From a virus: a DNA stretch of 32,771 nucleotides. The notes beneath the pieces were generated by a model. The model was not told the origin of the DNA. It did not search any database and was given only the letters and a program-made list of their open reading frames with translations. Positions 1-32,771 of the stretch are shown here, one piece after another. The stretch lies in the IMG/VR virus record IMGVR_UViG_3300032167_000022; one strand, given 5' to 3'. A program made the position numbers and the translations under genes. Numbering within the stretch: position 1 is the stretch's first letter; the number at the start of each line of letters is the position of its first letter.

Positions 1-8
1 ATTTGTTT

Positions 9-68
<60 letters not shown>

Positions 69-74
69 CTCTCT

Positions 75-281
75 TTATCTCGGACAATAACCGACCCACA
101 TGCCCCATCCGGTAATCGTAAATCTTTTATTGCTCATTCTCTTGATGTTTGCGTGAAGTGTCTCACTTGCTTCATCAAACATTTCAAAAGGCTTATACCC
201 GAGCGGTTCGTCTGTTTCAAAAGTTCTTGACATAATGTATTCGGTATCCTTATAGCGGAATGCAATCGTAACAGTTCTCAT
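75..281 (-). CDS. early hypothetical protein (68 aa), standard code, stop TAA
   Basis: Complete ORF with a conserved upstream UTR (agaaagagagataaaaaATG) behind promoter P1. Confidence 0.5.
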   Translation of the reverse strand: MRTVTIAFRYKDTEYIMSRTFETDEPLGYKPFEMFDEASETLHANIKRMSNKRFTITGWGMWVGYCPR

Positions 282-339
282 TTTTTATCTCTCTTTCTAC
301 GGTTTTTATTGAGGTTGTCCGTTCCTCTGTTCTGTATAT

Positions 340-368
340 ATTATACCACACTTTTGCGTATTTGTCAA
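340..368 (-). promoter_or_regulatory. early promoter P1: TTGACA, 17-nt spacer, TGgTATAAT (extended -10) on the minus strand
   Basis: tgtcaa at 363-368 and attata at 340-345 on the plus strand give TTGACA and TATAAT in reverse complement. The spacer is exactly 17 nt with TGg before the -10. There is an AT-rich UP-like region upstream. Confidence 0.7.
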
Positions 369-400
369 TACCTTTTTGAAAATTTATTTATGAATTTTTT

Positions 401-434
401 GTTAAGAAAAAAAGCTGTTTATAAAACAGCTTTT
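401..434 (-). terminator. rho-independent terminator (possibly bidirectional) for gene 631..419
   Basis: Stem aagctgtt/aacagctt with a 5-nt loop, followed by TTTTTTTCTT on the minus strand. The stop codon of the gene lies inside the hairpin. Confidence 0.55.
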
Positions 435-631
435 AATCTATAACAACAAATTCCATCTTCATTTTTTCTTTCAACTGCGTTATGCTTTTCCAAATGCCAC
501 AGGAAATCATTAACAATACCAACATCACTAAAGAATGTTGTACATCTTGCGATAAGATACATTTTTGACTTCCATTCATAAGACAATTCTTCTGCTACCT
601 TTGCCATAATTTCACTCATGCGATTTTCCAT
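419..631 (-). CDS. early hypothetical protein (70 aa), stop TAA
   Basis: ORF behind P2 with RBS agaaagaggtaaacaaaATG. Confidence 0.55.
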   Translation of the reverse strand: MENRMSEIMAKVAEELSYEWKSKMYLIARCTTFFSDVGIVNDFLWHLEKHNAVERKNEDGICCYRLKAVL

Positions 632-689
632 TTTGTTTACCTCTTTCTACCGTTCTTTTGGGCTTCCGGTTTTCCTCTTGTCTATATAT

Positions 690-718
690 ATTATACCATA
701 CTTTTACGCATTTGTCAA
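690..718 (-). promoter_or_regulatory. early promoter P2 (TTGACA-17-TGgTATAAT)
   Basis: tgtcaa at 713-718, attata at 690-695, spacer 17 nt. It is near-identical to P1. Confidence 0.7.
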
Positions 719-735
719 TAGGTTTTTGAAAATTT

Positions 736-775
736 CTTAAAAAAATTTTGAGAGGGTTTTCGGGAACCCTCTCGC
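736..775 (-). terminator. hairpin gagagggtt-ttcggg-aaccctctc downstream of gene 1102..785
   Basis: 9-bp stem with a 6-nt loop. The minus-strand tail is AAAATTTTTTT. The stem is related to the hairpin at 47-68. Confidence 0.4.
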
Positions 776-784
776 TTTAATTAA

Positions 785-1102
785 CTAAAATGTTGCTTCG
801 TTCTGTAAAATGTGCCTGCGCTTTTGTATATTCTTTTTGATTACGTTTGATAACCATTGCGGCGTATTGTTGTAAGTCACATAATTAGCCTGCTTATATT
901 CTGCTATGTACATTGTGATTATCATGCCTTCTTCGTCCTTGACTATCAGAACGCCTGTGTCTGTCAAGCAAGATACTGTCGGTGTGGTGGATGAATGGCG
1001 TTTAAATACGATGTTGCCATATCCAATAGTAGTGGCGATGTAAGCCACGCGGTCAAGGCGGTCTGCGCGCAGATGGTGGGAGATGTTTACTCTTTCAGTC
1101 AT
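785..1102 (-). CDS. early hypothetical protein (105 aa); the stop codon is TAG
   Basis: The ORF track extends to 1180, but its first 26 residues are translated promoter/UTR (CGIIYTE is tgtggtataatatatacag). The real start is the ATG at 1102, preceded by aaagaggtaaataaaATG. The stop at 785-787 is TAG, followed by ttaattaa. Confidence 0.55.
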   Translation of the reverse strand: MTERVNISHHLRADRLDRVAYIATTIGYGNIVFKRHSSTTPTVSCLTDTGVLIVKDEEGMIITMYIAEYKQANYVTYNNTPQWLSNVIKKNIQKRRHILQNEATF

Positions 1103-1151
1103 TTTATTTACCTCTTTCTTTTGGAAGGTGTGTTGTTTTCTTTCTGTATAT

Positions 1152-1180
1152 ATTATACCACATTTTTGTGTATTTGTCAA
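1152..1180 (-). promoter_or_regulatory. early promoter P3 (TTGACA-17-TGgTATAAT)
   Basis: tgtcaa at 1175-1180, attata at 1152-1157, spacer 17 nt. Confidence 0.7.
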
Positions 1181-1204
1181 TAGTTTTTTGAAAATTTATT
1201 TATG

Positions 1205-1244
1205 AACTTTTTGTAAACAAAAGGTACTGCTTTTCAGCAGTACC
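1205..1244 (-). terminator. rho-independent terminator for gene 1491..1234
   Basis: Stem ggtactgc/gcagtacc, then TTTTGTTTAC on the minus strand. The TGA stop of the gene sits in the loop. Confidence 0.6.
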
Positions 1245-1491
1245 CGCGTCTCATGATTTTCCTTTTTTCTGTTCCGATTATGCGGCAAGCTAACCGCACT
1301 GCGTGCCTGCGCTGGATTCTGATGCTTGCGCTTACCTCTTTGTCGTGCATCCAGTTGTCAAGGGCATCGCGCAATTCCATACGCTTATCTACCAATCTTC
1401 CCCAAATTTCATCATATCTTTCGTCGTAGGGGATGCGGTCAAGCGCATTGTTAATAAGGGTGATTCGGGTGATAGTGTTGATGATTTTCAT
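1234..1491 (-). CDS. early hypothetical protein (85 aa), stop TGA
   Basis: The real start is the ATG at 1491 (cat at 1489-1491 on the plus strand) after the conserved UTR with GAGG RBS. The upstream part of the track ORF is translated promoter. Confidence 0.55.
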   Translation of the reverse strand: MKIINTITRITLINNALDRIPYDERYDEIWGRLVDKRMELRDALDNWMHDKEVSASIRIQRRHAVRLACRIIGTEKRKIMRRGYC

Positions 1492-1551
1492 TGTTTTATC
1501 TCTCTTTCTTTTGGAGGGTGGCTCATTGACTCTCTCCCTCTCTCTGTATAT

Positions 1552-1580
1552 ATTATACCACATTTTAATAGATTTGTCAA
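1552..1580 (-). promoter_or_regulatory. early promoter P4 (TTGACA-17-TGgTATAAT)
   Basis: tgtcaa at 1575-1580, attata at 1552-1557, spacer 17 nt. Confidence 0.7.
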
Positions 1581-1671
1581 GGGGTTTTTTAAACTTTTTT
1601 CAAGAAATTTTCTTGGGGAAAAGCACCTGCGCATTTGGGAGTTTACTAACCCTTTCCCCCTTGACATATAT

Positions 1672-1700
1672 ATTATACCATACTTTGATTGAAAAGTCAA
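1672..1700 (-). promoter_or_regulatory. early promoter P5 (TTGACT-17-TGgTATAAT), in tandem about 120 bp upstream of P4 with no gene between
   Basis: agtcaa at 1695-1700, attata at 1672-1677, spacer 17 nt. Only about 80 nt of non-coding sequence separate it from P4. Confidence 0.6.
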
Positions 1701-1882
1701 TAGGTTTTTGAAAATTTATTTGTAAACAAAATATGAACTAATTTCGGGATACTGCTACCGAACAAATGTTTGTGCCTTACTTTAACAATTTATCACTTTA
1801 CCATACTAAAGCGCGAATTCGGGCCCCCACTACACCTGTCGTATGGAACGGATTGTTAAAACTTTAACAAGCGCATCCAGTA

Positions 1883-1913
1883 GACAAAAGAAAGATGGAG
1901 ATTACTCTCCATC
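1883..1913 (-). terminator. rho-independent terminator for gene 2060..1902
   Basis: Stem gatggaga/tctccatc with a 4-nt loop, followed by TTTCTTTTGTC on the minus strand. The TAA stop is in the loop. Confidence 0.6.
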
Positions 1914-2060
1914 TGTCAGATTCATTGCTATTACGAACATGTTCCAGTCTGCGTGCTGTGGTTCGCTCGTGTTGTTGTCTGCGATAATGTCAAGGTAGCT
2001 TACACCTGCCCAAATAGCAAGGGCGATTAAAATGGCGTTGATGGCTTTAAGAATTTTCAT
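1902..2060 (-). CDS. early small membrane/secreted peptide (52 aa: MKILKAINAILIALAIWAGVSYL...)
   Basis: ATG at 2060 after the conserved UTR. It has a hydrophobic N-terminal segment. The upstream part of the track ORF is translated promoter. Confidence 0.5.
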   Translation of the reverse strand: MKILKAINAILIALAIWAGVSYLDIIADNNTSEPQHADWNMFVIAMNLTDGE

Positions 2061-2118
2061 TGTCTTTGTATCCTTTCTTTGAGAGGGTTTGTTTTTTCTT
2101 TTCCCTTTCTCTATATAT

Positions 2119-2147
2119 ATTATATCATATTTTAATAGATTTGTCAA
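2119..2147 (-). promoter_or_regulatory. early promoter P6 (TTGACA-17-TGaTATAAT)
   Basis: tgtcaa at 2142-2147, attata at 2119-2124 with tca after it, spacer 17 nt. Confidence 0.7.
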
Positions 2148-2204
2148 TAGTTTTTCTTCAATTTAATTGTAAACGATTTATTAACATCGTTAAAACTTTA
2201 ACAA

Positions 2205-2245
2205 GCGCAGGCATTAGATAAGCAAGCATTTGTGATGCTTGCTTA
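2205..2245 (-). terminator. long imperfect hairpin (about 14 bp) downstream of gene 2473..2252
   Basis: tagataagcaagcat-ttgtg-atgcttgcttaatcta. There is no clear T tract on the minus strand. Confidence 0.35.
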
Positions 2246-2251
2246 ATCTAT

Positions 2252-2473
2252 TCACGCGAGACAAGCGTACAGAGTGAACTTCCTTTCTTCTACTTTGATG
2301 ATGCCTTCATCAGCCATCTCGCGCAGTACGTCAATCACGCGCAGACCATCGCCATTATAGCCCTTGATACCTGCTCTTGCCATAATGGTGTAGTAGGGAA
2401 GCCATTCAGCCATTACCGCATTTCTATTCTGAATCTTGTTTCTAATGTTCATCTTGCTTACGTTGATACCCAT
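2252..2473 (-). CDS. early hypothetical protein (73 aa), stop TGA
   Basis: ATG at 2473 (cat at 2471-2473) preceded by aagaaagaggtaacacaaATG. Confidence 0.55.
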   Translation of the reverse strand: MGINVSKMNIRNKIQNRNAVMAEWLPYYTIMARAGIKGYNGDGLRVIDVLREMADEGIIKVEERKFTLYACLA

Positions 2474-2546
2474 TTGTGTTACCTCTTTCTTTTGGTTGTT
2501 TTTGTTTTGTGCGCTCTCTGTCGCGCTCTTGTTTCTTTCTGTATAT

Positions 2547-2575
2547 ATTATACCACATTTTTGTGCATTTGTCAA
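2547..2575 (-). promoter_or_regulatory. early promoter P7 (TTGACA-17-TGgTATAAT)
   Basis: tgtcaa at 2570-2575, attata at 2547-2552, spacer 17 nt. Confidence 0.7.
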
Positions 2576-2660
2576 TAGGTTTTCGCAATATTTTTTTATT
2601 AACTTTTTATGAACATCGTTAAAACTTTAACAAACTCATACCACTGGACTACCAACAGCA

Positions 2661-2695
2661 GACAAAGAAAAGATGTGAGGTTTTACCCTCACATC
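2661..2695 (-). terminator. rho-independent terminator for gene 2859..2689
   Basis: Stem gatgtgagg/cctcacatc with a 6-nt loop, followed by TTTTCTTTGTC on the minus strand. The TGA stop is inside the hairpin. Confidence 0.6.
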
Positions 2696-2859
2696 CATCC
2701 AAGCTCTGCGCTTACTTCATTGAACTGCTCTTCATTGACATCGTACTCTACGTACTTTCTGCCATTCTCTTCGTAGAAGAAGAAGTTGCGCATCTCTACT
2801 CTGCCGCTTTCATAAATTTCATTAAACCACGCTTCACTCGTTGCTACTGTAATCATCAT
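2689..2859 (-). CDS. early hypothetical protein (56 aa, MMITVATSEAWFNEIYESGRVEMRNFFFYEENGRKYVEYDVNEEQFNEVSAELGWM)
   Basis: ATG ATG at 2859-2854 after the conserved UTR. The track ORF start at 2937 is translated promoter. Confidence 0.5.
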   Translation of the reverse strand: MMITVATSEAWFNEIYESGRVEMRNFFFYEENGRKYVEYDVNEEQFNEVSAELGWM

Positions 2860-2919
2860 TTTTTTAATCTCTCTTTCTGCCTTTCTTTTGGGCTTCAGGC
2901 TTTCCTCTGTTCTGTATAT

Positions 2920-2948
2920 ATTATACCACACTTTCATGGATTTGTCAA
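2920..2948 (-). promoter_or_regulatory. early promoter P8 (TTGACA-17-TGgTATAAT)
   Basis: tgtcaa at 2943-2948, attata at 2920-2925, spacer 17 nt. Confidence 0.7.
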
Positions 2949-3038
2949 GGGGTTTCGCAAAATTTTTTTATATTTTTTTTGTAAACAGATTATGAACATT
3001 GTTAAAAACTTAACTTACAAAGTTGGGAGAACTTTGCA

Positions 3039-3227
3039 CTTTAGTATGGTAAAGCGTTAATACATCGTTAAATCTTTAACAATCTCGCTGCCACCAAGCT
3101 CTACAAATGTATGTTAATTTTTTAACAATCTCGCTGCCGCAGCTCTACAAATGTATGTCAATCCAATTGCAGAGATTCGCTGAACTATGCAAATACTTTA
3201 ACGCTTTAGCACTTTACCATACTAAAG
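3039..3227. repeat. structured non-coding element: an inverted repeat (cactttagtatggtaaagcg at 3039-3058 and ctttaccatactaaagt at 3211-3227) flanking two tandem copies of about 40 bp (3076-3115 and 3121-3158)
   Basis: Direct reading shows an IR arm of 17-20 nt and near-identical direct repeats tttaacaatctcgctgcc..gctctacaaatgtatgt. A third copy of the arm (ctttaccatactaaag) sits at 1796-1811. Confidence 0.6.
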
Positions 3228-3269
3228 TATTCGCTACATTAGAGCGAGAGGGTTTGTACATAGTTTGTT

Positions 3270-3405
3270 AATAGTTTATTCACAATTAAATGTTAACAAA
3301 TTATTTACAATTTGTTCATAATTTGTTCACAATTATAGGAAATAAATTGTTAACAGTTTGTTCACAATTTGTTCATAAAAAATTTACAAATTGTTTACAA
3401 TTGCG
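3270..3405. repeat. iteron cluster: TTCACAATT three times, TGTTCATAA twice, TTTACAA(A)TT three times and TTGTTAACA twice; candidate replication origin or multi-site operator
   Basis: Short AT-rich direct repeats counted in a 135-bp non-coding stretch with no ORF. Confidence 0.5.
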
Positions 3406-3437
3406 AAAAACGGCTCGCTTCAGCCGCCAGCGAGCCG
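3401..3437 (-). terminator. rho-independent terminator ending the 4860-to-3648 minus-strand operon
   Basis: GC-rich 9-bp stem cggctcgct/agcgagccg with a 9-nt loop, followed by TTTTTCGCAA on the minus strand. Confidence 0.65.
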
Positions 3438-3576
3438 AGGAATGACAGGGTGCGATTATAGGGTTGCGCGTAGTCCTGGAAAAATCCGACAATAGGTTTT
3501 GTATAGTAGAGGGGGGTGGTTTTCGTGAAAAATTTTTTTTGAATTTGATAAAATGATTTGGTCTGGACAAAAATCC

Positions 3577-3650
3577 CCTAAAGTCATTTTTTAATTTCAA
3601 ATTACGAGAAACCCTAAAGTCATTTTGTAATTTCAAATCACGAAAAATCA
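3577..3650. repeat. two tandem 36-bp direct repeats (ccctaaagtcatttt.taatttcaaat.acga.aaa)
   Basis: Direct reading. These repeats are what generate the spurious 92-aa ORF 3373..3651 (LKLQNDFRVSRNLKLKNDFRGF). Confidence 0.6.
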
Positions 3651-3782
3651 ATCCTTCTTCTTCCTATTACGTTTAGGTTTTTCTCCCCAAATAGCCTCAT
3701 AAATTAAACTTGTACCTTTATTAGTAGCTTTCTGTCTTCTACTTTTTGCCATACTTCCCAAAATTCCACTCGGTTTTTTCAT
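3648..3782 (-). CDS. small, very basic protein (44 aa: MKKPSGILGSMAKSRRQKATNKGTSLIYEAIWGEKPKRNRKKKD), translationally coupled
   Basis: Its ATG overlaps the TAA of the upstream gene (TAAAATG), and GGAGG lies 8 nt upstream. The ORF track does not list it because it is under 60 aa. Confidence 0.35.
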   Translation of the reverse strand: MKKPSGILGSMAKSRRQKATNKGTSLIYEAIWGEKPKRNRKKKD

Positions 3783-3783
3783 T

Positions 3784-4218
3784 TTAATTCCTCCATCCAC
3801 AACATCCTTCCGTACCGCAAGCGTCGCATTGCGCTTCTACTTCACTTTTACAAGGTCTCCAATCTTCCACAGATTTCTTTGCGCTTTCTTCTTTCATATA
3901 TTTATCCCTATACTCAACAAATTCATCCCAGCCGCATTCATTAAAAATTTTAGTTGCTATAAATAATTCCCGCATACTATTATAAAAATGATATTCCTCC
4001 GGAGGAGGTTTAATTTCATTAGTCCTTACAAGTTTCCATCCTTTTACTTTCTTTCCAAATAATTCAGTTTCTGTTTCAACACCTTTAAACTCTTTATAAC
4101 TATAAGGATTTTTAATTCCATTAGCTTGCGCGTACTCATTAAATTCCATTTCATAAATAAGTATTGCCGCACTCACACCACTTATAACAATAGGTTCGTT
4201 AAAATCTGTCATCATCAT
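3784..4218 (-). CDS. early hypothetical protein (144 aa) with a C-terminal Cys cluster (CKSEVEAQCDACGTEGCCGW)
   Basis: Complete ORF with a TAA stop, in an operon behind P9. Confidence 0.55.
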   Translation of the reverse strand: MMMTDFNEPIVISGVSAAILIYEMEFNEYAQANGIKNPYSYKEFKGVETETELFGKKVKGWKLVRTNEIKPPPEEYHFYNSMRELFIATKIFNECGWDEFVEYRDKYMKEESAKKSVEDWRPCKSEVEAQCDACGTEGCCGWRN

Positions 4219-4249
4219 CCCATCCTTCCGGCATAAAAATATCTAAAAT

Positions 4250-4342
4250 CTATACTAACAAATTATTAAAAACTAAAATGGGGCCGCCCAGTATAAAGAC
4301 CGCATAAATAGCCCATTTAGCTCCTTCATTTTCAATCTTCAT
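4250..4342 (-). CDS. possible small hydrophobic peptide (30 aa, MKIENEGAKWAIYAVFILGGPILVFNNLLV) in a 187-nt intergenic gap; stop is TAG
   Basis: ATG at 4342 with a weak RBS. Support is only the ORF and the unusually long gap. Confidence 0.2.
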   Translation of the reverse strand: MKIENEGAKWAIYAVFILGGPILVFNNLLV

Positions 4343-4404
4343 AATTTCATCTAAATAATTACTAAACATTAAAAATGAGCAAATCATCCATCCAATAATA
4401 ATAA

Positions 4405-4797
4405 TTAAAGCTCCCACACGAATGTACCATCCTTTAATTTATAAACATTAGCATGTAAGTTAATAGCTTCTCCACCTTCAAAATCATATTCTTTTAAATT
4501 CTTTTCTTCCAAAACTTCTTTTAATACTAAACTATCTTTTGGTAAACATAATGTAACTCCAATAACATTATGGTCATCATACATAGAAGTATCAACTATA
4601 TTATATTGCGCTTTTTCATTAATAACATTTACTGAAGTTACTAAAGTAACATCATTATATTCTTCAACAATTAATTTTTTCATTCTATCTCTTAATGAGC
4701 GTGAGCTATCTTTTCTTTCAATAACAGCAATAATAATTGTTACAATTATCATACCCGCAGTTACAATTCCCAATAATAATAAAGCATCTAAAAACAT
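4405..4797 (-). CDS. early membrane-anchored protein (130 aa; N-terminal TM helix LLLLGIVTAGMIIVTIIIAVI)
   Basis: ORF with RBS ttgaggtgcgcaaATG behind P9. Stop is TAA. Confidence 0.55.
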   Translation of the reverse strand: MFLDALLLLGIVTAGMIIVTIIIAVIERKDSSRSLRDRMKKLIVEEYNDVTLVTSVNVINEKAQYNIVDTSMYDDHNVIGVTLCLPKDSLVLKEVLEEKNLKEYDFEGGEAINLHANVYKLKDGTFVWEL

Positions 4798-4831
4798 TTG
4801 CGCACCTCAATTTTTTTTATTTTCTATATAT

Positions 4832-4860
4832 ATTATATAAAAAATTTTTAAAAAAGTCAA
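4832..4860 (-). promoter_or_regulatory. early promoter P9 (TTGACT-17-TATAAT) for the 4797-to-3648 operon
   Basis: agtcaa at 4855-4860, attata at 4832-4837, spacer 17 nt. Confidence 0.6.
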
Positions 4861-4878
4861 TAAATGCCTTAATGAAAT

Positions 4879-4907
4879 TTGACAAAAGAAAAATTTTATG
4901 GTACAAT
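4879..4907 (+). promoter_or_regulatory. plus-strand promoter (TTGACA-17-TGgTACAAT), divergent from P9 and heading the structural/packaging module
   Basis: TTGACA at 4879-4884, TACAAT at 4902-4907 preceded by tgg, spacer 17 nt. GGAGG and an ATG lie 29 nt downstream. Confidence 0.6.
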
Positions 4908-4935
4908 ATAAGTATAAAATAACTGGAGGTAAAAA

Positions 4936-5994
4936 ATGGTTAAATTAGATTATTCTTTACAAACTCCAGAAGAAAGAGTTAAATTAGTAGAATAGATTTT
5001 AGCCGAGGACCCAAACCCCAGTGAAAAATATTCAGAAGTATTGGCTGACTATTTAATTCTTTGTATGGAGAAACAAGAAAGAAAAGAAAAGAAAATTCTT
5101 ACTGAAAACCGAATGGCGACAGTAAATAAAAGAGAAACTTCTTATGAAGGTCTTGTTTCCCAATTAGAAAATGGCGAAGATGGTATATATAATTTAATGT
5201 CAGATAATAAATAGTAGATTTTTCAACCAAAAGTAACAATAACAAAAAAAGATTTAGAAGAGATTCCTGATTTGCGCCAATTGCGCGACGCCATAGAAAT
5301 CTGGGAGGCAAAACTAAAAACCGCCGAAGGAAAAGATGCTTTTACTATTAAAAAAGCTTTAATTGAATTGCGGAAAGACCAATATATTATTAAAAATGCG
5401 TTCAGATGCCCTGTTGAATTAAATAAGATTACTCGCTCAAAATCTTATATTAAATTAGATGATACAACTTGCGAATTTGATGATGATGGATATCCTATTC
5501 CTTCTGGAATTTCATTAATGAATCCTGAAGTTGTTTCAGCAATTTTATGTAATTATTCAAAATTAAAGCAAGATAGTTGGGATTATTTTGAAGGAGATAC
5601 TTGGTATCTTATGAATGATTTTGACCATTTGAGTAATGTGGCTTTAAAAGAATATCCATTATATGAACGATTAGTTGATTTAAAAATTGATGGACTTTAG
5701 AATGCGGATATCCAAATAAAATTAGAAGAAGAATTTGGAATTAAACATAGTCTAGAATATATATCTAGTTTATGGCGTAATAAAATTCCTAAATTAATTG
5801 CGTCAACTGCGGAAGATGAATTTTTAGATTGGTATTATTTAGAAGTTGAAAAAGGAAAATATAAAAAATGTAGTAGATGCGGACAGATTAAATTAGCTCA
5901 TAATAAATATTTTAGCAAGAATAAAACAAGCCGAGATGGCTTTTACAGTATTTGTAAATGCTGCCGGAATGCTAAAACAAAGAAAGGAGAATAA
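4936..5994 (+). CDS. first gene of the plus-strand module, about 352 aa, 4 in-frame TAG; C-terminal zinc-binding motif CSRCGQIKLAHNKYFSKNKTSRDGFYSICKCC (zinc ribbon or HNH-like?)
   Basis: RBS GGAGG, ATG at 4936. Frame 1 is continuous to the TAA at 5992-5994 if TAG is read as sense; it includes a TAG TAG doublet. The ORF track fragment 5272..5700 is in the same frame. Confidence 0.5.
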
Positions 5995-5997
5995 TTT

Positions 5998-7191
5998 ATG
6001 CCTGACCATTATTATTGTGAAAAATGTAATAGAACATTAGCAGCTGAAGAATTTTATACTTCAAATAATTTAGAAAAATATCCTAATGATGGTAAGTTAA
6101 ATCAATGTAAAAAATGTATTACAATGCATGTAGATAATTGGAATCCAGACACTTATCTATGGATTTTACAAGAAGTTGATGTCCCATATGTTCCAGAAGA
6201 ATGGGATAAACTTATGACATCATATATTAAAGACAATAAAAAAATTACAGGTATGACTATTTTAGGTAGATATCTATCTAAAATGAAATTAAAACAATTT
6301 AGAGAATATCGTTGGAAAGACAACGAATTTATACAAAATTTAAAAAATAAAAAAATTGAAGAAACAATGAAACGTTAGGGATATAGTGCGGTTGAAATAG
6401 CAGAAGCTATTAATAAATCAACCTTTACTATGCCTGTGGAAGAATTGCGCGAACCAGAACCTAAAGCAATTGGCTCTCAAGTGGAAGAAGAACCTGAAGA
6501 TTATTTTGCTAAATAGTCTGGTGCTGATGACTCTTTCTTTGATGATGATTTAACAGAAGAAGATAGAACATATTTAAGATTAAAATGGGGAAAAGCATAT
6601 AAACCAGAAGAATGGATTAAACTAGAACAACTTTATAATGAAATGATGGAATCTTATGATATCCAAACCGCAGGTCATATTGATACTTTAAAATTAATTT
6701 GTAAAACCTCATTAAAAGCAAATCAATTAATTGATATTGGTGATGTAGAAGGATTCCAAAAAATGAGTAAAGTTTATGATAACTTAATGAAGAGTGGTAG
6801 ATTTACTGCGGCCTAGAATAAAGCAGAATCTGGTGAGTTTGTTGACTCTATTGCTGAACTAGTTGAAATATGTGAAAAAGAAGGTTTTATTCCTAGATTT
6901 TATACAGATACACCAATGGATAAAGTTGATGAAACTTTAGCTGATTTAAAAGGATATACACGCACATTAGTCACTGAAGAAATGAATTTAGGTAATTTAA
7001 TTGAAAGTGCTGTTAAAGAAATGGCTAAGCAAGAAGCAAAAGAAGAAGATGAAGATGTTGAAGATGAACTTGATTTAGATGAAATTGAATAGTTAAAAGA
7101 TGAAGATTTTGAAGATTATAATCAATTTTTAGATGAAGATATAGAAGCTGACGCGGATTTCTTAAAGCAATTAACTAATGAGGGTAATTAA
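5998..7191 (+). CDS. about 397-aa protein with an N-terminal Cys4 zinc ribbon (CEKC...CKKC) and an acidic C-terminus, immediately upstream of terminase; candidate small terminase subunit or DNA-binding protein
   Basis: RBS aaaggagaataatttATG. Frame 1 is continuous through 4 TAG to the TAA at 7189-7191. The assignment rests on position and the zinc ribbon only. Confidence 0.45.
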
Positions 7192-7193
7192 TT

Positions 7194-8936
7194 ATGGCTT
7201 TATAGGATTTATTAAATTTATCTGAACAAAGAAAAAAAATTGGTTTATCTGAAGAAAGAGTAAATGCTATTATTCCAATAGTGCGTCAATACATTGCCTT
7301 TTGGAGAGAATATCCTGATATGTTTGTGGATTTTCTAGTTAGAGGTAATAGAACTGAAATAAAAGATGGCGAATTTAAATTTTATTTTTATTAGCGAGTA
7401 TTTTTGCGTGCGGCAATGCGACATCAGTATCTGTACGCAGTATTTCCTCGCGCCTATTCAAAATCATTCTTATCAGTAATGGTGTTAATGTGTAAATGTA
7501 TTTTGTATCCTCGTTGCAAATTGTTTGTTACTTCTGGAGGTAAGGAACAAGCTGCTGGTATCATTAAAGAAAAAGTTCAAGAAATTTGTACTCTTATTCC
7601 TGCGTTTAAAAATGAAATAGACTGGACAAGAGGTAAAACTCTTGAAGGAAAAGATTATTGTAAATATGTTTTTACAAATGGTTCATATTTTGATAATATC
7701 GCAGCGAGAGAAAGCTCTCGTGGTAAACGTCGTCATGGTGGTTTAATTGAGGAATGTGTTGGTGTTGATGGTACTATTCTTTCTGAAGTAATTATTCCTA
7801 CAATGAACGTTTCTCGTATGTGTATGGATGGTTCAACGCATCCAGAAGAATAGTTAAATAAGTCATAGATTTATGTAACTACAGCTGGATGGAAAAATAC
7901 ATTCCCTTATGATAAGCTCATTCAATTACTAGTATGGCAAATTGTTAAACCAGAAAAATCTATGATACTTGGTGGTACATATCGTATTCCAGTATTAGTT
8001 AAATTACTTGATAAAAACTTTATCCGTGATTTAAAAATGGATGGTACATTTAATGAGATGTCTTTTGACCGTGAATATGAAAGTAAATGGTCTGGTTCGG
8101 TTGAAGATGCTTTCTTTAATTCAGAAGTTTTTGATAGAAATAGAATTTTAAAATAGCCTGAATATGAAGCATCAGGGCGCTCAAGCAAATCTAGTTTTTA
8201 TATATTATCTGCGGATGTTGGTCGTAAAGGTTGTGATACTGTAGTATGCGTATTTAAGGTAACACCATAGCCGCAAGGCTCTTCCATAAAAACTTTAGTA
8301 AATTTATTTACTTTATCAGATGCGCATTTTGAAGATTAGGCTATTAAATTAAAAAGATTATTTTATAAATTTAATGCTCGTAGATTAATAATTGATGCTA
8401 ATGGTATGGGTATTGGTTTATTAGATTATTTAGTAAAGCCTCAAATTGACCCAGATACTGGCGATACTTTCCCTGATTTTGGTGTTTATAATGATGAAGA
8501 AGGATATTATAAAAAATATAGAACAGTAAATTGCGAACAAGATGCTGTTTATCAAATAAAAGCAAATGCTCCTATAAATACTGAAGCTCATGCTAATGCG
8601 CGTTCTCAATTATCTTCTGGAAAAGTTAAAATGCTTATAGATGAACGTGTGGCAAAAGTTAAATTAATGGGAACAAAATTAGGTTAGAATATGAAGCCTG
8701 AAGAAAGGGCAGAATATTTAAAACCATTTACTTTAACTTCCATATTAAGAGAGGAATTAATGAACCTTCGTGAAGAAAATGAAGGTGTTAATATTATACT
8801 TAAATAGGTAAACCGAGGGGTTAGAAAAGATAAATTTTCTGCCTTTGAATATGGTCTATATTATATTAAACAAGAAGAAGATAATAAAAAGAAGAAAAAG
8901 AAATTTAATGCTAAAGAGTGGATGTTTTTAAGTTAA
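7194..8936 (+). CDS. terL: terminase large subunit (about 580 aa, 9 in-frame TAG)
   Basis: RBS gagggt. The translation gives FYFY*RVF aligned with the T4 gp17 Y-Q-R adenine-binding motif, a deviant Walker A (PRAYSKS), YVTTAGW (motif III), and nuclease-domain aspartates (ILSADVGRKG, LIIDANGMGIGL). It ends at a TAA. Confidence 0.8.
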
Positions 8937-8948
8937 GGGGGGAGATAA

Positions 8949-9305
8949 TTGCGGGCATCTCGTGGTGAAATCAAAATAGAAGAAATTTTGACAGAAGCAG
9001 AATTACATTTTAAAATGGAATATATTTTTCCAGATTTAAAAAGTCCAAATGGTCGTCCTTTGAGATTTGATTTTGTTGTTTTTGATGATGATGGAAATAT
9101 TGATTTTATTATTGAATATTAGGGAAAATAGCATTATGAAGCTAGTCAAAAATTTGGTGGTAAAAAAGGTCTTTATCAACAACAATATAATGATAATCAA
9201 AAAAGAAGATTTTGTGCTTTACATGATTTTAAATTAATTGAAATCCCTTATACAGATGAACATCTTATTACTTATGATTATTTAATGCATTTAGCAGGAT
9301 ATTAA
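8949..9305 (+). CDS. DUF559/Vsr-like small endonuclease-fold protein (about 118 aa; RFDFVVFDDDGNIDFIIEY*GK*HY)
   Basis: Frame 0 ORF after RBS aagggggga. I propose a TTG start at 8949; the alternative is the in-frame ATG at about 9012. The motif resembles the DUF559 consensus (lvIEvDG.qH). Confidence 0.45.
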
Positions 9306-9322
9306 GTAAAGGAGGTGGAATT

Positions 9323-10936
9323 TTGGATAATAAAGAATTAACGCGAAATGAACAAATTCATGCTAAAGGTTTTAACATTGATGGCGGATATAGAGATTAT
9401 GCTTGTATAGATAGTGAGACTGACTTTAAACGTATAAAAGTTGGAGTTAAGCAATTAGATGACGCAGTTTTAAATTTAGGTTCATTAAAATCTTGTTTGC
9501 CACCAAACCATAAATTCGCAGATAAAAAATATATCTTTAAAATGATTATGGATAGAAATATAGAAGAATTGAGAAATATATCTAATTTCTATTATAATAT
9601 GAATGGTATATATGAAAGAGTTTGTAATTATTTCGCTTAGTTATATAGATATGACTGGTATGTTGTTCCAGAAGTAATTGATGATAGTATTAAAGAAGAT
9701 AAAATATTGAAAGATTTTTCTAAAGTGCTGAATTATTTAGATAATTCATATGTTAGAAAAATTTGTCAAGATATTGCTTTAGAGATTATGAAAAATGGAT
9801 GTTATTATGGATATCTTGTTCCAAGTTCAGATAGCATTATTCTACAACAATTGCCGATTGAATATTGCCGCTCTCGCTATAGCGTCGCAGGAATGCCAGC
9901 CATTGAATTTAATATGAAATTTTTTGATACGTTTAGAGATATGAATTATCGTTTAAAAGTATTAAATTTATTTCCCGATGAATTCAAAAAAGGTTATTTA
10001 CTTTATAAGCAAGGAAAATTACCCGCTGAAGTGTAGGGAGATAGTAGTGGTGGATGGTATTTATTAGATACAGATAGTGCTGTTAAATTTAATTTTAATG
10101 GTAGTGATATTCCTCCATTTGTAAATGCTATTGGGGCTTTATTGGATTTAGATGCTGCTTAGGATTTAGACCGTCGTAAGTAGATGTAGAAATTGTTAAA
10201 AATTATTGTTCAAAAACTTCCATTAGATAAAAATGGTGATTTAATTTTTGATGTAGATGAAGCAAGAGATATTCACAATAATGGTGTATAGATGTTAAGA
10301 CGTGCTGTTGGTGTTGATGTTTTAACAACTTTTACTGATGTTGATTCAATTGATTTATCTGATAAAAATACATCTACAACAACCGATGATTTGGAAAAAG
10401 TAGAAAGAGCATTATTTAATGCTTTAGGTATTTCTTAGAATTTATTTAATACTGATGGAAATTTATCATTGGAAAAATCTATTTTAAATGATGAATCAGT
10501 AGTGAGAAATCTATTATGTTAGTTTAGTATTTTCTTTGACAAAGTTATTGATAAAAAATATTCAAATGGAAAAAAATATAAATTTAAATTTTATATGTTA
10601 GAAACCACTCAATATAATTATAAAGATTTAGCTAAATTATACAAAGAATAGACGCAAATTGGATATTCAAAAATGTTACCGCAAATAGCTTTAGGTCATT
10701 CTCAAAGCTTTATTTTAAATTCAGTACATTTTGAAAATGAAGTATTACATTTAAGTGAAATTATGATTCCTCCTCTAATGAGTTCAACTATGAGTAGTGA
10801 AGATGTTTTAGGTAATAAAAAATCTACAACTAGTTCCAATTCTAATTCTACTTCTGGAAATGCGGTTGGCCGACCGGAGAAAGCAGATTCAGAAAAAAGT
10901 GAAAAGACAATTCAAAATAAAGAGTCAATGAATTAA
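9323..10936 (+). CDS. portal protein (about 537 aa, about 12 in-frame TAG)
   Basis: TTG start after AAAGGAGGTGG. One frame is continuous, joining track ORFs 9323, 9707 and 10673. It lies downstream of terL and has a Ser/Thr-rich acidic C-terminus. I did not verify family membership. Confidence 0.5.
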
Positions 10937-10947
10937 GGAGGATAATA

Positions 10948-12579
10948 ATGAAACATAAAAGTATTAAATTAGATACAGGAGTTGAATTAATTAATATCAC
11001 TCCTTTTAATCCATTAATTTCTAAATGTTAGATTAAGGTTTGTTATGTAAGTGATGAACCTAACAGAAATAAAAGTATAATTACTAAAGAAGTTGCTAAA
11101 TAGATTGCTAATAGTCTTCCAGGCAGTCCTATTGTTGGTTATTATAACGAACACAAAGAAGACTTTGAAGAACATAATAGAATTATTGAAATTTCAAATG
11201 GATAGTTTAAAATTAAAGATACAACTAGACCATATGGATTTGTTGATTTAGGAGCAAAAGTATGGTTTCAGAAATTTTTAGATGATGATACCACTGAAAG
11301 AGAATATTTAGTAACTGAAGGATGGCTGTGGACTGGTCAATATCCTGAATGCCAACGAGCAATTGATGAAGGAAATAATCATTCTATGGAATTAGATGAA
11401 GATTATTTAAATGCTTTTTGGACGAAAGATAGTAATGGAAAACCTTAGTTTTTTATTATAAATGAAGCAATTATTTCAAAACTTTGTATGTTAGGCGAGG
11501 ATAATGAACCTTGTTTTGAAGGTTCAAATATTACCGCGCCAGATTTAACATTCTCATATGGAGATAATTTTAAAGAACAACTTTTCTCTATGATGAATGA
11601 AATAAAAGAATTATTAAATGAAGGAGGAAAAGAAGTGTTTACTAGATACGCTGTAGAAATCGGTGACGCTTTATGGAGCAGTCTTTATAGCTACCTTGAA
11701 AAAACATATCCAGATGGACAGTATTGTTCTGTATATCGTATTGAAGGTATTTATGAAGAGAATGGTCAAAAGTTTACTATTCTTCAACATCGTGCTGATT
11801 TAAAATATTTCCGTTTAAATTTCTCTTTGGATGAAAGTAATGGATTTGTTCCATCAGACACTTTTGTTGAGGTAACAAAGACTTATACTCCATCTGAACA
11901 GCCTCAGTTCGCTTTGGCTGATATTGAAGCTTATGAAGCTGAATATGCCTCAAATCAGAAAAATTCTTCTGAAGAAGAGGACAAAAATGATAAAGATGAA
12001 ACAAACAATTCTGATAATAATTCAGAAGGTGAAAAAGCACCTGAAGATAATGAAACTTTCGCAAAGAAAGATGATGAAGAGGAAGAAAAATGTCCTAAAT
12101 GCGGCAAACCTGTAAAGGAATGCGAGTGCGAGGATGAAGAAGAAGAGGATAAGAAAAAGAAATATTCTCTTGAAGAAATTCCTGAATATGTAGAACTTCA
12201 AAATACTTATGCTCAATTAAAGAGTGATTATGATGCTCTTGTACTTGAAAAAGAAAATCTTGAAGCGCAAATTAAACCATTATCTGAATTTAAAGCTAAT
12301 GCTGATAAAAAAGAAAAAGAAGCAATGATTGCTAGTTTCTATATGCTTTCTGATGAAGATAAAGCTGATGTTATTACCAATATTGATACTTATTCTTTGG
12401 ATGAAATTGAAGCAAAGCTTGCTATTATTTGTGTTCGTAACAAGGTTAGTTTTAATCTTGAAGATGATAAAGGTGTTGAAACACCACCTACAACTTATGA
12501 CCTAAACAGTGATGATAATAATGATAATGTTCCTGCTTGGGTTAAACGTGCAATGTCTGTTGCAGAAAATATGAAATAA
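10948..12579 (+). CDS. prohead protease and/or scaffolding protein (about 543 aa: N-terminal domain with 5 TAG, then an acidic coiled-coil C-terminal half with no TAG and a CPKCGKPVKECEC motif)
   Basis: RBS ggaggataataATG. The frame is continuous to track ORF 11488..12579. Its position between portal and capsid and its acidic coiled-coil composition support the call. Confidence 0.45.
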
Positions 12580-12608
12580 TAATAAAAATTTAAAGGAGGA
12601 CATATATA

Positions 12609-13427
12609 ATGTATTCACCTGGAATGGAAAAATGGTTCAAGAATAATTATGCTAGCCAGGCAAAATACGTTCAGTTTGGTTTTGGTCAGGTTGAACCTAA
12701 CCATCTTTCTGCTCAACGTACCGGCCAGATTTATGGCCAATTGCCTGCGGCTGCTGATATTGCTATTTTAGAGCAAGGCCAGTTTGTAAAGTATGACTAT
12801 GCGAAGGGTGTAGTTAATTTTGAGGGTGCTGGCGAATGGATGCTCGTTTATAATGAAATTAAGTTATATCGTGAAAATCAGGCAGATTGCGAATTCGCAA
12901 TGTTAAAAGATAATTATCAGGCTCGTGTTTATAGCCCATTTGGTTACGGTCTTGATAAGGACGGCAATCAGGCTCCTGATATTGTCTGGGACAAACAGTC
13001 TCGTTATTATAATGGTGTTGATGCTGAAGGTAATGACTCCATTACTCTTAATGATAAGACTTATAAGTTTGATGATGTAACTGCTGATGGTACCACTATT
13101 ACTGCTGCTGATGGTACTGAAAAGCATATTTCTGCTGACCCTTATGAGATGAATCTCACTAGTGACCCTTATCATATTGAAGGTCCTTATAAGGAAGCTA
13201 TGATGCCCGAAGGCACCACAATGGTTCCTCGCGTATTTAAGACTAATGTTGGTGATATTTTCACTACTAACACTGTAAATGCTGACACTCTTGCTGTTGG
13301 TGATATTCTTACTCCTGGTGCTAAGGGTATCCTTGAGGTTGGCGAAGGCGATATGAAGTGGCAGGTTGTTAAAGTTTATACAATGCCTGATAGACAGCAA
13401 GGCGTTAAGATTATGCGTATTGCGTAA
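12609..13427 (+). CDS. capsid-associated structural protein (272 aa; decoration or auxiliary capsid protein?), TAG-free, higher GC and different codon usage
   Basis: RBS aaaggaggacatatataATG. Complete ORF; Thr/Gly/Asp-rich. Confidence 0.5.
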   Translation: MYSPGMEKWFKNNYASQAKYVQFGFGQVEPNHLSAQRTGQIYGQLPAAADIAILEQGQFVKYDYAKGVVNFEGAGEWMLVYNEIKLYRENQADCEFAMLKDNYQARVYSPFGYGLDKDGNQAPDIVWDKQSRYYNGVDAEGNDSITLNDKTYKFDDVTADGTTITAADGTEKHISADPYEMNLTSDPYHIEGPYKEAMMPEGTTMVPRVFKTNVGDIFTTNTVNADTLAVGDILTPGAKGILEVGEGDMKWQVVKVYTMPDRQQGVKIMRIA

Positions 13428-13444
13428 GAAAGGAGTGAAGAATA

Positions 13445-14560
13445 ATGGCTTTAGATAGACAAAATTTAGTTGATTTGATGAAGCAGGTAGCAAAAGCTGA
13501 CCCTTCCGCTCCTACTGCTTATGCGTATGGTGATAAGACTCTTAGCTATGATGCTTTAAATGAAACTTTGCGTCAAGAATTAAATGAACTTGCTGGTTCA
13601 TATTCTGACTATCGTGAAAATAAAAATCTTATTTTCGCAGTAATTGAAGAAACTCTTGATGAAGTTCTTCCTAAGAAGGTTGAACAGAAATATGAGCAGT
13701 TTGCTGAAGTTAAGCAGTTTGCTCAAGGTGATAAGCCTGCGTTTCGCCGCAAGGTTGGTTCCAGCAAACGTGCTAAGCAGTTTATTACTCGTGTTGGTTT
13801 AAATGGTATTTATGAAGTATTTAAGCTTGCTCCTAATACCGATGAAGTAATTGAAGTTCGTACTTCTGCTGTCGGTGGAGCTGCTCAAATCGGATTTGAG
13901 GAGTTCCTTGATGGTCGTGTAGACTTCGCAGAAGTTACTCGCATCGTTATGGAGGGTATTGATGAACTTATTTATAAGGAAATCGCGCATGCTCTTAAAG
14001 CTTCTGTAAATCAGTTACCACCAGCAAATAGAGTTGCTGCTCCTGGCTTTGATGAGGCTGCTTTTGACAAACTTCTTACTATTGCTAATGCTTATGGTAC
14101 ACCTACTATTTATTGTACTTATGAATTTGCTGTTCAGATGATTCCATAGGAAGCTTGGAGATATACTGAGGCAATGAAGACTGAGCTTTGGAATACTGGT
14201 CGTCTCGCTTCTTATAAGGGACATAAGGTAGTTATTCTTGAGCAAGGCTTTGAGGATGAAACTAATAGTCGCAAAGTTATTGACCCAGGTTATGTATGGA
14301 TTATTCCTGCTGGCGCTGATAGCAAGCCTGTAAAGGTTGCTTTTGAAGGTCAGACTCTTGTTGATGAATAGGTTAATAAGGACCGTTCTCGTGAAATTCA
14401 GGTTTATAAGAAGGTTGGCGTTGTTGCTATGTTGGCAAATAACATTTGCTGCTATGTTGATACTGCTCTTCTTGGTGACCTTGATACTTGGCATCTTGAT
14501 GGTGTAACCGGTAAGGTTGCTACTTATGATGGCCGTCTTGATGGTTCTTTAAAGGCGTAA
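13445..14560 (+). CDS. major capsid protein candidate (371 aa, only 2 TAG)
   Basis: RBS aaggagtgaagaataATG. It joins track ORFs 13445 and 14174 through TAG. A strong terminator follows it, as is typical for a major capsid gene. The residue pattern is reminiscent of HK97-fold capsid proteins, but this is not verified. Confidence 0.5.
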
Positions 14561-14596
14561 TTAATAATTTAAAATTAAATATATATAAATAAACAT

Positions 14597-14640
14597 GGGG
14601 GAGAATGGGGATGTTCCCCTTCTCCCTTATATTTATTAAT
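14597..14640 (+). terminator. rho-independent terminator after the capsid gene
   Basis: GC hairpin ggggagaatgggga-tgt-tccccttctccc followed by ttatatttatt. Confidence 0.6.
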
Positions 14641-14662
14641 GGAGATAAAGGAGATAAATAAA

Positions 14663-15226
14663 ATGGCAAATAATAAAATATGTTTAGTAAAGAATAGAAG
14701 TGCTGGAATGGTTGTTTATAAAATTCCAGAAGATGGAGTTAGACGTGAATTTCAGCCCGGTGAAACAAAAAAGATTGCGTTTACAGAGTTGGAGAAATTA
14801 ACTTATCAACCTGGTGGACGCACACTTATTGCGAATTTTCTTCAAATTACTGATGAAAAAGTAACTAGTGATTTAAATGTTCATACAGAAGCTGAGTACT
14901 ATATGTCTGAAGAACAAGTTGCTGAATTGATTTTAAATGGTGAACTTGACGCTTTCCTTGATGCTTTAGATTATGCCCCTATTGGCGTAATTGATTTAAT
15001 TAAGCAATATGCTATTTCTCTTCCAATGAATGACTTACAGAAGAGAGATGCTTTATTGAAAAAGACTGGTTTTGATGTGACCAGAGCTCTTGAAAATTTG
15101 CGCAATGAACAGCAAGTTGATAATGCTAATAAGGAAAATGATGCGGCTCCAGCTACTACTTCTAGACGTAGAACAACTACAAATTATAAAGTCGTTAATA
15201 AAACAGAAGAAAGTAAAAGTGAGTAA
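14663..15226 (+). CDS. hypothetical structural protein (187 aa), TAG-free
   Basis: RBS aaaggagataaataaaATG. The track ORF start at 14639 is probably too early. Confidence 0.5.
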   Translation: MANNKICLVKNRSAGMVVYKIPEDGVRREFQPGETKKIAFTELEKLTYQPGGRTLIANFLQITDEKVTSDLNVHTEAEYYMSEEQVAELILNGELDAFLDALDYAPIGVIDLIKQYAISLPMNDLQKRDALLKKTGFDVTRALENLRNEQQVDNANKENDAAPATTSRRRTTTNYKVVNKTEESKSE

Positions 15227-15248
15227 TTAATAGATAGGAGGCGAAGAG

Positions 15249-15917
15249 ATGGCAACACTTTTTGGAAGTGTTTATAATCGCTTTCTTGGAAAAATTACTG
15301 ATGATTTGTATATGGAATTAACCCCAGAAGATACAATTAAGGATTTGTAGAATTTCTTAATTGACGCAATTCCTGGTTTTGAATTTCCACGCATTAATTT
15401 ATTTGATTATAAAATTAATTTACAAATTGTTGATGCTGATTAGCTCGTAGATGATGATTTTATTTTAGGAGCTATTTGGGGAGATATTTCAAATACTGAT
15501 AAATCATAGATTCCTAGTTTTGATGAATTTGCTTCATTACCAGCTAATTTATAGTTTCATGTAACTTGGGGCGAAATACCAGATACATCAAAACCAGATG
15601 TTCCAAAAGTTCTTGTTGATAGGTCTTATTTTACAGCTGAATTAAGTTCTGAAGAAATCAATATTTTAGCAATATTGATGAAACAGGCTTGGGTTTAGCG
15701 TCAAGTTACTTCAATTGAGCATACTCGTATGAAATATAGTGGGTCAGATTTTAAAATGACTTCACAAGCAAACCATTTACAAAAATTATTAAATTTATTG
15801 GAAGAATCTCGTAGAGATTCTCTCCATATGTAGCGTTTATATAAACGAAGAAAAAATGTAAATGGAATTTATCAATCTAATTGGTCTATATTGAGGGATA
15901 CGAGTGCTATTAACTAA
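15249..15917 (+). CDS. head-tail joining region protein (222 aa, 6 TAG)
   Basis: RBS taggaggcgaagagATG. Frame 0 is continuous to a TAA. Confidence 0.45.
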
Positions 15918-16212
15918 ATATGGCTATTATGTGCCACAAGAAGTAATTGACAAAACTGTAAAAAGATTAACAAATTAGCTATGGAAATTAATTCCTATGC
16001 GTGAAAATAATGAAGACTGGCAAAAACAATTGGAAACTGTAATAGTAGAAATTGCGGGTTTAAATGAAATTTTCATTTGCTCGCATTTTTTATAGCTTCT
16101 TAGTAAGCTAGAAGGAATAAAAGTCCAAGATATAAATTTTGAGCTATATAGAAAAACTGTATTTGAATCAATCAGTTTACTTTAGGAGTTAAGCCGTGGA
16201 ATCAGGTTATGA
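15904..16212 (+). CDS. small protein (about 102 aa, 3 TAG), possible GTG start overlapping the upstream gene
   Basis: Frame 1 opens after the TGA at 15892. There is a GTG at 15904 with gaggga 5 nt upstream. It ends in TGA. The start is uncertain. Confidence 0.3.
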
Positions 16213-17269
16213 TTTTAGTGGACGACATTCCTATAGATTATTACAAGGAAGATTAGGAAGCTATGATAAAAGACCATATGACCCCACGCAAACAGACCCT
16301 AAGCTTGATGGTATTGAAAGCTAGTCTATGCGATTGAGGGCACACGGTGGTAATAGATAGCAAGAAAGAATGATAAAAGATAAACGTCGTTCTTTAGATT
16401 AGGCAGTTTGGAATTCATATCAAGCTGCTGAAGTAGTACGTGTAGATGCGGAAAACCGCAAGCCTGTACGTGCTTTGATTAATCCTAATAAATTAAAACA
16501 GGATTATGATGATAAAATCATCTCTATTGGATTTGAATATAATTTTAAATGCGGTGATGTATTTGAATGGTTAGGAACTAAATCTCATTGGTTAATTTAT
16601 TTACAAGATTTAACTGAATTAGCTTATTTCCGTGGAGATATTAGAAGATGTTCTTATGAAATTAATTGGACAGATGAAAATGGAGAACATTCTACATATG
16701 CTGCTATTAGAGGTCCAGTAGAAACAAAAATAAATTATATACAAAAACATGGTATTAGTGTTGACACACCTAATTATTCATTAAATTTATTATTGCCGCA
16801 AACTAAAGAAACTTTAGAATATTTTAAAAGATATTCAAAATTTTATTTGTAGAGTGATGATGAAAATGCTTAGTAGGTATGTTGGAGAGTAGAGGCTATT
16901 GACTGGATTAGTACTCCTGGAATATTGGAGATTAATGCGGTTGAATATTATGCGAATGAGACTGAGGATGATATTGAAAATGGTGTTGTTGGAGGTTTGA
17001 TTGTTAAACCAGAGAATCCTAACACTGAAGAGATTGAAGAAACAATTGTTGGTGAAACATTTATTAAACCTAAAAAAGAATATGAGTTTTAGTTTACTGG
17101 AACCGCAGAACTTAATTGGGTAATAGATAAAAAATATCCTATTATTTATGAAGTAAATGAGGATAATCCAAAATAGATTAAATTAAAATGGGATAGTGCT
17201 TATTCGGGTTAGTTTAATTTAAATTATGGAAATTATGTTAAAACAATTGTTGTTGAATCTTTGTTTTAA
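16196..17269 (+). CDS. head-tail/tail structural protein (about 357 aa, about 9 TAG including a TAG TAG doublet)
   Basis: GTG at 16196 with taggag 5 nt upstream. Frame 2 is continuous through track ORF 16475..16852 to the TAA at 17267. The start could instead be the internal ATG at about 16326. Confidence 0.4.
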
Positions 17270-17298
17270 TATTGTTTAGAGTAAAAGGAGAATTAATT

Positions 17299-17883
17299 AT
17301 GAAATTAGAAACATATACTTGTCCAAAATCAAGTTTTTTGTCAGCAGAAAAAGATATGGCGATTATTACAAATACATTAATTAAAAATGATAATTTGAAA
17401 CGTCTTTTATATTATAATACAAAAGATTGTTTAAATTAGCCAAAACTAACAGAAGATTAGACATTAGGACTTTTTAATAAAAATATTAAATTAGTTCCTA
17501 AACTATATGTTGATGGCTCTGTTTTAACTTATATAATTGTGAGTTTTGATAATTTTACTGCTAATGGTACTAATCCAGAATTTAGAGATAATATTGTTGA
17601 ATTTGATATTATTTGTCATTTTGATTAGTGGCAGTTAAAAGATTTTTAGTTAAGACCATATCGTATCGCTGCTGAAATTGATTCAATGTTTGATGGTTAG
17701 CATTTAACTGGTATAGGCGAGTTAGAATTTTTAGGAGCAAATCAAATTATTTTAACTGATGAATATGCTGGATTATGTTTAATGTATCAAGCAATTCATG
17801 GAGAAGAAGATAAGAAATTCATGCCTAACCCCAATAATGAGCAATAGATGATTGAAAATTTTAATAAAATTTTTAATGAATAA
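17299..17883 (+). CDS. tail/connector-region protein (194 aa, 6 TAG)
   Basis: RBS aaaggagaattaattATG. Frame 1 runs to a TAA. Confidence 0.45.
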
Positions 17884-18608
17884 TGGATAGACGATTAGCT
17901 TTAATGTGCGGAACTGACATTCCAGTTCCCGAATGTTAGGTTACCGTTCATCAACCACTTATTAAAGAAATTGCTTTAATTGGAGAGAAAGATTTTTTTA
18001 CAGGAGTACAAACTTTTTGTATAAGTAAAAAAATGTTCGCATAGGACAAAGGTCTTTTAGAAAATACCAATAATTTTTAGATATTTATGACAATAATGTC
18101 GGAAAAAGAAACAGCCGATAAAAAATTTTCTGTATAGCAAATGGTTCCTTTATTTTTTCCAAATTATAAAATTAATTTTACTCCACGTTCTATAATTCTA
18201 TAGAATAATGGTAAAATAATTACAATTGATGAAAAAAATTTTGAACCTTTGTAGGATGCTATTTCAGAAATTTGTTGTTTAAAGACTGGCCCAATGGATA
18301 CGAATGGTTTTAATCCCGCAGATAAAAAAGCGCAAGAAATTGCGGATAAATTACTGCGTGGTCGGCAACGAGTTGCTGAACAAAAGGGTGAGTCTAATGC
18401 TAGTATATTTAGTCAATATCTTTCAACTTTGACTGTTGGATTAAATTCTATGAGTTTATAGGATTTAATGGAATTAACCATATTTCAAATATATGATTTG
18501 CTTGAAAGATATACACTATTTATTAATTGGGATATAGATGTTCGTTCTCGTTTAGCAGGAGCTTAGCCTGATTCTAAACCAGACAACTGGATGAAAAATA
18601 TCCATTAA
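17883..18608 (+). CDS. tail/connector-region protein (241 aa, 8 TAG), start overlapping the upstream stop (TAATG)
   Basis: ATG at 17883. Frame 0 runs to the TAA at 18606. Confidence 0.45.
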
Positions 18609-18641
18609 AAAATTAATTTTTTATTTAGGAGGTACCCAGAT

Positions 18642-19676
18642 ATGAAGTTCGGTGTACGCGAAATTTGTGATGTCGTACTAAAGGCTAAAGCGCCCCAGAA
18701 GATTGGTAATAAGGTTTTCTACAAGGGTGAGCCTGTTATTTATTTTGATACTTTAAAGACTTCCAGTATGGAAGGTGCTGCTACCACCGTATATGCTCAA
18801 GGTGGTCGTGGTAACTCTAGACTTGTAGCATGGGAAGGTGAAAGAACTGTTACTTTCACAATGGAAGATGCTCTTATTTCTCCTGCTGGATTTATGATTC
18901 TTTCTGGTGCAGGACTTATTGAAGGTTCTAAAGATGTTAAGATTCAAGTCCATGTAGCAGAGCAGACTGACAAGACATATGTTACCAGTGAAGGTGATGC
19001 TTTAATTATTACTGAACAAGTAATTTCTAAAGACCCTGATGCTAGTATCTATGTAATGGTTATGAAAGATGGCGAGATTGAGACCGAGCCTTTTGTTGGA
19101 ACTATTTTAGATGCTGAAGGAACTTTTGAAGCAGTTAATGTCACTGAAAAGGAACAGGCAGAAATCACAGCAGCTATTGCGGCAGGTAGAGCAATTGTAA
19201 TTGAGGATATTGCTGACCCAGCTTATACTCCTAATCCTACTGATGTTACTACTGAGGATGTTGATAGTGGTTATACTGAAAAGATTCGTGGTTTCTACGA
19301 TGGCGCAGTTGTAATGGTTGACTATTATACTGAAAAGGGTAAGGGTGCTCAGCAAATTGAAATTACTCCTGATAAGTTCGGTGGTAACTATTATCTTGAG
19401 GCTTCTACTTTATTCCGTGATACTAATGGTGTAGATATGCCTGCTGAGTTTATTATTCCTAACTGTAAGATTCAGTCTAACTTTACCTTTACTATGGCTA
19501 GTTCCGGTGACCCATCTACATTTACATTTACTATGGACGCATTCCCGGATTACACTCGTTTTGATAAGACCAAGAAAGTTTTGGCTGCTATCCAGATTAT
19601 CAACGAGACTCAGAATGAGGAAGTATATCGTAGCAGAACTATTCATGACCCTGCTCACGATGCTATTTTAGGCTAA
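18642..19676 (+). CDS. major tail (tube) protein candidate (344 aa), TAG-free, higher GC
   Basis: RBS ggaggtacccagatATG. It is immediately followed by a strong terminator and lies upstream of the chaperone and tape measure genes. The composition suggests high expression. Confidence 0.5.
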   Translation: MKFGVREICDVVLKAKAPQKIGNKVFYKGEPVIYFDTLKTSSMEGAATTVYAQGGRGNSRLVAWEGERTVTFTMEDALISPAGFMILSGAGLIEGSKDVKIQVHVAEQTDKTYVTSEGDALIITEQVISKDPDASIYVMVMKDGEIETEPFVGTILDAEGTFEAVNVTEKEQAEITAAIAAGRAIVIEDIADPAYTPNPTDVTTEDVDSGYTEKIRGFYDGAVVMVDYYTEKGKGAQQIEITPDKFGGNYYLEASTLFRDTNGVDMPAEFIIPNCKIQSNFTFTMASSGDPSTFTFTMDAFPDYTRFDKTKKVLAAIQIINETQNEEVYRSRTIHDPAHDAILG

Positions 19677-19681
19677 TTTAA

Positions 19682-19891
19682 ATGATTATCCATTCTAGTA
19701 GAGCTACCAAGCTTGCGCCAGTGGCTTCTCCCAAGCAGCCTGAGGCTCAGCCTAAAGTGGAGAAAAAGCCTGAACGCAGACGTAAAGAAAAACAAAATCA
19801 TATTGAAGTAGCTGAACAGTTACCAGTAGCTGAAAAGGCGAAGAAGATTTTGGAAGAAATAGAAGAAGAAGTTAAAAGTGAAAATGAATAA
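19682..19891 (+). CDS. small charged protein (69 aa) 5 nt after the tail-tube stop; alternatively a frameshift extension of the tail tube protein
   Basis: ORF in the -1 frame relative to the tube gene. There is no clear RBS. Confidence 0.3.
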   Translation: MIIHSSRATKLAPVASPKQPEAQPKVEKKPERRRKEKQNHIEVAEQLPVAEKAKKILEEIEEEVKSENE

Positions 19892-19894
19892 AAT

Positions 19895-19935
19895 AAGGGA
19901 AGAGATAGAAATATCTCTTCCCTTATTTTTATTTA
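19895..19935 (+). terminator. strong rho-independent terminator after the major tail gene
   Basis: 13-bp stem aagggaagagata/tatctcttccctt followed by atttttattt. Confidence 0.7.
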
Positions 19936-19951
19936 AAAGGAGGTTTAAGGA

Positions 19952-21061
19952 ATGAAATTCAATTCATCAGATAATTTATTAAACAAATTAAAGGAAACTA
20001 GTGAAGGAGCAAAACTTGCTAACACCGTTGATGAAATACATAAGTTATTATCTCATATAGGTAATAAAGGGGATGAGACTATAGCTTAGAGGGCTTCTGA
20101 TTTTTTAACTTGGCTTTTATTTAATAAATCTATGAAGAATAAACTTTATCTTAGTGATGCAGTAAGAAATCAGTTATTAGAAAATCCTATAATTTTAGAT
20201 GTAGTTAATTTTTTTAAGCAAAGCTCTTCAACAAGTCAAAATATTCAACAAAATCTTGCAAATTATAATGAAACCTTTTTGGGTGATTTCTACAATCAAA
20301 GAGGTATTACAACTGAACAAATGTTTGTAAAACTTATAAATAATTTTATTGTAAATGGTGAAAAAATTCAACATAGTGGAAATGATTAGGCTACTGTTTG
20401 GTTATCTTCATTAGCAAAATATCTTGTTCAAGAGGGTGCTAATGAATTAGATAACTCATTCAAAAATTTGGTTAATGAATCAAATTTAATTAAAGAAAAT
20501 AGAAAATTACGTTTTGCTTATAGAGATGTAAAAATAGATACAAGGTCTAACAATCCAAATGCAACAATTTAGTTTGGAGTTGAAGATGAAAAATTATAGG
20601 GTGATTTACAAGCTGTATATTCAGTATTTTCTAGTGCAACAATTAAATCCAAAAATGATTTAAAAAATATTGATTTAGAGGAAGTAAATATTTTAAAAGC
20701 ATATTCAGCTTTTATCAATTATGCTCGTGGTAAAATTCCGCAATCAGAAATTAAAAATTTATTTGTTAGATATTATAAAGATAATAATGATGATTTTGTA
20801 CATAATCCATATATAACTTTACATATTAATCATATTATTTCAGTATATGCATTAACTGGTATGGGAACCACATTACAATCAGATTTAAATAGTATGCTTA
20901 AAGGTGCTCGCTATATAGTTGTTGTTGATAATATAAAATAGAAAGTAATTATTCATTCTACTCATGAAATCATTAATAAGATTTTATTAACAAAAAAATA
21001 TAGCAAAAATATAGTGACAAATATTCAATTGAATTTAACAAGCAAAAGCTTGACAAAATAA
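19952..21061 (+). CDS. unknown protein (330-369 aa, 4-5 TAG) inserted between the tail-tube terminator and the chaperone promoter; moron-like cassette
   Basis: RBS aaaggaggtttaaggaATG. Frame 2 is continuous. The last in-frame TAG is at 20939, and the TAA at 21059 lies inside the downstream promoter, so the true C-terminus is ambiguous. Codon usage is AT-richer than in neighbouring genes. Confidence 0.45.
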
Positions 21062-21078
21062 AAAATTTTTGGTATAAT
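21050..21078 (+). promoter_or_regulatory. plus-strand promoter (TTGACA-17-TGgTATAAT) before the chaperone and tape measure genes
   Basis: TTGACA at 21050-21055, TATAAT at 21073-21078 with tgg before it, spacer 17 nt. Confidence 0.65.
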
Positions 21079-21107
21079 AATAAAAAAGAGTTAAAGGAGA
21101 AAATAAT

Positions 21108-21632
21108 ATGGCAAAATTAGCATTTTCAAAACTTGGTTTAAAAGCCAATCAAGAAACTACTGTTATTTAGATTGATGAATACGATGTAGAAATTAAAAAT
21201 TATTTACCTATTAATGATAAGTTAGAATTAATTACGAATGTAATTAATAATTCAATTGATGAACATAATTATATGAATCCTGTTAAAGTAGATATGTATA
21301 CTGAATTGGAAATTGTTGAGAAATATACTAATCTTACTTTTACTGATAAACAGAAAGAAGATATTGAAAAGTTATATGATTTACTTAAAGGAAATGGTAT
21401 TATTTTCAAGGTGTGTAATGCTATTCCAATAGAAGAGATTATGGAATTGCGCAACGCAATTAATCGGTCAGTAGATTCAGTTTATACATATCGTAATTCT
21501 GTGCTTGGTATTCTTGAGACAATTTCTACTGATTATTCAAATTTAGATTTTAATGCTACTGAAATACAGAAGAAGTTGGCAGACCCGCAGAACATGGAGT
21601 TACTTAAGTCTGTATTAACCAAATTAGGCTAA
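21108..21632 (+). CDS. tail assembly chaperone candidate (174 aa, 1 TAG)
   Basis: RBS aaaggagaaaataatATG. The assignment rests on its position immediately upstream of the tape measure gene and its size. Confidence 0.4.
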
Positions 21633-21667
21633 TAATATAACCTATTTTTTTAAAAAGAAATAGGAAT

Positions 21668-21710
21668 AATCGGATGTGAGAGATTGTTCTCACATCCGAT
21701 TTTTTATTTT
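21668..21710 (+). terminator. strong hairpin with a T tract between the chaperone and tape measure genes (attenuator?)
   Basis: 14-bp stem aatcggatgtgaga/tctcacatccgatt followed by tttttatttt. Confidence 0.6.
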
Positions 21711-21743
21711 GAACGAAAAGAGTGAAAGGAGTAATTATATATT

Positions 21744-24700
21744 ATGGCTCAATAGAGATTTGATTTTACATTAGGTATAAAAGCTGATACAAGTCAAGCC
21801 GAATAGAAAATGAATGAGTTGGCTAATTCTTTGAAAAAAATTGCGTCAAATCCTCCATCTTTATTAGATGATTAGGATTTAAAAGATGCTACGAAATCAG
21901 CGCAAGAATTAGAAAAACATTTGTCTAAAGCTGTAAATGTAAATACTGGTAAATTAGATTTATCAAAATTTTCAAAAAGTTTATCCTCTGCTGGATAGGA
22001 TTTAACATATTTTTAGAAAAATTTATCTAAACTTGGCGTAGAAGGTGAGTAGGCATTTTTAAAACTTGCTGAAAATATTGCTATGGCTGAAGTGCCAACA
22101 GTGCGTTTAAATAATCATTTAAAGAATTTTTTAGATGAATTAATTAAAGTCGGACGTTGGCAATTGAGTTCTAATATTATGCACGGACTGTAGGGAGCCA
22201 TTTAGACTGCTTATGGTTATGCGCAAGATTTAAATGAATCATTAACAAACATTAGAATTGTTACTGGTTAGACTACAGATGAAATGGCTAAATTTGCGTT
22301 AAGAGCAAATGATGCGGCAAAAGCTTTAAGTACAACTACTACTAACTATACAGATGCGGCATTAATCTTCTATCAGCAAGGTCTTGCGGAAGATTAGGTT
22401 GAAGAGCGCACAAACACAACAATTAAAATGGCTAATGCTACTGGTGAAAATGTTACAAAGATATCTGACCAATTAACTGCGGTTTGGAATAACTTTGATA
22501 ATGGTACCAAGCCATTGGAATATTATGCTGATGTTATGACTGCGTTAGGTGCGGCAACTGCTTCTAGTACTGATGAAATCGCTGAAGGTATTGAAAAGTT
22601 TGCTTCAATTTCTGAAATGATTGGTTTAAGTTATGAGTATGCGGCTTCCGCGCTTACGACCGTAACAGATGTCACTCGTCAAAGTGCCGATGTAGTAGGT
22701 ACTGCATTTAAAACGATTTTCGCACGTATTTAGGGTTTAAAACTTGGTGATACATTAGAAGATGGTACATCTTTAAATAAATACTCATAGGCTCTTGCTT
22801 CTGTTGGTATTTCTATTTTTGATTAGAATCAACAATTAAAAGATATGGATGATATCCTTGATGAGATGGGCGCTAAATGGTCATTACTTAGTAGAGACTA
22901 GCAAGCTGCGCTCGCGCAAACTGTTGCTGGCGTAAGACAGTACAATCAGCTTGTATCTCTTATGAATAACTGGGATTTCTTTAAATAGAATGTAAATGTA
23001 GCAAAAGGTTCTGAAGGAACTTTAACTGAACAATCAGCTATTTATGAAGAAAGCTGGGAAGCATCTTTAAAGAGAGTTAGAGCTTCTGCTGAAGGTATTT
23101 ATGATAGTTTAATTGATGAAGAATTTTTTATTAAGATTAATGATATTTTTGCTAAATTATTAGAAGGAATTAATGGAGCAATAGATGGTATTGGCGGATT
23201 TGAAGGAATTTTAAAAACTTTAGGTAGTGTATTTATGTCTTATTTTGCTTCTAAAATGCCGAAAGCATTATCAGGCATAAGCAATACTTTTAGTATTATT
23301 ACTGGAAAAGCTTTAAGAGATACTTAGAAAATACAATAGGAAAGTATTAATAGTTTATCTAAAATGCGTCCTGATGCTACTAATGCTGAAAAAATTTAGC
23401 AAGAAGGATTGAAAAAAGTTGCTATTTTAAAGCGTGAATTAACTAATATTTCTAATAAATTAACTGAAGAAGAAAAAGAAGAAAATTAGAATAGAATATA
23501 GCAAACCGCAGATATTTATGCTAATGCTGCTGCCATTGAAAAAGAAGCGGCAGAATTAAGAAAACTTAATGAAGAAAAAATTAAAAGTTCTTCTAATCAA
23601 ATTACAAACGAAGCTTTCGGATTTAGAGAAACTATTGCTGAAGATCAAAATCAAATAAATACATTAAGTTAGATATAGAATAGAACAAAATTAGATGATT
23701 CAAGATTAGATAAAGCTACTTCACGAGTTAATGAATTAACTGAGCAATTTTTTAAATTAAAAGATGCTATGGATGAAGTTATAGAATCTAAACAAATAGC
23801 TTTTGATAAAAAAGATTGGGAAGAATTTTCTAATATGGGAGAATTATTAGATTTTGATAGTAGAGAATCTAAAGAGTATTTCCAATATGTTGGAGAAGGA
23901 ATTGATTAGTTAAAAGCAAAATATATTGATTTTAGAAAACAAGAGTAGTAGTATGAATATTTAAAAAATAAAATAGATATTAATAAAGCAGCTTGGACTG
24001 CTCCTGATTTTAATTTATCTTTGGATGAAGCAAAAAATTCTATTTCACAATATTTAAGACAAATAGATGAATTAAAAAAATAGGGATTTGTTTAGTTAGA
24101 TATAGATACAACAGAGTTGTAGTCAAAATTGAAATCAACTGATGTAACTGTTGAGGATTTACAAAAATCATTTATTTCTTTTTTAAATAATTTATCAAAT
24201 AAAGCTTCAAAAACTTCTACAAGTTTTTCAAAAGATGGCGATAAGATTCATAGTGCATTATTAAAAATTTTAACTCCTTTAATGGGTGATAAAAGTCAAG
24301 CTGAAAAAGCAATTGAAGGTCTGCGCACAAAATTAGCAGAATTAACAGAAGAAGAAATGGATTCTGTTTTACGCACAACTGGAATGTTATCGGAAAGAGT
24401 AGATGAACTTCCAAAACATGCTTATAAAGCCTCAGAAGCTATAATGGAACTTGGAAGTGCTTTAATGTCTTTAAATTCTTTTATGAATTCTGTTAGTAGT
24501 ACTACTCAAATACTTGAAGATAATACTGCTTCTATGGCTGATAAAATAGGAGCTGTTGTTGGAGCAGCTTCTACTGGAATTTTTACTTTTAATTAGACTA
24601 AATAGGCAATGATTGCTGTTGTTGGAGCTGTAAGTAAATTTGCGGGAGCGGCAACTACAGCCGCCAAAAGTGGAGCTGCTTTATCGGGAATTTTAAGTAA

Positions 24701-27700
24701 AGGTTTAGCTGCTATTGGTGGCCCTACAACTTTAATTATTGCAGGTATTACTGCAGCAATAATGGGGTTAGTTGGCTTTTTAGGTACTAAATCAGCTGAA
24801 GCTGAAAAAGAATTAGAAGAAATTGAAAGAAAAACAGAAGAGCTTAATAATAAAATTTCAGAACAGTATACAGAAATTGAAACTAATAATGAATTAATTG
24901 AGTCTTATGAAAAATTATTAAATACTTATAAACTTACAGGTGAAGGAAAAGATTAGCTAGATATAAAAGCTAAAGAATTAGCTGAGGCTTTTAGAATTGA
25001 AGGATCGGCTTTAGCAACTTTAACTGGTTAGTATGCTGATTATGAAAATTTATTAAATAAAGCTAAAAATAAATCTTATAATAATGTTAATGAACAAATT
25101 AATTTAGTCCAAAATAAAAGAAATAGTAGTATAAAAGAATTTAATGATATTATTCAAGCTAAAAAGCATACTGATGATGTTGGGCATATAATGAGTAATC
25201 TTTCTTAGATTTCTTTATTTTCACTTAATGATGTTAATCGTAATTATGGCACTAAAAATGAATCTTCAAACGGAGATATGGCTGCTTTTAGAATTATTGA
25301 TGATTATTTAACAAAAAATAATTTAGGAGAAATTGGTAATAAAAATAGAAAAAATGGTACTATAATGACAGCTGAATTATTAGTTTCAGATATGGAAGAA
25401 GCTGTTAAGTTATTTGAATAGTTAGAAAATGAATTATTACCACAAGTAAAAGCTGTTAGTAACGGTCAAGAGACTAAAGAATTTGAAGAAAAAATTAAAA
25501 GTGCTAGAGAAGTTTTGTCAAAATATGTGGCATCAGATTAGGAATTAAAAGGTTTAGAATTAGCTTATAGTTTTAAAGATAAAGATTTTGAATCATTTGA
25601 AGAATATAATAATTTAATAATTGAAACAGAAAATCGTTTAAAGAGCTGGGGATTTAGTACAAGTGAAATTGAATCTACAATTAATACTGCAATAAATTTA
25701 ATTCCAGATTTAAAAATAAAACAATATGAAGAGTTAAGAGAAGTTGTAGAAACTTTATTATCTAATGGAGCTGGTAAAGGCATTACTGAAGGATTTTTAG
25801 GGCAATTATTTAGTGATGCTGAAAAAGGTGTTGGAATTTATGATAAATTAACTCTCGCTTCTTTAAATTGGTCAGTTTTAACAATTGATAATTGGGAGAA
25901 AGCTGCTAGTGCAGTTTAGAATTATACAAATGCAATTAAAGATGCCACTAATGCTCAAGAATTAAGGGATAGTGCTAAAAATGCTTTATCTTTATTAGAA
26001 GATGGTTTAACTGAAAAAGAAGGCGAAGAGTTAAAAGGACTTATAGATTGGGGTAATGAAGAAAAAGGTATAGTTGAATATACTGAATTCTTAAAAATGA
26101 ACCTTGAAGAGCAAAAGTCCTATTTGGAAGATTTTGCTAATATTAATTTATTTGAAAGATGGACCGATGAAATTCAAACTTCTAAAGATTTAATTGAATA
26201 GCAAAAATTACAGTTAGAAGATACAAAAAAAATATTAAAAAATGATTTATTATCTGTTTTAGATAGTGATGGTAGTTATCAGCAAGGTAATTACAGAAAA
26301 GTTTATGAATTATATGATTTAGATAAATGGTTTGAAAGTGAACAAGCTTTTGTTGATGCAATTTCTAACCCTAAAATGTTAGATAAATTGCTTAATAATC
26401 AAGATTTTCTTATTACTATTGGCATTGATGAAGCTGAACTTATTCAAAATGCTGAAAATACTATTAATTCTGCTGAAGAATCTTTAGAATTAGAATTAAA
26501 TACTACTCCATCTGAACATTCTATAAAATATTTATTAGATGAAATTGAATCTCTTGAAACAGAATTAACAGTTAAAGCAAATACTTTAGAAGCAGATGAA
26601 ATCCTTGATGAATTATTAGATAGACAATATCAATTAGATGTCCATGTTAATGCCGTTTTAGGTCAAGAACTTGATAAAAATTTAGAAAAGATAAAAAGTT
26701 TTAGTGATACTTTATCTCTAATTGGGGAAAATTATTAGGTTAGTGCAGATAATCTTCATGCTTTAGAAGCAGTAATTCCTGGAATTACTCAAAAATTAAC
26801 TGTAAGTCAAGAAGGATTAATTTAGCTTCATAAAACTGAGGCAATTGCGGCAATTGAAAATACTAAAGCAAATACAATTAGTTCAAAAACAAAAATTTAG
26901 AATCGTATTGATGAATTAAATGTAACAAAAACAGCTGCTGAAGCTGCTTAGAAAGCAATTCAAGCTGAAATAGATAAAAACTTAAAAGATGAAGAGACTC
27001 GTACTAATGCTGTTAATAAAATGGCTGAAATTAGAGCCAATTATCAAAAAGCAACTAATGAAGGTGTAGCAGCAGATTATGCTAAAACATCAGCAGAAAT
27101 GTCAGAAGATAGTGATGACAATATGGAAAATGATGTTGAAAATGCTAGTATTTCCACAGCTGCTTATGTAGAAAAATTCATTGCTTTACATGCTAATACT
27201 GAAAACTATAAACAAGAATATTTAAAATTTGTTGAAACTATGCTTTTAGCTGATTAGGCTGCTTTAGCTGGAGATCCTGTAGCTTTAAGTGCTTTATTAG
27301 GTAATGTATAGGCTGTAAAAGATTTAGGTGGTACTGCAGAATAGATTGCTTAGGCAGAATTAGTAGCTAATGAAATGAAATTAACGGCTTCTGAAAAAGG
27401 GCAAGTTATCTAGTATAATGCTGCTATTGTTTAGAATAAAATCAATGATGAAGGCAAATTTGATTTTTCTGGTACGAGAAATGATGAAACTGGAAAAACA
27501 ATAAAAGAATCTGAAGAAACGAAGAGAAAAACAGAAGATTATTTAAATAATTTAGCAAAAGAATATGCAAAATTAAATGAAGATACTGCTAACGAATTTT
27601 TACAAAATCACTATGATTATTATGGTTCAATTATAACTTCTAGTGATGAAGCAATTGCTAAATTAAATATTGATTTAGCTGAAGAAACGGCAGCTCTTAA

Positions 27701-30700
27701 TTCTTTAGATTAGATGATAGTAAATATAAAAAATGGAAAAAGTGCTACCGGAACCTCTTCACAATCTTCTGAAACTTTACAAGAAACAGTTAAAGAACAT
27801 AACCCTTATCAAAATGTTGATAATACTATTGAAGCTATTAATCTAAAATTAGAAGAATAGAAAGCTATAACTGAAAATTTAGAAAAAGGCACTGAAGAAC
27901 ATTTAGCATCTTTAGAAAATGAGCGCTTATTAACAGCAGAAATTGGTAAATATCAACAAGAGAAACTTAATATTGCTGAAAATGAATTAGCTACTTTAGA
28001 ATAGAAATTATCTCAATTTGGAGCAGAATATGACCCATTAACTAGAAAAATTGTTAATTATGATGAAATAGTTAATGCTAAAGCAAGAGAAGTTGATAAA
28101 TTAAATAAAGAACTTGCGGCCGCTTCTGGTCCTGAAAAAGAAAGATTATAGGAGCAAGTAAATGCTGCTGAAAAGCTTTATAATAATGTTAAAGAGTTAG
28201 CTGATGAACATAGCAATACTGTTGATATTATTAATGATACTACTACTGCTTTAAGAGAAAATGGTTAGGCTATTGAAGATAATATAAAAACACAGGAAGA
28301 GTTTAATAAAGAATTACAAAAAGCAAGAAAAGAAGTAGAAAAAACAAATAAAGAAATTCAAGAAACCATTGATAATCTTAAAGATGAAGTAGATATTTAC
28401 CATCAATTAAATCATGAATTAGATAAGTAGAATGAAGAATTAGATAGATTAAGTAAATTAAAAGATTCTTTATATGGTGAAAATCATATAAAAGCAGCTA
28501 AATAGGAATTAGAAGTTGTAAAACAAACATAGAAAACATATGAAGATTTACTTGATACTACATTAGATGACCTTGAAAATGCTATGGGTAAAGCTACTGT
28601 ACATTTTGATACTAAAATTGTATATGATGAAGATGGAGCAATTTTAAATTATCAAGAGTTACAGGAAGAATTAGTTCGTAAAGCTGAAACAGCTGCTAAT
28701 GATTTAACAGCTGCTAACATTCATTCTTTAACACTGCCTGAAGAATAGCGCGAGGAATATTTAAAACCATATCAAGATGCTTATGATAATGCTTTAGCTG
28801 CTTAGAAAGATGGATAGGATGCTATTAATAAAGTTCATGATTTAAGAGATTAGGCTTATAATTATGGACAGCAAGCAAGAGATAGTTTCTATAAAGGTTT
28901 AGACCTTTAGGCTGAATTATGGGATTATAAATTTAATCTTTAGATTGAAATCAATGATAATGATTTGGAAGAATTAGAAAAGCAATTAGAAAAGATTGAA
29001 GATAAAGGCTATGAAATGTCTGAAGCAATAGCTTTAATTAATACAGATTTTAGAAGTCTTTATGAAAATAATTATACATATTTACAAAGTGAAATTGATA
29101 ATTTATAGAGTATGTATAGTGCTGGAGAAATTACAGAAGAAGCATATATAGAAAGATTAAAGAAAATCCAAGAAGAAGCCAAAGAAGCAGCGAATGAACT
29201 TGAAGAACTTGATGAAAAAGTATATGAATATTATGGCATTACATTAGAGAAAGCTAATGAAGAATTAGAATTCTATATCAAGTAGATGGAACATGCAACT
29301 GAGGTATTAGACCACTATAAAAATATTATTGAATTGGTTAATGGTGAATACGATTATGAGCGTTTAGGTATCGTTCTTGAGGGTTAGGCACATAATCTAT
29401 AGAATGAAATGGAAGTTGCTGTTAAATGGTTTGAGACCTTAGATGCGGAAAAAGCTGCAATTGAAGCTGAGTTAGCTAATCCTGGCATATCTGATGAATA
29501 GCGTGAAAAATTAAAAGAAGCTTATGAACCTATTTATGAAGCTTGGATGGAAGCACATGATGAAATGTTATCTAAAACTACTGAATGGGTTGAAGCAACT
29601 AAAGCAGTTATGGAAAATACTATGGCAAAAGCTGCTAGAGATTTAGAGATGTCTTTCACAGATGGCGTAGGTTTTGATGCCTTAAACGATTCTATGGATA
29701 GATTAAATGAATATTCTGATATTTATTTAACTAAAACTAATCAAATTTATGAAGTTCAGAAAATGATGCGTACTGCTCAACAAGCCGCAGATAAAACCGA
29801 CAATGCTTCATCTAAACAGAGATTGAAAGCATTTATGGACGAACTGGGAGATTTACAAGAGAAAAATAAATTAAGTAATCTTGAATTAGAAATTGCGCAA
29901 AAGAAATATGATTTACTTGAAGCACAAATTGCTCTTGAAGAAGCTCAAAATGCTAAATCTACAGTTAGATTACAAAGAGATTCTGAAGGTAATTTTGGTT
30001 ATGTATATACTGCTAATTAGGAACAAGTTGCTGAAGCTGAAACGCAAGTATATGAAGCAGAGCAAGAGTTATATAATTTAGCATTAGAATCTGCCAATGA
30101 TTACGCATAGAAGCGTATTGAATTGCAGCAATCATTATATGACGATTTAGTTGAGTTAGAAGAAAATCGTGTTGCTGGTATGTATGCAACTGAAGAAGAA
30201 TATAATAAAGCTCGTGAATAGCTGATTAAAGAATATAATGATTTATTTATTGCTTATGAGGATTAGTATAATTTAGCAATTGAAGCTGATGGTTATTTAA
30301 GAGTTTAGATTGCTGAAAGACATAATAAACAACAATTATCTGATACTGTTGGATTTTTAGATGAATCCACATAGAATATTCTTGAAACAACTACATTACA
30401 GCAAGAAACATGGATTACTCATTTTGATAATATTTTAGAAAAAACTCGTGGATGGCGTAATGATACCAATAGTGAATATGATTAGTCTGCTATTGATGCT
30501 TCTGAATGGTTAACAGCAACGCAAGGATATTTGAAAACTTGTGAAGATTCTTATAAAACTTGGTAGACTACAGTTACTGAACAAAATAAATATGTTTAGG
30601 AAGCTTTAGTTCATACTCAGGGAGAAACTGATAAATTAACTACTGAAAGTGATGAATTAAAAACAGCTTTAATTGGTGAAGATGGAAATGGTGGTCTTGT

Positions 30701-31664
30701 AAAAGCTCTTGGAGATGAATTATAGAAAGTTAGAGAGTTAATTACAGAATATGCTTTACAAAGTAATGGATTAGATATTTTAGCTGAAAAATATGAATCT
30801 TTAAGAGGTCAAATTGATAGTTTAATTTCATCAATTAATAGTATTCCTGATTGCGCTGAATGGTGTGTAAAAACATATGGAGATGGCGGAATGGGAGGAG
30901 GAGATACTGGAGGTAATTTCCCAGTTGATCCTGACCCAGTTTTTTCATCTGATGATGATGATAGTAAATTTGGTTGTGGTGCTCATACTGCTACAACAGC
31001 AGATGATATTAAAGATACATCAATAACATCAAATACTAATAAAAATTATGCTGTAGAATCTGCTAAATATTGGAAAGGTCAACAAAGTATTGGAGAAGCT
31101 GCTGCTAATTTAGGAATTTCTGTTAGTGAAATGAATAAAATAAATATGGCTTTAGCGGGTTAGACTGAAAATTGGAATGGTACTAAAATTTTCACTGAAG
31201 AATTTGCTGATTAGAATTTATCTGATGATTATGAAAGAACTCAAAAAAGTGGATTTGATGAAATTATTAATAATCAACAATCTGCTGCTAATGTAAATAA
31301 ATGGCTTATAGATGAAGGTATAGCAACTGGTGCCACAGGCATGTATACTGGGGCTTGGGGTCCAGAAGGTAGATTAGCGTTATTGCATGAAAAAGAATTA
31401 GTATTAAATAAAGAAGATACTAAAAATTTCTTACATGCAACCGATATTTTAAGAAGTATATCTGATGTAATAGATTTACAAGCTATGTCAAATCAATTTA
31501 ATACTTTATCTGCTAGTATCTATTCTGGTTCTTCTGGAATATTAGAACAATCAGTTCATATAGAAGCTAATTTCCCGAATGTATCTGATAGGAATGAAAT
31601 TGAAGAAGCGTTTAATAATCTTATTAATACAGCTTCTCAATATGCGAATCGTAAAACTATATAA
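21744..31664 (+). CDS. tail tape measure protein, about 3306 aa, with on the order of 100 in-frame TAG and no in-frame TAA or TGA in the parts I translated
   Basis: RBS aaaggagtaattatatattATG. Frame 0 links nine track ORF fragments (22428, 24129, 24609, 26376, 27021, 29547, 30891, 31341). It carries the TP901-type tape measure core motif (GISIFD*NQQLKDMDDILDEMGAKWSLLSRD*QAALAQTVAGVRQYNQLVSLMNNW), a Gly/Ala-rich membrane segment (MIAVVGAVSKFAGAATTAAKSGAALSGILSKGLAAIGGPTTLIIAGITAAIMGLVGFLG), and long coiled-coil stretches. It ends at a TAA followed by a terminator. Confidence 0.85.
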
Positions 31665-31669
31665 ATTAT

Positions 31670-31702
31670 AGGGGTCTGATAATTCAGACCCCTTATTTTT
31701 AT
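31670..31702 (+). terminator. rho-independent terminator after the tape measure gene
   Basis: Stem aggggtctga/tcagacccct with a 4-nt loop, followed by tatttttat. Confidence 0.7.
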
Positions 31703-31719
31703 TGGACTAGATTTATTAG

Positions 31720-31748
31720 TTGACTTTAGCAAAAAATTAAGTTATAAT
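31720..31748 (+). promoter_or_regulatory. plus-strand promoter (TTGACT-17-TATAAT) for the distal tail genes
   Basis: TTGACT at 31720-31725, TATAAT at 31743-31748, spacer 17 nt. An RBS gaaaggaga and an ATG follow at 31776. Confidence 0.6.
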
Positions 31749-31775
31749 AGAATATGGAGAGAAAGGAGATTGGTT

Positions 31776-32771
31776 ATGTCAAATAAAAATCTTGGAGAAC
31801 AATTGTGTGAAGCTGTTGATATAATTGCTAAAGCAAGAGTTGGCAGTGTAGCATATGACCAAACTATTATATGTACAATAACTAATGATACTTTAAAAGA
31901 TAAAGGTCAATATAAAGTATCAAATGGTTCAGCTGAATTTGATGCTTATACTTCTAATACAGAATATCGTTCAGGAGACAATGTATATGTATCTATTCCA
32001 AGAAATGATTGGAATGAACAAAAATTTATTATAGGTAAATATACTAATAAAGATACTGGTGAATATTTTGTATATCAAAATCCTTTTAATACATTAGTTG
32101 ATATTACTGGCAATGTAATTAATGCTAATGTTCCTACTAATGAAAGTGGATTAGTAGCTAATAATCCTAATGAAGAATATATTATTTTATGGTCTTATAA
32201 TATAAATAATGAGGCTTTACGAAAAGAAAATGGTAATATTTTTAGTGGATATACTAGATTAGGATTACAAGCATCTTTTTAGTCACTTATAAATCCTTTT
32301 AGTTATAAAGAATATGAAAAAAATGATGATGGCAGTTTAAAACGCGATGAAGATGGATTATTAATAGTAAAGAATTAGGCTAATTCAAAAATTATTGATG
32401 GTGAATATGGTTTGCGGCTTCGTTTAAAAGTAACTCAAAACTAGACACTTAGTGAAGTTAAAAATGATGGTGCCGCAAATAAAGAGGTAATTTTTTATCT
32501 AAATACCGCAGATATGAATGGTAATCCATATAATTTTAATAATTTTTTCTAGCAAGAAAAAGTTTTTGATGTTTCTGAATATGAATCAATTCATTCAATT
32601 TAGATTGAATTTTATCAAATTAAAGATTCTTTCATTGATGCTTCTGGATATAAATTACCTTATTTGGATGAATGGGGAAATATAACTGCTCCAAATTTAT
32701 ATGTTAAAGATGTATATTTATGTCTTGGATATGATACTAGCGAGTTTGATGATGAAATGATTAAAGTATAT
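31776..32771 (+). CDS. distal tail protein (Dit-like) candidate, 5' partial, running off the window end; in-frame TAG present
   Basis: The ORF continues in frame 0 through TAG at 32280, 32376, 32442, 32550 and 32601. The assignment rests on its position directly after the tape measure gene. Confidence 0.4.

What the first reader, a model, noticed from the sequence alone, without database searches (positions are those of the whole stretch)
75..4860. The genetic code is partitioned by strand and timing: the early module uses the standard code, the late module is recoded
All eight or nine minus-strand early genes are complete ORFs with no internal TAG, and they stop at TAA or TGA. One of them (1102..785) stops at TAG itself. 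If TAG were read through there, the protein would gain a 16-residue tail (QLIKARGFPKTLSKFF) running into its own terminator hairpin. So the early proteins can be made by an unmodified host, while every late protein requires amber suppression. This fits a model in which the code change acts as a translational timer that withholds structural and lysis proteins until the phage's suppressor is expressed.
Basis: inference. Interest (0 to 1): 0.8.

Follow-up and report, generated by a model that had tools for sequence, protein, structure and literature searches.

The report
Standard-code early genes in amber-recoded phage
This is the early-gene block of a large gut phage that reads the stop codon TAG as glutamine in its virion genes but keeps its first-expressed genes readable by an unmodified host, which is a real and clean example of a pattern already described for such phages.

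Summary
The core observation holds. The minus-strand block 75-4860 has 10 (perhaps 11) small genes, 827 codons, and no in-frame TAG. One gene (1102-785) ends at TAG, and read-through would add exactly QLIKARGFPKTLSKFF. The plus-strand genes carry 153 sense TAGs in 8836 codons, which align best with Gln in standard-code homologues.

Nearly every early gene is its own unit: a consensus extended -10 sigma-70 promoter, a Shine-Dalgarno site and a terminator. In a 100%-identical contig the module runs about 14 kb further left. In total: 37 genes, 3622 codons, 0 sense TAG.

Three claims need correcting:
- Not every late protein needs suppression. Three of 19 are TAG-free.
- Strand is not the rule. 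The next same-strand operon carries 4 sense TAGs.
- No suppressor tRNA was found in the window or in about 34 kb of flanking sequence.

The "translational timer" idea is the published hypothesis for recoded phages (Borges et al.; Peters et al.). The lineage is related to phAss-1, which is already reported as code 15. The pattern fits a timer and a passive constraint equally well. Verdict: a real feature, a new member of a known kind, of modest interest.

The parts
75..281 (-). Early gene, 68 aa, TAA stop, no TAG
   Evidence: The exact protein is found on 22 or more metagenome contigs.
340..368 (-). Consensus promoter: TTGACA, 17-nt spacer, TATAAT, with TG extension
   Evidence: 12 of 12 matches. 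Member of repeat family D1/D3.
419..631 (-). Early gene, 70 aa, TAA stop. Its terminator is at 434-410.
690..718 (-). Consensus extended -10 promoter
785..1102 (-). Early gene, 105 aa, ending at TAG 787-785. Read-through to TAA 739-737 would add QLIKARGFPKTLSKFF.
750..773 (-). Intrinsic terminator hairpin plus T-run, lying inside the potential read-through tail
1152..1180 (-). Consensus extended -10 promoter
1234..1491 (-). Early gene, 85 aa, TGA stop. The real start is ATG 1491 after the SD site; ATG 1563 lies inside the promoter. Terminator at 1245-1222.
1552..1580 (-). Consensus extended -10 promoter
1600..1700 (-). Promoter (1700-1672, TTGACT) followed by a roughly 65-nt transcript with no ORF. 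Candidate small RNA unit.
   Evidence: Similar units occur at L002 10736-10980.
1902..2060 (-). Early gene, 52 aa, TAA stop. Promoter at 2147-2119, terminator at 1914-1893.
2252..2473 (-). Early gene, 73 aa, TGA stop. Promoter at 2575-2547.
2689..2859 (-). Early gene, 56 aa, TGA stop. Promoter at 2948-2920, terminator at 2696-2671.
2949..3647 (.). Non-coding repeat region. It holds 11-bp-periodic TTTGTTCA(C/T)AA repeats (3273-3400), 2 x 36-nt repeats (3576-3647), other direct repeats, and a GC-rich hairpin near 3437-3412.
3648..3782 (-). Small basic ORF, 44 aa, TGA stop. Last gene of the low-GC operon.
3784..4218 (-). Gene, 144 aa, TAA stop. The upstream extension to ATG 4329 across 3 TAGs does not look coding.
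4250..4387 (-). Possible 45-aa membrane ORF ending at TAG 4252-4250. Uncertain.
4405..4797 (-). First gene of the low-GC operon, 130 aa with an N-terminal transmembrane segment, TAA stop
4832..4860 (-). Leftward promoter: TTGACT, 17-nt spacer, TATAAT
4879..4907 (+). Rightward host-type promoter (TTGACA, 17-nt spacer, TACAAT, with TG) in front of the sigma-like gene
4936..5994 (+). Sigma-factor-like gene with 4 sense TAGs (4993, 5212, 5215, 5698). First gene of the recoded rightward module.
   Evidence: (phrog_5767, 9e-49). No Pfam or PDB support.
5998..32771 (+). Recoded virion module: YonG-like gene, terminase (7194-8936), HNH-like gene, portal, capsid-like gene (13445-14560), tail genes, tape measure (21744-31664, 78 TAGs) and the next tail gene. 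Module total from 4936, including the sigma-like gene: 153 sense TAGs in 8836 codons.
21050..21078 (+). Perfect host-type promoter inside the late module, upstream of TAG-containing genes. A second one starts at 31720.

Best explanation
The block is the promoter-proximal 4.8 kb of an early, host-takeover-like module of about 18.5 kb. It belongs to a large siphovirus that reads TAG as Gln (code 15). The genome is at least about 140 kb; one carrier contig is 186.5 kb. The phage is related to phAss-1 and, more distantly, to Enterococcus phage EF1 and SPbeta-like phages.

Shown:
- Nearly every early gene is a separate unit. Each has a near-identical consensus promoter (TTGACAAAT, then TGnTATAATATATACAGA downstream), a strong Shine-Dalgarno site, a short ORFan gene and an intrinsic terminator.
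- None of the 37 genes of the module has a sense TAG, and two of them use TAG as their stop.
- The rightward virion module is unreadable unless TAG is decoded, most likely as Gln.

Inferred:
- Host RNA polymerase with the primary sigma factor transcribes the early units immediately, and host ribosomes with RF1 translate them in the standard code.
- A suppressor tRNA(CUA) accumulates later. It was not located here. By synteny it should lie in a tRNA array downstream on the same strand.
- TAG is therefore tolerated only in genes whose products are needed after that point. This gives the observed gradient of 0% (early), 0.17% (next operon) and 1.7% (late).
- TAG is avoided in three late genes, which by their position are probably among the most abundant virion proteins, perhaps because suppression is incomplete.

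The data do not decide whether the phage also uses this as a lock or timer on late proteins, or whether the pattern is only a passive constraint.
For: - Recoding: ORF restoration under TAG-as-sense. Single alignment segments to standard-code homologues span several TAG positions.
- TAG = Gln: at 149 residues aligned to TAG sites in four standard-code phages, Q is enriched 4.7-fold. The homologues have Q at every one of two terminase TAG sites. The substitution profile fits Q best.
- Early architecture: 9 perfect or near-perfect promoters on the minus strand in 4.9 kb, against 2 perfect matches on the plus strand in 28 kb. Repeat family D1/D3 covers 8-9 cassette copies. Terminators follow the genes. 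No PHROG or Pfam hits, as expected for ORFan early genes.
- Extension: L002/L176, a contig that is near-identical over its 1.4-kb overlap with the window, carries 20 more promoters in 11.3 kb and 27 more TAG-free genes.
- Gradient.
- Sense TAGs in the next operon: the full-length genes fit the tight overlapping spacing of the operon, and a Pfam YunG-like match extends upstream of the standard-code start.
- Comparative: phAss-1 has 40 consensus promoters on its minus strand against 3 on its plus strand. Its three tRNA-Sup(CTA) genes are on that same strand, and its TAGs are concentrated in plus-strand virion genes (PMC10607447). A distant relative has a sigma-70-family gene followed by a tRNA array on the early strand.
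Against: - No suppressor tRNA was found in the window, in 10 kb to its right, or in about 24 kb to its left.
- 'Early' rests on promoter type only; there are no expression data.
- Host-type promoters also precede TAG-containing genes (4879, 21050, 31720, and the promoter at 12811 in L176). Promoter class therefore does not map cleanly onto code class.
- The host is unknown.
- The left extension comes from another contig, not the window itself. That contig is near-identical over the 1.4-kb overlap.
Confidence: 0.8

Rival explanations
1. Active translational timer or lock. In-frame TAGs were selected because they withhold virion, lysis and regulator proteins until the suppressor is expressed. 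Recoding would then be a primary timing device and not only a tolerated drift.
For: - Host-type consensus promoters sit directly upstream of TAG-bearing genes: 4879 before the sigma-like gene with 4 TAGs, 21050 before the tape-measure unit, and 31720. Transcription alone may therefore not keep these genes silent early.
- In the next same-strand operon the TAGs cluster at codons 13-26, where they would abort translation early.
- Metaproteomics in crAss-like phages is consistent with late-only recoding (PMC9523058).
- The model is stated in bioRxiv 10.1101/2021.08.26.457843.
Against: - Three late genes, probably encoding major virion proteins, carry no TAG, so they are not locked.
- No lysis gene was identified among the recoded genes here.
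- A passive constraint predicts the same distribution.
- There are no expression data.
Confidence: 0.35
2. Mosaic origin. The early module was acquired from a standard-code phage or host and has not yet accumulated TAGs. On this view the partition reflects history, not function.
For: The monocistronic early genes are much richer in GC than the late genes (GC 0.40-0.47 and GC3 0.43-0.59, against GC 0.25-0.31 and GC3 about 0.16). They also prefer CAG over CAA and often use TGA stops.
Against: - The low-GC leftward operon 4797-3648 has late-like composition (GC3 0.20) and is also TAG-free, P = 0.004.
- The promoter cassette is homogenised across about 30 units and recurs in front of TAG-containing operons.
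- phAss-1 shows the same strand and promoter organisation.
- TAG-free late genes are also richer in GC, which suggests codon usage linked to expression level rather than foreign origin.
Confidence: 0.1
3. Chance or composition. These short, Gln-poor genes simply happen to lack TAG.
For: The early proteins have few Gln codons: 12 in 827 codons in the window. The window-only test conditioned on Gln is only P = 0.005.
Against: - With the full module, P = 1e-15 conditioned on Gln and 3e-28 by codon rate.
- Out-of-frame TAGs are at normal density.
Confidence: 0.02
4. The host itself decodes TAG as an amino acid, so no code switch occurs during infection.
For: None directly. The host is unknown.
Against: - Two early genes and one gene in the next operon end at TAG just before a terminator, a promoter or an overlapping start.
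- Cultured relatives infect standard-code Firmicutes such as Enterococcus, Brevibacillus and Lactococcus.
- From general knowledge, no bacterium with TAG read as Gln is known.
Confidence: 0.03

Closest known systems
Alternatively coded (TAG-recoded, code 15) gut phages and the 'standard-code early, recoded late' model (Borges et al., bioRxiv 10.1101/2021.08.26.457843; Peters et al., PMC9523058)
   Same: Only part of the genes carry in-frame TAG. The recoded genes are structural. Genes expected to be early are compatible with the standard code. TAG aligns with Gln. The genome is low in GC and prefers TAA stops.
   Different: The lineage is different: SPbeta-like/phAss-like, not crAss, Lak or the named clades. 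Here the early module is unusually explicit, with about 30 monocistronic units behind consensus promoters. No suppressor, release-factor or aminoacyl-tRNA synthetase gene was located. Recoded lysis genes were not seen.
Phage phAss-1 (OQ749652) and the proposed Phassvirus group (PMC10607447)
   Same: Code 15. A tape-measure gene of more than 3000 aa. TAGs concentrated in virion genes on one strand. The opposite strand is dense in consensus sigma-70 promoters (40 against 3) and carries the tRNAs, including three tRNA-Sup(CTA).
   Different: Portal identity is only 40%. Gene order in the virion module differs. The genome here appears larger. The phAss-1 paper does not analyse promoter architecture or the early/late gradient.
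Enterococcus phage EF1 / VRE9 phages, Brevibacillus phage Sundance, and SPbeta-like siphoviruses (standard code)
   Same: Synteny runs sigma-like gene, YonG-like gene, terminase, portal, capsid, tail, then a giant tape measure. In EF1 a divergent block of small genes lies to the left.
   Different: These phages use the standard code. Protein identity is 25-58%.
Host-takeover early modules of Bacillus phage SPO1 and pre-early or early regions of T5-like phages (from general knowledge, not tested here)
   Same: Arrays of small ORFan genes, each with strong primary-sigma promoters, strong ribosome-binding sites and terminators, followed by a phage-encoded sigma cascade.
   Different: No sequence similarity was found. 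In those phages the code is uniform.

Membership tests
Code-15 (TAG read as Gln) recoded phage | In-frame TAGs inside conserved phage genes, with full-length ORFs restored when TAG is read as sense | tested here: met
Code-15 (TAG read as Gln) recoded phage | TAG positions correspond to Gln in standard-code homologues | tested here: met
   Q is enriched 4.7-fold over 149 aligned residues. At terminase TAG sites 67 and 382 all four homologues have Q. Log-likelihood is best for Q (-388, against -408 for K).
Code-15 (TAG read as Gln) recoded phage | Phage-encoded suppressor tRNA(CUA) or another code-switch factor | tested here: inconclusive
   None was found in the window or in about 34 kb of flanks. 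The rest of the genome could not be fetched. Some recoded relatives also lack a detectable tRNA-Sup (PMC10607447).
Code-15 (TAG read as Gln) recoded phage | Host uses the standard code | not testable with these tools
   The host is unknown. Indirect support comes from the early and next-operon genes that use TAG as a stop, and from cultured relatives that infect Firmicutes.
'Standard-code early, recoded late' partition (Borges model) | A subset of genes lacks in-frame TAG, and that subset is the early-expressed class | tested here: inconclusive
   The TAG-free subset is shown. Early expression is inferred from promoter architecture only, with no expression data.
'Standard-code early, recoded late' partition (Borges model) | Recoding enriched in structural and lysis genes | tested here: inconclusive
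   Structural genes: yes. No lysis gene was identified in the sequence examined. Three structural genes are TAG-free.
phAss-1 / EF1 / SPbeta-like large siphoviruses | Homologous and syntenic portal, terminase, YonG-like gene, sigma-like gene and giant tape measure | tested here: met
   (YonG_N).
Proposed genus Phassvirus | High nucleotide identity to phAss-1 (members are 80-86% identical) | tested here: not met
   No nucleotide match to phAss-1 in the one blastn search made, which covered window 1-5000 only. Portal identity is only 40% at the protein level.

The most novel reading that the evidence does not exclude
Amber suppression, not transcription, may be the master switch of the late programme in this lineage. 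The first rightward gene is a sigma-factor-like protein behind a host-type promoter, and it needs four TAG read-throughs. Perfect host-type promoters also sit in front of TAG-rich tail genes. The next same-strand operon carries TAGs at codons 13-26. On this reading the code switch gates the transcriptional cascade itself. A promoter-driven tRNA-like RNA with a 41-nt expanded anticodon arm in the early module might also take part in reprogramming translation.
Probability: 0.15. Interest if true: 0.6.

Novelty: new member of a known kind. Interest (0 to 1): 0.3.

Why it matters
The locus is an unusually legible natural example of two genetic codes in one genome. It has about 37 standard-code units, most of them single-gene, behind near-identical consensus promoters. 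These sit next to a module with 1.7% sense TAG, with an intermediate operon between the two classes. That layout makes the published 'code switch as regulator' hypothesis directly testable in a Firmicute-type phage lineage that has cultured standard-code relatives (the EF1/VRE9 phages). It also matters for annotation. Gene callers using the standard code split the virion genes into fragments and mis-start several early-strand genes. The conceptual point itself is not new.

Tried and rejected
- ARAGORN found no tRNA in the window or in L002, L003, L007-L009, L170, L171, L175, L176 and L178. ARAGORN with intron or relaxed settings gave only spurious calls.
- Rfam at gathering thresholds found nothing in the window or L002.
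- An exact 37-mer from the window is absent from IMG/VR.
- A promoter-pattern scan of IMG/VR was first run with the wrong spacer. The corrected scan returned only unrelated single hits.
- Two protein-based scans of metagenome contigs found nothing.
- Walking further along the contig was blocked. The 92%-identical relative added only 4 kb with no tRNA.
- PHROG, Pfam and NCBIfam gave no function for any early protein.
- The sigma-like protein has no Pfam, NCBIfam or PDB sequence match. Its label rests on PHROG 5767 and depositor annotations.
- I rejected the extension of gene 4218-3784 to ATG 4329 across 3 TAGs, because the extra translation does not look coding and has no Shine-Dalgarno site.
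- I rejected ORFs 1700-1488 and 3651-3373 as genes. The first starts inside a promoter, and the second lies in the repeat-rich region with no Shine-Dalgarno site or promoter.
- I rejected the tRNA-like RNA as an amber suppressor, because its anticodon region contains no CUA.

Full report
**Observation**

The window is AT-rich (about 30% GC). Its GC skew changes sign near 4900. To the left of that point the genes run on the minus strand; to the right they run on the plus strand.

Under the standard code the plus strand is broken into fragments. With TAG read as sense, its ORF content rises from 4770 to 10426 aa. An unbroken series of genes then appears from 4936 to the window end, including a 3306-aa tape-measure gene with 78 in-frame TAGs.

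I read the minus strand directly and set gene starts from promoter, Shine-Dalgarno site and ATG. That gives ten genes: 281-75, 631-419, 1102-785, 1491-1234, 2060-1902, 2473-2252, 2859-2689, 3782-3648, 4218-3784 and 4797-4405. There is also a doubtful 45-aa ORF at 4387-4250.

- The ten genes contain 827 codons and no in-frame TAG. Out-of-frame TAGs are present at normal density.
- Stops are TAA x5, TGA x4 and TAG x1.
- The TAG stop belongs to gene 1102-785. Read-through would add exactly QLIKARGFPKTLSKFF before TAA 739-737, across terminator hairpin 773-750.

**Is it more than chance?**

The 19 plus-strand genes hold 153 TAGs in 8836 codons (1.73%). TAG makes up 36% of all Gln-type codons there.

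- At that rate the window's early genes should carry 14 TAGs, so P(0) = 5e-7.
- The early proteins are poor in Gln, so a fairer test conditions on Gln codons. That gives P = 0.005.

I then extended the sample. The protein of gene 281-75 is found on many metagenome contigs, and most of them break at the poly(A/T) tract at window 16-43. One contig, Ga0257090_10004978 (41 kb), reads through the tract. It is near-identical to the window over the 1.4-kb overlap.

That contig continues the module for about 14 kb. It holds 27 more small genes on the same strand and 20 more perfect promoters in the first 11.3 kb. There is again no sense TAG, and one more gene ends at TAG.

For the whole module (37 genes, 3622 codons), P = 3e-28 by codon rate and 1e-15 conditioned on Gln. 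This early module passes it.

**What it is**

Nearly every early gene is an independent unit.

- Seven promoters in the window match TTGACA, 17-nt spacer, TATAAT at 12 of 12 positions and have a TG extension. Two more match at 11 of 12.
- The promoters are copies of a 50-90-nt cassette.
- A conserved AAAGAAAGAG-type Shine-Dalgarno site follows each promoter, and most genes are followed by intrinsic terminators.
- The plus strand has only two perfect matches in 28 kb, plus a TACAAT variant at 4879-4907.
- None of the early proteins matches PHROGs or Pfam.

This is the anatomy of an early, host-polymerase-dependent, host-takeover-like module. The timing is inferred, not measured.

The rightward module encodes a sigma-factor-like protein, a YonG-like protein, terminase, an HNH-like nuclease, portal, an HK97-like capsid protein, tail proteins and the tape measure.

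The closest described relative is phAss-1, at 40% portal identity. It is classified in the 'Caudoviricetes code 15 clade' (PMC10607447). More distant, standard-code relatives share the synteny: Enterococcus phage EF1 and the VRE9 phages, Brevibacillus phage Sundance, Lactococcus phiL47 and Bacillus vB_BcoS-136.

I aligned the recoded proteins to four of those standard-code phages.

- Gln is the residue most enriched opposite TAG: 4.7-fold over 149 aligned residues.
- At two terminase TAG sites, all four homologues have Q.
- The substitution profile fits genuine Gln better than any of the eight other residues tested.

TAG is therefore most likely Gln.

1. Not every late protein needs suppression. 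Genes 12609-13427, 14639-15226 and 18642-19676 have no TAG, and the capsid-like gene has 2 in 371 codons. These are the most GC-rich late genes. By position they are probably the most abundant virion proteins. This suggests that TAG is avoided where yield matters.

2. Strand is not the rule. Beyond the early module there is a small opposite-strand island whose genes do carry TAGs: 7 in an HTH-like gene and 2 in its neighbour. After the island, the early strand resumes behind the same type of promoter with a tightly packed operon. In that operon three genes have sense TAGs at codons 13-26 and one gene stops at TAG. These TAGs are sense codons for two reasons: the full-length genes fit the tight overlapping spacing of the operon, and a Pfam YunG-like match lies upstream of the only possible ATG start in the standard code. 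The TAG rate therefore rises in steps: 0 in 3622 codons, then 4 in 2306, then 153 in 8836.

3. Host-type promoters also precede TAG-bearing genes, at 4879, 21050 and 31720, and at 12811 in L176.

4. No suppressor tRNA was found in the window, in 10 kb to its right (where recoding continues with 28, 6 and 17 TAGs in the next three genes), or in about 24 kb to its left.

The rest of the genome could not be retrieved. The comparative picture is nonetheless consistent.

- In phAss-1, 40 consensus promoters lie on the minus strand against 3 on the plus strand.
- The three tRNA-Sup(CTA) genes of phAss-1 are on that promoter-rich strand. One sits in the tRNA array downstream of the promoter at 107,093. 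The TAGs of phAss-1 are concentrated in the plus-strand virion genes.
- In a distant relative from a 196-kb contig, the operon homologous to the intermediate one runs into a sigma-70-family gene and then a tRNA array on the same strand.

**Mechanism**

The best-supported account has four steps.

- Host RNA polymerase and standard-code translation express the early units at once.
- Continued transcription along that strand supplies a suppressor tRNA. This step is inferred.
- TAG is tolerated only in genes needed after that point.
- The virion module cannot yield full-length proteins before then.

The sequence does not settle whether the phage exploits this as a timer or lock. In favour of an active role: the sigma-like gene and tail genes lie behind host-type promoters yet carry TAGs, and the intermediate operon has its TAGs near the N-termini. 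Against it: the TAG-free late genes, probably the major virion proteins, are not locked, and a passive constraint predicts the same map.

**Comparison with what is known**

The idea that recoded phages translate early genes in the host's code and then switch to express structural and lysis genes is the explicit model of Borges et al. (bioRxiv 10.1101/2021.08.26.457843, Fig. [quoted passage not shown] It is supported by metaproteomics in crAss-like phages (PMC9523058). Code 15 has also been reported in this broad lineage (PMC10607447).

The present locus is therefore a new member of a known kind. It is an especially clear one, because the early class is marked by about 30 near-identical promoters and because an intermediate class is visible.

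**Verdict**

The feature is real. The conceptual novelty is low. Interest is 0.3.

Noticed in passing
L002 6762-6865 (about 5.5 kb left of the window's left end, on the early strand): A roughly 105-nt tRNA-like RNA driven by an early-type promoter. It has a 7-bp acceptor stem, D- and T-arms and an encoded CCA, but a 41-nt insert where the anticodon loop should be and no CUA. Rfam's tRNA model scores 29.4 bits (gathering threshold 29). ARAGORN does not call it.
   Followed up: partly
window 1600-1700 (-); also L002 10736-10980: Consensus promoters followed by short transcripts of about 50-100 nt with no ORF, before the next promoter. These are candidate early small RNAs.
   Followed up: no
window 2949-3647: A 700-bp non-coding region with 11-bp-periodic TTTGTTCA(C/T)AA repeats (3273-3400), 2 x 36-nt repeats (3576-3647), other direct repeats and GC-rich hairpins. 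Similar repeat blocks recur between early units in L002 (1680-2700, 3540-3830, 5300-5560, 7800-8030, 10440-10730). They could be regulator-binding or origin-like arrays.
   Followed up: partly
window 16-43: A homopolymer A/T tract of about 28 nt just downstream of gene 281-75. Most metagenome assemblies of this phage break here.
   Followed up: partly
window 12609-13427, 14639-15226, 18642-19676: TAG-free late genes with the highest GC and GC3 in the late module. They are probably high-copy virion proteins (18642-19676 sits where the major tail protein is expected). This suggests TAG is avoided where suppression efficiency would limit yield.
   Followed up: partly
window 4879-4907, 21050-21078, 31720-31748 (+): Host-type sigma-70 promoters directly upstream of TAG-containing genes: the sigma-like gene, the tape-measure unit and the next tail gene. 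About 0.1 perfect matches would be expected by chance in 28 kb (my own rough estimate, not computed by a tool).
   Followed up: partly
L176 13300-14607: Three genes of the next same-strand operon carry their only TAGs at codons 13-26, very near the N-terminus. JGI gene calls therefore start them too late.
   Followed up: partly
L171 14025-15537 (opposite strand to the early genes): A small island of four genes converging on the early module. It includes an HTH-like 154-aa gene with 7 TAGs and a 93-aa gene with 2 TAGs.
   Followed up: no
window 9015-9305: A small HNH/homing-endonuclease-like gene (PHROG 9084 and 559) between terminase and portal, itself carrying 2 sense TAGs. In EF1 the terminase is interrupted by an intron with an HNH gene.
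   Followed up: no
L180 16868-21417 (distant relative, 196-kb contig): A bona fide sigma-70-family gene (regions 1.2, 2, 3 and 4) followed by a tRNA array of at least 6 tRNAs on the early strand. By synteny this predicts where the tRNAs of the present phage lie.
   Followed up: partly
window early genes compared with late genes: Early proteins are poor in Gln (about 1.5-2.2% of codons, against 4.8% including TAG in late genes). They prefer CAG over CAA, whereas late genes use CAA far more than CAG. TGA is a frequent stop in early genes (8 of 37) but rare in late genes (1 of 18).
   Followed up: partly

What the first reader, a model, noticed from the sequence alone, without database searches (positions are those of the whole stretch)
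340..2948. A near-identical promoter-plus-UTR cassette is reiterated eight times on the minus strand, each copy driving one small gene followed by a terminator
Eight copies at roughly 350-450 bp intervals share the unit TTGACA, a 17-nt spacer with TGn extended -10, TATAAT, about 50 nt of UTR ending in aaagaggtaaa, and ATG. Each precedes a gene of 52-105 aa, and most end in a hairpin whose loop contains the stop codon. One pair (P5 to P4, 1552-1700) is in tandem with no gene between. This modular one-promoter, one-gene, one-terminator layout is unusual. It suggests burst expression of a set of small host-takeover or anti-defence proteins, with each cassette acting as an independently exchangeable unit.
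Basis: seen in the sequence. Interest (0 to 1): 0.7.

Follow-up and report, generated by a model that had tools for sequence, protein, structure and literature searches.

The report
Phage early promoter-gene cassette array
A virus of Gram-positive gut bacteria carries a long row of near-identical, textbook-strength promoters, each switching on one small gene of unknown function. Related viruses swap these units by recombining within the promoters, a layout already known from T4-like and SPO1-like phages but not reported for this group.

Summary
Eight copies of TTGAC(A/T)-N12-TRTGR-TATAATATATA lie on the minus strand, where 0 are expected by chance. Each has an A/T-rich UP-like tract, a purine-rich 43-67 nt leader and a strong Shine-Dalgarno site. 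Seven copies drive unrelated ORFan genes of 52-105 aa.

The window cuts the array. The same phage in another assembly continues to at least 25 promoters in 12.6 kb.

The phage is an uncultivated relative of phAss-1, Enterococcus EF1 and Geobacillus E3. Its plus-strand structural genes need TAG read as sense. The cassette genes do not.

Related metagenomic phages have the same promoter in arrays of 12-24 copies but with different gene content. Single promoter-gene units are present or absent, and the empty sites are chimeric promoters, so the crossovers lie inside the cassette.

This matches the PeSL cassettes of T4-type phages. It also resembles the SPO1 and Kayvirus early "host-takeover" regions. 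It is therefore a new member of a known kind.

Early timing and protein function are inferred only.

The gene-less P4-P5 pair is a recurrent module. The 5' end of the upstream transcript pairs with the -35 box of the next promoter. Its function is unexplained.

The parts
2913..2975 (-). P1: UP-like A/T tract, -35 TTGACA (2943-2948), 17-nt spacer ending TGTGG, -10 TATAAT (2920-2925), predicted +1 at 2913
2689..2912 (-). Cassette 1: 54-nt purine-rich leader with a covarying 4-bp hairpin, SD, and g1 (ATG 2859, 56 aa, stop TGA inside the terminator stem)
2671..2696 (-). Terminator hairpin of g1 (10 pairs, then a T-run)
2540..2602 (-). P2 promoter (12/12, TG extended -10)
2252..2539 (-). Cassette 2: 67-nt leader and g2 (73 aa, stop TGA). 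Its C-terminus gives a faint winged-helix-like (TrmB) hint only
2219..2245 (-). Hairpin after g2 (11-bp stem, loop CACAA) with no T-run, so not called by the terminator scan
   Evidence: read from the sequence
2112..2174 (-). P3 promoter (12/12, TATGA before the -10)
1893..2111 (-). Cassette 3: 52-nt leader, g3 (52 aa, predicted membrane helix, stop TAA in the terminator loop) and terminator 1893-1914
1665..1727 (-). P4 promoter (TTGACT, 11/12). Its transcript starts GTCAAGGGG instead of the usual ACAGA-purine leader
1577..1665 (-). ORF-less leader module between P4 and P5. The 5' GUCAAGGGG pairs with CCCCUUGAC, which is the P5 -35 box plus the 4 nt upstream. MFE is -24.8 kcal/mol, z = -2.2. 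The same module recurs in relatives with GGGG:CCCC / GAGG:CCTC covariation
   Evidence: (I19)
1545..1607 (-). P5 promoter (12/12)
1222..1544 (-). Cassette 5: 54-nt leader, g5 (85 aa, stop TGA in the terminator loop) and terminator 1222-1245. In relative L033 it is replaced by an unrelated 99-aa gene
1145..1207 (-). P6 promoter (12/12)
750..1144 (-). Cassette 6: 43-nt leader, g6 (105 aa, stop TAG at 785-787) and hairpin 750-773. Homologs exist only in metagenomic phages
683..745 (-). P7 promoter (12/12)
410..682 (-). Cassette 7: 52-nt leader with covarying hairpin, g7 (70 aa, stop TAA in the terminator loop) and terminator 410-434
333..395 (-). P8 promoter (12/12)
51..332 (-). Cassette 8: 52-nt leader, g8 (68 aa, stop TAA) and hairpin 51-72. 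In L031 the array continues beyond the A28 run (16-43) with promoter 9 onward
4827..4860 (-). Weaker ninth promoter (TTGACT-17-TATAAT, no TG) heading the minus-strand genes 4797-3648. It faces a plus-strand promoter (4879-4907) in front of the sigma-factor gene

Best explanation
This is the start of the early (host-RNA-polymerase-dependent) gene region of an uncultivated phage of a low-GC Gram-positive (Bacillota) host. The phage is siphovirus-like, judging by its giant tape-measure-like gene.

How each unit works:
- Promoter. Each unit carries a maximal-strength sigma-A promoter: UP-like A/T tract, TTGACA, a 17-nt spacer, the TRTGn extended -10, TATAAT and an A/T-rich discriminator.
- Leader. 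A short purine-rich leader follows, containing a small hairpin. It probably protects the mRNA 5' end.
- Translation start. The SD site (AGAAAGAGG) complements the 16S rRNA tail.
- Cargo and end. One or occasionally two small genes follow, then usually a hairpin terminator that insulates the unit from its neighbours.

From this architecture I infer that all units fire at once on DNA entry and give a burst of many small, mutually unrelated proteins. These proteins are read in the standard genetic code, before the phage switches to reading TAG as sense for its late genes.

The roughly 90-nt regulatory block is repeated every 350-460 bp in the window (about every 500 bp across the wider array). 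It therefore also serves as portable homology. Recombination between copies deletes, inserts, replaces and reorders promoter-gene units, so the cargo turns over quickly between related phages while the promoter stays nearly invariant.

Shown here: the repeat anatomy, the extent of the array, the non-paralogous cargo, cassette gain/loss/replacement with junctions inside the cassettes, and the TAG dichotomy. Inferred: promoter activity and timing, the stabiliser role of the leader, the protein functions, and recombination (rather than selection alone) as the cause of the junction pattern.
For: Anatomy. Eight exact pattern matches against 0.00 expected.

Extent: the same phage in L031 continues the array, and the composite has 25 strict promoters in 12.6 kb, all on one strand.

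Host and lineage: the terminase is 49-51% identical to Enterococcus, Geobacillus and Alicyclobacillus phages, and 42% identical to the code-15 phage phAss-1. The plus-strand genes (sigma factor, terminase, portal, structural) are densely coding only with TAG as sense: 14.3 kb rises to 31.3 kb in long ORFs, and a 3306-aa ORF holds 78 TAGs.

Cargo: among 29 array proteins only one pair is similar.

Other phages with the same promoter in arrays: L003/L014, L009, L033 and L034-L037. Their shared early genes are only 40-44% identical to ours, while the promoters are ~80-88% identical.

Gain and loss:
- A 482-nt unit (134-aa gene) and a 265-nt unit (59-aa gene) are present in L037 and absent in L034.
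- In both cases the empty site is a chimeric promoter. The switch lies in the UP/-35 region in one case and in the -10..+10 region in the other.
- g5 is replaced in L033, with homology ending exactly after the P4 -10 and resuming in the P6 UP element.
- 79 of 107 homology-block ends lie within -70..+110 of a -35 start, against 37% expected.

Leader: a class of leaders has a 4-bp hairpin with 3 covarying pairs, 89% paired against 65% in shuffles.

Precedent:
- Kayvirus early promoters, mapped by RNA-seq, have the same TTGACW-17-TRTGN-TATANT consensus (PMC7698491).
- The SPO1 host-takeover module is 26 small early genes with strong promoters and RBSs (PMC6873191).
- PeSL cassettes mediate the same kind of shuffling in T4-type phages (PMC2839356).
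Against: - There are no transcript data, so promoter use, timing and termination are all predictions.
- None of the seven proteins has a recognisable family or fold, so 'host takeover / anti-defence' is only an analogy.
- Homology-block ends may cluster at promoters partly because promoters are conserved by selection whatever the mechanism of exchange. In addition, the pairs are not independent.
- The clean indel junctions come from relatives (L034-L037), not from this phage. For this phage there is only the more diverged L033 comparison.
- The cultured relative EF1 and the published phAss-1 lack a dense array, so the architecture is confined to a sub-clade.
- The host is inferred, not known.
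Confidence: 0.7

Rival explanations
1. The repeats reflect recent tandem duplication of one small gene together with its upstream region. This would be a paralogous gene family, not a set of independent cassettes.
For: The promoter blocks are very similar, and some share spacer sequence, for example P3 and P5. One pair of array proteins is 66% identical.
Against: All-against-all BLASTP of 29 array proteins finds only that single pair. The seven window proteins share nothing with each other. Similarity stops at the leader and resumes at the next UP element.
Confidence: 0.03
2. The promoter blocks are kept identical purely by selection for maximal promoter strength, and play no part in recombination. 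Cassette turnover would then occur by illegitimate recombination (moron-like accretion), and junctions would only appear to sit at promoters because those are the only conserved sequences.
For: The consensus positions are exactly those that sigma-A contacts. Unrelated Staphylococcus, Enterococcus, Lactobacillus and Listeria phages give BLAST hits to the cassette, most simply by convergence. Homology-block ends would be pulled to conserved promoters in any case (caveat).
Against: Non-contact positions are also conserved: AAAT after the -35, ATATA(C/T)AGA after the -10, and CCTA/CCCC before the -35. The empty sites in L034 are clean chimeras of the left and right promoter copies, with no extra or missing bases, as homologous exchange predicts.
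Confidence: 0.15
3. The promoters are not early or host-specific. They are used throughout infection, or by the phage-encoded sigma factor (4936-5994), so the array is not a burst of early genes.
For: The phage does encode a sigma factor (phrog_5767). In phAss-1 the same strict motif is spread over the whole 55-131 kb replication and tRNA strand, not only over small ORFans.
Against: The motif is the canonical housekeeping sigma-A/sigma-70 consensus with the Gram-positive TRTG element. In Kayvirus, RNA-seq maps this same consensus to early, host-dependent transcription. The strict motif is absent from the TAG-recoded structural strand. The sigma gene itself contains 4 in-frame TAGs and so cannot be made before suppression is established.
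Confidence: 0.1
4. The repeated blocks are primarily protein-binding or replication/packaging repeats (iterons) or a mobile miniature element, and only resemble promoters.
For: The neighbourhood does contain real iteron-like 11-nt repeats (about 3250-3420) and palindromic GTTAAAnnTTTAAC boxes.
Against: Every copy has the same orientation. Every copy keeps the exact 17-nt hexamer spacing. Each is followed at 43-67 nt by an SD and an ATG. There are no terminal inverted repeats or target duplications around the blocks.
Confidence: 0.02

Closest known systems
PeSL (promoter-early stem-loop) cassettes in the hyperplastic regions of T4-type phages (Arbiol et al. 2010, PMC2839356; Comeau et al. 2014, PMC4122927)
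   Same: - A composite regulatory block of about 100 bp: upstream stop codon, A/T-rich tract, strong sigma-70-type promoter, G/C stem-loop, SD and ATG.
- It is repeated between small ORFan genes.
- Indels and replacements between related phages have their junctions inside the block.
- Each unit brings its own promoter and terminator.
- The P4/P5 module even has a GGGG...CCCC helix overlapping a -35 box, as in one PeSL subclass.
   Different: - Different phage lineage (related to phAss-1, EF1, E3 and SPbeta-like siphoviruses) and different host phylum (Bacillota, inferred).
- The promoter carries the Gram-positive TRTG extended -10.
- Terminator and leader hairpins are mostly separate from the promoter.
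- The array is one long uninterrupted run (at least 25 copies in 12.6 kb) rather than several hyperplastic regions.
- The phage recodes TAG in its late genes.
- Mini-circles and promoter/terminator activity are untested here.
SPO1 host-takeover module and Kayvirus (Twort-like) early transcription units
   Same: - A cluster of many small early genes with very strong sigma-A promoters and ribosome-binding sites in a Bacillota phage. SPO1 has 26 genes in a 12.4-kb terminal region (PMC6873191).
- The Kayvirus early promoter consensus TTGACW-17-TRTGN-TATANT is the same motif, and was mapped by RNA-seq (PMC7698491).
   Different: - No protein homology to those modules.
- SPO1 groups its genes into operons, and Kayvirus has 58 early promoters across its whole genome. 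Here there is nearly one promoter per gene.
- A location in a terminal redundancy is unknown here.
- Those phages are Herelleviridae myoviruses that use the standard code.
Morons of lambdoid phages, and integron gene cassettes
   Same: Single genes that travel with expression signals and are added between existing genes. Like an integron, the array is a one-directional row of unrelated small cargo genes.
   Different: - Morons have no conserved flanking repeat.
- Integrons use one common promoter, attC sites and an IntI integrase.
- Here every cassette has its own promoter. No recombinase domain is annotated among the called genes of the arrays. The repeat is itself the promoter.
Code-15 (TAG-recoded) gut phages such as phAss-1 (PMC10607447)
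   Same: TAG is read as sense in terminase, portal, structural and giant tape-measure genes, and the strand organisation is similar. phAss-1 uses the same strict promoter motif 19 times on its early strand only.
   Different: In phAss-1 the promoters are kilobases apart and head operons, not a dense one-gene array. The phAss-1 paper does not mention promoters at all.

Membership tests
PeSL-type regulatory cassette (functional class, T4-type phages) | Strong sigma-70-like early promoter consensus with an A/T-rich tract upstream of the -35 | tested here: met
   8/8 copies score 11-12 of 12 hexamer positions, with a 17-nt spacer, TG extended -10 and an A/T UP-like tract. This is sequence evidence only.
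PeSL-type regulatory cassette (functional class, T4-type phages) | Stem-loop (terminator/attenuator) forming part of the repeated intergenic block | tested here: met
   Hairpins follow all 7 genes, and 5 pass the terminator scan on the minus strand. Leader hairpins occur in most cassettes. In the P4/P5 module the helix overlaps the -35. Positions differ from most T4 PeSLs.
PeSL-type regulatory cassette (functional class, T4-type phages) | Blocks flank small non-conserved ORFans in a plastic genome region | tested here: met
   The seven proteins have no family hits and are not paralogs. Gene content differs between relatives.
PeSL-type regulatory cassette (functional class, T4-type phages) | Indels and replacements between close relatives have crossovers inside the blocks | tested here: met
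   Chimeric promoters sit at the empty sites in L034 compared with L037. The g5 replacement in L033 is bounded by the P4 -10 and the P6 UP element. 79/107 block ends fall in cassette windows against 37% expected.
PeSL-type regulatory cassette (functional class, T4-type phages) | Formation of cassette mini-circles; measured promoter and terminator activity | not testable with these tools
   Needs inverse PCR or long reads on phage DNA, plus reporter assays.
PeSL-type regulatory cassette (functional class, T4-type phages) | Occurrence in T4-like myoviruses (common descent with the described PeSLs) | tested here: not met
   Terminase relatives are Enterococcus, Geobacillus and SPbeta-like phages and phAss-1. 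This is therefore an analogue, not a homologue.
SPO1-type host-takeover module | Cluster of small genes with strong sigma-A promoters and RBSs | tested here: met
   definition from PMC6873191.
SPO1-type host-takeover module | Located in the terminal redundancy of the genome | tested here: inconclusive
   Several contigs end near the A28 run next to g8, but L031 and L033 read through it. No terminus information is available.
SPO1-type host-takeover module | Gene products homologous to SPO1 gp37-60, or shown to shut off host functions | tested here: not met
   No PHROG, Pfam or NCBIfam matches. Toxicity is untested.
Integron | IntI integrase, attC sites and a single common promoter | tested here: not met
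   No recombinase domain is listed among the called genes of L026-L037. Each cassette has its own promoter. There is no attC-like repeat at every boundary: the GTTAAAnnTTTAAC box occurs only at the first boundaries.

The most novel reading that the evidence does not exclude
In this clade of code-15 Bacillota phages, the consensus promoter block doubles as a recombinase-independent, integron-like gene-capture platform that turns over early (possibly anti-defence) cargo. The 'empty' tandem units would not be debris. They would be a distinct RNA cargo or attenuator class: structured leaders of roughly 90-140 nt whose 5' end base-pairs with the -35 box of the next promoter (GGGG:CCCC / GAGG:CCTC covariation, and one G.U pair that argues for pairing at the RNA level).
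Probability: 0.2. Interest if true: 0.65.

Novelty: new member of a known kind. Interest (0 to 1): 0.45.

Why it matters
- It extends the PeSL idea (a promoter-terminator block that also serves as the recombination handle for shuffling early ORFans) from T4-like phages of Gram-negative hosts to an abundant, uncultivated lineage of TAG-recoded gut phages of Gram-positive hosts. The exonuclease gene in the same array has more than 6,500 homolog clusters.
- It marks out, with single-gene resolution, a set of standard-code, probably very early and highly expressed small proteins. These are the natural candidates for host-takeover or anti-defence screens.
- It supplies very strong, compact, naturally insulated promoter-leader-terminator parts for low-GC Gram-positive hosts.
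- It gives a concrete two-phase picture for a code-15 phage: a TAG-free early regulon under host sigma-A promoters, then TAG-rich late genes headed by a sigma-factor gene that itself needs suppression.

Tried and rejected
- Megablast of window 1-5000 against 50,697 phage records gave no match.
- My first promoter pattern was mis-spaced and matched nothing. It was corrected.
- The search for related loci with g6 in IMG/VR found no relatives.
- An exact 52-mer from the end of L031 in JGI metagenome contigs gave no match, so I could not extend the array beyond 11.3 kb of that contig.
- PHROG, Pfam and NCBIfam searches of the seven cassette proteins gave nothing above noise. TreTu_C, TrmB and FadB fragments all scored far below their cut-offs.
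- Rfam on window 1-5200 at E<=1 gave nothing, and ARAGORN found no tRNA in the window.
- I tested whether the architecture is lineage-wide. phAss-1 has 19 strict promoters, but they are dispersed. Enterococcus phage EF1 has only a handful in its first 100 kb. More distant relatives L041 and L043 have 4-8 per 20 kb. The dense array is therefore specific to a sub-clade.
- The tandem-duplication explanation was rejected. The assembly-artefact explanation was rejected.
- One literature search was badly designed and uninformative. A search for 'PeSL' found the term used only for T4-like phages, with passing mentions elsewhere, and not for Bacillota phages.

Full report
1. THE OBSERVATION

Reading the minus strand of 1-4200 shows eight very similar blocks. 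A degenerate pattern covering the -35, the end of the spacer, the -10 and five bases beyond (TTGACN13TRTGRTATAATATATA) matches eight times with no mismatch. All matches are on the minus strand, with -35 starts at 2948, 2575, 2147, 1700, 1580, 1180, 718 and 368. Shuffles expect 0.00 matches. A ninth copy with two mismatches lies at 4860.

The generic promoter scan gives seven copies 12/12 and one 11/12. All have a 17-nt spacer and TG before the -10. Similarity extends over about 92 nt, from an A/T-rich tract (aaataaattttcaaaaaccta) upstream of the -35 to about +10.

Downstream of seven copies, a 43-67-nt leader ends in an AGAAAGAGG-type Shine-Dalgarno and an ATG. The genes encode 56, 73, 52, 85, 105, 70 and 68 aa. 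P4 (1700) is followed after 120 nt by P5 (1580) with no ORF between them.

Hairpins follow every gene. Five pass the terminator scan on the minus strand. The g2 hairpin lacks a T-run, and the g8 hairpin is called only on the plus strand. The stop codon sits in the loop for g3, g5 and g7, and in the stem for g1.

The same eight promoters, at the same spacing, are found in independent assemblies from several samples.

2. THE ARRAY IS LARGER THAN THE WINDOW

Exact-protein look-ups of g6 and g8 found contigs of the same phage. One of them, JGI Ga0257090_10004978 (L027/L031), begins upstream of g6 and reads through g8 and the A-run. It continues with 17 more strict-pattern promoters on the same strand within 11.3 kb.

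A composite of the window and L031 has 25 promoters in 12.6 kb. Most units carry one gene and some carry two. Stop codons are mainly TAA.

3. WHAT PHAGE THIS IS

With the standard code, the plus strand from 4936 to the window end is poorly coding. Reading TAG as sense raises the sequence in ORFs of at least 100 aa from 14.3 to 31.3 kb. It gives back-to-back genes, including a 3306-aa ORF with 78 in-frame TAGs.

These genes are a sigma factor (phrog_5767), large terminase, portal and virion proteins. The terminase is 49-51% identical to those of Enterococcus phages VRE9_4, H1 and EF1, Geobacillus E3 and an Alicyclobacillus phage. It is 42% identical to phAss-1, and more distant from SPbeta-like YonF and Lactococcus 949.

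phAss-1 is a published TAG-recoding human-gut phage with a ~3150-aa tape measure and a predicted Clostridia host. That paper notes that recoded stops are mainly in late genes (PMC10607447).

The cassette genes have no in-frame TAG. g6 actually ends in TAG. Distant g6 homologs end at the same place, so it is a true stop.

The Gram-positive TRTG element, the extended anti-SD complementarity and the relatives' hosts all point to a Bacillota host. This is an inference.

4. ARE THE CASSETTES EXCHANGEABLE?

All-against-all BLASTP of 29 array proteins finds a single similar pair. Tandem duplication of a gene family therefore does not explain the repeats.

The strict promoter occurs in arrays in other uncultivated phages:
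- L003/L014: 12-15 copies.
- L009: 7-11 copies.
- L033: 19 copies, a relative ~80-93% identical in nucleotides.
- L034-L037: 20-24 copies each, with a g6 homolog 50% identical.

The window's own small proteins have no homologs in L003, L009 or L014. A few L031 proteins do, at 40-44% identity and in a different order. The promoter blocks, by contrast, remain ~80-88% identical.

L034-L037 are 90-99% identical in their shared parts and differ by whole units. A 482-nt unit (promoter plus 134-aa gene) and a 265-nt unit (promoter plus 59-aa gene) are present in L036/L037 and absent from L034/L035. Other units show the reverse pattern.

Alignments of the two filled junctions with each empty site show a clean chimera. 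In one case the switch from left-copy to right-copy sequence lies in the UP/-35 region. In the other it lies between the -10 and +10.

Against L033, conserved and replaced blocks alternate. g5 is replaced by an unrelated 99-aa gene. Identity with the window runs through the P4 -10 and stops at +1, then resumes in the UP element of P6. A 1.1-kb block is also translocated.

Over six pairwise comparisons, 79 of 107 homology-block ends lie between -70 and +110 of a -35 start, against 37% expected. This number is inflated by two things: the pairs are not independent, and promoters are conserved anyway. The chimeric empty sites are the stronger evidence.

5. LEADERS

The predicted leaders are 74-81% purine in the ordinary cassettes and usually contain a small hairpin. 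Several L031 leaders begin with a 5'-terminal ACCCCC...GGGGG hairpin.

One leader class (P1, P7 and relatives) has a 4-bp stem around a conserved 14-nt loop. Three of its four pairs covary. It is 89% paired against 65% in shuffles, and at most 42% when the partner is slid.

From established knowledge of Bacillus mRNA decay, 5'-proximal SD-like polypurine tracts and 5'-terminal hairpins stabilise mRNAs. A stabiliser role is a reasonable inference here, but it was not tested.

6. THE GENE-LESS P4-P5 PAIR

This pair is not a one-off. In the window and in L014 (three times), L034, L035, L009, L041 and L043, a promoter whose transcript begins GTCAAG(G/A)GG is followed ~100-140 nt later by another promoter preceded by CC(C/T)C. 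The transcript's first 8-9 nt are then the exact complement of CCYCTTGAC, which is the next -35 box plus four bases.

The R:Y position covaries: GGGG:CCCC four times, GAGG:CCTC three times, and one G.U. The interiors are not conserved, and only the closing helix is shared.

None of 26 non-tandem promoters preceded by CCCC or CCTC has the complement within 300 nt upstream. Two apparent exceptions in fact have a non-strict promoter upstream.

The window module folds at -24.8 kcal/mol, z = -2.2.

It could be a 5'-terminal stabilising helix for the read-through mRNA. It could be an attenuator overlapping the -35, as in one PeSL subclass. Or it could be a small-RNA cargo. I cannot decide between these.

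In L014, a tRNA (Rfam 56 bits, anticodon GCU, very long variable arm) sits inside the array behind one such pair. RNA cargo therefore does occur in relatives.

7. COMPARISON WITH WHAT IS KNOWN

The closest described system is the PeSL cassette of T4-type phages. It is a ~100-bp block made of an A/T tract, a strong sigma-70 promoter, a GGGG/CCCC stem-loop and an SD, repeated between ORFans in hyperplastic regions. Indels between close relatives cross over inside the block, and mini-circles have been detected experimentally (PMC2839356; PMC4122927).

The sequence-level defining features are met here. Activity and mini-circles cannot be tested with these tools. Common descent is excluded, since the phage lineage and host phylum differ. 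A full-text search finds 'PeSL' used only for T4-like phages, with passing mentions elsewhere.

Two other systems show the same expression logic in Bacillota phages. The SPO1 host-takeover module has 26 small early genes with strong promoters and RBSs (PMC6873191). Kayvirus has 58 RNA-seq-mapped early promoters with consensus TTGACW-17-TRTGN-TATANT (PMC7698491).

A BLAST of one cassette hits intergenic regions of Staphylococcus, Enterococcus, Lactobacillus and Listeria phages. This is most simply convergence on the same consensus.

The dense array is not lineage-wide. phAss-1 has 19 strict promoters, all on its early strand but kilobases apart. EF1 has only a few.

8. FUNCTION OF THE CARGO

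No family or fold could be assigned to any of the seven proteins. g3 looks like a single-pass membrane peptide. g2 has a faint winged-helix-like C-terminus.

Further along the array (L031) there are a DEDD-like 234-aa protein with more than 6,500 homolog clusters, a HAD/PNKP-like phosphatase and a T5orf172-like protein. Relatives carry MazE-like, Macro and HD-domain genes. The array therefore grades from pure ORFans into early nucleic-acid-metabolism genes.

9. VERDICT

This is a real and striking feature, but one of a known kind. It is an early-gene region built from reiterated, maximal-strength host-type promoter/leader/terminator blocks, which also act as recombination handles for cargo turnover.

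Three things are new: the lineage (a TAG-recoding clade of Bacillota gut phages), the extreme regularity and density, and the recurrent tandem-promoter helix module. Timing, promoter strength and protein function remain inferences.

Noticed in passing
window 4936-32771 (+): The plus-strand genes (sigma factor, terminase, portal, structural, and a 3306-aa tape-measure-like ORF at 21744-31664) are continuous only if TAG is read as sense. There are about 158 in-frame TAGs, 78 of them in the giant ORF. No suppressor tRNA lies in the window. The minus-strand early genes have none in frame.
   Followed up: partly
window 4827-5994: Divergent promoter region: minus-strand TTGACT-17-TATAAT at 4860 and plus-strand TTGACA-17-TACAAT at 4879. 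It is followed by a phage sigma-factor gene (phrog_5767) that itself contains 4 in-frame TAGs. This suggests a cascade: early sigma-A transcription, then suppression, then phage sigma, then late genes.
   Followed up: partly
window 1855-1868, 2189-2202, 2618-2631, 3001-3014, 3067-3080, 3113-3126: A palindromic box GTTAAAnnTTTAAC occurs six times, only at the head of the array (upstream of P1 and just after the terminators of g1, g2 and g3). It is conserved at equivalent places in L033 and present in L014. It looks like an operator for a dimeric DNA-binding protein.
   Followed up: partly
window 3250-3420: About 13 tandem 11-nt units (aTTGTGAACAA-like) in two clusters, in a non-coding stretch between the first minus-strand genes and P1. 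A similar module (TGTTAACAA... palindrome) recurs inside the array at L031 1922-1969. It could be an origin or an array of regulator-binding sites.
   Followed up: partly
window 3038-3228; also 1790-1817 and L031 2173-2196: A 23-nt inverted repeat (ACTTTAGTATGGTAAAGCGTTAA, 91% complementary) encloses 145 nt containing a ~22-nt direct repeat (3097-3118 / 3141-3162). The CTTTAGTATGGTAAAG motif recurs twice elsewhere in the array. There is no Rfam match.
   Followed up: no
window 3576-3647: Two tandem 36-nt direct repeats (92% identical) immediately downstream of the 44-aa gene at 3648-3782.
   Followed up: no
window 16-43: A 28-nt homopolymer (A on the minus strand) sits between the g8 terminator and the next promoter. 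Several metagenomic contigs end near here, and the sequence just beyond differs between the window and L031. It is probably an assembly break point rather than a genome end.
   Followed up: partly
window 785-787 (g6 stop): g6 ends in TAG. Public gene calls include 121- to 147-aa read-through versions (P0001-P0005), but distant homologs end where the TAG is. If TAG is suppressed late in infection, g6 would gain a 16-aa tail.
   Followed up: partly
L014 1877-1978 (= L003 13247-13348): A tRNA (Rfam 56 bits, anticodon GCU, ~32-nt insertion in the variable arm; missed by ARAGORN) lies inside a related promoter array, ~290 nt downstream of a tandem promoter pair.
   Followed up: partly
window 1-4000 versus the rest: The array is richer in G+C (0.34-0.39) than most of the late region (about 0.25-0.32). 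It is also strongly purine-skewed on its coding strand.
   Followed up: no
L031 5939-6643: A 234-aa DEDD-exonuclease-like early gene in the same array has more than 6,500 homologous protein clusters in metagenomes, some on contigs of 150-210 kb. The phage clade is large and common.
   Followed up: partly

What the first reader, a model, noticed from the sequence alone, without database searches (positions are those of the whole stretch)
1855..3081. A palindromic operator-like motif GTTAAA-N2-TTTAAC recurs upstream of the early promoters
gttaaaactttaac occurs at 1855-1868, 2189-2202 and 2619-2632, with close variants at 3003-3015 and 3068-3081. Each is embedded in the conserved context catcgttaaaactttaacaa, 45-55 bp upstream of the -35 box of the next minus-strand promoter for three of them. 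This is a 6-bp inverted repeat with a 2-bp spacer, which is typical of a dimeric HTH regulator site. It could let a phage or host regulator coordinately shut off or activate the early cassettes.
Basis: seen in the sequence. Interest (0 to 1): 0.6.

Follow-up and report, generated by a model that had tools for sequence, protein, structure and literature searches.

The report
Host Rex redox-sensor boxes in phage
The repeated palindrome upstream of this phage's early promoters matches the DNA site of Rex, the bacterial repressor that senses the NADH/NAD+ ratio, so the phage's early region may be tied to its host's redox state.

Summary
The full element is an 18-bp palindrome, TTGTTAA-N4-TTAACAA. 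That string is the published Rex operator consensus for Clostridia. The window has six boxes between 1853 and 3128: one at 14/14, four at 13/14, one at 12/14. No other match with one mismatch or fewer occurs in the 32.7 kb.

Across 28 non-redundant related phages, early regions hold 36 such boxes against 0.65 expected. Late regions hold 2 against 1.3. The boxes avoid ORFs.

Relatives use TTGTTAA, TTGTGAA or mixed half-sites, which is the position where Rex boxes differ between Firmicutes lineages. Two cultured Enterococcus phages carry five TTGTGAA-N4-TTCACAA boxes in noncoding early-region stretches. That is the form published for S. aureus Rex and as the overall consensus. Phage H1 encodes no detectable Rex homologue.

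No nearby early gene travels with the boxes, so a host factor is the most economical binder.

The mechanism is uncertain. The boxes sit at about -84, -85 and -95, or further upstream, and never over a core promoter. Binding is untested and the host is unknown. I rate this a new member of a known kind: host transcription-factor sites in a phage early region.

The parts
1853..1870 (.). Rex-type box 1, TTGTTAAAACTTTAACAA. It matches 14/14 specified positions of TTGTTAANNNNTTAACAA. It lies about 20 bp downstream (in the sense of the early genes) of the terminator at 1893-1914, and its centre is about -197 from the promoter at 1700.
2187..2204 (.). Rex-type box 2, TCGTTAAAACTTTAACAA (13/14). Its centre is about -84 from the start site predicted for promoter P6.
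   Evidence: It is unchanged in the close variant L075, while the flanking bases 2205 and 2211 are substituted.
2616..2633 (.). Rex-type box 3, TCGTTAAAACTTTAACAA (13/14). Its centre is about -85 from P7.
   Evidence: In L075 its three substitutions fall on two spacer positions and on the T/G-variable position only.
2999..3016 (.). Rex-type box 4, TTGTTAAAAACTTAACTT (12/14, with a degenerate right arm). Its centre is about -95 from P8.
3065..3082 (.). Rex-type box 5, TCGTTAAATCTTTAACAA (13/14). Its centre is about -161 from P8. It is the first unit of a 46-bp tandem duplication.
   Evidence: D6, D8
3111..3128 (.). Rex-type box 6, ATGTTAATTTTTTAACAA (13/14). Its centre is about -207 from P8. 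It is the second unit of the tandem duplication.
2119..2147 (-). Early promoter P6: TTGACA, 17 nt, TATAAT (12/12) with TG extension and an A/T-rich UP-like tract. It drives a 52-aa membrane-like protein encoded at 1902-2060.
2547..2575 (-). Early promoter P7 (12/12, TG-extended). It drives a 73-aa protein encoded at 2252-2473.
2920..2948 (-). Early promoter P8 (12/12, TG-extended), the first of the cassette row. It drives a 56-aa protein encoded at 2689-2859.
1672..1700 (-). Early promoter P5 (11/12), in tandem with the promoter at 1552-1580. Its nearest box (box 1) is about 150 bp upstream of the -35 hexamer (centre about -197 from the predicted start site).
2671..2696 (-). Intrinsic terminator of the P8 cassette. 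Box 3 lies between it and P7.
1893..1914 (-). Intrinsic terminator of the P6 cassette. Box 1 follows it.

Best explanation
The motif is a set of six operators of the Rex type. Rex is the dimeric winged-helix repressor of Gram-positive bacteria. It binds DNA when the NADH/NAD+ ratio is low and lets go when NADH rises.

The most likely binder is the host's own Rex. It is already present when the phage DNA enters the cell.

Inferred function: Rex occupancy of the boxes upstream of early promoters P6, P7 and P8, and in the noncoding control regions that flank the cassette row, couples the activity of the early region to the redox and energy state of the cell. Under the usual Rex logic, output would be damped in oxidised or starved cells and released in reduced, actively fermenting cells.

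What is shown:
- sequence identity with the Rex consensus;
- family-wide enrichment restricted to early intergenic DNA;
- Rex-like patterns of site variation;
- in two cultured Enterococcus phages, boxes of the TTGTGAA...TTCACAA form that is published for S. aureus Rex and as the overall Rex consensus.

What is inferred:
- that Rex binds these sites;
- the sign of the effect;
- how a site centred at -84 or further upstream affects a consensus promoter. Candidates are interference with upstream alpha-CTD contacts, cooperation or looping between boxes, or a roadblock to read-through from the cassette upstream.
For: 1. Consensus match. The published Clostridia Rex consensus is TTGTTAANNNNTTAACAA. 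It is confirmed by DAP-seq and EMSA in C. thermocellum. The window has one 14/14 match, four 13/14 and one 12/14, all within 1853-3128. All five matches with one mismatch or fewer lie there. At two mismatches or fewer, 11 matches occur against 1.34 expected.

2. Family census. In 28 non-redundant relatives anchored on the large terminase (TerL), early regions (206.5 kb) hold 36 boxes with one mismatch or fewer, against 0.65 in shuffles. Late regions (358.8 kb) hold 2 against 1.3. Fourteen of the 28 lineages have at least one box. Only 8 of 36 boxes lie in ORFs, although ORFs cover 78% of early DNA (p about 1e-12).

3. Variation at the right position. Relatives carry TTGTTAA, TTGTGAA and mixed halves. 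The overall Rex consensus is TTGTGAANNNNTTCACAA, or W4 in S. aureus. So the variable base in the phage boxes is the base that differs between the two published consensus strings.

4. Microevolution. In the close variant L075, box 3 has three substitutions: two in the N4 spacer and one at that variable base. The bases just outside boxes 2 and 3 are substituted.

5. Cultured relatives. Enterococcus phage H1 (138,084 bp, whole genome) has five TTGTGAA-N4-TTCACAA boxes in two noncoding early-region stretches. It has one other match in a structural gene, and 0.97 are expected. The same five boxes occur in phage EF5 of E. faecalis. H1 encodes no Rex homologue. Its control regions also carry five perfect or near-perfect CcpA cre sites against 0.2 expected. 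This suggests that these regions collect host metabolic-regulator sites.

6. No local phage candidate. The genes next to the boxes are not shared among box-bearing relatives and have no Pfam or PHROG match. The lineage-specific repeat arrays nearby differ between lineages, whereas the box does not.

7. Host range of relatives. All cultured TerL relatives infect Firmicutes. The promoters are sigma-A consensus.
Against: - No binding data exist, and the host is unknown. MAG labels for related contigs are contradictory.
- In S. aureus, Rex sites lie within the promoter or a few bp from it. Here every box is centred between about -65 and -207 and none overlaps a core promoter, so simple occlusion cannot be the mechanism.
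- Only 3 of 8 promoters in the window have a proximal box. Half of the related lineages have none.
- C. botulinum phage D-1873 (41.6 kb around TerL) and the first 15 kb of Geobacillus phage E3 have none.
- The central four bases of the window boxes contain a C (AACT, ATCT), not pure W4.
- The boxes show a one-sided flank preference: G at position -1 in 25 of 35. A symmetric dimer does not explain that, and it may reflect shared descent of copies.
- Boxes 5 and 6, and several boxes in L025, are tandem duplicates. The number of independent sites is therefore lower than the raw counts.
- Crp/Fnr-type regulators such as ArcR recognise a similar core.
Confidence: 0.6

Rival explanations
1. The boxes bind Rex, but their job is titration, not regulation of the adjacent promoters. 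Clusters of high-affinity sites on a replicating genome would soak up host Rex and derepress host NADH-recycling and fermentation genes to the phage's benefit.
For: - About half of the boxes are far from any promoter and lie in long noncoding regions. Examples are 1853, 3065 and 3111 in the window, three more in the 1-kb noncoding stretch of L082, five perfect boxes within about 190 bp in L025, and boxes 350-1100 bp from the early promoter in phage H1.
- No box overlaps a core promoter.
- The enterococcal phages also cluster cre sites.
Against: - Promoter-proximal boxes recur in a narrow upstream window (-65 to -122) in several lineages. A pure sponge does not need that.
- There are only 6-11 sites per genome.
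- No expression or copy-number data exist.
Confidence: 0.15
2. The boxes are operators for a phage-encoded dimeric regulator unrelated to Rex, for example one that shuts off early transcription. The identity with the Rex consensus would be coincidence or mimicry.
For:
- The same control regions are full of other phage-lineage-specific repeats: 11-bp periodic TTGTNNACAA units (18 against 0.72 expected in L082, D1) and a 16-bp element. Some of those units contain a Rex-like half-site.
- Only about 38 kb of the roughly 176-kb genome was examined.
Against: - No neighbouring early gene co-occurs with the boxes. No DNA-binding family was detected.
- The box sequence stays constant across lineages whose other repeat units differ.
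- It changes only at the Rex-variable base, and the Enterococcus phages carry the TTGTGAA form published for Bacilli such as S. aureus.
- A palindrome matching 14 of 14 positions of a ubiquitous host regulator's site by chance is improbable.
Confidence: 0.13
3. The boxes are sites for a host Crp/Fnr-family regulator (ArcR-like, core TGTGA-N6-TCACA). It would act as an upstream, class-I-type activator of the early promoters.
For: - The positions upstream of the promoter (about -65, -84, -95, -105) resemble class I activator positions (established knowledge for CRP; positions).
- The S. aureus Rex paper notes that the ArcR motif resembles the Rex target.
Against: - Most boxes in the window lineage are TGTTA-N6-TAACA, not TGTGA-N6-TCACA.
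- The conserved outer T and A (TTGT...ACAA) fit the Rex string exactly.
- The promoters are already 12/12 consensus with TG extension and UP-like tracts, so an activator seems unnecessary.
- Other centres (-111.5, -122.5, -161, -197, -207) do not fit the class I series.
Confidence: 0.07
4. The copies are passive remnants of cassette duplication with no function of their own.
For: - The regions upstream of P6, P7 and P8 are paralogous over about 49 nt (D4).
- Boxes 5 and 6 are a tandem duplication (D6/D8).
Against: - The 18-22 bp of the box are identical where the adjoining sequence is unrelated.
- Substitutions in a close variant spare the constrained positions and hit the flanks.
- The same palindrome recurs in distant relatives with entirely different flanking genes.
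Confidence: 0.03

Closest known systems
Rex operator (Rex box, ROP) of Gram-positive bacteria. Consensus TTGTTAANNNNTTAACAA in Clostridia and TTGTGAANNNNTTCACAA overall.
   Same: It is the same 18-bp palindrome with the same half-site and the same tolerated T/G variation. The centre is A/T-rich and the sites are intergenic.
   Different: - The sites sit in a phage genome, upstream of genes of unknown function rather than fermentation or NADH-recycling genes.
- They lie 65-207 bp upstream of start sites. In S. aureus the described sites lie within or next to the promoter.
- Binding has not been shown.
Spo0A '0A boxes' in Bacillus phages phi29 and Nf (PMC2731898)
   Same: Binding sites for a host global regulator are embedded in a phage's early control regions. 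The state of the host (there, the onset of sporulation) decides whether the lytic programme proceeds (abstract; further detail from my own knowledge).
   Different: The regulator and the signal differ (Spo0A~P versus the NADH/NAD+ ratio). In phi29 the boxes overlap or abut the early promoters and the replication origins, and they have been tested experimentally. Here the boxes are upstream and untested.
Other host-regulator sites used by phages: LexA boxes in temperate phages, NtcA and PhoB boxes in cyanophages (own knowledge, not checked here)
   Same: The logic is the same: a phage promoter region reads a host physiological signal through the host's own transcription factor.
   Different: The factors and signals differ. 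I found no report of Rex boxes in phage genomes in the searchable library.
CI/Cro-type operators of temperate phages
   Same: They are short palindromes repeated in a control region and bound by a dimer.
   Different: Those operators overlap the promoters and sit next to the gene of their own repressor. Here there is no cognate gene nearby and no promoter overlap.

Membership tests
Rex operator (Rex box) | An 18-bp inverted repeat matching TTGTTAANNNNTTAACAA (Clostridia) or TTGTGAANNNNTTCACAA (overall consensus) | tested here: met
   The six window boxes match at 14/14, 13/14 (four boxes) and 12/14.
Rex operator (Rex box) | An A/T-rich four-base centre (W4 in S. aureus) | tested here: inconclusive
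   Across 35 family sites the centre is mostly A/T. The window boxes have AACT (three boxes), ATCT, AAAC and TTTT, so most contain one C.
Rex operator (Rex box) | Intergenic location in regulatory DNA upstream of a transcription unit | tested here: met
   All six window boxes are intergenic. Across the family, 28 of 36 lie outside ORFs that cover 78% of the DNA.
Rex operator (Rex box) | The site lies within or directly beside the core promoter, so that Rex blocks RNA polymerase (as described for S. aureus ldh1, pflB and adhE) | tested here: not met
   Box centres lie at about -84, -85, -95, -161, -197 and -207 in the window, and at -65 or further upstream in relatives. The S. aureus description is.
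Rex operator (Rex box) | Bound by Rex in vitro or in vivo and released by NADH | not testable with these tools
   This needs EMSA, DAP-seq or ChIP.
Rex operator (Rex box) | The cell in which the site acts encodes Rex | not testable with these tools
   The host is unknown, and MAG labels are contradictory. All cultured TerL relatives infect Firmicutes. The cultured relatives H1 and EF5 infect Enterococcus. That Enterococcus has Rex is my own knowledge and was not checked here.
Operator of a phage-encoded repressor (CI/Cro-like) | A cognate DNA-binding protein gene that is adjacent to the sites and co-inherited with them | tested here: not met
   Early proteins next to the boxes have no Pfam or PHROG match and no homologues in the other box-bearing lineages. 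The rest of the genome was not seen.
Crp/Fnr-family site acting as a class I activator site | A TGTGA-N6-TCACA core | tested here: not met
   The window boxes are TGTTA-N6-TAACA. Only some relatives have the G/C form.
Crp/Fnr-family site acting as a class I activator site | A centre near -61.5, -71.5, -82.5 or -92.5, on one face of the helix | tested here: inconclusive
   Centres at about -65.5, -84.5, -94.5 and -105.5 fit roughly. Centres at -111.5, -122.5 and all the distal boxes do not. Start sites are predicted, not mapped.
Host global-regulator boxes in phage early control regions (the phi29/Spo0A kind) | Sites for a host regulator that are enriched in the early region and absent from the rest of the genome | tested here: met
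   (whole-genome census of phage H1).

The most novel reading that the evidence does not exclude
Large SPbeta-like siphophages of gut and rumen Firmicutes may use clusters of host metabolic-regulator sites in their early control regions as a metabolic checkpoint or a transcription-factor sponge. The sites are Rex boxes here, and Rex boxes plus CcpA cre sites in the enterococcal relatives. As a checkpoint, the phage would read the cell's NADH/NAD+ ratio (and carbon status) before committing to the lytic programme. As a sponge, its replicating genomes would titrate Rex and reprogramme host fermentation.
Probability: 0.2. Interest if true: 0.8.

Novelty: new member of a known kind. Interest (0 to 1): 0.6.

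Why it matters
If Rex binds these boxes, it would link a phage's earliest transcription directly to the redox state of an anaerobic host. That would bear on how gut and rumen phages time infection, persist in starved cells, or manipulate fermentation.

I found no report of Rex boxes in phage genomes in the searchable literature.

The question can be tested now. Cultured Enterococcus phages (H1, EF5) carry the same arrangement. E. faecalis rex mutants have been described (my own knowledge, not checked here).

Tried and rejected
- An exact 19-mer search of IMG/VR gave one chance hit inside an unrelated gene.
- Megablast of the region against GenBank phages found nothing.
- I considered a tRNA reading because the neighbouring 16-bp element looks like a D-arm. 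ARAGORN found no tRNA in the window or in L082.
- Rfam had no match in 1-6000.
- An RNA hairpin reading is weak. The box folds at only -1.7 to -4.8 kcal/mol.
- Pfam and PHROG scans of ten early or middle proteins gave only a sigma-factor-like hit, for the protein at 4936-5994.
- The search for a phage-encoded Rex was negative. There was no tblastn hit in about 1.3 Mb of fetched loci. The IMG/VR close-relative scan found none. The complete H1 genome has none.
- Host assignment from genome and MAG contigs failed. Labels range from Agathobacter to Treponema and Bacteroidales, which points to binning noise.
- Cultured relatives without boxes: C. botulinum phage D-1873 (41.6 kb) and the first 15 kb of Geobacillus phage E3.
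- I could not walk further along the source genome. Look-ups are restricted to window-encoded proteins, and one look-up (the 144-aa protein) found nothing.
- The conserved noncoding element at about 3500-3650 has no conserved RNA fold.
- I considered pac-site and replication-origin readings and did not pursue them. The boxes occur in two regions several kb apart. They also differ between the window lineage and the enterococcal phages at the Rex-variable base.
Full report
**Setting**

The window is part of an uncultured, AT-rich phage. It has no nucleotide match in GenBank phages.

Positions 1-3000 hold a row of short cassettes on the minus strand. Each cassette has a near-perfect sigma-A promoter (TTGACA, 17 nt, TG-n-TATAAT), an A/T-rich UP-like tract, a small gene and a terminator. 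Eight promoters score 11-12 of 12, with -35 hexamers starting at 368, 718, 1180, 1580, 1700, 2147, 2575 and 2948.

From 4936 onward the plus strand carries terminase, portal, capsid, tail and a 3306-codon tape-measure gene. These read through only if TAG is translated. The structural genes are SPbeta-like (Yon/Yom Pfam families). All cultured relatives of the large terminase (TerL) infect Firmicutes.

The window is an internal piece of a 176-kb JGI contig. An ENA contig of the same phage (L082) continues 5.6 kb beyond the window's left end.

**The observation**

The 14-mer GTTAAANNTTTAAC occurs four times against 0.02 expected. With the variants there are six copies, at 1855, 2189, 2618, 3001, 3067 and 3113.

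The palindrome is longer than described. It is TTGTTAA-N4-TTAACAA, 18 bp.

Three copies lie 41, 42 and 52 bp upstream of the -35 hexamers of P6, P7 and P8. Their centres are at about -84, -85 and -95. The other three lie 150-210 bp from any promoter. Five of the eight promoters have no proximal copy.

Boxes 5 and 6 belong to a 46-bp tandem duplication. The regions upstream of P6, P7 and P8 are paralogous over about 49 nt. Even so, the 18-22 bp of the box are identical where the adjoining sequence is unrelated.

**What it is**

TTGTTAANNNNTTAACAA is, letter for letter, the published consensus of the Rex operator in Clostridia. Papers on Caproicibacterium, C. pasteurianum and C. aceticum use that string. 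DAP-seq and EMSA confirm it for C. thermocellum Rex. The overall Rex consensus is TTGTGAANNNNTTCACAA, or TTGTGAAW4TTCACAA in S. aureus.

Against the clostridial string the window boxes score 14/14 (1853-1870), 13/14 (2187, 2616, 3065, 3111) and 12/14 (2999). Every match with one mismatch or fewer in the 32.7 kb lies between 1853 and 3128.

**Comparative evidence**

I anchored 73 related loci from IMG/VR on TerL.

The exact 14-mer is rare in these relatives. The Rex-type palindrome is not, once the known T/G alternative at half-site position 5 is allowed. In 28 non-redundant lineages the early regions (206.5 kb) hold 36 boxes with one mismatch or fewer, against 0.65 in dinucleotide shuffles. 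The late regions (358.8 kb) hold 2 against 1.3. Fourteen lineages have at least one box.

One lineage (L025, L035, L051) has five perfect boxes within about 190 bp, plus three or four more.

Boxes avoid ORFs. Only 8 of 36 lie in ORFs, although ORFs cover 78% of early DNA (p about 1e-12).

Half-sites in relatives are TTGTTAA, TTGTGAA or mixed. L082 adds three boxes to the window's own phage, including a perfect TTGTGAAAAATTTCACAA.

A close variant (L075) gives a small test of selection. Box 3 has three substitutions: two in the N4 spacer and one at the T/G-variable base. The bases immediately outside boxes 2 and 3 are substituted. The twelve remaining constrained positions of both boxes are untouched.

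**Who binds**

The genes next to the boxes (52, 73 and 56 aa) have no Pfam or PHROG family. They have no homologues in the other box-bearing lineages.

The other repeats in these control regions differ between lineages, but the box does not.

I found no Rex homologue in any fetched phage DNA or in a close-relative scan of IMG/VR.

The strongest single result comes from cultured relatives. Enterococcus phage H1 (host E. faecium, TerL 49% identical) was read whole, 138,084 bp. It has five boxes of the TTGTGAA-N4-TTCACAA form, the form published for S. aureus Rex and as the overall consensus. All five lie in two noncoding stretches of its early region. One further weak match lies in a structural gene, and 0.97 are expected. 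Phage EF5 of E. faecalis has the same five boxes. H1 encodes nothing similar to Rex.

The same enterococcal control regions also carry five matches to the CcpA cre pattern TGWAANCGNTNWCA (three of them TGTAAGCGCTTACA), against 0.2 expected. That the pattern is the cre consensus is from my own knowledge. These regions therefore appear to collect sites for host metabolic regulators.

Taken together, a host factor is the most economical binder, and Rex is the factor whose site this is. It is present at the moment of infection, and its site differs between the two published consensus forms at the base that varies in the phage boxes.

**How it may work, and what does not fit**

Rex binds DNA at a low NADH/NAD+ ratio and is released by NADH. 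The simple prediction follows: the early region is restrained in oxidised or starved cells and free in reduced, fermenting cells.

The positions do not fit simple occlusion. In S. aureus the sites lie in or beside the promoters. Here the nearest centres are about -84 to -95. In relatives they are -65.5 to -122.5, and many boxes are hundreds of bp from any promoter.

Several mechanisms are possible:
- interference with upstream alpha-CTD contacts;
- cooperation or looping among boxes;
- a roadblock to read-through from the upstream cassette, since boxes 1 and 3 follow intrinsic terminators and box 2 follows a hairpin without a T-tract;
- repression of weak secondary promoters whose -35 is the proximal half-site (one such match at 2193-2166);
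- titration of Rex.

A role for Rex as an activator has been suggested in the literature but not shown. I cannot choose among these options.

**Rivals**

The rivals are a phage-encoded regulator with the same specificity, a Crp/Fnr-type host regulator, a pure decoy function, and passive duplication remnants. They are set out with their evidence in the structured fields.

**Negative comparisons**

C. botulinum phage D-1873 and the first 15 kb of Geobacillus phage E3 have no boxes. Half of the related lineages have none. The feature is therefore common in this group but not universal.

**Novelty**

Host-regulator sites in phage early regions are a known kind; Spo0A boxes in phi29 and Nf are an example (PMC2731898). 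Rex boxes are a known operator family.

I found no report of Rex boxes in phage genomes. I therefore rate this a new member of a known kind, with moderate to high interest. It is directly testable in the enterococcal phages.

My confidence that these are Rex-binding sites is about 0.6-0.65. My confidence in any particular regulatory outcome is lower.

Noticed in passing
window 4936-32771 (+ strand), e.g. 21744-31664: The late genes read through only if TAG is translated. One 3306-codon tape-measure ORF has 78 in-frame TAGs, and the terminase gene has 9. The confirmed minus-strand genes between 1234 and 4797 have no in-frame TAG. The phage therefore appears to be TAG-recoded in late genes only.
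   Followed up: partly
window 1796-1811 (+), 3039-3054 (-), 3212-3227 (+); L082 15587 and 15709: A second perfectly conserved 16-bp element, CTTTACCATACTAAAG, occurs 3 times against 0.04 expected in the window and 5 times in L082. It always lies within about 50 bp of a Rex-type box. In three copies it is followed by TAAAGTG-like repeats. It is not a tRNA (ARAGORN negative). Its function is unknown.
   Followed up: partly
window 3237-3411; L082 15090-15545: There are arrays of 11-bp periodic units of the type TTGTTCACAA, TTGTTTACAA or TTGTTAACAA. TTGTNNACAA occurs 18 times in L082 against 0.72 expected. Two such units also sit between the box (or the terminator) and the UP tract of most early promoters. 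The unit is specific to this lineage. Relatives have other units, such as TTGCACAAA. These may be sites for a phage protein, or origin iterons.
   Followed up: partly
window about 3500-3650: A noncoding stretch is conserved at 72-80% identity in many relatives. It contains blocks such as CCAG and TTTTTTCMCGAAA followed by a C-run. In several relatives it lies just upstream of the plus-strand promoter of the late operon. It has no Rfam match and no conserved RNA fold. Its function is unknown.
   Followed up: partly
L095 (Enterococcus phage H1) 9007, 9383, 10851, 12316, 18384; L100 (EF5) 7151, 7526, 8564, 8704: The early regions of the cultured enterococcal relatives carry five (EF5: four) matches to the CcpA catabolite-responsive-element pattern, three of them TGTAAGCGCTTACA. 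Only 0.2 are expected in the genome. They lie interleaved with the Rex boxes. The window lineage has none.
   Followed up: partly
window 1-50: The window starts at a run of about 30 T. The JGI source contig ends 67 bp further on, and a related IMG/VR contig (L034) also ends at this tract. The ENA contig of the same phage continues through a shorter, interrupted A/T tract into further early cassettes. This looks like an assembly break at a homopolymer, not a genome end.
   Followed up: partly
window 4936-5994 (+): The first gene of the plus-strand operon (352 aa, 4 in-frame TAGs) matches PHROG 5767, 'sigma factor' (E = 9e-49). It has a C-terminal Cys-rich tail. It may be a phage sigma-like factor for late genes.
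   Followed up: no
window 1552-1700 (-): Two consensus promoters stand in tandem 120 bp apart (-35 hexamers at 1700 and 1580), with no ORF between them. The upstream one may make a short leader or a small RNA.
   Followed up: no
window 4832-4907: Two promoters lie back to back and point in opposite directions: minus strand with -35 at 4860, plus strand with -35 at 4879. They separate a minus-strand operon (3648-4797) from the recoded late operon. Several relatives lack that minus-strand operon altogether.
   Followed up: no

What the first reader, a model, noticed from the sequence alone, without database searches (positions are those of the whole stretch)
3039..3405. A non-coding hub between the modules holds an inverted-repeat/direct-repeat element and a dense iteron array; candidate origin of replication or regulatory locus
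Within about 370 bp there are two features. First, a 17-20 nt inverted repeat (CTTTACCATACTAAAG core, itself a CTTTA N6 TAAAG palindrome) brackets two 40-bp tandem repeats. Second, a 135-bp array of short iterons follows: TTCACAATT three times, TGTTCATAA twice, TTTACAAATT three times, and the palindrome TTGTTAACA twice. No ORF covers any of this. A third copy of the IR arm lies at 1796. Iterons next to AT-rich sequence resemble theta-type or phage origins; alternatively this is a multi-operator switch region.
Basis: seen in the sequence. Interest (0 to 1): 0.6.

Follow-up and report, generated by a model that had tools for sequence, protein, structure and literature searches.

The report
Phage hub of host-regulator binding sites
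This non-coding stretch of a gut phage is most likely not a replication origin but a dense cluster of docking sites that look like those of the host bacterium's own gene regulators, which suggests that the phage reads, or soaks up, the host's control proteins.

Summary
The repeats are real and far beyond chance. The window is part of a roughly 150-190 kb phage that reads TAG as an amino acid in its late genes. Region 3039-3405 lies in a ~700-bp non-coding hub (2949-3647), upstream of a row of leftward early genes that each have a perfect sigma-70-type promoter.

Three site types make up the hub:
- 18-bp palindromes matching the clostridial Rex operator TTGTTAA-N4-TTAACAA. There are six in 1853-3128, and one sits in each 46-bp tandem repeat.
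- Eleven head-to-tail heptamers TTHAYAA at 11-bp spacing. The same dimer sits 19-20 nt upstream of the -35 of four early promoters (30 nt at a fifth). In Clostridia genomes and two phi29-like phage contigs it lies exactly 9 nt upstream of a -10 box, which is response-regulator geometry (CssR- or PhoP-like).
- A 28-bp inverted repeat of unknown binder, present three times.

The 11-bp array is not conserved in 80 relatives; only L033 has a 5-unit copy. Rex-type palindromes are the commonest palindrome in the relatives' early regions. Individual relatives instead carry perfect CIRCE, LexA-like or CodY boxes.

Verdict: a regulatory or decoy hub of host-factor sites. An origin is unlikely. Protein binding has not been tested.

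The parts
2920..2948 (-). Consensus early promoter (TTGACA-17-TATAAT with TG). It is the first of nine or ten such promoters that drive the small leftward early genes.
   Evidence: 12/12 match; others at 2575, 2147, 1700, 1580, 1180, 718, 368; sequence
2979..2996 (-). Box dimer TTCATAA-N4-TTTACAA pointing towards promoter 2948, 30 nt upstream of its -35.
   Evidence: Equivalent dimers at 388-405, 1200-1217, 2167-2184 and 2596-2613 lie 19-20 nt upstream of the -35 of their promoters.
2999..3016 (.). Rex-type palindrome, 2 mismatches (TTGTTAAAAACTTAACTT).
3033..3060 (+). Left arm of the inverted repeat: the 28-bp unit TTTGCACTT-TAGTATGGTA-AAGCGTTAA, itself a loose dyad. Binder unknown.
   Evidence: third copy at 1790-1817 (-)
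3067..3162 (+). Two 46-bp tandem repeats. Each carries one Rex-type palindrome (3065-3082 TCGTTAAATCTTTAACAA; 3111-3128 ATGTTAATTTTTTAACAA, 1 mismatch each).
3195..3228 (-). Right arm of the inverted repeat, with three 8-nt words (GGTAAAGT GCTAAAGC GTTAAAGT on the - strand).
   Evidence: period 8, 2.8 copies; similar 'GCTAAAGTGCTAA' words in relatives
3254..3400 (+). Array of 11 (12 with one degenerate) head-to-tail heptamers TTHAYAA, unit TTTGTTCACAA, 11-bp phasing, in two blocks (3268-3332 and 3350-3400). 81% A+T. No -10 element at the expected 9 nt downstream.
3401..3411 (+). TTGCGAAAAAC, a word also found directly upstream of the -35 of promoters 2575 and 2948. It is conserved after the array in L033.
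3404..3437 (-). Hairpin (stems 3411-3419 and 3429-3437) followed by TTTTT on the - strand. Probably the terminator of the leftward operon 4797-3648. L033 has a hairpin of different sequence at the same place.
   Evidence: sequence; L033. The scan tool missed it because the loop is 9 nt.
3510..3575 (+). Family-conserved non-coding element (GGGGGGTG-TATTTCGGGAAAAAATTTTT ... TCTGGnCAAAAA), always on the same strand as, and 0.1-2.9 kb (mostly 0.1-1.7 kb) upstream of, the sigma-factor gene.
   Evidence: 14 loci aligned; no consensus RNA structure
3576..3647 (+). Two 36-bp tandem units (CCCTAAAGTCATTTTTTAATTTCAAATTACGAGAAA). The unit sequence is conserved, in 1-3 copies, in relatives.
1853..1870 (.). 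Perfect Rex-type palindrome TTGTTAAAACTTTAACAA. One-mismatch copies lie at 2187-2204 and 2616-2633, each just after a terminator and abutting the box dimer of the next early promoter.

Best explanation
Region 3039-3405 is the core of a ~700-bp non-coding regulatory hub (2949-3647) in the early region of a lytic, TAG-recoded phage of Clostridia. It is built from clustered protein-binding sites that copy operators of host transcription factors.

(1) Rex-type palindromes. These 18-bp sites match TTGTTAA-N4-TTAACAA. Three lie in the hub, two of them carried by the 46-bp tandem repeat, and three more lie upstream of other early promoters.

(2) Head-to-tail heptamers. TTHAYAA at 11-bp phasing is the geometry used by OmpR/PhoB-type response regulators, which bind as tandem winged-helix dimers. 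The closest named boxes are CssR TTTTCACA and B. subtilis PhoP TT(A/T/C)ACA.

(3) A 28-bp inverted repeat whose binder is unknown.

Inferred mechanism:
- Dimers of the response-regulator box placed about 20 nt upstream of the -35 tune the very strong early promoters to the host's state.
- The Rex-type sites next to them tie early transcription to the NADH/NAD+ ratio.
- The promoter-less 11-unit array and the tandem Rex sites give a high local capacity for these proteins, acting as a reservoir or sink.

Shown here: the sites, their excess over chance, their fixed placement at promoters, and their presence at host promoters and in relatives. Inferred: which proteins bind, and the direction of the effect.
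For: Setting:
- Nine 12/12 or 11/12 consensus promoters on the - strand, each ahead of a small orphan gene.
- The + strand block is readable only with TAG as sense, and it starts with a sigma-factor gene.

Rex-type sites:
- 11 matches at up to 2 mismatches against 1.34 expected. All six with the best scores lie in 1853-3128.
- The consensus string is the published clostridial Rex box (PMC9600882, PMC5367854).
- An unbiased census of perfect 7-mer inverted repeats in the early regions of 50 loci ranks TTGTTAA-N4-TTAACAA first among full sites: 28 sites in 12 loci, none in 518 kb of late regions.
- Relatives carry 3-11 such sites each. L053 and L055 use the TTGTGAA-N4-TTCACAA variant.

Direct repeats:
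- Dimer TTHAYAA-N4-TTHAYAA occurs 12 times against 0.24 expected. Five copies on the - strand lie 19, 19, 19, 20 and 30 nt upstream of a -35, all pointing at the promoter.
- 70 of 80 sites examined lie outside long ORFs. 30 of 79 have TANNNT exactly 9 nt downstream (background about 3 per offset), with smaller peaks at 20 and 31 nt.
- The same geometry is seen in phi29-like phage contigs.
- Downstream genes include HtrA-type proteases (3 genomes) and PrsA-type foldases (2 genomes). These are the classic CssR targets, and the canonical CssR box is TTTTCACA (PMC6749698).

Family pattern (consensus strings checked):
- L053: two perfect CIRCE elements.
- L008: five LexA-like boxes.
- L048: about 24 CodY-like boxes (up to 2 mismatches), three of them perfect.
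Against: - No binding data exist.
- The Rex-type palindrome also contains TGTNA-N6-TNACA, so a CRP/FNR-type factor or a conserved phage protein could be the binder.
- Most Rex-type sites in relatives are not at a fixed distance from a promoter; there is only a small peak at 19-21 nt. Known Rex operators usually overlap core promoters, whereas these lie upstream.
- Host genes downstream of the direct-repeat dimer are diverse (tRNA, unannotated non-coding regions, polA neighbour, VTC domain), so the CssR assignment is weak and PhoP-like or another response regulator is equally possible.
- The array has no -10 element at the host-type offset (sequence), so it is not itself a promoter of that class.
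- The array is not conserved in relatives, so it is dispensable for the family.
- The host of this phage is unknown.
Confidence: 0.55

Rival explanations
1. The sites are operators for phage-encoded DNA-binding proteins, for example small early winged-helix proteins or an early-shutoff repressor. The hub would then be the phage's own early/late switch, and the resemblance to host operators would be coincidental or mimicry.
For: - The Rex-type palindrome is conserved across relatives whose sigma genes are only 60-80% identical, as expected for a conserved phage regulator.
- Other relatives have their own direct-repeat boxes (TATGCAY in L007 and L008), which looks like co-evolving specificity.
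- Operator copies are near-perfect (nine perfect sites in L053), which is typical of phage operators.
- Two small early proteins (419-631, 2252-2473) have helix-plus-hairpin predictions and a faint TrmB hit.
Against: - The direct-repeat dimer is a promoter element of bacterial chromosomes, with fixed spacing to the -10, and also occurs in unrelated phi29-like phage contigs.
- Relatives carry perfect consensus sites of four different well-known host regulators.
- No early protein has a significant DNA-binding domain match, and the structure models are unreliable (pLDDT 54-57).
Confidence: 0.2
2. This is a replication origin. The 11-bp units are iterons for a phage initiator or for DnaA, and the A+T-rich array doubles as the unwinding element.
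For: - Eleven phased direct repeats in 81% A+T DNA.
- Boxes in opposite orientation flank a central element at 2979-2996 and 3268-3400, and similarly in L033.
- 9-mers separated by 2 bp resemble the low-affinity DnaA arrays of oriC (own knowledge).
- TTATTCACA at 3276 fits TTWTNCACA.
- The hub lies near the early/late divergence.
Against: - The array is not conserved in 80 relatives.
- No initiator gene was recognised.
- The boxes recur at five promoters and at host promoters.
- They also occur in phi29-like phage contigs, a phage type that replicates by protein priming from its ends (own knowledge).
- Only one box is within 1 mismatch of a DnaA box, and DnaA boxes are not associated with the host sites.
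- The skew minimum lies at 4500-5000.
- If there is an origin here, the family-conserved element with 36-bp tandem units at 3510-3647 is the better candidate.
Confidence: 0.1
3. The repeats are functionless DNA: remnants of duplicated promoter-upstream modules expanded by slippage.
For: - The array has a 46-bp higher-order period, and the three 28-bp units share an identical spacer. Both are signs of recent duplication.
- The array and the inverted-repeat element are lineage-specific.
Against: - The units keep the functional heptamer and the 11-bp phase while the spacers drift.
- The same site types are enriched only in early regions across the family.
- L033 keeps array, TTGCGAAAA and hairpin in the same order, with compensating changes in the hairpin sequence.
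Confidence: 0.08

Closest known systems
Rex operator (ROP) of Clostridia, TTGTTAANNNNTTAACAA (Ravcheev et al. 2012, as cited in PMC5367854 and PMC9600882)
   Same: Same 18-bp inverted repeat: one perfect and four one-mismatch copies in the window, dozens in relatives, and the TTGTGAA-N4-TTCACAA form in L053 and L055.
   Different: The sites lie in a phage, in clusters and tandem repeats, and mostly upstream of core promoters or far from any promoter. No metabolic target gene is involved. Binding and NADH response are untested.
Direct-repeat sites of OmpR/PhoB-family response regulators (Pho box; B. subtilis PhoP TT(A/T/C)ACA repeats; CssR box TTTTCACA)
   Same: 6-7-bp units head to tail at 11-bp phasing. 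In host genomes the dimer ends 9 nt before the -10 and replaces the -35. HtrA- and PrsA-type genes are among the targets.
   Different: Here there are 11 units in a row with no promoter behind them. At the phage early promoters the dimer sits upstream of an already perfect -35. The exact regulator is not identified.
Host-factor sites in phage regulatory DNA (Spo0A boxes in phi29, LexA boxes in temperate phages, DnaA/IHF sites in lambda and P1)
   Same: A phage uses binding sites of a host regulator to couple its programme to host physiology.
   Different: Those cases involve one regulator and a few sites. This phage family carries arrays of consensus sites, and different members carry sites of different global regulators (Rex, HrcA, LexA, CodY).
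Iteron-type origins (lambda ori, P1 oriR, theta plasmids)
   Same: Phased direct repeats in A+T-rich DNA.
   Different: The units are 11 bp rather than 17-22 bp. There is no adjacent initiator gene. The units are not unique to one locus, and the array is not conserved in relatives.
Transcription-factor decoy arrays (synthetic and chromosomal; PMC7826281, PMC3322331, PMC8599769)
   Same: Many high-affinity sites without a target promoter could titrate a regulator.
   Different: In the searches made here no natural phage-borne example was found. The titration effect is a hypothesis.

Membership tests
Iteron-type replication origin | Several phased direct repeats bound by an initiator, confined to the origin | tested here: not met
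   Repeats are present, but the same boxes occur at five early promoters, in host genomes and in unrelated phage contigs.
Iteron-type replication origin | Initiator or replication genes next to the repeats | tested here: not met
   Neighbours are small orphan early genes and a sigma factor. No replication protein was recognised in the window.
Iteron-type replication origin | Conservation of the element in related genomes | tested here: not met
   The array is absent from 79 of 80 relatives within 10 kb of the sigma gene. L033 has a 5-unit copy elsewhere.
Iteron-type replication origin | Skew minimum or actual initiation at the site | tested here: inconclusive
   The cumulative GC-skew minimum lies at about 4500-5000 and coincides with the switch of gene orientation. 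The window covers only about a fifth of the genome.
Rex operator (ROP) | 18-bp inverted repeat TTGTTAANNNNTTAACAA (or TTGTGAANNNNTTCACAA) | tested here: met
   Sites at 1853 (0 mismatches); 2187, 2616, 3065, 3111 (1 mismatch); 2999 (2 mismatches). 1.34 expected. Consensus taken from the literature.
Rex operator (ROP) | Position overlapping or next to a promoter that it represses | tested here: inconclusive
   Window sites lie about 40-200 nt upstream of the -35. In relatives there is only a small peak at 19-21 nt.
Rex operator (ROP) | Bound by Rex and released by NADH | not testable with these tools
   Needs EMSA or footprinting with host Rex, with and without NADH.
OmpR/PhoB-family response-regulator site | Direct repeats of a 6-7-bp unit at 10-11-bp spacing | tested here: met
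   Eleven heptamers, eight of ten spacings exactly 11. Dimer count is 12 against 0.24 expected.
OmpR/PhoB-family response-regulator site | In host promoters the repeat replaces the -35 and ends about 10 bp before the -10 | tested here: met
   30 of 79 genome sites have TANNNT at exactly 9 nt, with secondary peaks at 20 and 31. The same holds in CS229P2 and L002.
OmpR/PhoB-family response-regulator site | Match to a named box and its regulon (CssR: TTTTCACA, htrA/htrB, putatively prsA) | tested here: inconclusive
   TGTTCACA matches 7 of 8 positions. HtrA-type genes (3 genomes) and PrsA-type genes (2 genomes) lie downstream, but many unrelated genes do too.
DnaA-box cluster | Several 9-mers within 1 mismatch of TTATCCACA | tested here: not met
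   Only 3276 TTATTCACA qualifies. DnaA boxes are not associated with the host sites.
CIRCE (HrcA operator) | TTAGCACTC-N9-GAGTGCTAA | tested here: not met
   No window match at up to 3 mismatches. The 28-bp unit has a 10-nt spacer and about 13 of 18 arm matches (by inspection of the sequence). Perfect CIRCE elements do occur in relative L053.
Structured non-coding RNA | Match to a known family, or covariation-supported structure | tested here: not met
   No Rfam hit in the window. The fold z-score of -4.7 to -4.9 follows from the inverted repeat alone. The 16-mer is absent from all 205 loci fetched by then.

The most novel reading that the evidence does not exclude
This phage family uses its early non-coding hubs as DNA sponges. 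Arrays of consensus operators of host global regulators would multiply with the replicating phage genome and titrate those proteins. The regulators are Rex and a response regulator in this phage, and HrcA, LexA or CodY in relatives. Titration would switch on host chaperone, SOS, nutrient-acquisition and fermentation genes, or blunt the envelope-stress response, without any phage protein.
Probability: 0.25. Interest if true: 0.85.

Novelty: new variant of a known kind. Interest (0 to 1): 0.65.

Why it matters
Phages are known to borrow single host-factor sites, such as LexA boxes and Spo0A boxes. Here a whole family of large, uncultured, TAG-recoded gut phages packs its early non-coding DNA with near-perfect operators of host global regulators, and different members use different regulators.

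If these sites bind the host proteins, they would show which host signals the phages listen to: redox state, envelope or phosphate stress, heat shock, DNA damage, nutrient status. They might also reveal a protein-free way of reprogramming the host by titration.

Both ideas can be tested directly with purified regulators and reporter constructs. The operator type could also help to predict hosts for uncultured phages.

Tried and rejected
- Rfam and tRNA scans of the window found nothing.
- Megablast of the late region against deposited phages found nothing. A distant search of 2600-4300 found only the 38-bp box match to the CS229P phages.
- A search for relatives with the neighbouring 144-aa protein found none. 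The sigma-factor gene worked.
- DnaA-box idea: rejected.
- CIRCE reading of the 28-bp inverted repeat: rejected for the window.
- Structured-RNA reading of the inverted-repeat element and of the conserved element 3510-3647: there is no conservation for the first and no consensus structure for the second.
- Fixed spacing between Rex-type sites and promoters across relatives: only weakly supported.
- Structure prediction and PDB sequence search for two small early proteins as candidate binders: uninformative. No fold search was run because the models were poor.
- Literature search for the exact box sequence returned only primers and unrelated text.
- Literature searches for phage Rex boxes or phage decoy arrays returned nothing relevant.
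- An autocorrelation scan for comparable phased arrays in relatives found none.

Full report
**What the window is**

With the standard code the + strand from about 4900 onward has no ORF longer than 376 aa. Reading TAG as sense gives a continuous block of long genes, one of them 3309 codons. The block contains a PHROG sigma factor, terminase, portal, structural proteins and a homing endonuclease.

The - strand from 1 to about 4800 uses the standard code. It holds small orphan genes with no Pfam or PHROG match. Most of them are preceded by a perfect or near-perfect TTGACA-17-TGnTATAAT promoter, and several are followed by a terminator-like hairpin.

The sigma-factor gene finds 101 relatives in IMG/VR, on contigs of up to about 240 kb (the near-complete ones mostly 140-190 kb). 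The window is therefore the early/late junction of a large, TAG-recoded phage. TAG recoding in gut phages is known (bioRxiv 10.1101/2021.08.26.457843, PMC9523058).

**Checking the observation**

The inverted repeat, the tandem repeat and the short-unit array are all present.
- Inverted repeat: 3038-3060 and 3206-3228, 23 nt, 91% complementary.
- Tandem repeat: 46-bp unit, 2.1 copies, at 3067-3162.
- Array: 11-bp unit, 9.8 copies by TRF; eleven heptamers on the + strand between 3268 and 3400.
- Third copy of the inverted-repeat arm at 1796.

The dimer TTHAYAA-N4-TTHAYAA occurs 12 times against 0.24 expected.

- The tandem unit is 46 bp, not 40.
- TTTACAAATT occurs once in the region, not three times.
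- Three mechanical ORFs overlap the region but have no support.

**Anatomy of the hub**

From right to left, in the direction of early transcription:
1. The leftward operon 4797-3648 ends.
2. A family-conserved element lies at 3510-3647.
3. A hairpin with a T-run lies at 3404-3437.
4. The word TTGCGAAAAAC follows.
5. The 11-unit array lies on the opposite strand.
6. The inverted-repeat-bracketed element follows, with its two tandem repeats.
7. One more palindrome follows.
8. A box dimer lies on the - strand.
9. An A/T-rich stretch precedes promoter 2948.

Three site types recur here and only in the early region.

*Type 1: palindromes.* GTTAAA-NN-TTTAAC extends to TTGTTAA-N4-TTAACAA.
- One site is perfect, four have one mismatch and one has two, all between 1853 and 3128. 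1.34 are expected in the whole window at up to two mismatches.
- Each 46-bp tandem repeat carries one.
- This string is the published Rex-box consensus for Clostridia.

*Type 2: heptamers TTHAYAA.*
- Besides the array, dimers on the - strand lie 19, 19, 19, 20 and 30 nt upstream of the -35 of promoters 368, 1180, 2147, 2575 and 2948.
- At promoters 2147, 2575 and 2948 a palindrome abuts the dimer with a 2-nt gap.

*Type 3: the 28-bp unit.* TTnGCnCTT-TAGTATGGTA-AAGnGnTAA occurs three times. It is absent from all 205 loci fetched up to that point.

**Where else the direct-repeat box occurs**

A 38-bp stretch of the array is 95% identical to an intergenic site of the phi29-like Clostridium symbiosum phages CS229P1-3. 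There, and in a second small phage contig (L002), the boxes end 9 nt before a TATAAT.

The listed hits are mostly Lachnospiraceae, Oscillospiraceae, Ruminococcus and other Clostridia, plus some Bacillaceae.
- 70 of 80 sites examined lie outside long ORFs.
- 30 of 79 have TANNNT exactly 9 nt downstream, against a background of about 3 per offset. Smaller peaks lie at 20 and 31 nt, one and two helical turns further.
- In several Lachnospiraceae, four phased boxes precede the -10.

This is the architecture of promoters activated by OmpR/PhoB-family response regulators: the repeat replaces the -35 and ends about 10 bp before the -10. That description rests on established knowledge of PhoB and PhoP.

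Downstream genes include three HtrA-type proteases and two PrsA-type foldases. The canonical B. subtilis CssR box is TTTTCACA, with a putative site at prsA (PMC6749698). Other targets are unrelated: a tRNA, unannotated non-coding regions, a polA neighbour and a VTC-domain gene. I therefore name the class (response-regulator-type direct repeat, CssR- or PhoP-like) and not the protein. DnaA boxes are not associated with these sites.

**Relatives**

The long array is not conserved.
- No relative has a comparable phased array within 10 kb of the sigma gene.
- L033 has a 5-unit copy followed by TTGCGAAAA and a hairpin of different sequence, next to a leftward promoter with two boxes in the opposite orientation. 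The module exists there, but in another intergenic region.
- L007 and L008 have different direct-repeat boxes.

The palindrome, in contrast, is a family trait.
- Many relatives have 3-11 sites with at most one mismatch, all upstream of the sigma gene. L053 and L055 use TTGTGAA-N4-TTCACAA.
- In a census of all perfect 7-mer inverted repeats, TTGTTAA-N4-TTAACAA ranks first among full sites: 28 sites in 12 loci in 446 kb of early DNA, none in 518 kb of late DNA.
- In some relatives it lies 19-20 nt upstream of the -35, the slot held by the direct-repeat dimer in this window. Overall the distances are broad.

Other relatives carry other host operators in the same kind of hub (consensus strings checked):
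- L053: two perfect CIRCE elements.
- L008: five LexA-like boxes (CGAACGTTTGTTCG).
- L048: about 24 CodY-like boxes (at most 2 mismatches), three of them perfect.

Early against late counts: LexA-like 19 against 1, CodY-like 28 against 9.

**Interpretation**

The skew minimum lies at the point where gene orientation flips and is not informative.

The evidence fits a regulatory hub made of host-type operators. I consider it most likely that host Rex and a host response regulator bind here. The promoter-proximal sites would tune the strong early promoters. The promoter-less array and the tandem Rex sites would act as a local reservoir or sink.

The step from sequence match to protein binding is inference. 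A conserved phage protein, or a CRP/FNR-type factor, could bind the palindromes instead.

The most novel reading that the evidence does not exclude is that these hubs are decoys that titrate host global regulators as the phage DNA replicates. In the searches made here I found no description of such phage arrays.

**Adjacent element**

The stretch 3510-3647 is conserved in sequence and position in at least 14 relatives and shows no consensus RNA structure. It consists of a G-run, the motif TATTTCGGGAAAAAA, the motif TCTGGnCAAAAA, and one to three 36-39-bp tandem units. If this part of the genome holds an origin, or a site for a conserved phage protein, that element is a better candidate than the 11-bp array.

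Noticed in passing
window 4933-32771 (+ strand): The late genes are readable only if TAG is a sense codon: ORFs reach 3309 codons, against a maximum of 376 with the standard code. One 3306-aa ORF has 78 in-frame TAGs. The leftward early genes have none. No suppressor tRNA lies in the window.
   Followed up: partly
window 3510-3647; L007 7209-7293, L014 8843-8941, L079 9792-9889 and others: A non-coding element is conserved in at least 14 relatives, always upstream of and on the same strand as the sigma-factor gene. It consists of a G-run, TATTTCGGGAAAAAATTTTT, TCTGGnCAAAAA, and then 1-3 tandem 36-39-bp units. It has no consensus RNA structure. It could be an origin, a special promoter or an operator set for a conserved phage protein.
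   Followed up: partly
L053 6300-8250; L008 1500-3200; L048 600-3900: Early non-coding hubs of relatives carry arrays of other host-type operators. L053 has two perfect CIRCE elements, nine perfect TTGTGAA-N4-TTCACAA sites and about eight AGTTAGTT-N5-AACTAACT palindromes. L008 has five LexA-like boxes. L048 has about 24 CodY-like boxes, including a 9-bp tandem run.
   Followed up: partly
early regions of 13 relatives (e.g. L079, L045): The second most widespread perfect palindrome in early regions is TTGTGCA-N3-TGCACAA: 14 sites in 13 loci and none in late regions. Its binder is unknown.
   Followed up: no
window 340-2948 (- strand): Seven 12/12 and two 11/12 sigma-70 consensus promoters with extended -10 lie on the - strand, each ahead of a 44-105-aa orphan gene, and several of these genes are followed by a terminator-like hairpin. 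This is an unusually regular early-gene cassette array.
   Followed up: partly
window 1759-1772: A LexA-like box CGAACAAATGTTTG (1 mismatch to CGAAC-N4-GTTCG) lies between the Rex-type site at 1853 and promoter 1700, next to the third copy of the 28-bp unit.
   Followed up: no
L210 8140-8420; L258 3510-3810; L230 10030-10170: Unrelated viral contigs carry about 13-30 tandem units of 10-11 bp (about 30 in L210 and L258, about 13 in L230), TTCATAATAAA or TTCATAATATT. These hold the same heptamer as the window's boxes. It is unclear whether they are the same kind of site or plain satellite DNA.
   Followed up: no
L086, L093, L130, L133, L138, L141, L151 (Lachnospiraceae genomes): A four-box promoter of the same type precedes a conserved non-coding stretch (seen over about 170 nt in L130) containing ...GTAATGTTTTTCATTACACATATAGATAAAT.... 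It ends in a terminator-like hairpin and has no Rfam match. It may be an uncharacterised small RNA under this regulator.
   Followed up: no
window 12-45: A homopolymer run of about 35 T (A on the - strand) lies at the left end of the window, just after the last early gene.
   Followed up: no
window 8949-9305: A small homing/HNH-type endonuclease gene (PHROG 9084, E = 2e-26) is inserted between the terminase and portal genes.
   Followed up: no

What the first reader, a model, noticed from the sequence alone, without database searches (positions are those of the whole stretch)
4832..4907. A divergent promoter pair drives the early and structural modules with the same host-type consensus, so late-gene timing may be enforced after transcription
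The minus-strand early promoter P9 and the plus-strand structural-module promoter at 4879-4907 lie back to back. They share the same consensus: TTGACA or TTGACT, a 17-nt spacer, then TATAAT or TGgTACAAT. Two more plus-strand promoters of this type occur at 21050 and 31720. I see no distinct late-promoter motif. If the structural operon is transcribed by the host holoenzyme from the start of infection, the recoded TAG codons are the obvious barrier to premature translation.
Basis: inference. Interest (0 to 1): 0.7.

Follow-up and report, generated by a model that had tools for sequence, protein, structure and literature searches.

The report
Conserved divergent host-type phage promoters
Two back-to-back host-type promoters mark the conserved point where an amber-recoded gut phage's leftward and rightward gene blocks diverge. 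They are real, but they do not show that stop-codon recoding sets late-gene timing.

Summary
At 4832-4860 (-) and 4879-4907 (+) there are two sigma-A/sigma-70-type promoters, their -35 boxes 18 bp apart. Each is correctly placed before a Shine-Dalgarno site and an ATG. Sites of this quality are about 13-fold over chance in the window. The pair recurs in most of 59 distinct related phage junctions.

1. The first gene behind the rightward promoter is not structural. It is g1, a conserved helical, zinc-ribbon protein that PHROGs labels 'sigma factor'; I could not verify that label. The packaging and head genes follow it without gaps.
2. Standard-code and TGA-recoded relatives, including a cultured Enterococcus phage, have the same architecture. 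It therefore predates TAG recoding.
3. Four abundant-protein genes in the module contain no TAG.
4. The promoters are not all alike. The eight early cassettes form one class. The junction pair and the internal structural-module promoter share an A-tract/T-tract spacer that is almost absent from early promoters.

Host RNA polymerase probably does transcribe the module. Recoding is at most an added lock, as Borges et al. already proposed. This is an ordinary kind of element with a useful comparative twist.

The parts
4832..4860 (-). Leftward junction promoter ('P9'): TTGACT, spacer TTTTTAAAAATTTTTTA, TATAAT. It has no TG extension. Its spacer is the A5T6 type.
   Evidence: Homologous divergent promoters score at least 11/12 in 45 of 59 related junctions.
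4861..4878 (.). The 18-bp segment between the two -35 boxes. In relatives this spacing ranges from overlapping boxes to more than 50 nt, so the geometry is not conserved.
4879..4907 (+). Rightward junction promoter: TTGACA, spacer AAAGAAAAATTTTATGG, TACAAT. It is TG-extended and has an A5T4 spacer.
   Evidence: It scores at least 11/12 in 48 of 59 related junctions, and the -10 box lies 19-40 nt from the ATG in 53 of 57.
4405..4797 (-). First gene of the leftward operon: 130 aa with an N-terminal hydrophobic helix and no PHROG match. Small ORFs follow it down to about 3373.
4936..5994 (+). g1: 352 aa with 4 in-frame TAG codons. A conserved two-domain helical protein with a C-terminal four-cysteine zinc ribbon. 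It matches PHROG 5767, labelled 'sigma factor', but the label is unverified.
5998..7191 (+). g2: 397 aa with 4 TAG codons. A homologue of SPbeta YonG, the gene that sits directly upstream of the large terminase in this phage supergroup. Its ATG lies 3 nt after the g1 stop codon.
7194..8936 (+). Large terminase subunit (YonF-like), with 9 TAG codons.
9323..10936 (+). Portal protein, with 9 TAG codons.
13445..14560 (+). g8, probably the major head protein (a weak YonB match, E 0.001 against a 22-protein set). It has 2 TAG codons and 40% GC.
14597..14630 (+). Strong intrinsic terminator (-23.6 kcal/mol) ending the unit g1-g8. No promoter lies between it and g9.
19890..19929 (+). Strong intrinsic terminator (-23.0 kcal/mol) after g15-g16; g15 is labelled 'virion structural protein' in PHROGs and is probably the tail tube (inferred from position). 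No promoter lies between it and g17.
21050..21078 (+). Internal promoter: TTGACA, spacer AAATAAAAAATTTTTGG, TATAAT (12/12, TG-extended, A6T5 spacer). It lies upstream of g18.
   Evidence: A homologous promoter sits about 600-750 nt (up to about 1.3 kb) before the tape-measure gene in most of 61 distinct relatives.
21668..21701 (+). Strong intrinsic terminator (-22.2 kcal/mol) between g18 and the tape-measure gene. Only 42 nt separate it from the tape-measure ATG, and that stretch holds the Shine-Dalgarno site.
21744..31664 (+). Tape-measure protein, 3306 aa with 78 TAG codons.
   Evidence: Tape-measure proteins of similar length occur in the related phage group (PMC10607447).
31670..31693 (+). 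Intrinsic terminator (-18.8 kcal/mol) after the tape-measure gene.
31720..31748 (+). Internal promoter: TTGACT, spacer TTAGCAAAAAATTAAGT, TATAAT (11/12). It lies upstream of g20.
340..2948 (-). Array of eight near-identical early promoter cassettes, with -35 starts at 368, 718, 1180, 1580, 1700, 2147, 2575 and 2948. Most drive one small gene that matches no known family and ends in a terminator.

Best explanation
The 76-bp segment is the conserved bidirectional promoter junction of a large TAG-recoded siphovirus of a Gram-positive gut bacterium. The phage belongs to the Enterococcus EF1/VRE9 branch of the SPbeta supergroup and is probably the 'Agate' clade of Borges et al.

Shown:
- Both promoters have the core elements of the host housekeeping sigma factor, and each sits in front of a ribosome-binding site and an ATG.
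- The leftward promoter starts a small multi-gene operon.
- The rightward promoter is followed without any gap by g1, the YonG-like gene, the large terminase, a homing endonuclease, the portal, and the head genes. A strong terminator follows g8, about 9.7 kb downstream.
- The genes after that terminator have no promoter of their own until 21050. The tape-measure gene has none either, so both depend on terminator read-through.

Inferred:
- Host RNA polymerase transcribes the module.
- The terminators sit after the genes for the most abundant proteins and probably set stoichiometry.
- The junction pair and the 21050 promoter form a second promoter class: sigma-A hexamers plus an A-tract/T-tract spacer. 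This class is distinct from the eight early cassettes, which have a perfect core, a TG extension, a shared upstream A/T block and a shared ATATACAGA start region.
- The early array captures polymerase first. The second class is probably regulated or weighted separately.
- TAG recoding adds a translational lock on most, but not all, module genes, including g1. It is neither the ancestral nor the only timing device.
For: - Core elements and placement.
- Enrichment over chance, 13 sites against 0.97 expected.
- Conservation in 59 distinct related junctions.
- Conservation of the internal promoter before the tape-measure gene.
- Gene map and TAG content.
- Terminators.
- Strong GGAGG ribosome-binding sites.
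- Supergroup membership: TerL resembles SPbeta YonF (24% identity, E 2e-46) and g2 resembles YonG.
- Early-array asymmetry in relatives: 5.7 strong minus-strand promoters per 5.9 kb upstream, against 0.4 plus-strand per 7 kb downstream.
- Two promoter classes. The pattern of at least four A followed by at least three T occurs in 2-3% of 238 early-array spacers. It occurs in 64-66% of g1-type and 41-49% of g18-type spacers; the null is 1-2%. Spacer A+T is 0.54 in the early array against 0.78-0.84. In the window the pattern occurs only at 4860(-), 4879(+) and 21050(+), plus one site without a -35 box.
- The same architecture in standard-code and TGA-type relatives and in the cultured standard-code Enterococcus phage VRE9_3.
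- TAG-free genes g7, g9, g15 and g16.
Against: - No transcript data exist, so promoter use, strength and timing are all inferred from sequence.
- The A/T-tract spacer could simply be a strong-promoter design in A+T-rich DNA with no regulatory meaning. It is absent from the VRE9_3 homologue and weaker in the few standard-code relatives.
- The promoter sets from relatives are not phylogenetically independent, although clustering by flanking sequence did not change the fractions.
- In TAG-recoded relatives the g1 promoter is closer to consensus (11-12/12) than in most standard-code ones (10/12).
- The function of g1 is unknown.
Confidence: 0.55

Rival explanations
1. All host-type promoters fire from the start of infection, so the structural operon is transcribed early. 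In-frame TAG codons stop its translation until the phage suppressor tRNA has accumulated. Timing is post-transcriptional.
For: - Conserved host-type promoters lie in front of and inside the module.
- No non-sigma-A motif was found.
- 16 of 20 module genes carry TAG, 155 codons in all.
- g1 homologues in recoded relatives carry 1-7 TAG codons.
- Recoded relatives have near-consensus g1 promoters, whereas most standard-code ones score 10/12.
- The hypothesis is published for this kind of phage.
Against: - Relatives without TAG recoding have the same architecture, including a cultured phage with a 12/12 promoter.
- Four TAG-free genes for abundant proteins sit in the module.
- The early and module promoters differ in class.
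- No suppressor tRNA lies in the window or in 60 related loci, so its own timing is unknown.
Confidence: 0.22
2. g1 is a divergent sigma-like factor or late activator. The host polymerase makes its mRNA from the 4879 promoter, and the g1 protein then switches transcription to the late programme. Because g1 itself contains TAG codons, the code switch would trigger the transcriptional switch.
For: - PHROG 5767 carries the label 'sigma factor', E 9e-49.
- The g1 homologue has its own near-perfect host promoter even in VRE9_3, where it is not at the junction.
- In Enterocloster phage PMBT24 the same position, first gene of the rightward module behind a 12/12 host promoter, is held by a YonO-type RNA polymerase gene.
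- YonO transcribes the SPbeta late genes (PMC5467207).
- Among cultured phages the g1 family and YonO do not co-occur at tblastn sensitivity.
Against: - None of 50 diverse family members hits any sigma-70 or HTH model in Pfam at E<=1.
- NCBIfam and PDB profile searches are empty.
- There is no intergenic space or conserved embedded element between g1 and the packaging genes.
- No non-sigma-A motif was found.
Confidence: 0.15
3. The late switch is processive antitermination, as with lambda Q. Polymerase starting at the host-type promoters stops at the strong terminators after g8, g16 and g18 until a phage factor, possibly g1, makes it terminator-resistant.
For: - Four strong plus-strand terminators (-19 to -24 kcal/mol) are present, and three have no promoter behind them.
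- The terminator before the tape-measure gene is conserved in relatives.
Against: - The terminators sit exactly after the genes for the most abundant proteins, which is what a stoichiometry-setting leaky terminator would do.
- The Q21 hit disappeared with the better model.
- No Q-binding or pause element was identified.
Confidence: 0.06
4. The matches are chance hits in A+T-rich DNA and are not functional promoters.
For: Matches of 9-10/12 are no more frequent than in shuffles: 102 against 95 expected, and 83 against 104.
Against: - Sites scoring at least 11/12 are about 13-fold enriched.
- They lie in intergenic gaps at the correct distance from ribosome-binding sites.
- They are conserved in position across dozens of relatives whose flanking sequence has diverged.
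Confidence: 0.02

Closest known systems
Stop-codon recoding as a regulator of late and lytic genes (Borges et al., bioRxiv 10.1101/2021.08.26.457843; 'Agate' clade)
   Same: Both concern large phages of Firmicutes (about 154 +/- 27 kb) with closely related standard-code, TAG and TGA members. Recoded codons are concentrated in structural genes. The published proposal is that late proteins cannot be made before the code switch. The window's family shows the same mix of codes.
   Different: That work contains no promoter analysis; the word 'promoter' does not occur in it. Here the promoter layout is mapped and turns out to be independent of the code used. Assignment of the window to 'Agate' rests on these shared properties and was not tested against Agate genomes.
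SPbeta late transcription by the single-subunit polymerase YonO (Forrest et al. 2017, PMC5467207)
   Same: Both share the gene order YonG, YonF (terminase), YonE (portal), with the MCP candidate (weak YonB match) further downstream. In both, a host-transcribed regulator gene sits upstream of the packaging genes at a point of divergent transcription.
   Different: No YonO homologue was found in the window, in the held loci, or in cultured phages that carry the g1 family. In SPbeta a separate late promoter lies upstream of yonK. Here nothing separates g1 from the packaging genes.
Strong early sigma-70 promoter arrays of lytic phages such as T7 A1-A3 and T5 P_N25 (from general knowledge)
   Same: Both have several near-consensus host promoters clustered in the early region, driving small host-takeover genes.
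   Different: Here each cassette is a near-identical unit of promoter, leader, small gene and terminator. The late module also carries host-type promoters.
Lambda P_R' with Q antitermination (from general knowledge)
   Same: Both have a host-type promoter at the head of a long late operon that contains intrinsic terminators.
   Different: No Q homologue, Q-binding element or promoter-proximal pause site was identified, and the fold hit to Q21 was not reproducible.
Late activators encoded directly upstream of terS in siphoviruses of Gram-positive bacteria (RinA, ArpU, LtrC; from general knowledge) and the sigma cascade of Bacillus phage SPO1 (gp28, gp33/34)
   Same: g1 occupies the corresponding position, immediately ahead of the packaging genes. 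It has a helical DNA-binding-like C-terminal domain.
   Different: No sequence match to any of these families was found in Pfam or NCBIfam. There is no intergenic promoter between g1 and the next gene.

Membership tests
Sigma-70/sigma-A-dependent promoter | A -35 hexamer close to TTGACA and a -10 hexamer close to TATAAT, separated by 17 +/- 1 nt | tested here: met
   11/12 on both strands with 17-nt spacers. Such sites are about 13-fold over shuffles.
Sigma-70/sigma-A-dependent promoter | Position in an intergenic gap at a workable distance upstream of a ribosome-binding site and start codon | tested here: met
   The -10 box ends 28 nt (plus) and 35 nt (minus) before the ATG, with GGAGG and GAGGTG between them. 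The distance is 19-40 nt in 53 of 57 relatives.
Sigma-70/sigma-A-dependent promoter | Evolutionary conservation of the hexamers relative to flanking non-coding DNA | tested here: met
   The hexamers are the best-conserved columns in the alignment of 60 junctions. The promoters score at least 11/12 in 48 (plus) and 45 (minus) of 59 junctions.
Sigma-70/sigma-A-dependent promoter | A transcript 5' end 6-8 nt downstream of the -10 box, dependent on host holoenzyme | not testable with these tools
   No transcript data are available for this phage or any relative.
Sigma-70 family protein (for g1) | Recognisable region 2 and region 4 at the sequence-profile level | tested here: not met
   No Pfam hit for g1. 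None of 50 diverse members hits a sigma-70 model at E<=1. NCBIfam and PDB profile searches are empty.
Sigma-70 family protein (for g1) | Sigma-2 and sigma-4 folds in a predicted structure | tested here: inconclusive
Sigma-70 family protein (for g1) | Binding to RNA polymerase core and promoter-specific initiation | not testable with these tools
   This requires biochemistry.
Code-15 (TAG to Gln) recoded phage | Long ORFs appear only when TAG is read through, and TAG aligns with Gln in standard-code homologues | tested here: met
   Length in ORFs of at least 100 aa rises from 18.8 kb to 38.0 kb when TAG is read through. TAG at g1 residue 255 aligns with an invariant Gln.
Code-15 (TAG to Gln) recoded phage | A phage-encoded amber suppressor tRNA | tested here: not met
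   No tRNA was found in the window or in 60 related loci. The rest of the genome is not available, so absence from the phage is not shown.
Code-15 (TAG to Gln) recoded phage | Early genes readable in the standard code | tested here: met
   The minus-strand ORFs are intact under code 11, and two of them end in TAG.
SPbeta-type late transcription (YonO) | A YonO-like two-barrel RNA polymerase gene | tested here: not met
   No YonO homologue was detected in the window: the only alignment is a chance-level 80-residue match in the tape-measure protein, E 0.021. There is no YonO hit in cultured phages carrying the g1 family. No contig is shared between 80 g1 loci and the 80 best of 193 YonO-like loci. 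The whole genome could not be checked.
SPbeta-type late transcription (YonO) | The packaging and head gene order YonG, YonF, YonE | tested here: met
   g2 matches YonG (E 3e-8) and g3 matches YonF (E 2e-46). Terminase relatives are listed.
Lambda-Q-type antitermination | A Q-family protein together with a Q-binding element and promoter-proximal pause | tested here: inconclusive
   Terminators are present. The Q21 fold hit appeared only with the low-confidence model and not with the better one. The DNA elements were not searched for.

The most novel reading that the evidence does not exclude
g1 is a highly diverged sigma-like or late-activator protein that acts on the A-tract/T-tract-spacer promoter class. 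Because its own mRNA carries TAG codons, the switch of genetic code would be the trigger of the late transcription programme. That would be a cascade in which translation gates transcription, within a phage supergroup that elsewhere solves the same problem with the YonO polymerase.
Probability: 0.12. Interest if true: 0.75.

Novelty: new member of a known kind. Interest (0 to 1): 0.4.

Why it matters
Large amber-recoded phages of gut Firmicutes are uncultured, and their gene-expression programme is unknown. This junction gives a concrete, conserved map of where host polymerase should start. It also gives testable predictions:
- There are two promoter classes that can be told apart by a simple spacer signature.
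- A conserved regulator-like gene sits at the head of the packaging module.
- Standard-code, TAG and TGA relatives share the same layout. They form a natural experiment that separates what recoding contributes from what the promoters contribute.

It does not overturn anything. The recoding-as-timer idea is already published, and the promoters are of the ordinary host type.

Tried and rejected

3. A hidden promoter inside g1 or g2. Third-codon-position conservation across 60 relatives shows no peak above 2 SD.

4. A non-sigma-A late motif. 8-mer enrichment in 494 intergenic segments returned only terminator stems and ribosome-binding sites.

5. A YonO-type polymerase. None was found in the window or in the held loci. 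The tape-measure protein is an ordinary tape measure with no polymerase domain.

6. The suppressor tRNA. None was found in the window or in 60 related loci.

7. Rfam at gathering threshold gave no match in the window.

8. A near-identical annotated genome. Megablast against 50,697 phage records found nothing.

9. Relatives of g18 and g20, sought in order to test the 31720 promoter. None were retrieved.

10. PHROG matches for ten minus-strand proteins. None were found.

Full report
CONTEXT

The window is part of a TAG-recoded phage.
- On the plus strand from about 4.9 kb onward, long ORFs appear only if TAG is read through. Length in ORFs of at least 100 aa rises from 18.8 to 38.0 kb, and one ORF of 3306 aa holds 78 TAG codons.
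- The small minus-strand genes at 75-4797 are intact in the standard code, and two of them stop at TAG.
- TAG at residue 255 of the first plus-strand protein aligns with an invariant glutamine.
- Nearly every gene has a GGAGG-type ribosome-binding site, which points to a Gram-positive host.
- The large terminase is 49-51% identical to those of Enterococcus phages VRE9/H1/EF1 and Geobacillus E3, and 42% to phage Phass-1. It is related to SPbeta YonF, at 24% identity and E 2e-46 in a direct BLASTP.
- Relatives are very numerous in metagenomes. 6689 proteins match g1 at E<1e-5, on contigs of 130-200 kb.
- These relatives include standard-code, TAG and TGA-type members. This matches the 'Agate' clade of Borges et al.. 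That assignment is an inference.

THE OBSERVATION

It is correct. The sequences are:
- Minus strand: TTGACT (4860-4855), 17 nt, TATAAT (4837-4832).
- Plus strand: TTGACA (4879-4884), 17 nt ending in TGG, TACAAT (4902-4907).
- The -35 boxes are 18 bp apart.
- The plus-strand sites at 21050 (12/12, TG-extended) and 31720 (11/12) also exist.

Weak matches of 9-10/12 are no more common than in shuffles. Sites scoring at least 11/12 with a 17-nt spacer number 13, against 0.97 +/- 0.92 expected.

The pair is conserved. In 59 distinct junctions from relatives whose g1 protein is 57-79% identical:
- The best plus-strand match is at least 11/12 in 48.
- The best divergent match is at least 11/12 in 45, and both are in 36.
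- None of 300 shuffles reached 11.
- The -10 box lies 19-40 nt from the ATG in 53 of 57.

In the alignment the hexamers are the most conserved columns. The distance between the two -35 boxes is not conserved; it runs from overlapping to more than 50 nt. The back-to-back geometry itself is therefore probably not functional.

WHAT THE PROMOTERS DRIVE

The leftward promoter precedes a 130-aa membrane-anchored protein and four further small ORFs, none with a known relative.

The rightward promoter precedes g1 (4936-5994, 352 aa, 4 TAG). Genes then follow with gaps of 2-29 nt (two pairs overlap) up to a strong terminator at 14597-14630 (-23.6 kcal/mol):
- g2, a YonG homologue
- the large terminase
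- an HNH endonuclease
- the portal
- g6 and g7
- g8, the probable major head protein

There is no promoter between that terminator and g9, none after the terminator at 19890-19929, and none after the one at 21668-21701, which sits 42 nt before the tape-measure ATG. Genes g9-g17 and the tape-measure gene therefore need read-through. The terminators stand right after the genes for the presumably most abundant proteins, so I read them as stoichiometry-setting attenuators. That reading is inferred.

The promoter homologous to 21050 is present about 600-750 nt (up to about 1.3 kb) before the tape-measure gene in most of 61 distinct relatives, in both TAG-recoded and standard-code members.

TWO PROMOTER CLASSES

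The eight minus-strand promoters at 368-2948 are near-copies of one cassette. They share:
- an upstream A/T block
- TTGACA followed by AAT
- a spacer ending in TG(T/A)TGG
- TATAAT followed by ATATACAGA

The junction pair and the 21050 promoter instead have spacers built from an A-tract followed by a T-tract:
- 4879(+): AAAGAAAAATTTTATGG
- 21050(+): AAATAAAAAATTTTTGG
- 4860(-): TTTTTAAAAATTTTTTA

Across relatives, the pattern of at least four A followed by at least three T behaves as follows:

| Promoter set | Spacers with the pattern | Spacer A+T |
|---|---|---|
| 238 early-array promoters | 2-3% | 0.54 |
| g1-type promoters | 64-66% | 0.78 |
| g18-type promoters | 41-49% | 0.84 |
| Leftward junction promoters | 36-43% | not computed |
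| Random A+T-rich 17-mers | 1-2% | n/a |

Clustering the promoters by flanking sequence did not change these figures. In the window the pattern combined with a good -10 box occurs only at those three promoters, plus one site that lacks a -35 box.

The 'early' P9 therefore groups with the structural-module promoters, not with the early cassettes. Whether the spacer is a regulatory target or just a design for strength cannot be told from sequence. It is absent from the homologous promoter of the cultured Enterococcus phage VRE9_3.

WHAT g1 IS

It matches PHROG 5767, labelled 'sigma factor' (E 9e-49). It is 40% identical to the proteins so annotated in Enterococcus phages.

I could not confirm the label:
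- There are no Pfam, NCBIfam or PDB sequence hits, even with 50 diverse members or a profile built from them.
- A confident model (pLDDT 86) shows two helical domains, a short beta hairpin and a four-cysteine zinc ribbon.
- Foldseek finds nothing.

Context nevertheless argues for a regulatory role:
- In VRE9_3 the homologue has its own 12/12 TG-extended host promoter 43 nt upstream, even though it is not at the junction there.
- In Enterocloster phage PMBT24 the equivalent position is held by a YonO-type RNA polymerase gene, also behind a 12/12 host promoter.
- YonO transcribes the SPbeta late genes (PMC5467207).
- Among cultured phages the two gene families do not co-occur at tblastn sensitivity.

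This evidence is circumstantial.

RECODING AND TIMING

- Most module genes carry TAG.
- g1 homologues in recoded relatives carry 1-7 TAG codons.
- I found no alternative promoter motif.
- Recoded relatives tend to have near-consensus g1 promoters, while most standard-code ones score 10/12. This rests on few, possibly related, lineages.

Against it as the main mechanism:
- Standard-code and TGA-type relatives, and the cultured VRE9_3, have the same layout.
- g7, g9, g15 and g16 have no TAG and g8 has two. These are also the genes with the highest G+C, which suggests TAG is avoided where translation must be efficient.
- The promoters fall into two classes.
- The suppressor tRNA is not in the window or in 60 related loci, so its own timing is unknown.

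COMPARISON AND VERDICT

The elements are ordinary host-type promoters at a conserved divergence point of a phage from a known clade. The proposed mechanism restates a published hypothesis, and that publication contains no promoter analysis.

What is new here:
- The layout is independent of the genetic code used.
- The junction and internal promoters carry a class-specific spacer.
- The first gene behind the rightward promoter is a conserved regulator-like protein that is itself recoded.

I rate the finding as a new member of a known kind, with moderate interest.

DEAD ENDS

- There is no near-identical annotated genome.
- There are no Rfam hits.
- No relatives were retrieved for g18 or g20.
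- The tape-measure protein has no polymerase domain.
- No papers with transcript data on recoded phages of Firmicutes were found.

Noticed in passing
window 3237-3411 (also 1211-1220 and 1720-1729): There is an array of about ten 11-bp-periodic repeats of TTGTTCAYAAT in a roughly 400-nt non-coding stretch between the leftward operon and the early cassettes. The motif TTGTTYAYAA occurs 8 times in the window against 1.3 expected, 7 of them in the early region. Two copies lie just upstream of early promoters. This could be an iteron-like origin or a binding array for a regulator of the early promoters.
   Followed up: partly
window 3033-3228: There are two about 45-bp direct repeats (3067-3118 and 3113-3162), flanked by a 23-nt inverted repeat (3038-3060 and 3206-3228, 91% complementary). 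They lie in the same non-coding stretch.
   Followed up: no
window 340-2948, minus strand: There are eight near-identical units of promoter, leader, small gene and terminator. The promoters are perfect TTGACA-17-TGnTATAAT with a shared ATATACAGA start region. Most encode one protein of 52-105 aa with no PHROG match. They look like duplicated early host-takeover cassettes.
   Followed up: partly
window 1590-1672, minus strand: The promoter at 1700 is followed by only about 90 nt before the next promoter at 1580. This stretch has no ORF but contains a GGGGAAAG...CTTTTCCCC hairpin. It may be a small RNA. Rfam has no match.
   Followed up: no
window 12609-13427, 13445-14560, 14663-15226, 18642-19891: g7, g9, g15 and g16 contain no TAG and g8 contains only two, although they use 4-15 ordinary Gln codons each. 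Four of these five have 40% G+C (g9 has 34%), against 25-31% for their neighbours. Genes expected to be most highly expressed seem to avoid the recoded codon.
   Followed up: partly
loci L002-L081 (relatives of g1): This one protein family (g1 57-79% identical) spans standard-code, TAG-recoded and TGA-type phages. Most standard-code members have weaker g1 promoters (10/12) than the TAG-recoded members (11-12/12). Too few independent lineages are available to test the trend.
   Followed up: partly
loci L086-L165, about 60-100 nt upstream of the tape-measure ATG: In many relatives the terminator before the tape-measure gene is followed by a conserved A/T palindrome, TTTTATTTTGCAAAATAAAA, and then by GGAGAGAAAGGAG. 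The window has only a degenerate version, TTTTATTTTGAACGAAAAG. Its function is unknown.
   Followed up: no
window 8949-9305 and 8988-9016: An HNH homing-endonuclease gene (g4, 2 TAG) is inserted between the terminase and portal genes. An 11/12 promoter-like site lies inside its first 70 nt. In Enterococcus relatives, homing endonucleases split the terminase gene itself.
   Followed up: no
window 5866-5994 and 5998-6130: The C-terminal zinc ribbon of g1 resembles the N-terminal zinc ribbon of YonG and g2: 41% identity over 34 residues to YonG (E 0.008 against a very small database). This hints at a shared module between the two adjacent genes.
   Followed up: no
cultured phage records: Among cultured phages with SPbeta-type terminases, the g1 family (Enterococcus, Mammaliicoccus, Brevibacillus and Geobacillus phages) and the YonO polymerase (SPbeta-like, Enterocloster, Thomasclavelia and Clostridium phages) do not co-occur at tblastn sensitivity. 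In PMBT24 the YonO gene occupies the position that g1 holds here.
   Followed up: partly
window about 10-40: A homopolymer run of about 35 T on the plus strand (A on the minus strand) lies just beyond the last early cassette terminator.
   Followed up: no

What the first reader, a model, noticed from the sequence alone, without database searches (positions are those of the whole stretch)
4936..32771. Amber (TAG) codon reassigned to sense throughout the plus-strand structural module
Read with the standard code, the 28 kb from 4936 onward breaks into short ORFs. But the codon periodicity, the reading frame, the ribosome-binding sites and the conserved protein motifs all continue straight through in-frame TAG triplets. 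The terminase large subunit contains 9 TAG. Nine ORF fragments in the same frame join into a 3306-codon tape measure gene with about 100 TAG and no in-frame TAA or TGA in the stretches I translated. All 18 plus-strand genes terminate in TAA (17) or TGA (1), never TAG. This is the signature of a stop-codon-recoded phage. The system implied is a phage-encoded decoding apparatus (a suppressor tRNA-CUA, possibly with release-factor manipulation) that must sit elsewhere in the genome, because I could not find a tRNA in this window.
Basis: partly seen in the sequence, partly recalled or inferred. Interest (0 to 1): 0.9.

Follow-up and report, generated by a model that had tools for sequence, protein, structure and literature searches.

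The report
Phage late genes read TAG as glutamine
This is the structural-gene block of a large gut phage that reads the stop codon TAG as glutamine, using its own suppressor tRNA found 42 kb away in the same genome; it is a real but already well-described kind of phage recoding.

Summary
With TAA and TGA as the only stops, + strand 4936-32771 becomes 20 tightly packed genes with AGGAGG ribosome-binding sites. They hold 155 in-frame TAG and no TAG terminators. The terminase has 9 TAG. The 3306-codon tape measure has 78, not about 100.

TAG means Gln. Of the 61 TAGs in 12 genes, 59 align to a residue in a standard-code relative (terminase 94% identical), and 37 of those align to CAA/CAG. At invariant-Gln terminase columns, TAG alternates only with CAA/CAG.

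The predicted decoder was found. I walked through contigs that overlap the window. The genome is about 186.5 kb and carries a 23-tRNA array about 31-43 kb left of the window. The array includes a tRNA(CUA) with its own host-type promoter. A candidate HDV-like (theta-type) ribozyme abuts its 3' end.

The minus-strand early genes in the window have no in-frame TAG, and 2 of 10 end in TAG. This fits the published model in which early genes use the standard code and late genes use code 15.

The phage is SPbeta-like and a distant relative of phAss-1, so it is a new member of a known kind. Recoding is not confined to the + strand. No release-factor gene was seen in the roughly 100 kb inspected. An unusual long extra arm on the suppressor tRNA is the only possibly new detail.

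The parts
4936..5994 (+). g1, first gene of the recoded operon; PHROG 5767 ('sigma factor'); 4 in-frame TAG; TAA stop
5998..7191 (+). g2, YonG-like; 4 TAG; TAA stop
7194..8936 (+). Terminase large subunit (YonF-like); 9 TAG. All 9 align to CAA (7) or CAG (2) in the standard-code relatives L002-L004
8949..9305 (+). Small ORF between terminase and portal; 2 TAG; TAA stop
   Evidence: a 118-aa ortholog is called in L002-L004
9323..10936 (+). Portal protein (PHROG 2739, E 3e-85 across residues 70-535); 9 TAG; TTG start
10948..12579 (+). g5, YonD-like; 4 TAG
12609..13427 (+). g6, TAG-free, GC 0.40, prefers CAG; probably a highly expressed head protein
13445..14560 (+). g7, YonB-like (probable major head protein); 2 TAG; GC 0.40
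14663..15226 (+). g8, TAG-free
15249..15917 (+). g9; 6 TAG
15895..16212 (+). Small open frame with 3 TAG; the only TGA-terminated gene of the module
16196..17269 (+). g10; 9 TAG; GTG start
17299..17883 (+). g11, YomW-like; 6 TAG
17883..18608 (+). g12, YomV-like; 8 TAG
18642..19676 (+). g13, tail tube (YomU_Tube); TAG-free; GC 0.40
19682..19891 (+). Small 69-aa gene; TAG-free
19952..21061 (+). g14; 5 TAG
21108..21632 (+). g15, YomO-like; 1 TAG; preceded by a sigma-A-type promoter at 21050
21744..31664 (+). Tape measure protein, 3306 codons (PF10145 PhageMin_Tail on the identical ENA-called protein); 78 TAG; no TAA/TGA
31776..32771 (+). 5' part of a gene whose open frame spans 1816 codons and ends at TGA, window-equivalent 37133; 5 TAG in the window, 28 in all
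75..4797 (-). Ten small early genes in standard code: 0 in-frame TAG in 838 codons; two end in TAG (785-1102, 4250-4417). Seven are preceded by a consensus TTGACA-N17-TGnTATAAT promoter
4832..4907 (.). Divergent sigma-A-type promoters (minus strand 4860-4832; plus strand 4879-4907), at the point where strand and genetic code both switch. GC skew changes sign here

Best explanation
The window is the head-and-tail gene block of a roughly 186.5 kb SPbeta-like tailed phage, probably infecting Bacillota (an inference; no host was identified). Its late genes are written in genetic code 15, where TAG means glutamine.

Shown:
- TAG is a sense codon in these genes. It makes up 36% of all Gln codons.
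- It corresponds to Gln in homologs.
- It is never used as a terminator in the module.
- The same genome carries a tRNA with a CUA anticodon. This tRNA sits in a 23-tRNA array and has its own consensus host-type (sigma-A, extended -10) promoter.
- The early genes next to the module contain no TAG in frame, and some end in TAG.

Inferred:
- After infection, the host RNA polymerase transcribes the early genes and the tRNA array.
- The suppressor tRNA has Gln-type features: a weak 1:72 pair, G73, and a D-arm like that of the phAss-1 tRNA-Gln(CUG). Host enzymes are presumed to charge it with Gln.
- It then competes with release factor 1 at UAG, so the TAG-containing late genes can be translated in full only once it has accumulated.
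- Its 3' end is probably released by an adjoining HDV-like (theta-type) self-cleaving ribozyme and then completed by CCA addition, because no CCA is encoded.
- The most abundant virion proteins avoid TAG, which suggests that suppression is less efficient than normal decoding.
For: ORF structure.

TAG = Gln:
- All 9 terminase TAGs align to CAA/CAG in L002-L004, whose own terminase ends in TAG.
- Of the 61 TAGs in 12 genes, 59 align to a residue and 37 of those are Gln. The next best residue is Lys with 5. Genuine Gln is conserved at 76%, and background Gln is 3.7%.
- At invariant-Gln columns of 35 terminases, TAG alternates only with CAA/CAG.
- Gln is also the maximum-likelihood assignment in the poorly conserved tape measure.

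Suppressor tRNA:
- ARAGORN finds it at L119 13903-13997, anticodon CUA.
- It scores 53.7 bits against the Rfam tRNA model, whose threshold is 29.
- A promoter lies at L119 13794.

Same genome:
- ENA contig k141_2926279 holds both window 8641-29676 (99.995% identical) and the region to the left.
- The loci L104, L111, L115 and L119 come from overlapping ranges of the same or linked contigs, and L115 and L119 are 100% identical over 10,254 bases.
- One 186,545-base contig carries marker proteins from both sides of the window.

Early genes.

Ribozyme candidate.

Published precedent: bioRxiv 10.1101/2021.08.26.457843, PMC10607447, PMC9523058, PMC10879173.
Against: - There is no proteomic or tRNA-charging evidence; Gln rests on alignments.
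- The suppressor tRNA has a long extra arm. In bacteria this is typical of Ser, Leu and Tyr tRNAs, not Gln.
- The timing model is untested. The tRNA has an early-type promoter, g1 also has a host-type promoter, some genes on the other strand carry TAG, and the only candidate cell-wall enzyme seen (L119 8249-9109) is TAG-free.
- About 85 kb of the genome was not inspected.
Confidence: 0.9

Rival explanations
1. TAG is a sense codon but encodes Ser, Leu or Tyr. The phage tRNA(CUA) has a class-II-like long extra arm, and that arm is the main identity element for SerRS and is characteristic of Leu and Tyr tRNAs in bacteria.
For: The tRNA is 95 nt with an extra stem-loop. That stem covaries across 13 related tRNA(CUA) sequences. 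It has G73, as tRNA-Ser does.
Against: Opposite the 59 aligned TAG positions, the standard-code relative has Ser 0 times, Leu 0 times and Tyr twice, against Gln 37 times. At invariant-Gln terminase columns, TAG alternates only with CAA/CAG. The D-arm is a 4-bp class-I type and closely resembles phAss-1 tRNA-Gln(CUG). The 1:72 pair is weak, as in tRNA-Gln.
Confidence: 0.04
2. The TAGs are genuine stops. The module would then be a decayed, non-functional phage remnant, or an assembly or sequencing artefact.
For: Standard-code gene callers (JGI) fragment the region into dozens of short ORFs.
Against: - Only TAG interrupts the frames, 155 times. TAA and TGA never do.
- Each of three window proteins looked up occurs on 22-24 contigs read from JGI and ENA assemblies, and six loci from different samples are 100% identical to the window.
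- TAG sits at conserved Gln sites.
- The genome encodes a tRNA(CUA).
- Most of the relatives fetched show the same pattern (56 of the 80 IMG/VR relatives; most of the 48 MAG-contig relatives).
Confidence: 0.01
3. The host, not the phage, supplies the decoding. Either the bacterial host itself reads TAG as Gln, or it carries the suppressor, and the phage merely matches its host's code.
For: No host was identified. All genome-collection hits are phage-sized contigs binned into MAGs.
Against: - Early phage genes and close relatives use TAG as a terminator.
- The phage carries its own tRNA(CUA) with its own promoter.
- From my own knowledge, no bacterium with TAG = Gln is known. The published work places such phages in standard-code hosts (bioRxiv 10.1101/2021.08.26.457843).
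Confidence: 0.03

Closest known systems
Code-15 (TAG to Gln) alternatively coded gut phages: Borges et al. (bioRxiv 10.1101/2021.08.26.457843), Peters et al. (PMC9523058)
   Same: - In-frame TAG is concentrated in structural genes.
- Early genes are compatible with the standard code.
- The phage encodes a tRNA(CUA).
- Close standard-code relatives exist, and code state is patchy within the clade.
- The genome is large, with a probable Bacillota host, like their 'Agate'-type clades.
   Different: - I did not place this phage in any of their named clades.
- No release-factor gene was seen in the part inspected.
- The only candidate cell-wall enzyme seen is TAG-free, so their lysis-gene bias was not observed here.
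phAss-1 / proposed Phassvirus group (Babkin et al. 2023, PMC10607447; GenBank OQ749652)
   Same: - An SPbeta/EF1-like siphovirus layout with a + strand structural block.
- A tape measure of about 3150-3300 aa.
- A large tRNA array on the opposite strand.
- TAG = Gln.
- The same unusual long-arm tRNA(CUA) family.
   Different: - Terminase is only 42% identical, and there is no nucleotide-level match.
- The genome is about 186.5 kb against 136 kb.
- phAss-1 has three tRNA(CUA) genes with encoded CCA and no ribozyme candidate. This phage has (so far) one, without CCA and with a ribozyme candidate.
- It is not a member of that genus.
Theta (minimal HDV-like) ribozymes next to phage suppressor tRNAs (Kienbeck et al. 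2024, PMC10879173)
   Same: The candidate starts 1 nt after the tRNA(CUA) end. It has the same P1/J/P2/P3/L3/P1.1/L4/J4-2 segmentation, including G1·U, the CC...GG P1.1 pairing and the CTAA catalytic junction. The tRNA lacks CCA.
   Different: One mismatch in the 3-bp P3 helix. The sequence was not found in the part of their supplementary lists that is held as text. There is no Rfam hit. Cleavage is untested.
Standard-code sister phages (ENA contigs behind L002-L004) and cultured Enterococcus phages H1, VRE9 and EF1
   Same: Same gene order. Terminase is 94% (L002-L004) or 49% (H1) identical.
   Different: They use TAG as a terminator (4 of 12 orthologs in L003) and have CAA/CAG where the window has TAG.

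Membership tests
Code-15 (TAG = Gln) recoded phages | Gene fragmentation under code 11 is relieved only by reading TAG as sense | tested here: met
   Long-ORF coverage rises from 0.21 to 0.91 with TAG read through. Reading through TGA or TAA gives no gain.
Code-15 (TAG = Gln) recoded phages | In-frame TAG aligns with Gln in homologs that use the standard code | tested here: met
   37 of 59 aligned TAG positions are Gln codons. All 9 terminase TAGs are. Invariant-Gln columns confirm it.
Code-15 (TAG = Gln) recoded phages | TAG is not used as a terminator in the recoded genes | tested here: met
   0 of 19 complete + strand genes end in TAG. Orthologs in the standard-code relative do so in 4 of 12 genes.
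Code-15 (TAG = Gln) recoded phages | The phage encodes a suppressor tRNA with a CUA anticodon | tested here: met
   L119 13903-13997, found by ARAGORN and by the Rfam tRNA model at 53.7 bits. It is linked to the window through overlapping contigs.
Code-15 (TAG = Gln) recoded phages | Gln is actually inserted at UAG (protein-level evidence) | not testable with these tools
   This needs metaproteomics of the source samples or of purified virions.
SPbeta-like siphoviruses (Yon/Yom structural module) | Collinear YonG, YonF (terminase), YonD, YonB, YomW, YomV, YomU (tube), YomO and a long tape measure | tested here: met
   Precomputed Pfam hits on proteins identical to the window's (L006/L007) and on relatives. 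tblastn finds YonF-annotated terminases.
Phassvirus (phAss-1 genus, PMC10607447) | Genus-level nucleotide similarity to phAss-1 (members share 80-86% identity) | tested here: not met
   No blastn match to OQ749652. Terminase is 42% identical at the protein level.
Theta / minimal HDV-like ribozymes | Nested P1-P2-P3-P1.1 fold with G1·U, a catalytic C in J4/2, and a cleavage site within 5 nt of a tRNA 3' end | tested here: inconclusive
   The descriptor match at L119 13998-14051 is the only hit in 6.5 Mb, with 0 hits in shuffles. P3 has one mismatch. There is no covariation data and no Rfam hit.
tRNA-Pyl (the label ARAGORN gives to any CUA tRNA) | Pyl-type architecture. From my own knowledge: a small D-loop without G18G19, a 3-nt variable loop and an elongated anticodon stem | tested here: not met
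   This tRNA has a normal D-loop with GG, a TTCAAAT T-loop and a variable region of about 27 nt. The label is only ARAGORN's naming convention.
ArfA (alternative ribosome-rescue factor A, PF03889) | A score at or above the Pfam gathering threshold, and the C-terminal KGKGSYxRK motif | tested here: inconclusive
   24.6 bits against a cut-off of 25.5. The motif KGKGSYKRK is present. PDB ArfA chains match at E of about 0.6-0.7.

The most novel reading that the evidence does not exclude
The decoder is not an ordinary point-mutated tRNA-Gln. It belongs to a conserved, apparently undescribed family of Gln-type tRNA(CUA) molecules 89-95 nt long. These carry a covarying extra arm with a conserved YUGA loop, and they occur in at least 20 large phage contigs, including phAss-1. 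In this lineage the tRNA is coupled to a cis HDV-like ribozyme, and an ArfA-like peptide sits in the same array. The extra arm would then be a functional adaptation, for example an identity or anti-determinant element, or a help in competing with RF1. The whole would form a dedicated phage code-switch module.
Probability: 0.25. Interest if true: 0.55.

Novelty: new member of a known kind. Interest (0 to 1): 0.35.

Why it matters
It adds a well-documented case of a phage that rewrites the stop codon TAG. It comes with an unusually clean natural control: a sister lineage with a 94%-identical terminase has CAA/CAG at every TAG site and still uses TAG as a stop.

There is also a practical lesson. 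Standard-code pipelines shred this genome. JGI gene calls fragment it, the exact phage is absent from IMG/VR, and two PHROG families of 'unknown function' look like terminase fragments. Such phages are therefore under-counted and mis-annotated unless table 15 is tried.

The phenomenon itself, its amino acid and its suppressor-tRNA mechanism are already published, so it does not open a new question. The long-arm suppressor tRNA family is the only lead that might be new.

Tried and rejected
- Pfam on the window proteins gave nothing useful.
- An exact DNA pattern from the window's end found nothing in IMG/VR.
- A scan of JGI metagenome contigs with an early protein found no relative.
- No tRNA was found in the window, in the 10 kb either side, or in 80 IMG/VR loci around the tube gene. 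The array was reached only after four further walking steps.
- The Rfam searches found only tRNAs at the gathering threshold, and at E-values up to 1 only weak sub-threshold matches and no ribozyme.
- My first, loose HDV descriptor gave only false positives, so I replaced it with a strict one.
- The ribozyme sequence is not in the held part of the theta-ribozyme supplements.
- The genome-contig scan gave only MAG-binned phage contigs, so no host was identified.
- The last protein search did not return the exact flank proteins, which ended the walk.
- I considered and rejected Pyl, Ser/Leu/Tyr decoding, pseudogenisation and a recoded host (see the rival explanations).


Full report
**Observation.** The window has 31% GC. 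GC skew changes sign at about 4.9 kb. Left of that point lie ten small minus-strand genes. Right of it, everything is on the + strand.

Under the standard code, + strand ORFs of at least 200 codons cover only 21% of 8642-29676. Reading TAG through raises this to 91%. Reading TGA or TAA through gives nothing.

With TAA and TGA as the only stops, the region 4936-32771 resolves into 17 large genes. Each has an AGGAGG-type ribosome-binding site 6-10 nt before its start. Three small ORFs fill the gaps.

- The terminase (7194-8936) has 9 TAG.
- The tape measure (21744-31664) is 3306 codons without TAA or TGA, but it has 78 TAG, not about 100.
- The 19 complete genes end in TAA (18) or TGA (1), never TAG.
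- Altogether 150 TAG lie in 8777 codons of the large genes. That is 36% of all Gln-equivalent codons (213 CAA, 58 CAG).

**Homology.** PHROG profiles match across the TAGs: portal at E 3e-85 over residues 70-535, and a sigma-factor-annotated family for g1.

A database search with the terminase found thousands of relatives, many of them full length. In an alignment of 21 of these, every TAG position is a nearly invariant Gln. Those proteins might themselves have been called with table 15, so I fetched DNA. Loci L002-L004 (terminase 94% identical, about 78% nucleotide identity over the module) use the standard code. Their terminase ends in TAG, and it has CAA (7) or CAG (2) at all nine window TAG positions.

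Across 12 orthologous genes, the TAGs were masked as X during alignment. Of the 59 aligned TAGs:
- 37 face Gln codons;
- the runner-up is Lys, with 5;
- Ser and Leu never occur.

For comparison, genuine Gln is conserved at 76%, and background Gln is 3.7%.

In 35 terminases from MAG contigs, invariant-Gln columns contain only TAG, CAA and CAG. Column 396, for example, has 18 TAG, 8 CAG and 9 CAA.

In the poorly conserved tape measure (25% identity to distant standard-code relatives), Gln is still the maximum-likelihood assignment.

TAG therefore means Gln, which is table 15.

**What phage this is.** Proteins identical to the window's carry Pfam YonD, YonB, YomW, YomV, YomU (tube), YomO and PhageMin_Tail domains. 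The relatives also carry YonG. tblastn finds YonF-type terminases of Enterococcus phages H1, VRE9 and EF1 (49%), Geobacillus E3, phAss-1 (42%), and SPbeta-like Bacillus and Lactococcus phages.

So this is an SPbeta-like siphovirus. The strong Shine-Dalgarno sites, the sigma-A promoters and these relatives point to a Bacillota host. No isolate host was found: all 48 genome-collection hits are phage-sized contigs binned into MAGs, mostly with Bacillota labels.

The same sequence (100% identical) occurs in several JGI and ENA metagenome assemblies. The exact phage is not in IMG/VR.

**Finding the decoder.** No tRNA lies in the window, in the 10 kb on either side, or around the structural module of 80 IMG/VR relatives.

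In phAss-1 the tRNA array lies 25-37 kb beyond the divergence point, on the opposite strand. Guided by that, I walked left through overlapping contigs.

Five lines of evidence link the left-hand region to the window:
- ENA contig k141_2926279 carries both window 8641-29676 and the region to the left.
- The loci of the walk come from overlapping ranges of the same or linked contigs, and L119 and L115 are 100% identical over 10,254 bases.
- One 186,545-base contig carries markers from both sides of the window.
- In the window's own sample, two contigs sum to 186,790 bases.
- L119 comes from that same sample.

L119 holds 23 tRNAs at about -31 to -43.5 kb in window-equivalent coordinates, on the window's minus strand. 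Among them is a tRNA with anticodon CUA at 13903-13997. It scores 53.7 bits on the Rfam tRNA model, whose threshold is 29. A consensus promoter, TTGACA-N17-TATGTTATAAT, lies about 80 nt upstream.

**The suppressor tRNA is unusual.** It is 95 nt long with an extra stem-loop in the variable region.

Its other features are Gln-like: A1·C72, G73, a 4-bp D-stem, and a D-arm nearly identical to that of phAss-1 tRNA-Gln(CUG).

A pattern scan of IMG/VR found 19 more contigs (50-233 kb) with homologous tRNA(CUA) genes. All of them have the long arm. The pattern would also have accepted this anticodon arm and T arm with a short variable loop, and none turned up. RNAalifold predicts the extra stem, with compensatory changes. 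In about half of the contigs, a second tRNA(CUA) of 75-78 nt sits next to the long one.

I found no mention of such an arm in the recoding papers I searched.

**A ribozyme candidate follows the tRNA.** One nucleotide after the tRNA begins a 54-nt element. It matches the published segmentation of theta (minimal HDV-like) ribozymes (PMC10879173, supplementary file 5):

GGATATA|AT|ACTTCC|TCC|T|CC|TCG|TGG|TATATCT|GG|ATTGCG|CTAAAT|GGAAGT

It has the G1·U pair, the P1.1 CC/GG pairing and the CTAA junction. P3 has one mismatch.

A strict descriptor hits only this site in 6.5 Mb of held sequence and never in shuffles. The tRNA encodes no CCA, as is usual for theta-associated tRNAs. Rfam does not detect the element, and cleavage is untested.

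**Code use along the genome.** The ten early genes in the window (75-4797, minus strand) have no in-frame TAG in 838 codons, and two of them end in TAG.

Twenty-one near-perfect sigma-A promoters with an extended -10 lie upstream of the small minus-strand genes between -9.9 kb and +3 kb, at least one per gene.

Further left, some genes on that strand do contain TAG. One 176-aa protein has 8. A glycosyltransferase, a YunG-like protein and an HTH protein appear affected too, judging from the shorter standard-code calls. The reassignment is therefore not confined to the + strand block.

To the right, the recoded tail module continues to at least +52 kb.

Within the module, the genes with GC 0.40 and a preference for CAG have 0-2 TAG. 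These are g6, g7 (YonB-like) and the tail tube; g8 (GC 0.34) is also TAG-free. This fits avoidance of a poorly decoded codon in the most abundant proteins.

g1 is the sigma-factor-annotated first gene. It has a host-type promoter (4879-4907) and 4 TAG, so its translation would depend on the suppressor. That step is inference only.

**Comparison with what is known.** The phenomenon, the amino acid and the mechanism are all published:
- Borges et al. (bioRxiv 10.1101/2021.08.26.457843) describe code-15 phages with standard-code early genes, suppressor tRNAs and close standard-code relatives.
- Peters et al. (PMC9523058) gave proteomic proof in crAss-like phages.
- Babkin et al. (PMC10607447) described TAG = Gln in phAss-1 and related EF1-like genomes, the same broad assemblage as this phage.

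Here too, code state is patchy:
- 56 of 80 IMG/VR relatives are TAG-recoded, about 20 use the standard code, and 2 may be TGA-recoded.
- In a terminase tree, standard and recoded lineages interleave.

This phage is not a Phassvirus (42% terminase identity, no nucleotide match). It is a new member of a known kind.

**Not found.** No release-factor or aminoacyl-tRNA-synthetase gene appears in the roughly 100 kb inspected (about 54% of the genome).

A 49-aa protein inside the tRNA array carries the ArfA motif KGKGSYKRK and scores 24.6 bits against the Pfam cut-off of 25.5. ArfA recruits RF2 to stalled ribosomes. A link to the code switch is only speculation.

**Verdict.** Both the observation and the interpretation are correct, and the predicted decoder exists. 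The interest is moderate to low because the system is already described. The long-arm suppressor tRNA family, with its adjoining ribozyme candidate, is the one lead worth following.

Noticed in passing
L119 13903-13997 (about 42.4 kb left of window position 1, window minus strand); homologs in L124-L142 and phAss-1 (L101 12442): The suppressor tRNA(CUA) belongs to a family of 89-95 nt tRNAs. They have a covarying extra stem-loop (loop YUGA) in the variable region but Gln-like acceptor and D-arm features. In about half of the contigs a second tRNA(CUA) of 75-78 nt sits beside the long one. I found no description of this arm in the recoding papers searched.
   Followed up: partly
L119 13998-14051 (identical copy at L120 7541-7594): A 54-nt candidate theta-type (minimal HDV-like) self-cleaving ribozyme starts 1 nt after the suppressor tRNA, which lacks an encoded CCA. 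It is the only hit of a strict descriptor in 6.5 Mb and is not detected by Rfam. None of the other 22 tRNAs in the array has one.
   Followed up: partly
L119 4862-5011 (also L115 14764-14913), inside the tRNA array: A 49-aa protein with the ArfA motif KGKGSYKRK. It scores 24.6 bits on Pfam ArfA, just under the 25.5 cut-off. A ribosome-rescue factor that recruits RF2 would be an interesting companion to TAG recoding, but the match is weak.
   Followed up: partly
window minus strand, -35 boxes at 368, 718, 1180, 1580, 2147, 2575, 2948; also 4832-4860 (-), 4879-4907 (+) and 21050 (+); continuing to -9.9 kb in L092: A repeated, near-perfect sigma-A promoter with an extended -10 (TTGACAAAT-N-TGTGGTATAATATATAC) lies upstream of the small early genes, at least one per gene. 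There are 21 copies in 12.5 kb. A second, AT-rich version recurs through the tRNA array (12 copies in L119).
   Followed up: partly
window 12609-13427, 13445-14560, 18642-19676: These three structural genes stand out with GC 0.40 (against 0.25-0.31 for their neighbours), a preference for CAG over CAA, and 0-2 TAG. This reflects either translational selection in the most abundant virion proteins or recent import from a standard-code relative.
   Followed up: no
window 7194-8936 against PHROGs 15503, 24618 and 26582: The terminase matches three 'unknown function' PHROG families whose profiles (245, 230 and 363 positions) each cover only part of it. These families were probably built from TAG-fragmented terminase gene calls of recoded phages.
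   Followed up: no
L110 18741-19271 and neighbours (window-equivalent about -16 to -29 kb, window minus strand): Genes outside the structural block and on the opposite strand also carry in-frame TAG. One 176-aa protein has 8. A glycosyltransferase, a YunG-like protein and an HTH protein are affected too, judging from their shorter JGI calls.
   Followed up: partly
window position about 1 (ends of the contigs behind L093, L094 and L095): Several independent assemblies break within about 100 bases of the window's first base. The overlapping strain (L092) differs at 21 of 1380 positions there. The cause is probably the repeated promoters or a strain-variable early region.
   Followed up: no
L068 and L080 (IMG/VR relatives of the tube gene): In these two relatives, long-ORF coverage rises when TGA rather than TAG is read through (0.72 to 0.88, and 0.60 to 0.78). 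They may be TGA-recoded members of the same family.
   Followed up: no
window 2968-3783: An 800-base stretch among the early genes has no convincing ORF on either strand. It contains only a low-complexity 92-codon frame at 3373-3651.
   Followed up: no
L092 10424-11113 (window-equivalent about -9.0 to -9.7 kb): Three tandem consensus promoters sit within 700 bases and are followed by short, GC-rich, non-coding stretches. These may be small RNAs. They are not tRNAs according to ARAGORN.
   Followed up: no

What the first reader, a model, noticed from the sequence alone, without database searches (positions are those of the whole stretch)
7194..9305. The amino acid encoded by TAG is probably glutamine
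In the terminase, the segment FYFY-TAG-RVFL sits about 20 residues upstream of the deviant Walker A PRAYSKS. The adenine-binding motif of large terminases (T4 gp17 LRDYQRDML, Q143) occupies that position, so Tyr-TAG-Arg matches Tyr-Gln-Arg. In the DUF559-like gene, IEY-TAG-GK-TAG-HY places the second TAG on the conserved Q of the DG.QH motif. TAG is also one C-to-T transition away from CAG. All three observations point to code 15 (amber read as Gln), as in other recoded phages.
Basis: partly seen in the sequence, partly recalled or inferred. Interest (0 to 1): 0.65.

Follow-up and report, generated by a model that had tools for sequence, protein, structure and literature searches.

The report
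Amber codon read as glutamine

Summary
From about 4939 to the window's end, + strand genes carry 154 in-frame TAG codons. Reading TAG as sense doubles + strand ORF coverage (14.4 to 31.4 kb). Of 18 complete late genes, 17 stop at TAA, one at TGA, none at TAG.

I aligned the window proteins (TAG as X) to the DNA of relatives with no in-frame stops. In the closest (L027, terminase about 83% identical), 41 of 63 aligned TAG positions are Gln (26 CAA, 15 CAG). That 65% matches conservation of ordinary Gln codons (62-67%). Gln beats the next residue by 118 log-likelihood units. A leave-one-codon-out control recovered 45 of 46 codons.

All nine terminase TAGs and both endonuclease TAGs fall on Gln. 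TAG-67 is Gln in every homologue examined and aligns with T4 gp17 Q143, spaced identically from Walker A.

Two sub-claims are weaker. The small gene does not match DUF559. Sites facing TAG in the non-recoded relative are not enriched for CAG.

No suppressor tRNA lies in the window or within about 10 kb on either side, so the decoding machinery is inferred. The phenomenon is known (Borges et al.; phAss-1, a 41%-identical relative filed under code 15).

The parts
4939..32771 (+). Late (packaging, head, tail) module in which TAG is a sense codon. It holds 19 genes, the last running off the window, and 154 in-frame TAGs. Of the 18 complete genes, 17 end in TAA and one in TGA.
7194..8936 (+). Terminase large subunit of the SPbeta YonF type, 580 aa. 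It has nine in-frame TAGs, at 7203, 7392, 7851, 7866, 8154, 8268, 8337, 8685 and 8805.
   Evidence: tblastn to annotated terminases of Enterococcus, Geobacillus, Lactococcus and Bacillus phages. All nine TAGs face Gln in L027.
7392..7394 (+). TAG codon 67 of the terminase, in Y-X-R. The column is Gln in every homologue examined. It aligns with T4 gp17 Q143 (the adenine-binding Q motif) and lies 18 residues upstream of Walker A.
7446..7466 (+). Deviant Walker A motif PRAYSKS (residues 85-91). It aligns with SRQLGKT of T4 gp17.
8949..9305 (+). Small endonuclease-like gene of 118 aa between terminase and portal. TAGs at 9120-9122 (residue 58) and 9129-9131 (residue 61). PHROGs calls it a homing endonuclease; it is not a Pfam DUF559 match.
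   Evidence: Both TAGs face Gln in L027, L032, L033 and MT836163.
9323..10936 (+). Portal protein (phrog_2739) with nine in-frame TAGs. Six of them face Gln in all three close non-recoded relatives that cover the gene.
21744..31664 (+). Tape measure protein, 3306 aa, with 78 in-frame TAGs. Only distant non-recoded relatives (about 30% identity) were available. Gln is still the best fit, but weakly.
12609..15226 (+). TAG-poor, CAG-rich, higher-GC late genes: g7 (12609-13427, no TAG), the YonB-family gene g8 (probable major capsid; 13445-14560, two TAGs) and g9 (14663-15226, no TAG).
18642..19676 (+). Tail tube gene (YomU_Tube). It has no TAG and uses more CAG than CAA.
1..4860 (-). Early-type region on the opposite strand: small ORFs behind consensus sigma-70 promoters. 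The ORFs are complete under the standard code.

Best explanation
The window is the late structural and packaging module of a roughly 135 kb SPbeta-like siphovirus from gut metagenomes. In that module the amber codon TAG is translated as glutamine (NCBI table 15), while TAA and, rarely, TGA terminate. That TAG is sense and corresponds to Gln is shown by comparison.

The mechanism is inferred from published code-15 phages and from relatives. A tRNA with anticodon CUA, charged with Gln and expressed during infection, would suppress TAG. Late genes would then be translatable only once the suppressor is present. The oppositely oriented early genes behind consensus sigma-70 promoters would be read with the host's standard code.

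Within the late module TAG has largely taken the place of CAG as the second Gln codon. The exceptions are the presumably most abundant virion proteins (the YonB-family capsid gene, the tube gene, g7 and g9), which avoid TAG and keep CAG. That would be expected if suppression is less efficient than ordinary decoding.
For: TAG is sense:
- + strand ORF coverage rises from 14.4 to 31.4 kb with TAG as sense.
- Similarity to homologues runs across the TAGs.
- Of 18 complete late genes, 17 end in TAA and one in TGA; none ends in TAG.

TAG is Gln:
- L027 has no in-frame stops in 15 aligned genes. In it 41 of 63 aligned TAG sites are Gln (26 CAA, 15 CAG), or 0.65, against 0.62-0.67 for canonical Gln codons. 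The log-likelihood margin over the next residue is 118 nats.
- Across four non-recoded relatives the majority residue is Gln at 39 of 65 TAG sites (60%). The figure is 58% for canonical Gln sites and 0-2% for window K, E, T, N or S sites.
- MT836163 (59% identical, non-recoded) has Gln at 20 of 50 sites, a margin of 36 nats.
- Non-recoded relatives from a second collection (L066, L097, L104, L107, L115, L125) each give Gln as the best fit.
- The method recovered 45 of 46 canonical codons when each was masked in turn.
- Terminase columns 67 and 382 are Gln in all nine more distant phages.

Context:
- phAss-1, with a 41%-identical terminase, is filed by NCBI under 'Caudoviricetes code 15 clade' and carries three tRNA(CUA) genes (PMC10607447).
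- Two recoded relatives encode RF2 beside the same module.
- Borges et al. report late-gene TAG-to-Gln recoding in several gut phage clades (bioRxiv 10.1101/2021.08.26.457843).
Against: - No tRNA was found in the window, in the 10 kb to its left or in the 9.5 kb to its right. None was found in about 100 related loci centred on the same module. The decoder for this phage has therefore not been seen.
- No release-factor gene lies in the window.
- For the tape measure gene, which holds half of all TAGs, only relatives of about 30% identity were available. There the margin for Gln over Lys is as small as 1.1 nats in one comparison.
- About a third of TAG sites face other residues (K, E, T, F/Y). 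That is the same turnover as ordinary Gln sites, but it cannot exclude a minor second reading.
- Alignments cannot tell Gln from a non-canonical residue placed at Gln positions.
Confidence: 0.93

Rival explanations
1. TAG encodes a different canonical amino acid, with Lys or Glu the most plausible; Trp, Tyr, Ser and Leu are the classic suppressor identities.
For: In distant relatives (VRE9_4, FADO, BcoS-136) Lys is the commonest residue opposite TAG, and it fits slightly better than Gln by 2-8 nats. In the tape measure gene Lys trails Gln by only 1.1 nats in one comparison.
Against: In every close non-recoded relative Gln wins by 36-118 nats. Window Lys and Glu sites have a Gln majority only 2% of the time, against 60% for TAG sites. 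Columns 67 and 382 of the terminase are Gln in all nine more distant phages and the four close relatives. The excess of Lys in distant comparisons is what variable surface Gln positions would give in AT-rich genomes.
Confidence: 0.02
2. TAG is decoded ambiguously: mostly as Gln, with a second amino acid or a non-canonical residue inserted by a further suppressor, or with substantial termination.
For: The relative phAss-1 carries three different tRNA(CUA) genes. One is 91 nt with a long extra arm. Another has an anticodon arm identical to the phage tRNA-Trp(CCA) except for the middle anticodon base. The presumably most abundant virion genes avoid TAG in 40-58 recoded relatives, which suggests decoding has a cost.
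Against: TAG sites behave quantitatively like CAA sites in their match to Gln codons of the non-recoded relative (65% against 68%). That leaves little room for a second major identity. No such tRNA has been seen for this phage.
Confidence: 0.04
3. The TAGs are genuine stops, so the genes are fragmented pseudogenes or the sequence is an assembly artefact.
For: Standard-code gene callers do split these genes into many small ORFs (the JGI calls). Some PHROG families look like such fragments.
Against: There are 154 TAGs, all in the frame of the homologues, and no in-frame TAA or TGA. Similarity continues across them. The same structure recurs in at least 23 contigs from different samples. Most fetched relatives are recoded at partly different sites.
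Confidence: 0.01

Closest known systems
Genetic code 15 (TAG to Gln) phages of animal and human guts: crAss-like, Lak and the Firmicutes-infecting clades of Borges et al. (bioRxiv 10.1101/2021.08.26.457843)
   Same: In-frame TAG is concentrated in late structural and packaging genes. TAG aligns with Gln in terminase alignments. TAA and TGA are kept as stops. Recoded and non-recoded members are interleaved within one clade. One pair of relatives encodes RF2.
   Different: This is a different lineage (SPbeta-like, about 30% GC, 3306-aa tape measure). No suppressor tRNA or release factor has been seen in the DNA reachable for this phage.
Phage phAss-1 and the proposed Phassvirus group (OQ749652; Babkin et al. 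2023, PMC10607447)
   Same: It has the same module order (YonG-like gene, terminase, small endonuclease, portal and so on), a similar genome size (136 kb) and a human-gut source. TAG is reassigned to Gln. That paper places Enterococcus phage EF1 as a non-recoded relative, and EF1 is also a relative here.
   Different: The terminase is only about 41% identical, and only 3 of 89 aligned window TAG sites (the nine-relative comparison) are also TAG in phAss-1. GC content is 39% against 30%. This is a different genus-level lineage at least. phAss-1 has three tRNA(CUA) genes; none has been found here.
Non-recoded SPbeta-like phages (Bacillus SPbeta YonF/YonE module, Enterococcus VRE9_4/EF1/H1, Geobacillus E3, Lactococcus 949)
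   Same: The late module is homologous and in the same gene order. Pfam YonG_N, YonD_N, YonB, YomW, YomV, YomU and YomO families hit the orthologues.
   Different: Those phages use the standard code throughout, with no in-frame stops in the aligned genes.
T4 gp17 large terminase ATPase centre
   Same: The order and spacing of the Q motif (Y-Q-R), Walker A, Walker B (h-h-D/E-E) and the TTT/TTA coupling motif are the same.
   Different: There is no detectable sequence homology by HMMER to any solved terminase and no Pfam terminase hit. The hhalign probability is 1.3%. The AlphaFold model was too poor (pLDDT 44) for a fold comparison.

Membership tests
Code 15 (amber to Gln) recoded phage | In-frame TAG in essential genes; reading TAG as sense restores full-length homologues | tested here: met
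   154 in-frame TAGs. + strand ORF coverage rises from 14.4 to 31.4 kb. The terminase, portal and tape measure genes become full length.
Code 15 (amber to Gln) recoded phage | TAG positions correspond to Gln in homologues that use the standard code | tested here: met
   41 of 63 sites in L027; Gln is the majority at 39 of 65 sites in four relatives; margin 118 nats; control 45 of 46 codons.
Code 15 (amber to Gln) recoded phage | The other two stop codons keep their stop function | tested here: met
   Of 18 complete late genes, 17 end in TAA and one in TGA. Reading TGA as sense does not restore genes.
Code 15 (amber to Gln) recoded phage | Phage-encoded suppressor tRNA(CUA) of Gln identity (common but not universal in the class) | tested here: inconclusive
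   No tRNA in the window or in about 10 kb on either side. About 80 kb of the genome could not be reached. The relative phAss-1 has three.
Code 15 (amber to Gln) recoded phage | Gln found at TAG positions in the proteins themselves | not testable with these tools
   This needs proteomics.
SPbeta-type (YonF) terminase large subunit | Homology to YonF-type terminases, a position directly upstream of the portal, and ATPase motifs | tested here: met
   31-59% identity over more than 90% of the length to annotated terminases or YonF proteins. Walker A R-A-x-S-K-S and Walker B LIEE are conserved. The portal follows.
Pfam terminase families / solved terminase structures | A significant profile or sequence match | tested here: not met
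   No Pfam hit and no PDB hit. The only link is a weak, same-order hhalign alignment to T4 gp17.
DUF559 (PF04480) endonuclease | A match to the Pfam model | tested here: not met
   The only hits are DUF2726 at E = 0.002-0.004, below its cut-off, and RAP at 0.22. PHROGs gives phrog_9084, homing endonuclease, at 1.9e-24.
Phassvirus (phAss-1 genus) | High nucleotide identity and gene order shared with phAss-1 | tested here: not met
   No megablast match to any phage record. The terminase is 41% identical at the protein level. Gene order is shared.

The most novel reading that the evidence does not exclude
The late genes fall into two translation classes, and the split is conserved across the clade. 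Four late genes (the YonB-family capsid gene g8, the tube gene g15, g7 and g9) almost never use TAG and prefer CAG; g8 and g15 are presumably among the most abundant virion proteins. All other late genes have almost eliminated CAG and use TAG in its place. If this reflects a phage tRNA-Gln whose anticodon changed from CUG to CUA, swapping CAG reading for TAG reading, it would be a case of codon capture with a built-in expression hierarchy rather than a simple late-gene lock.
Probability: 0.15. Interest if true: 0.55.

Novelty: new member of a known kind. Interest (0 to 1): 0.25.

Why it matters
The practical value is in annotation. Under the standard code this phage's terminase, portal, tail genes and 3306-aa tape measure break into dozens of meaningless fragments, as the JGI gene calls and some PHROG families show. 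Table 15 restores them. The result also adds an abundant, low-GC, SPbeta-like gut lineage to the phages that reassign amber to Gln. This lineage has hundreds of related metagenome contigs, and most of those examined are recoded. Recoded and non-recoded members sit only about 17% apart in terminase sequence, which makes a good natural series for studying how recoding starts. It does not change what is known about the code itself.

Tried and rejected
1. Sequence searches of the terminase, alone or as a nine-sequence profile, found nothing useful in PDB, Pfam or NCBIfam.

2. An AlphaFold2 model was built on 27 close homologues, headed by the non-recoded P0078. It reached only pLDDT 44, so no fold search was run. 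The window protein with X could not be submitted.

3. The hunt for the suppressor tRNA failed.
- ARAGORN found none in the window, on either side (L017, L022) or in about 100 related loci.
- Walking further was blocked. The IMG/VR scans found no relative. The first metagenome scan, with a tape measure segment, found nothing.

4. The 120 database homologues of the terminase all show Gln at the nine sites. I did not count this as evidence. Many of them come from gene calls already made with code 15, as the 'translates_to_query: no' flag for P0117 shows. Only relatives checked on DNA were used.

5. Host inference from MAG bins was uninformative. The contigs are binned with Erysipelotrichaceae, Lachnospiraceae, Tenericutes, Bacteroidales, Treponema and others.

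6. I tested whether TAG sites descend specifically from CAG. There is no enrichment at orthologous sites.

7. A megablast search of 25 kb of the window against GenBank phage records found no match.

Full report
**1. What is in the sequence**

The finding's interval covers two genes. The first runs from ATG 7194 to TAA 8936, encodes 580 aa and has nine in-frame TAGs. The second runs from 8949 to 9305, encodes 118 aa and has two in-frame TAGs. They are FYFY-TAG-RVFL, 18 residues before PRAYSKS, and IEY-TAG-GK-TAG-HY.

The phenomenon is not local. All + strand genes from about 4939 to the end of the window are interrupted by TAG.
- There are 154 in-frame TAGs, or 17 per 1000 codons, against 212 CAA and 57 CAG.
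- With TAG as sense, + strand ORFs of at least 100 aa cover 31.4 kb instead of 14.4 kb. TGA as sense gives no comparable gain.
- Of the 18 complete genes, 17 end in TAA and one in TGA; none ends in TAG.
- ARAGORN finds no tRNA in the window.

**2. What the genes are**

tblastn of the joined 580-aa protein finds 134 phage records. The matches are annotated as terminase large subunit, terminase ATPase subunit or YonF. They include:
- Enterococcus phages VRE9_4, H1 and EF1 (48% identity);
- Geobacillus E3 (50%) and Alicyclobacillus KKP_3916 (48%);
- Brevibacillus Sundance, Lactococcus 949-like phages and large Bacillus phages (31-35%);
- an unannotated human faecal contig, MT836163 (59%);
- phage phAss-1 (41%).

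VRE9_4 has the same gene order: terminase, homing endonuclease, portal, and so on to the tape measure. Pfam families named after SPbeta proteins (YonG_N, YonD_N, YonB, YomW, YomV, YomU tube, YomO) hit the orthologues on metagenome contigs carrying this phage. PHROGs gives portal for 9323-10936 and homing endonuclease for 8949-9305. The window is therefore the late module of an SPbeta-like siphovirus.

The same phage occurs on at least 23 contigs, up to 99 kb long. A JGI contig and an ENA contig overlap at the window and together imply a genome of about 135 kb.

**3. Which amino acid**

I translated every late gene with TAG as X. I then aligned the proteins by tblastn to the DNA of relatives, so that no gene caller's choice of table could leak into the result.

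First set, nine relatives from GenBank:
- MT836163 has no in-frame stop over about 12 kb. Gln (14 CAA, 6 CAG) sits opposite 20 of 50 aligned TAG sites.
- P(Gln | TAG) is 0.40 against P(Gln | canonical Gln) of 0.37. The figure is 0.01-0.05 for other window residues.
- The log-likelihood margin of Gln over the next residue is 36 nats.
- Terminase columns 67 and 382 are Gln in all nine phages.
- In the most distant relatives Lys is as good as or slightly better than Gln. That is expected for variable surface positions in AT-rich genomes.

Second set, close relatives. A search of the protein collection returned 120 terminases of 81-92% identity, all with Gln at the nine sites. I did not use these directly, because many come from code-15 gene calls. 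P0117's gene does not translate to the recorded protein under table 11. P0078's gene does.

Its contig, L027, has no in-frame stop in any of the 15 aligned genes, so it is a non-recoded relative; the terminase is about 83% identical and all aligned positions together 71%.
- Opposite the window's TAGs it has Gln at 41 of 63 sites (26 CAA, 15 CAG).
- That is 0.65, against 0.62-0.67 for canonical Gln codons.
- The margin over the next candidate (Thr) is 118 nats.

Three more non-recoded relatives came from MAG contigs (L032, L033, L037). With all four, Gln is the majority residue at 39 of 65 TAG sites (60%). The figure is 58% for canonical Gln sites and 0-2% for window Lys, Glu, Thr, Asn or Ser sites. 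All nine terminase TAGs and both endonuclease TAGs face Gln.

As a control I masked each canonical codon in turn. The method recovered 45 of 46 codons. The one failure was ATG, which has no synonymous codon to train on. The per-site margin for TAG (1.87 nats) is close to that for CAA (1.98).

Six further non-recoded relatives from a metagenome scan each give Gln as the best fit. For the tape measure gene only relatives of about 30% identity were available. There Gln still ranks first, but narrowly: 1.1 to 10.5 nats.

**4.

(a) The Q motif. Beyond the invariance of column 67, hhalign of the nine-sequence terminase alignment against T4 gp17 gives a same-order alignment of 312 columns.
- Y-X67-R falls on Y142-Q143-R144.
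- PRAYSKS falls on SRQLGKT.
- GLIEEC falls on MIYIDEC.
- YVTTAG falls on IITTTP.
- The Q-to-Walker-A spacing is the same.

The probability is only 1.3%, so this is motif-level support, not statistical proof. No solved terminase or Pfam family matches by sequence. The AlphaFold model was unusable, with pLDDT 44.

(b) The DUF559 label is not borne out. Pfam gives only sub-threshold DUF2726 and RAP hits. The point that matters still holds: the second TAG faces Gln in all five non-recoded orthologues examined. The first does so in four of them and faces Asn in VRE9_4.

(c) CAG to TAG. Recoded genes contain almost no CAG, 0-1 per gene. TAG's share of Gln-type codons (about 0.3-0.5) resembles CAG's share in the non-recoded relative. 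However, the L027 codons facing window TAGs are no richer in CAG than those facing window CAAs (Fisher p = 0.84). So the history is plausible but not shown site by site.

**5. How it probably works**

It is shown that TAG is a sense codon equivalent to Gln in the late module, and that TAA and TGA terminate. The rest is inferred. A tRNA(CUA) charged with Gln would be supplied during infection, making late genes translatable only then.

Support comes from relatives and the literature.
- phAss-1 has three tRNA(CUA) genes and is classified by NCBI in the 'Caudoviricetes code 15 clade'. Its authors reached TAG = Gln by the same terminase argument and by tRNAscan-SE (PMC10607447).
- Two recoded relatives of this window (L029, L030) encode a release factor 2 directly beside the late module. 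It scores 381.9 bits against TIGR00020, whose cut-off is 370, and has the SPF motif. RF2 does not recognise UAG.
- Borges et al. describe late-gene TAG-to-Gln recoding with suppressor tRNAs in several gut phage clades that infect standard-code hosts.

For this phage itself I could not reach the tRNA. None lies in the window, in the 10 kb to its left or in the 9.5 kb to its right.

The left 4.8 kb of the window is an oppositely oriented early-type region. It has small ORFs behind seven perfect consensus sigma-70 promoters. This fits a switch from a standard-code early phase to a code-15 late phase.

**6. Extent of recoding in the clade**

Of 20 relatives' loci built around the terminase, 16 are TAG-recoded and four are not. 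Of the metagenome loci around the tube gene with enough aligned sequence, most are recoded and about seven are not. TAG positions are only partly shared: 19 of 63 with L029.

Four late genes almost never carry TAG, across 40-58 recoded relatives. They are g7, the YonB-family gene g8, g9 and the tube gene g15.
- They have 0.4-0.7 TAG per 1000 codons, against 12-30 per 1000 in most other late genes.
- They use CAG at 15-34 per 1000 codons, against 2-6 per 1000.
- In the window they are also the GC-richer genes, 0.34-0.40 against about 0.29.

**7. Verdict**

The phenomenon and the way of inferring it are already published, including for a relative with the same module layout. What is added is a new, abundant, low-GC lineage and a clean comparison between recoded and non-recoded members. 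Interest is low to moderate.

Noticed in passing
window 340-2948 (- strand), plus 1672-1700 and 4832-4860: Seven perfect 12/12 sigma-70 promoters (TTGACA, 17 nt, TG-n-TATAAT) lie at 350-460 bp spacing. Each is embedded in a repeat of about 92 nt and precedes a small - strand ORF. Two more copies score 11/12. This looks like an early promoter array facing away from the recoded late module.
   Followed up: partly
window 12609-15226 and 18642-19676; relatives L029-L127: g7, the YonB-family capsid gene g8, g9 and the tube gene g15 avoid TAG (0, 2, 0 and 0 codons) and are GC-richer (0.34-0.40 against about 0.29); g7, g8 and g15 also prefer CAG to CAA. The same four genes have 0.4-0.7 TAG per 1000 codons in 40-58 recoded relatives, against 12-30 per 1000 for most other late genes.
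   Followed up: partly
L029 6633-7676 and L030 6630-7673 (- strand): Two TAG-recoded relatives encode a release factor 2 just upstream of the late module (TIGR00020, 381.9 bits against a cut-off of 370; SPF and GGQ motifs). It is absent from the window and from every other fetched locus.
   Followed up: yes
L021 17577-17745 and L026 10879-10955 (phage phAss-1): phAss-1's three tRNA(CUA) genes differ from one another. One is 91 nt with a long extra arm. One has an anticodon arm identical to the phage's tRNA-Trp(CCA) except for the middle anticodon base. All three have G73. None is simply a copy of the phage's tRNA-Gln genes.
   Followed up: partly
window 3273-3400: A cluster of short direct repeats at 11-bp spacing (TTGTTCAC/TAA-like units) lies in the intergenic stretch of the early region. 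Its function is unknown; it could be an operator or iteron array (family D4).
   Followed up: no
window 21744-31664: The tape measure gene encodes 3306 aa, longer than the annotated tape measure genes of the relatives whose full gene was seen (about 2,500-2,800 aa in VRE9_4, Sundance, BcoS-136). It holds 78 of the 154 TAGs.
   Followed up: no
window 8949-9305: The small endonuclease gene between terminase and portal is present in this phage, L027, MT836163, VRE9_4 and phAss-1. It is absent at that position in Geobacillus E3, KKP_3916, Sundance, Lactococcus 949 and the Bacillus phages. That distribution fits a mobile homing-endonuclease insertion.
   Followed up: partly
window 785-1180 and 4250-4417 (- strand): Two of the eleven early-region ORFs end in TAG. 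Once TAG is suppressed they would be extended by 15-16 codons.
   Followed up: no
window 1-43: A run of about 30 T lies at the very start of the window. The window start coincides to within about 50 bp with the end of a 99-kb JGI contig, so this may mark an assembly break or a genome end.
   Followed up: no
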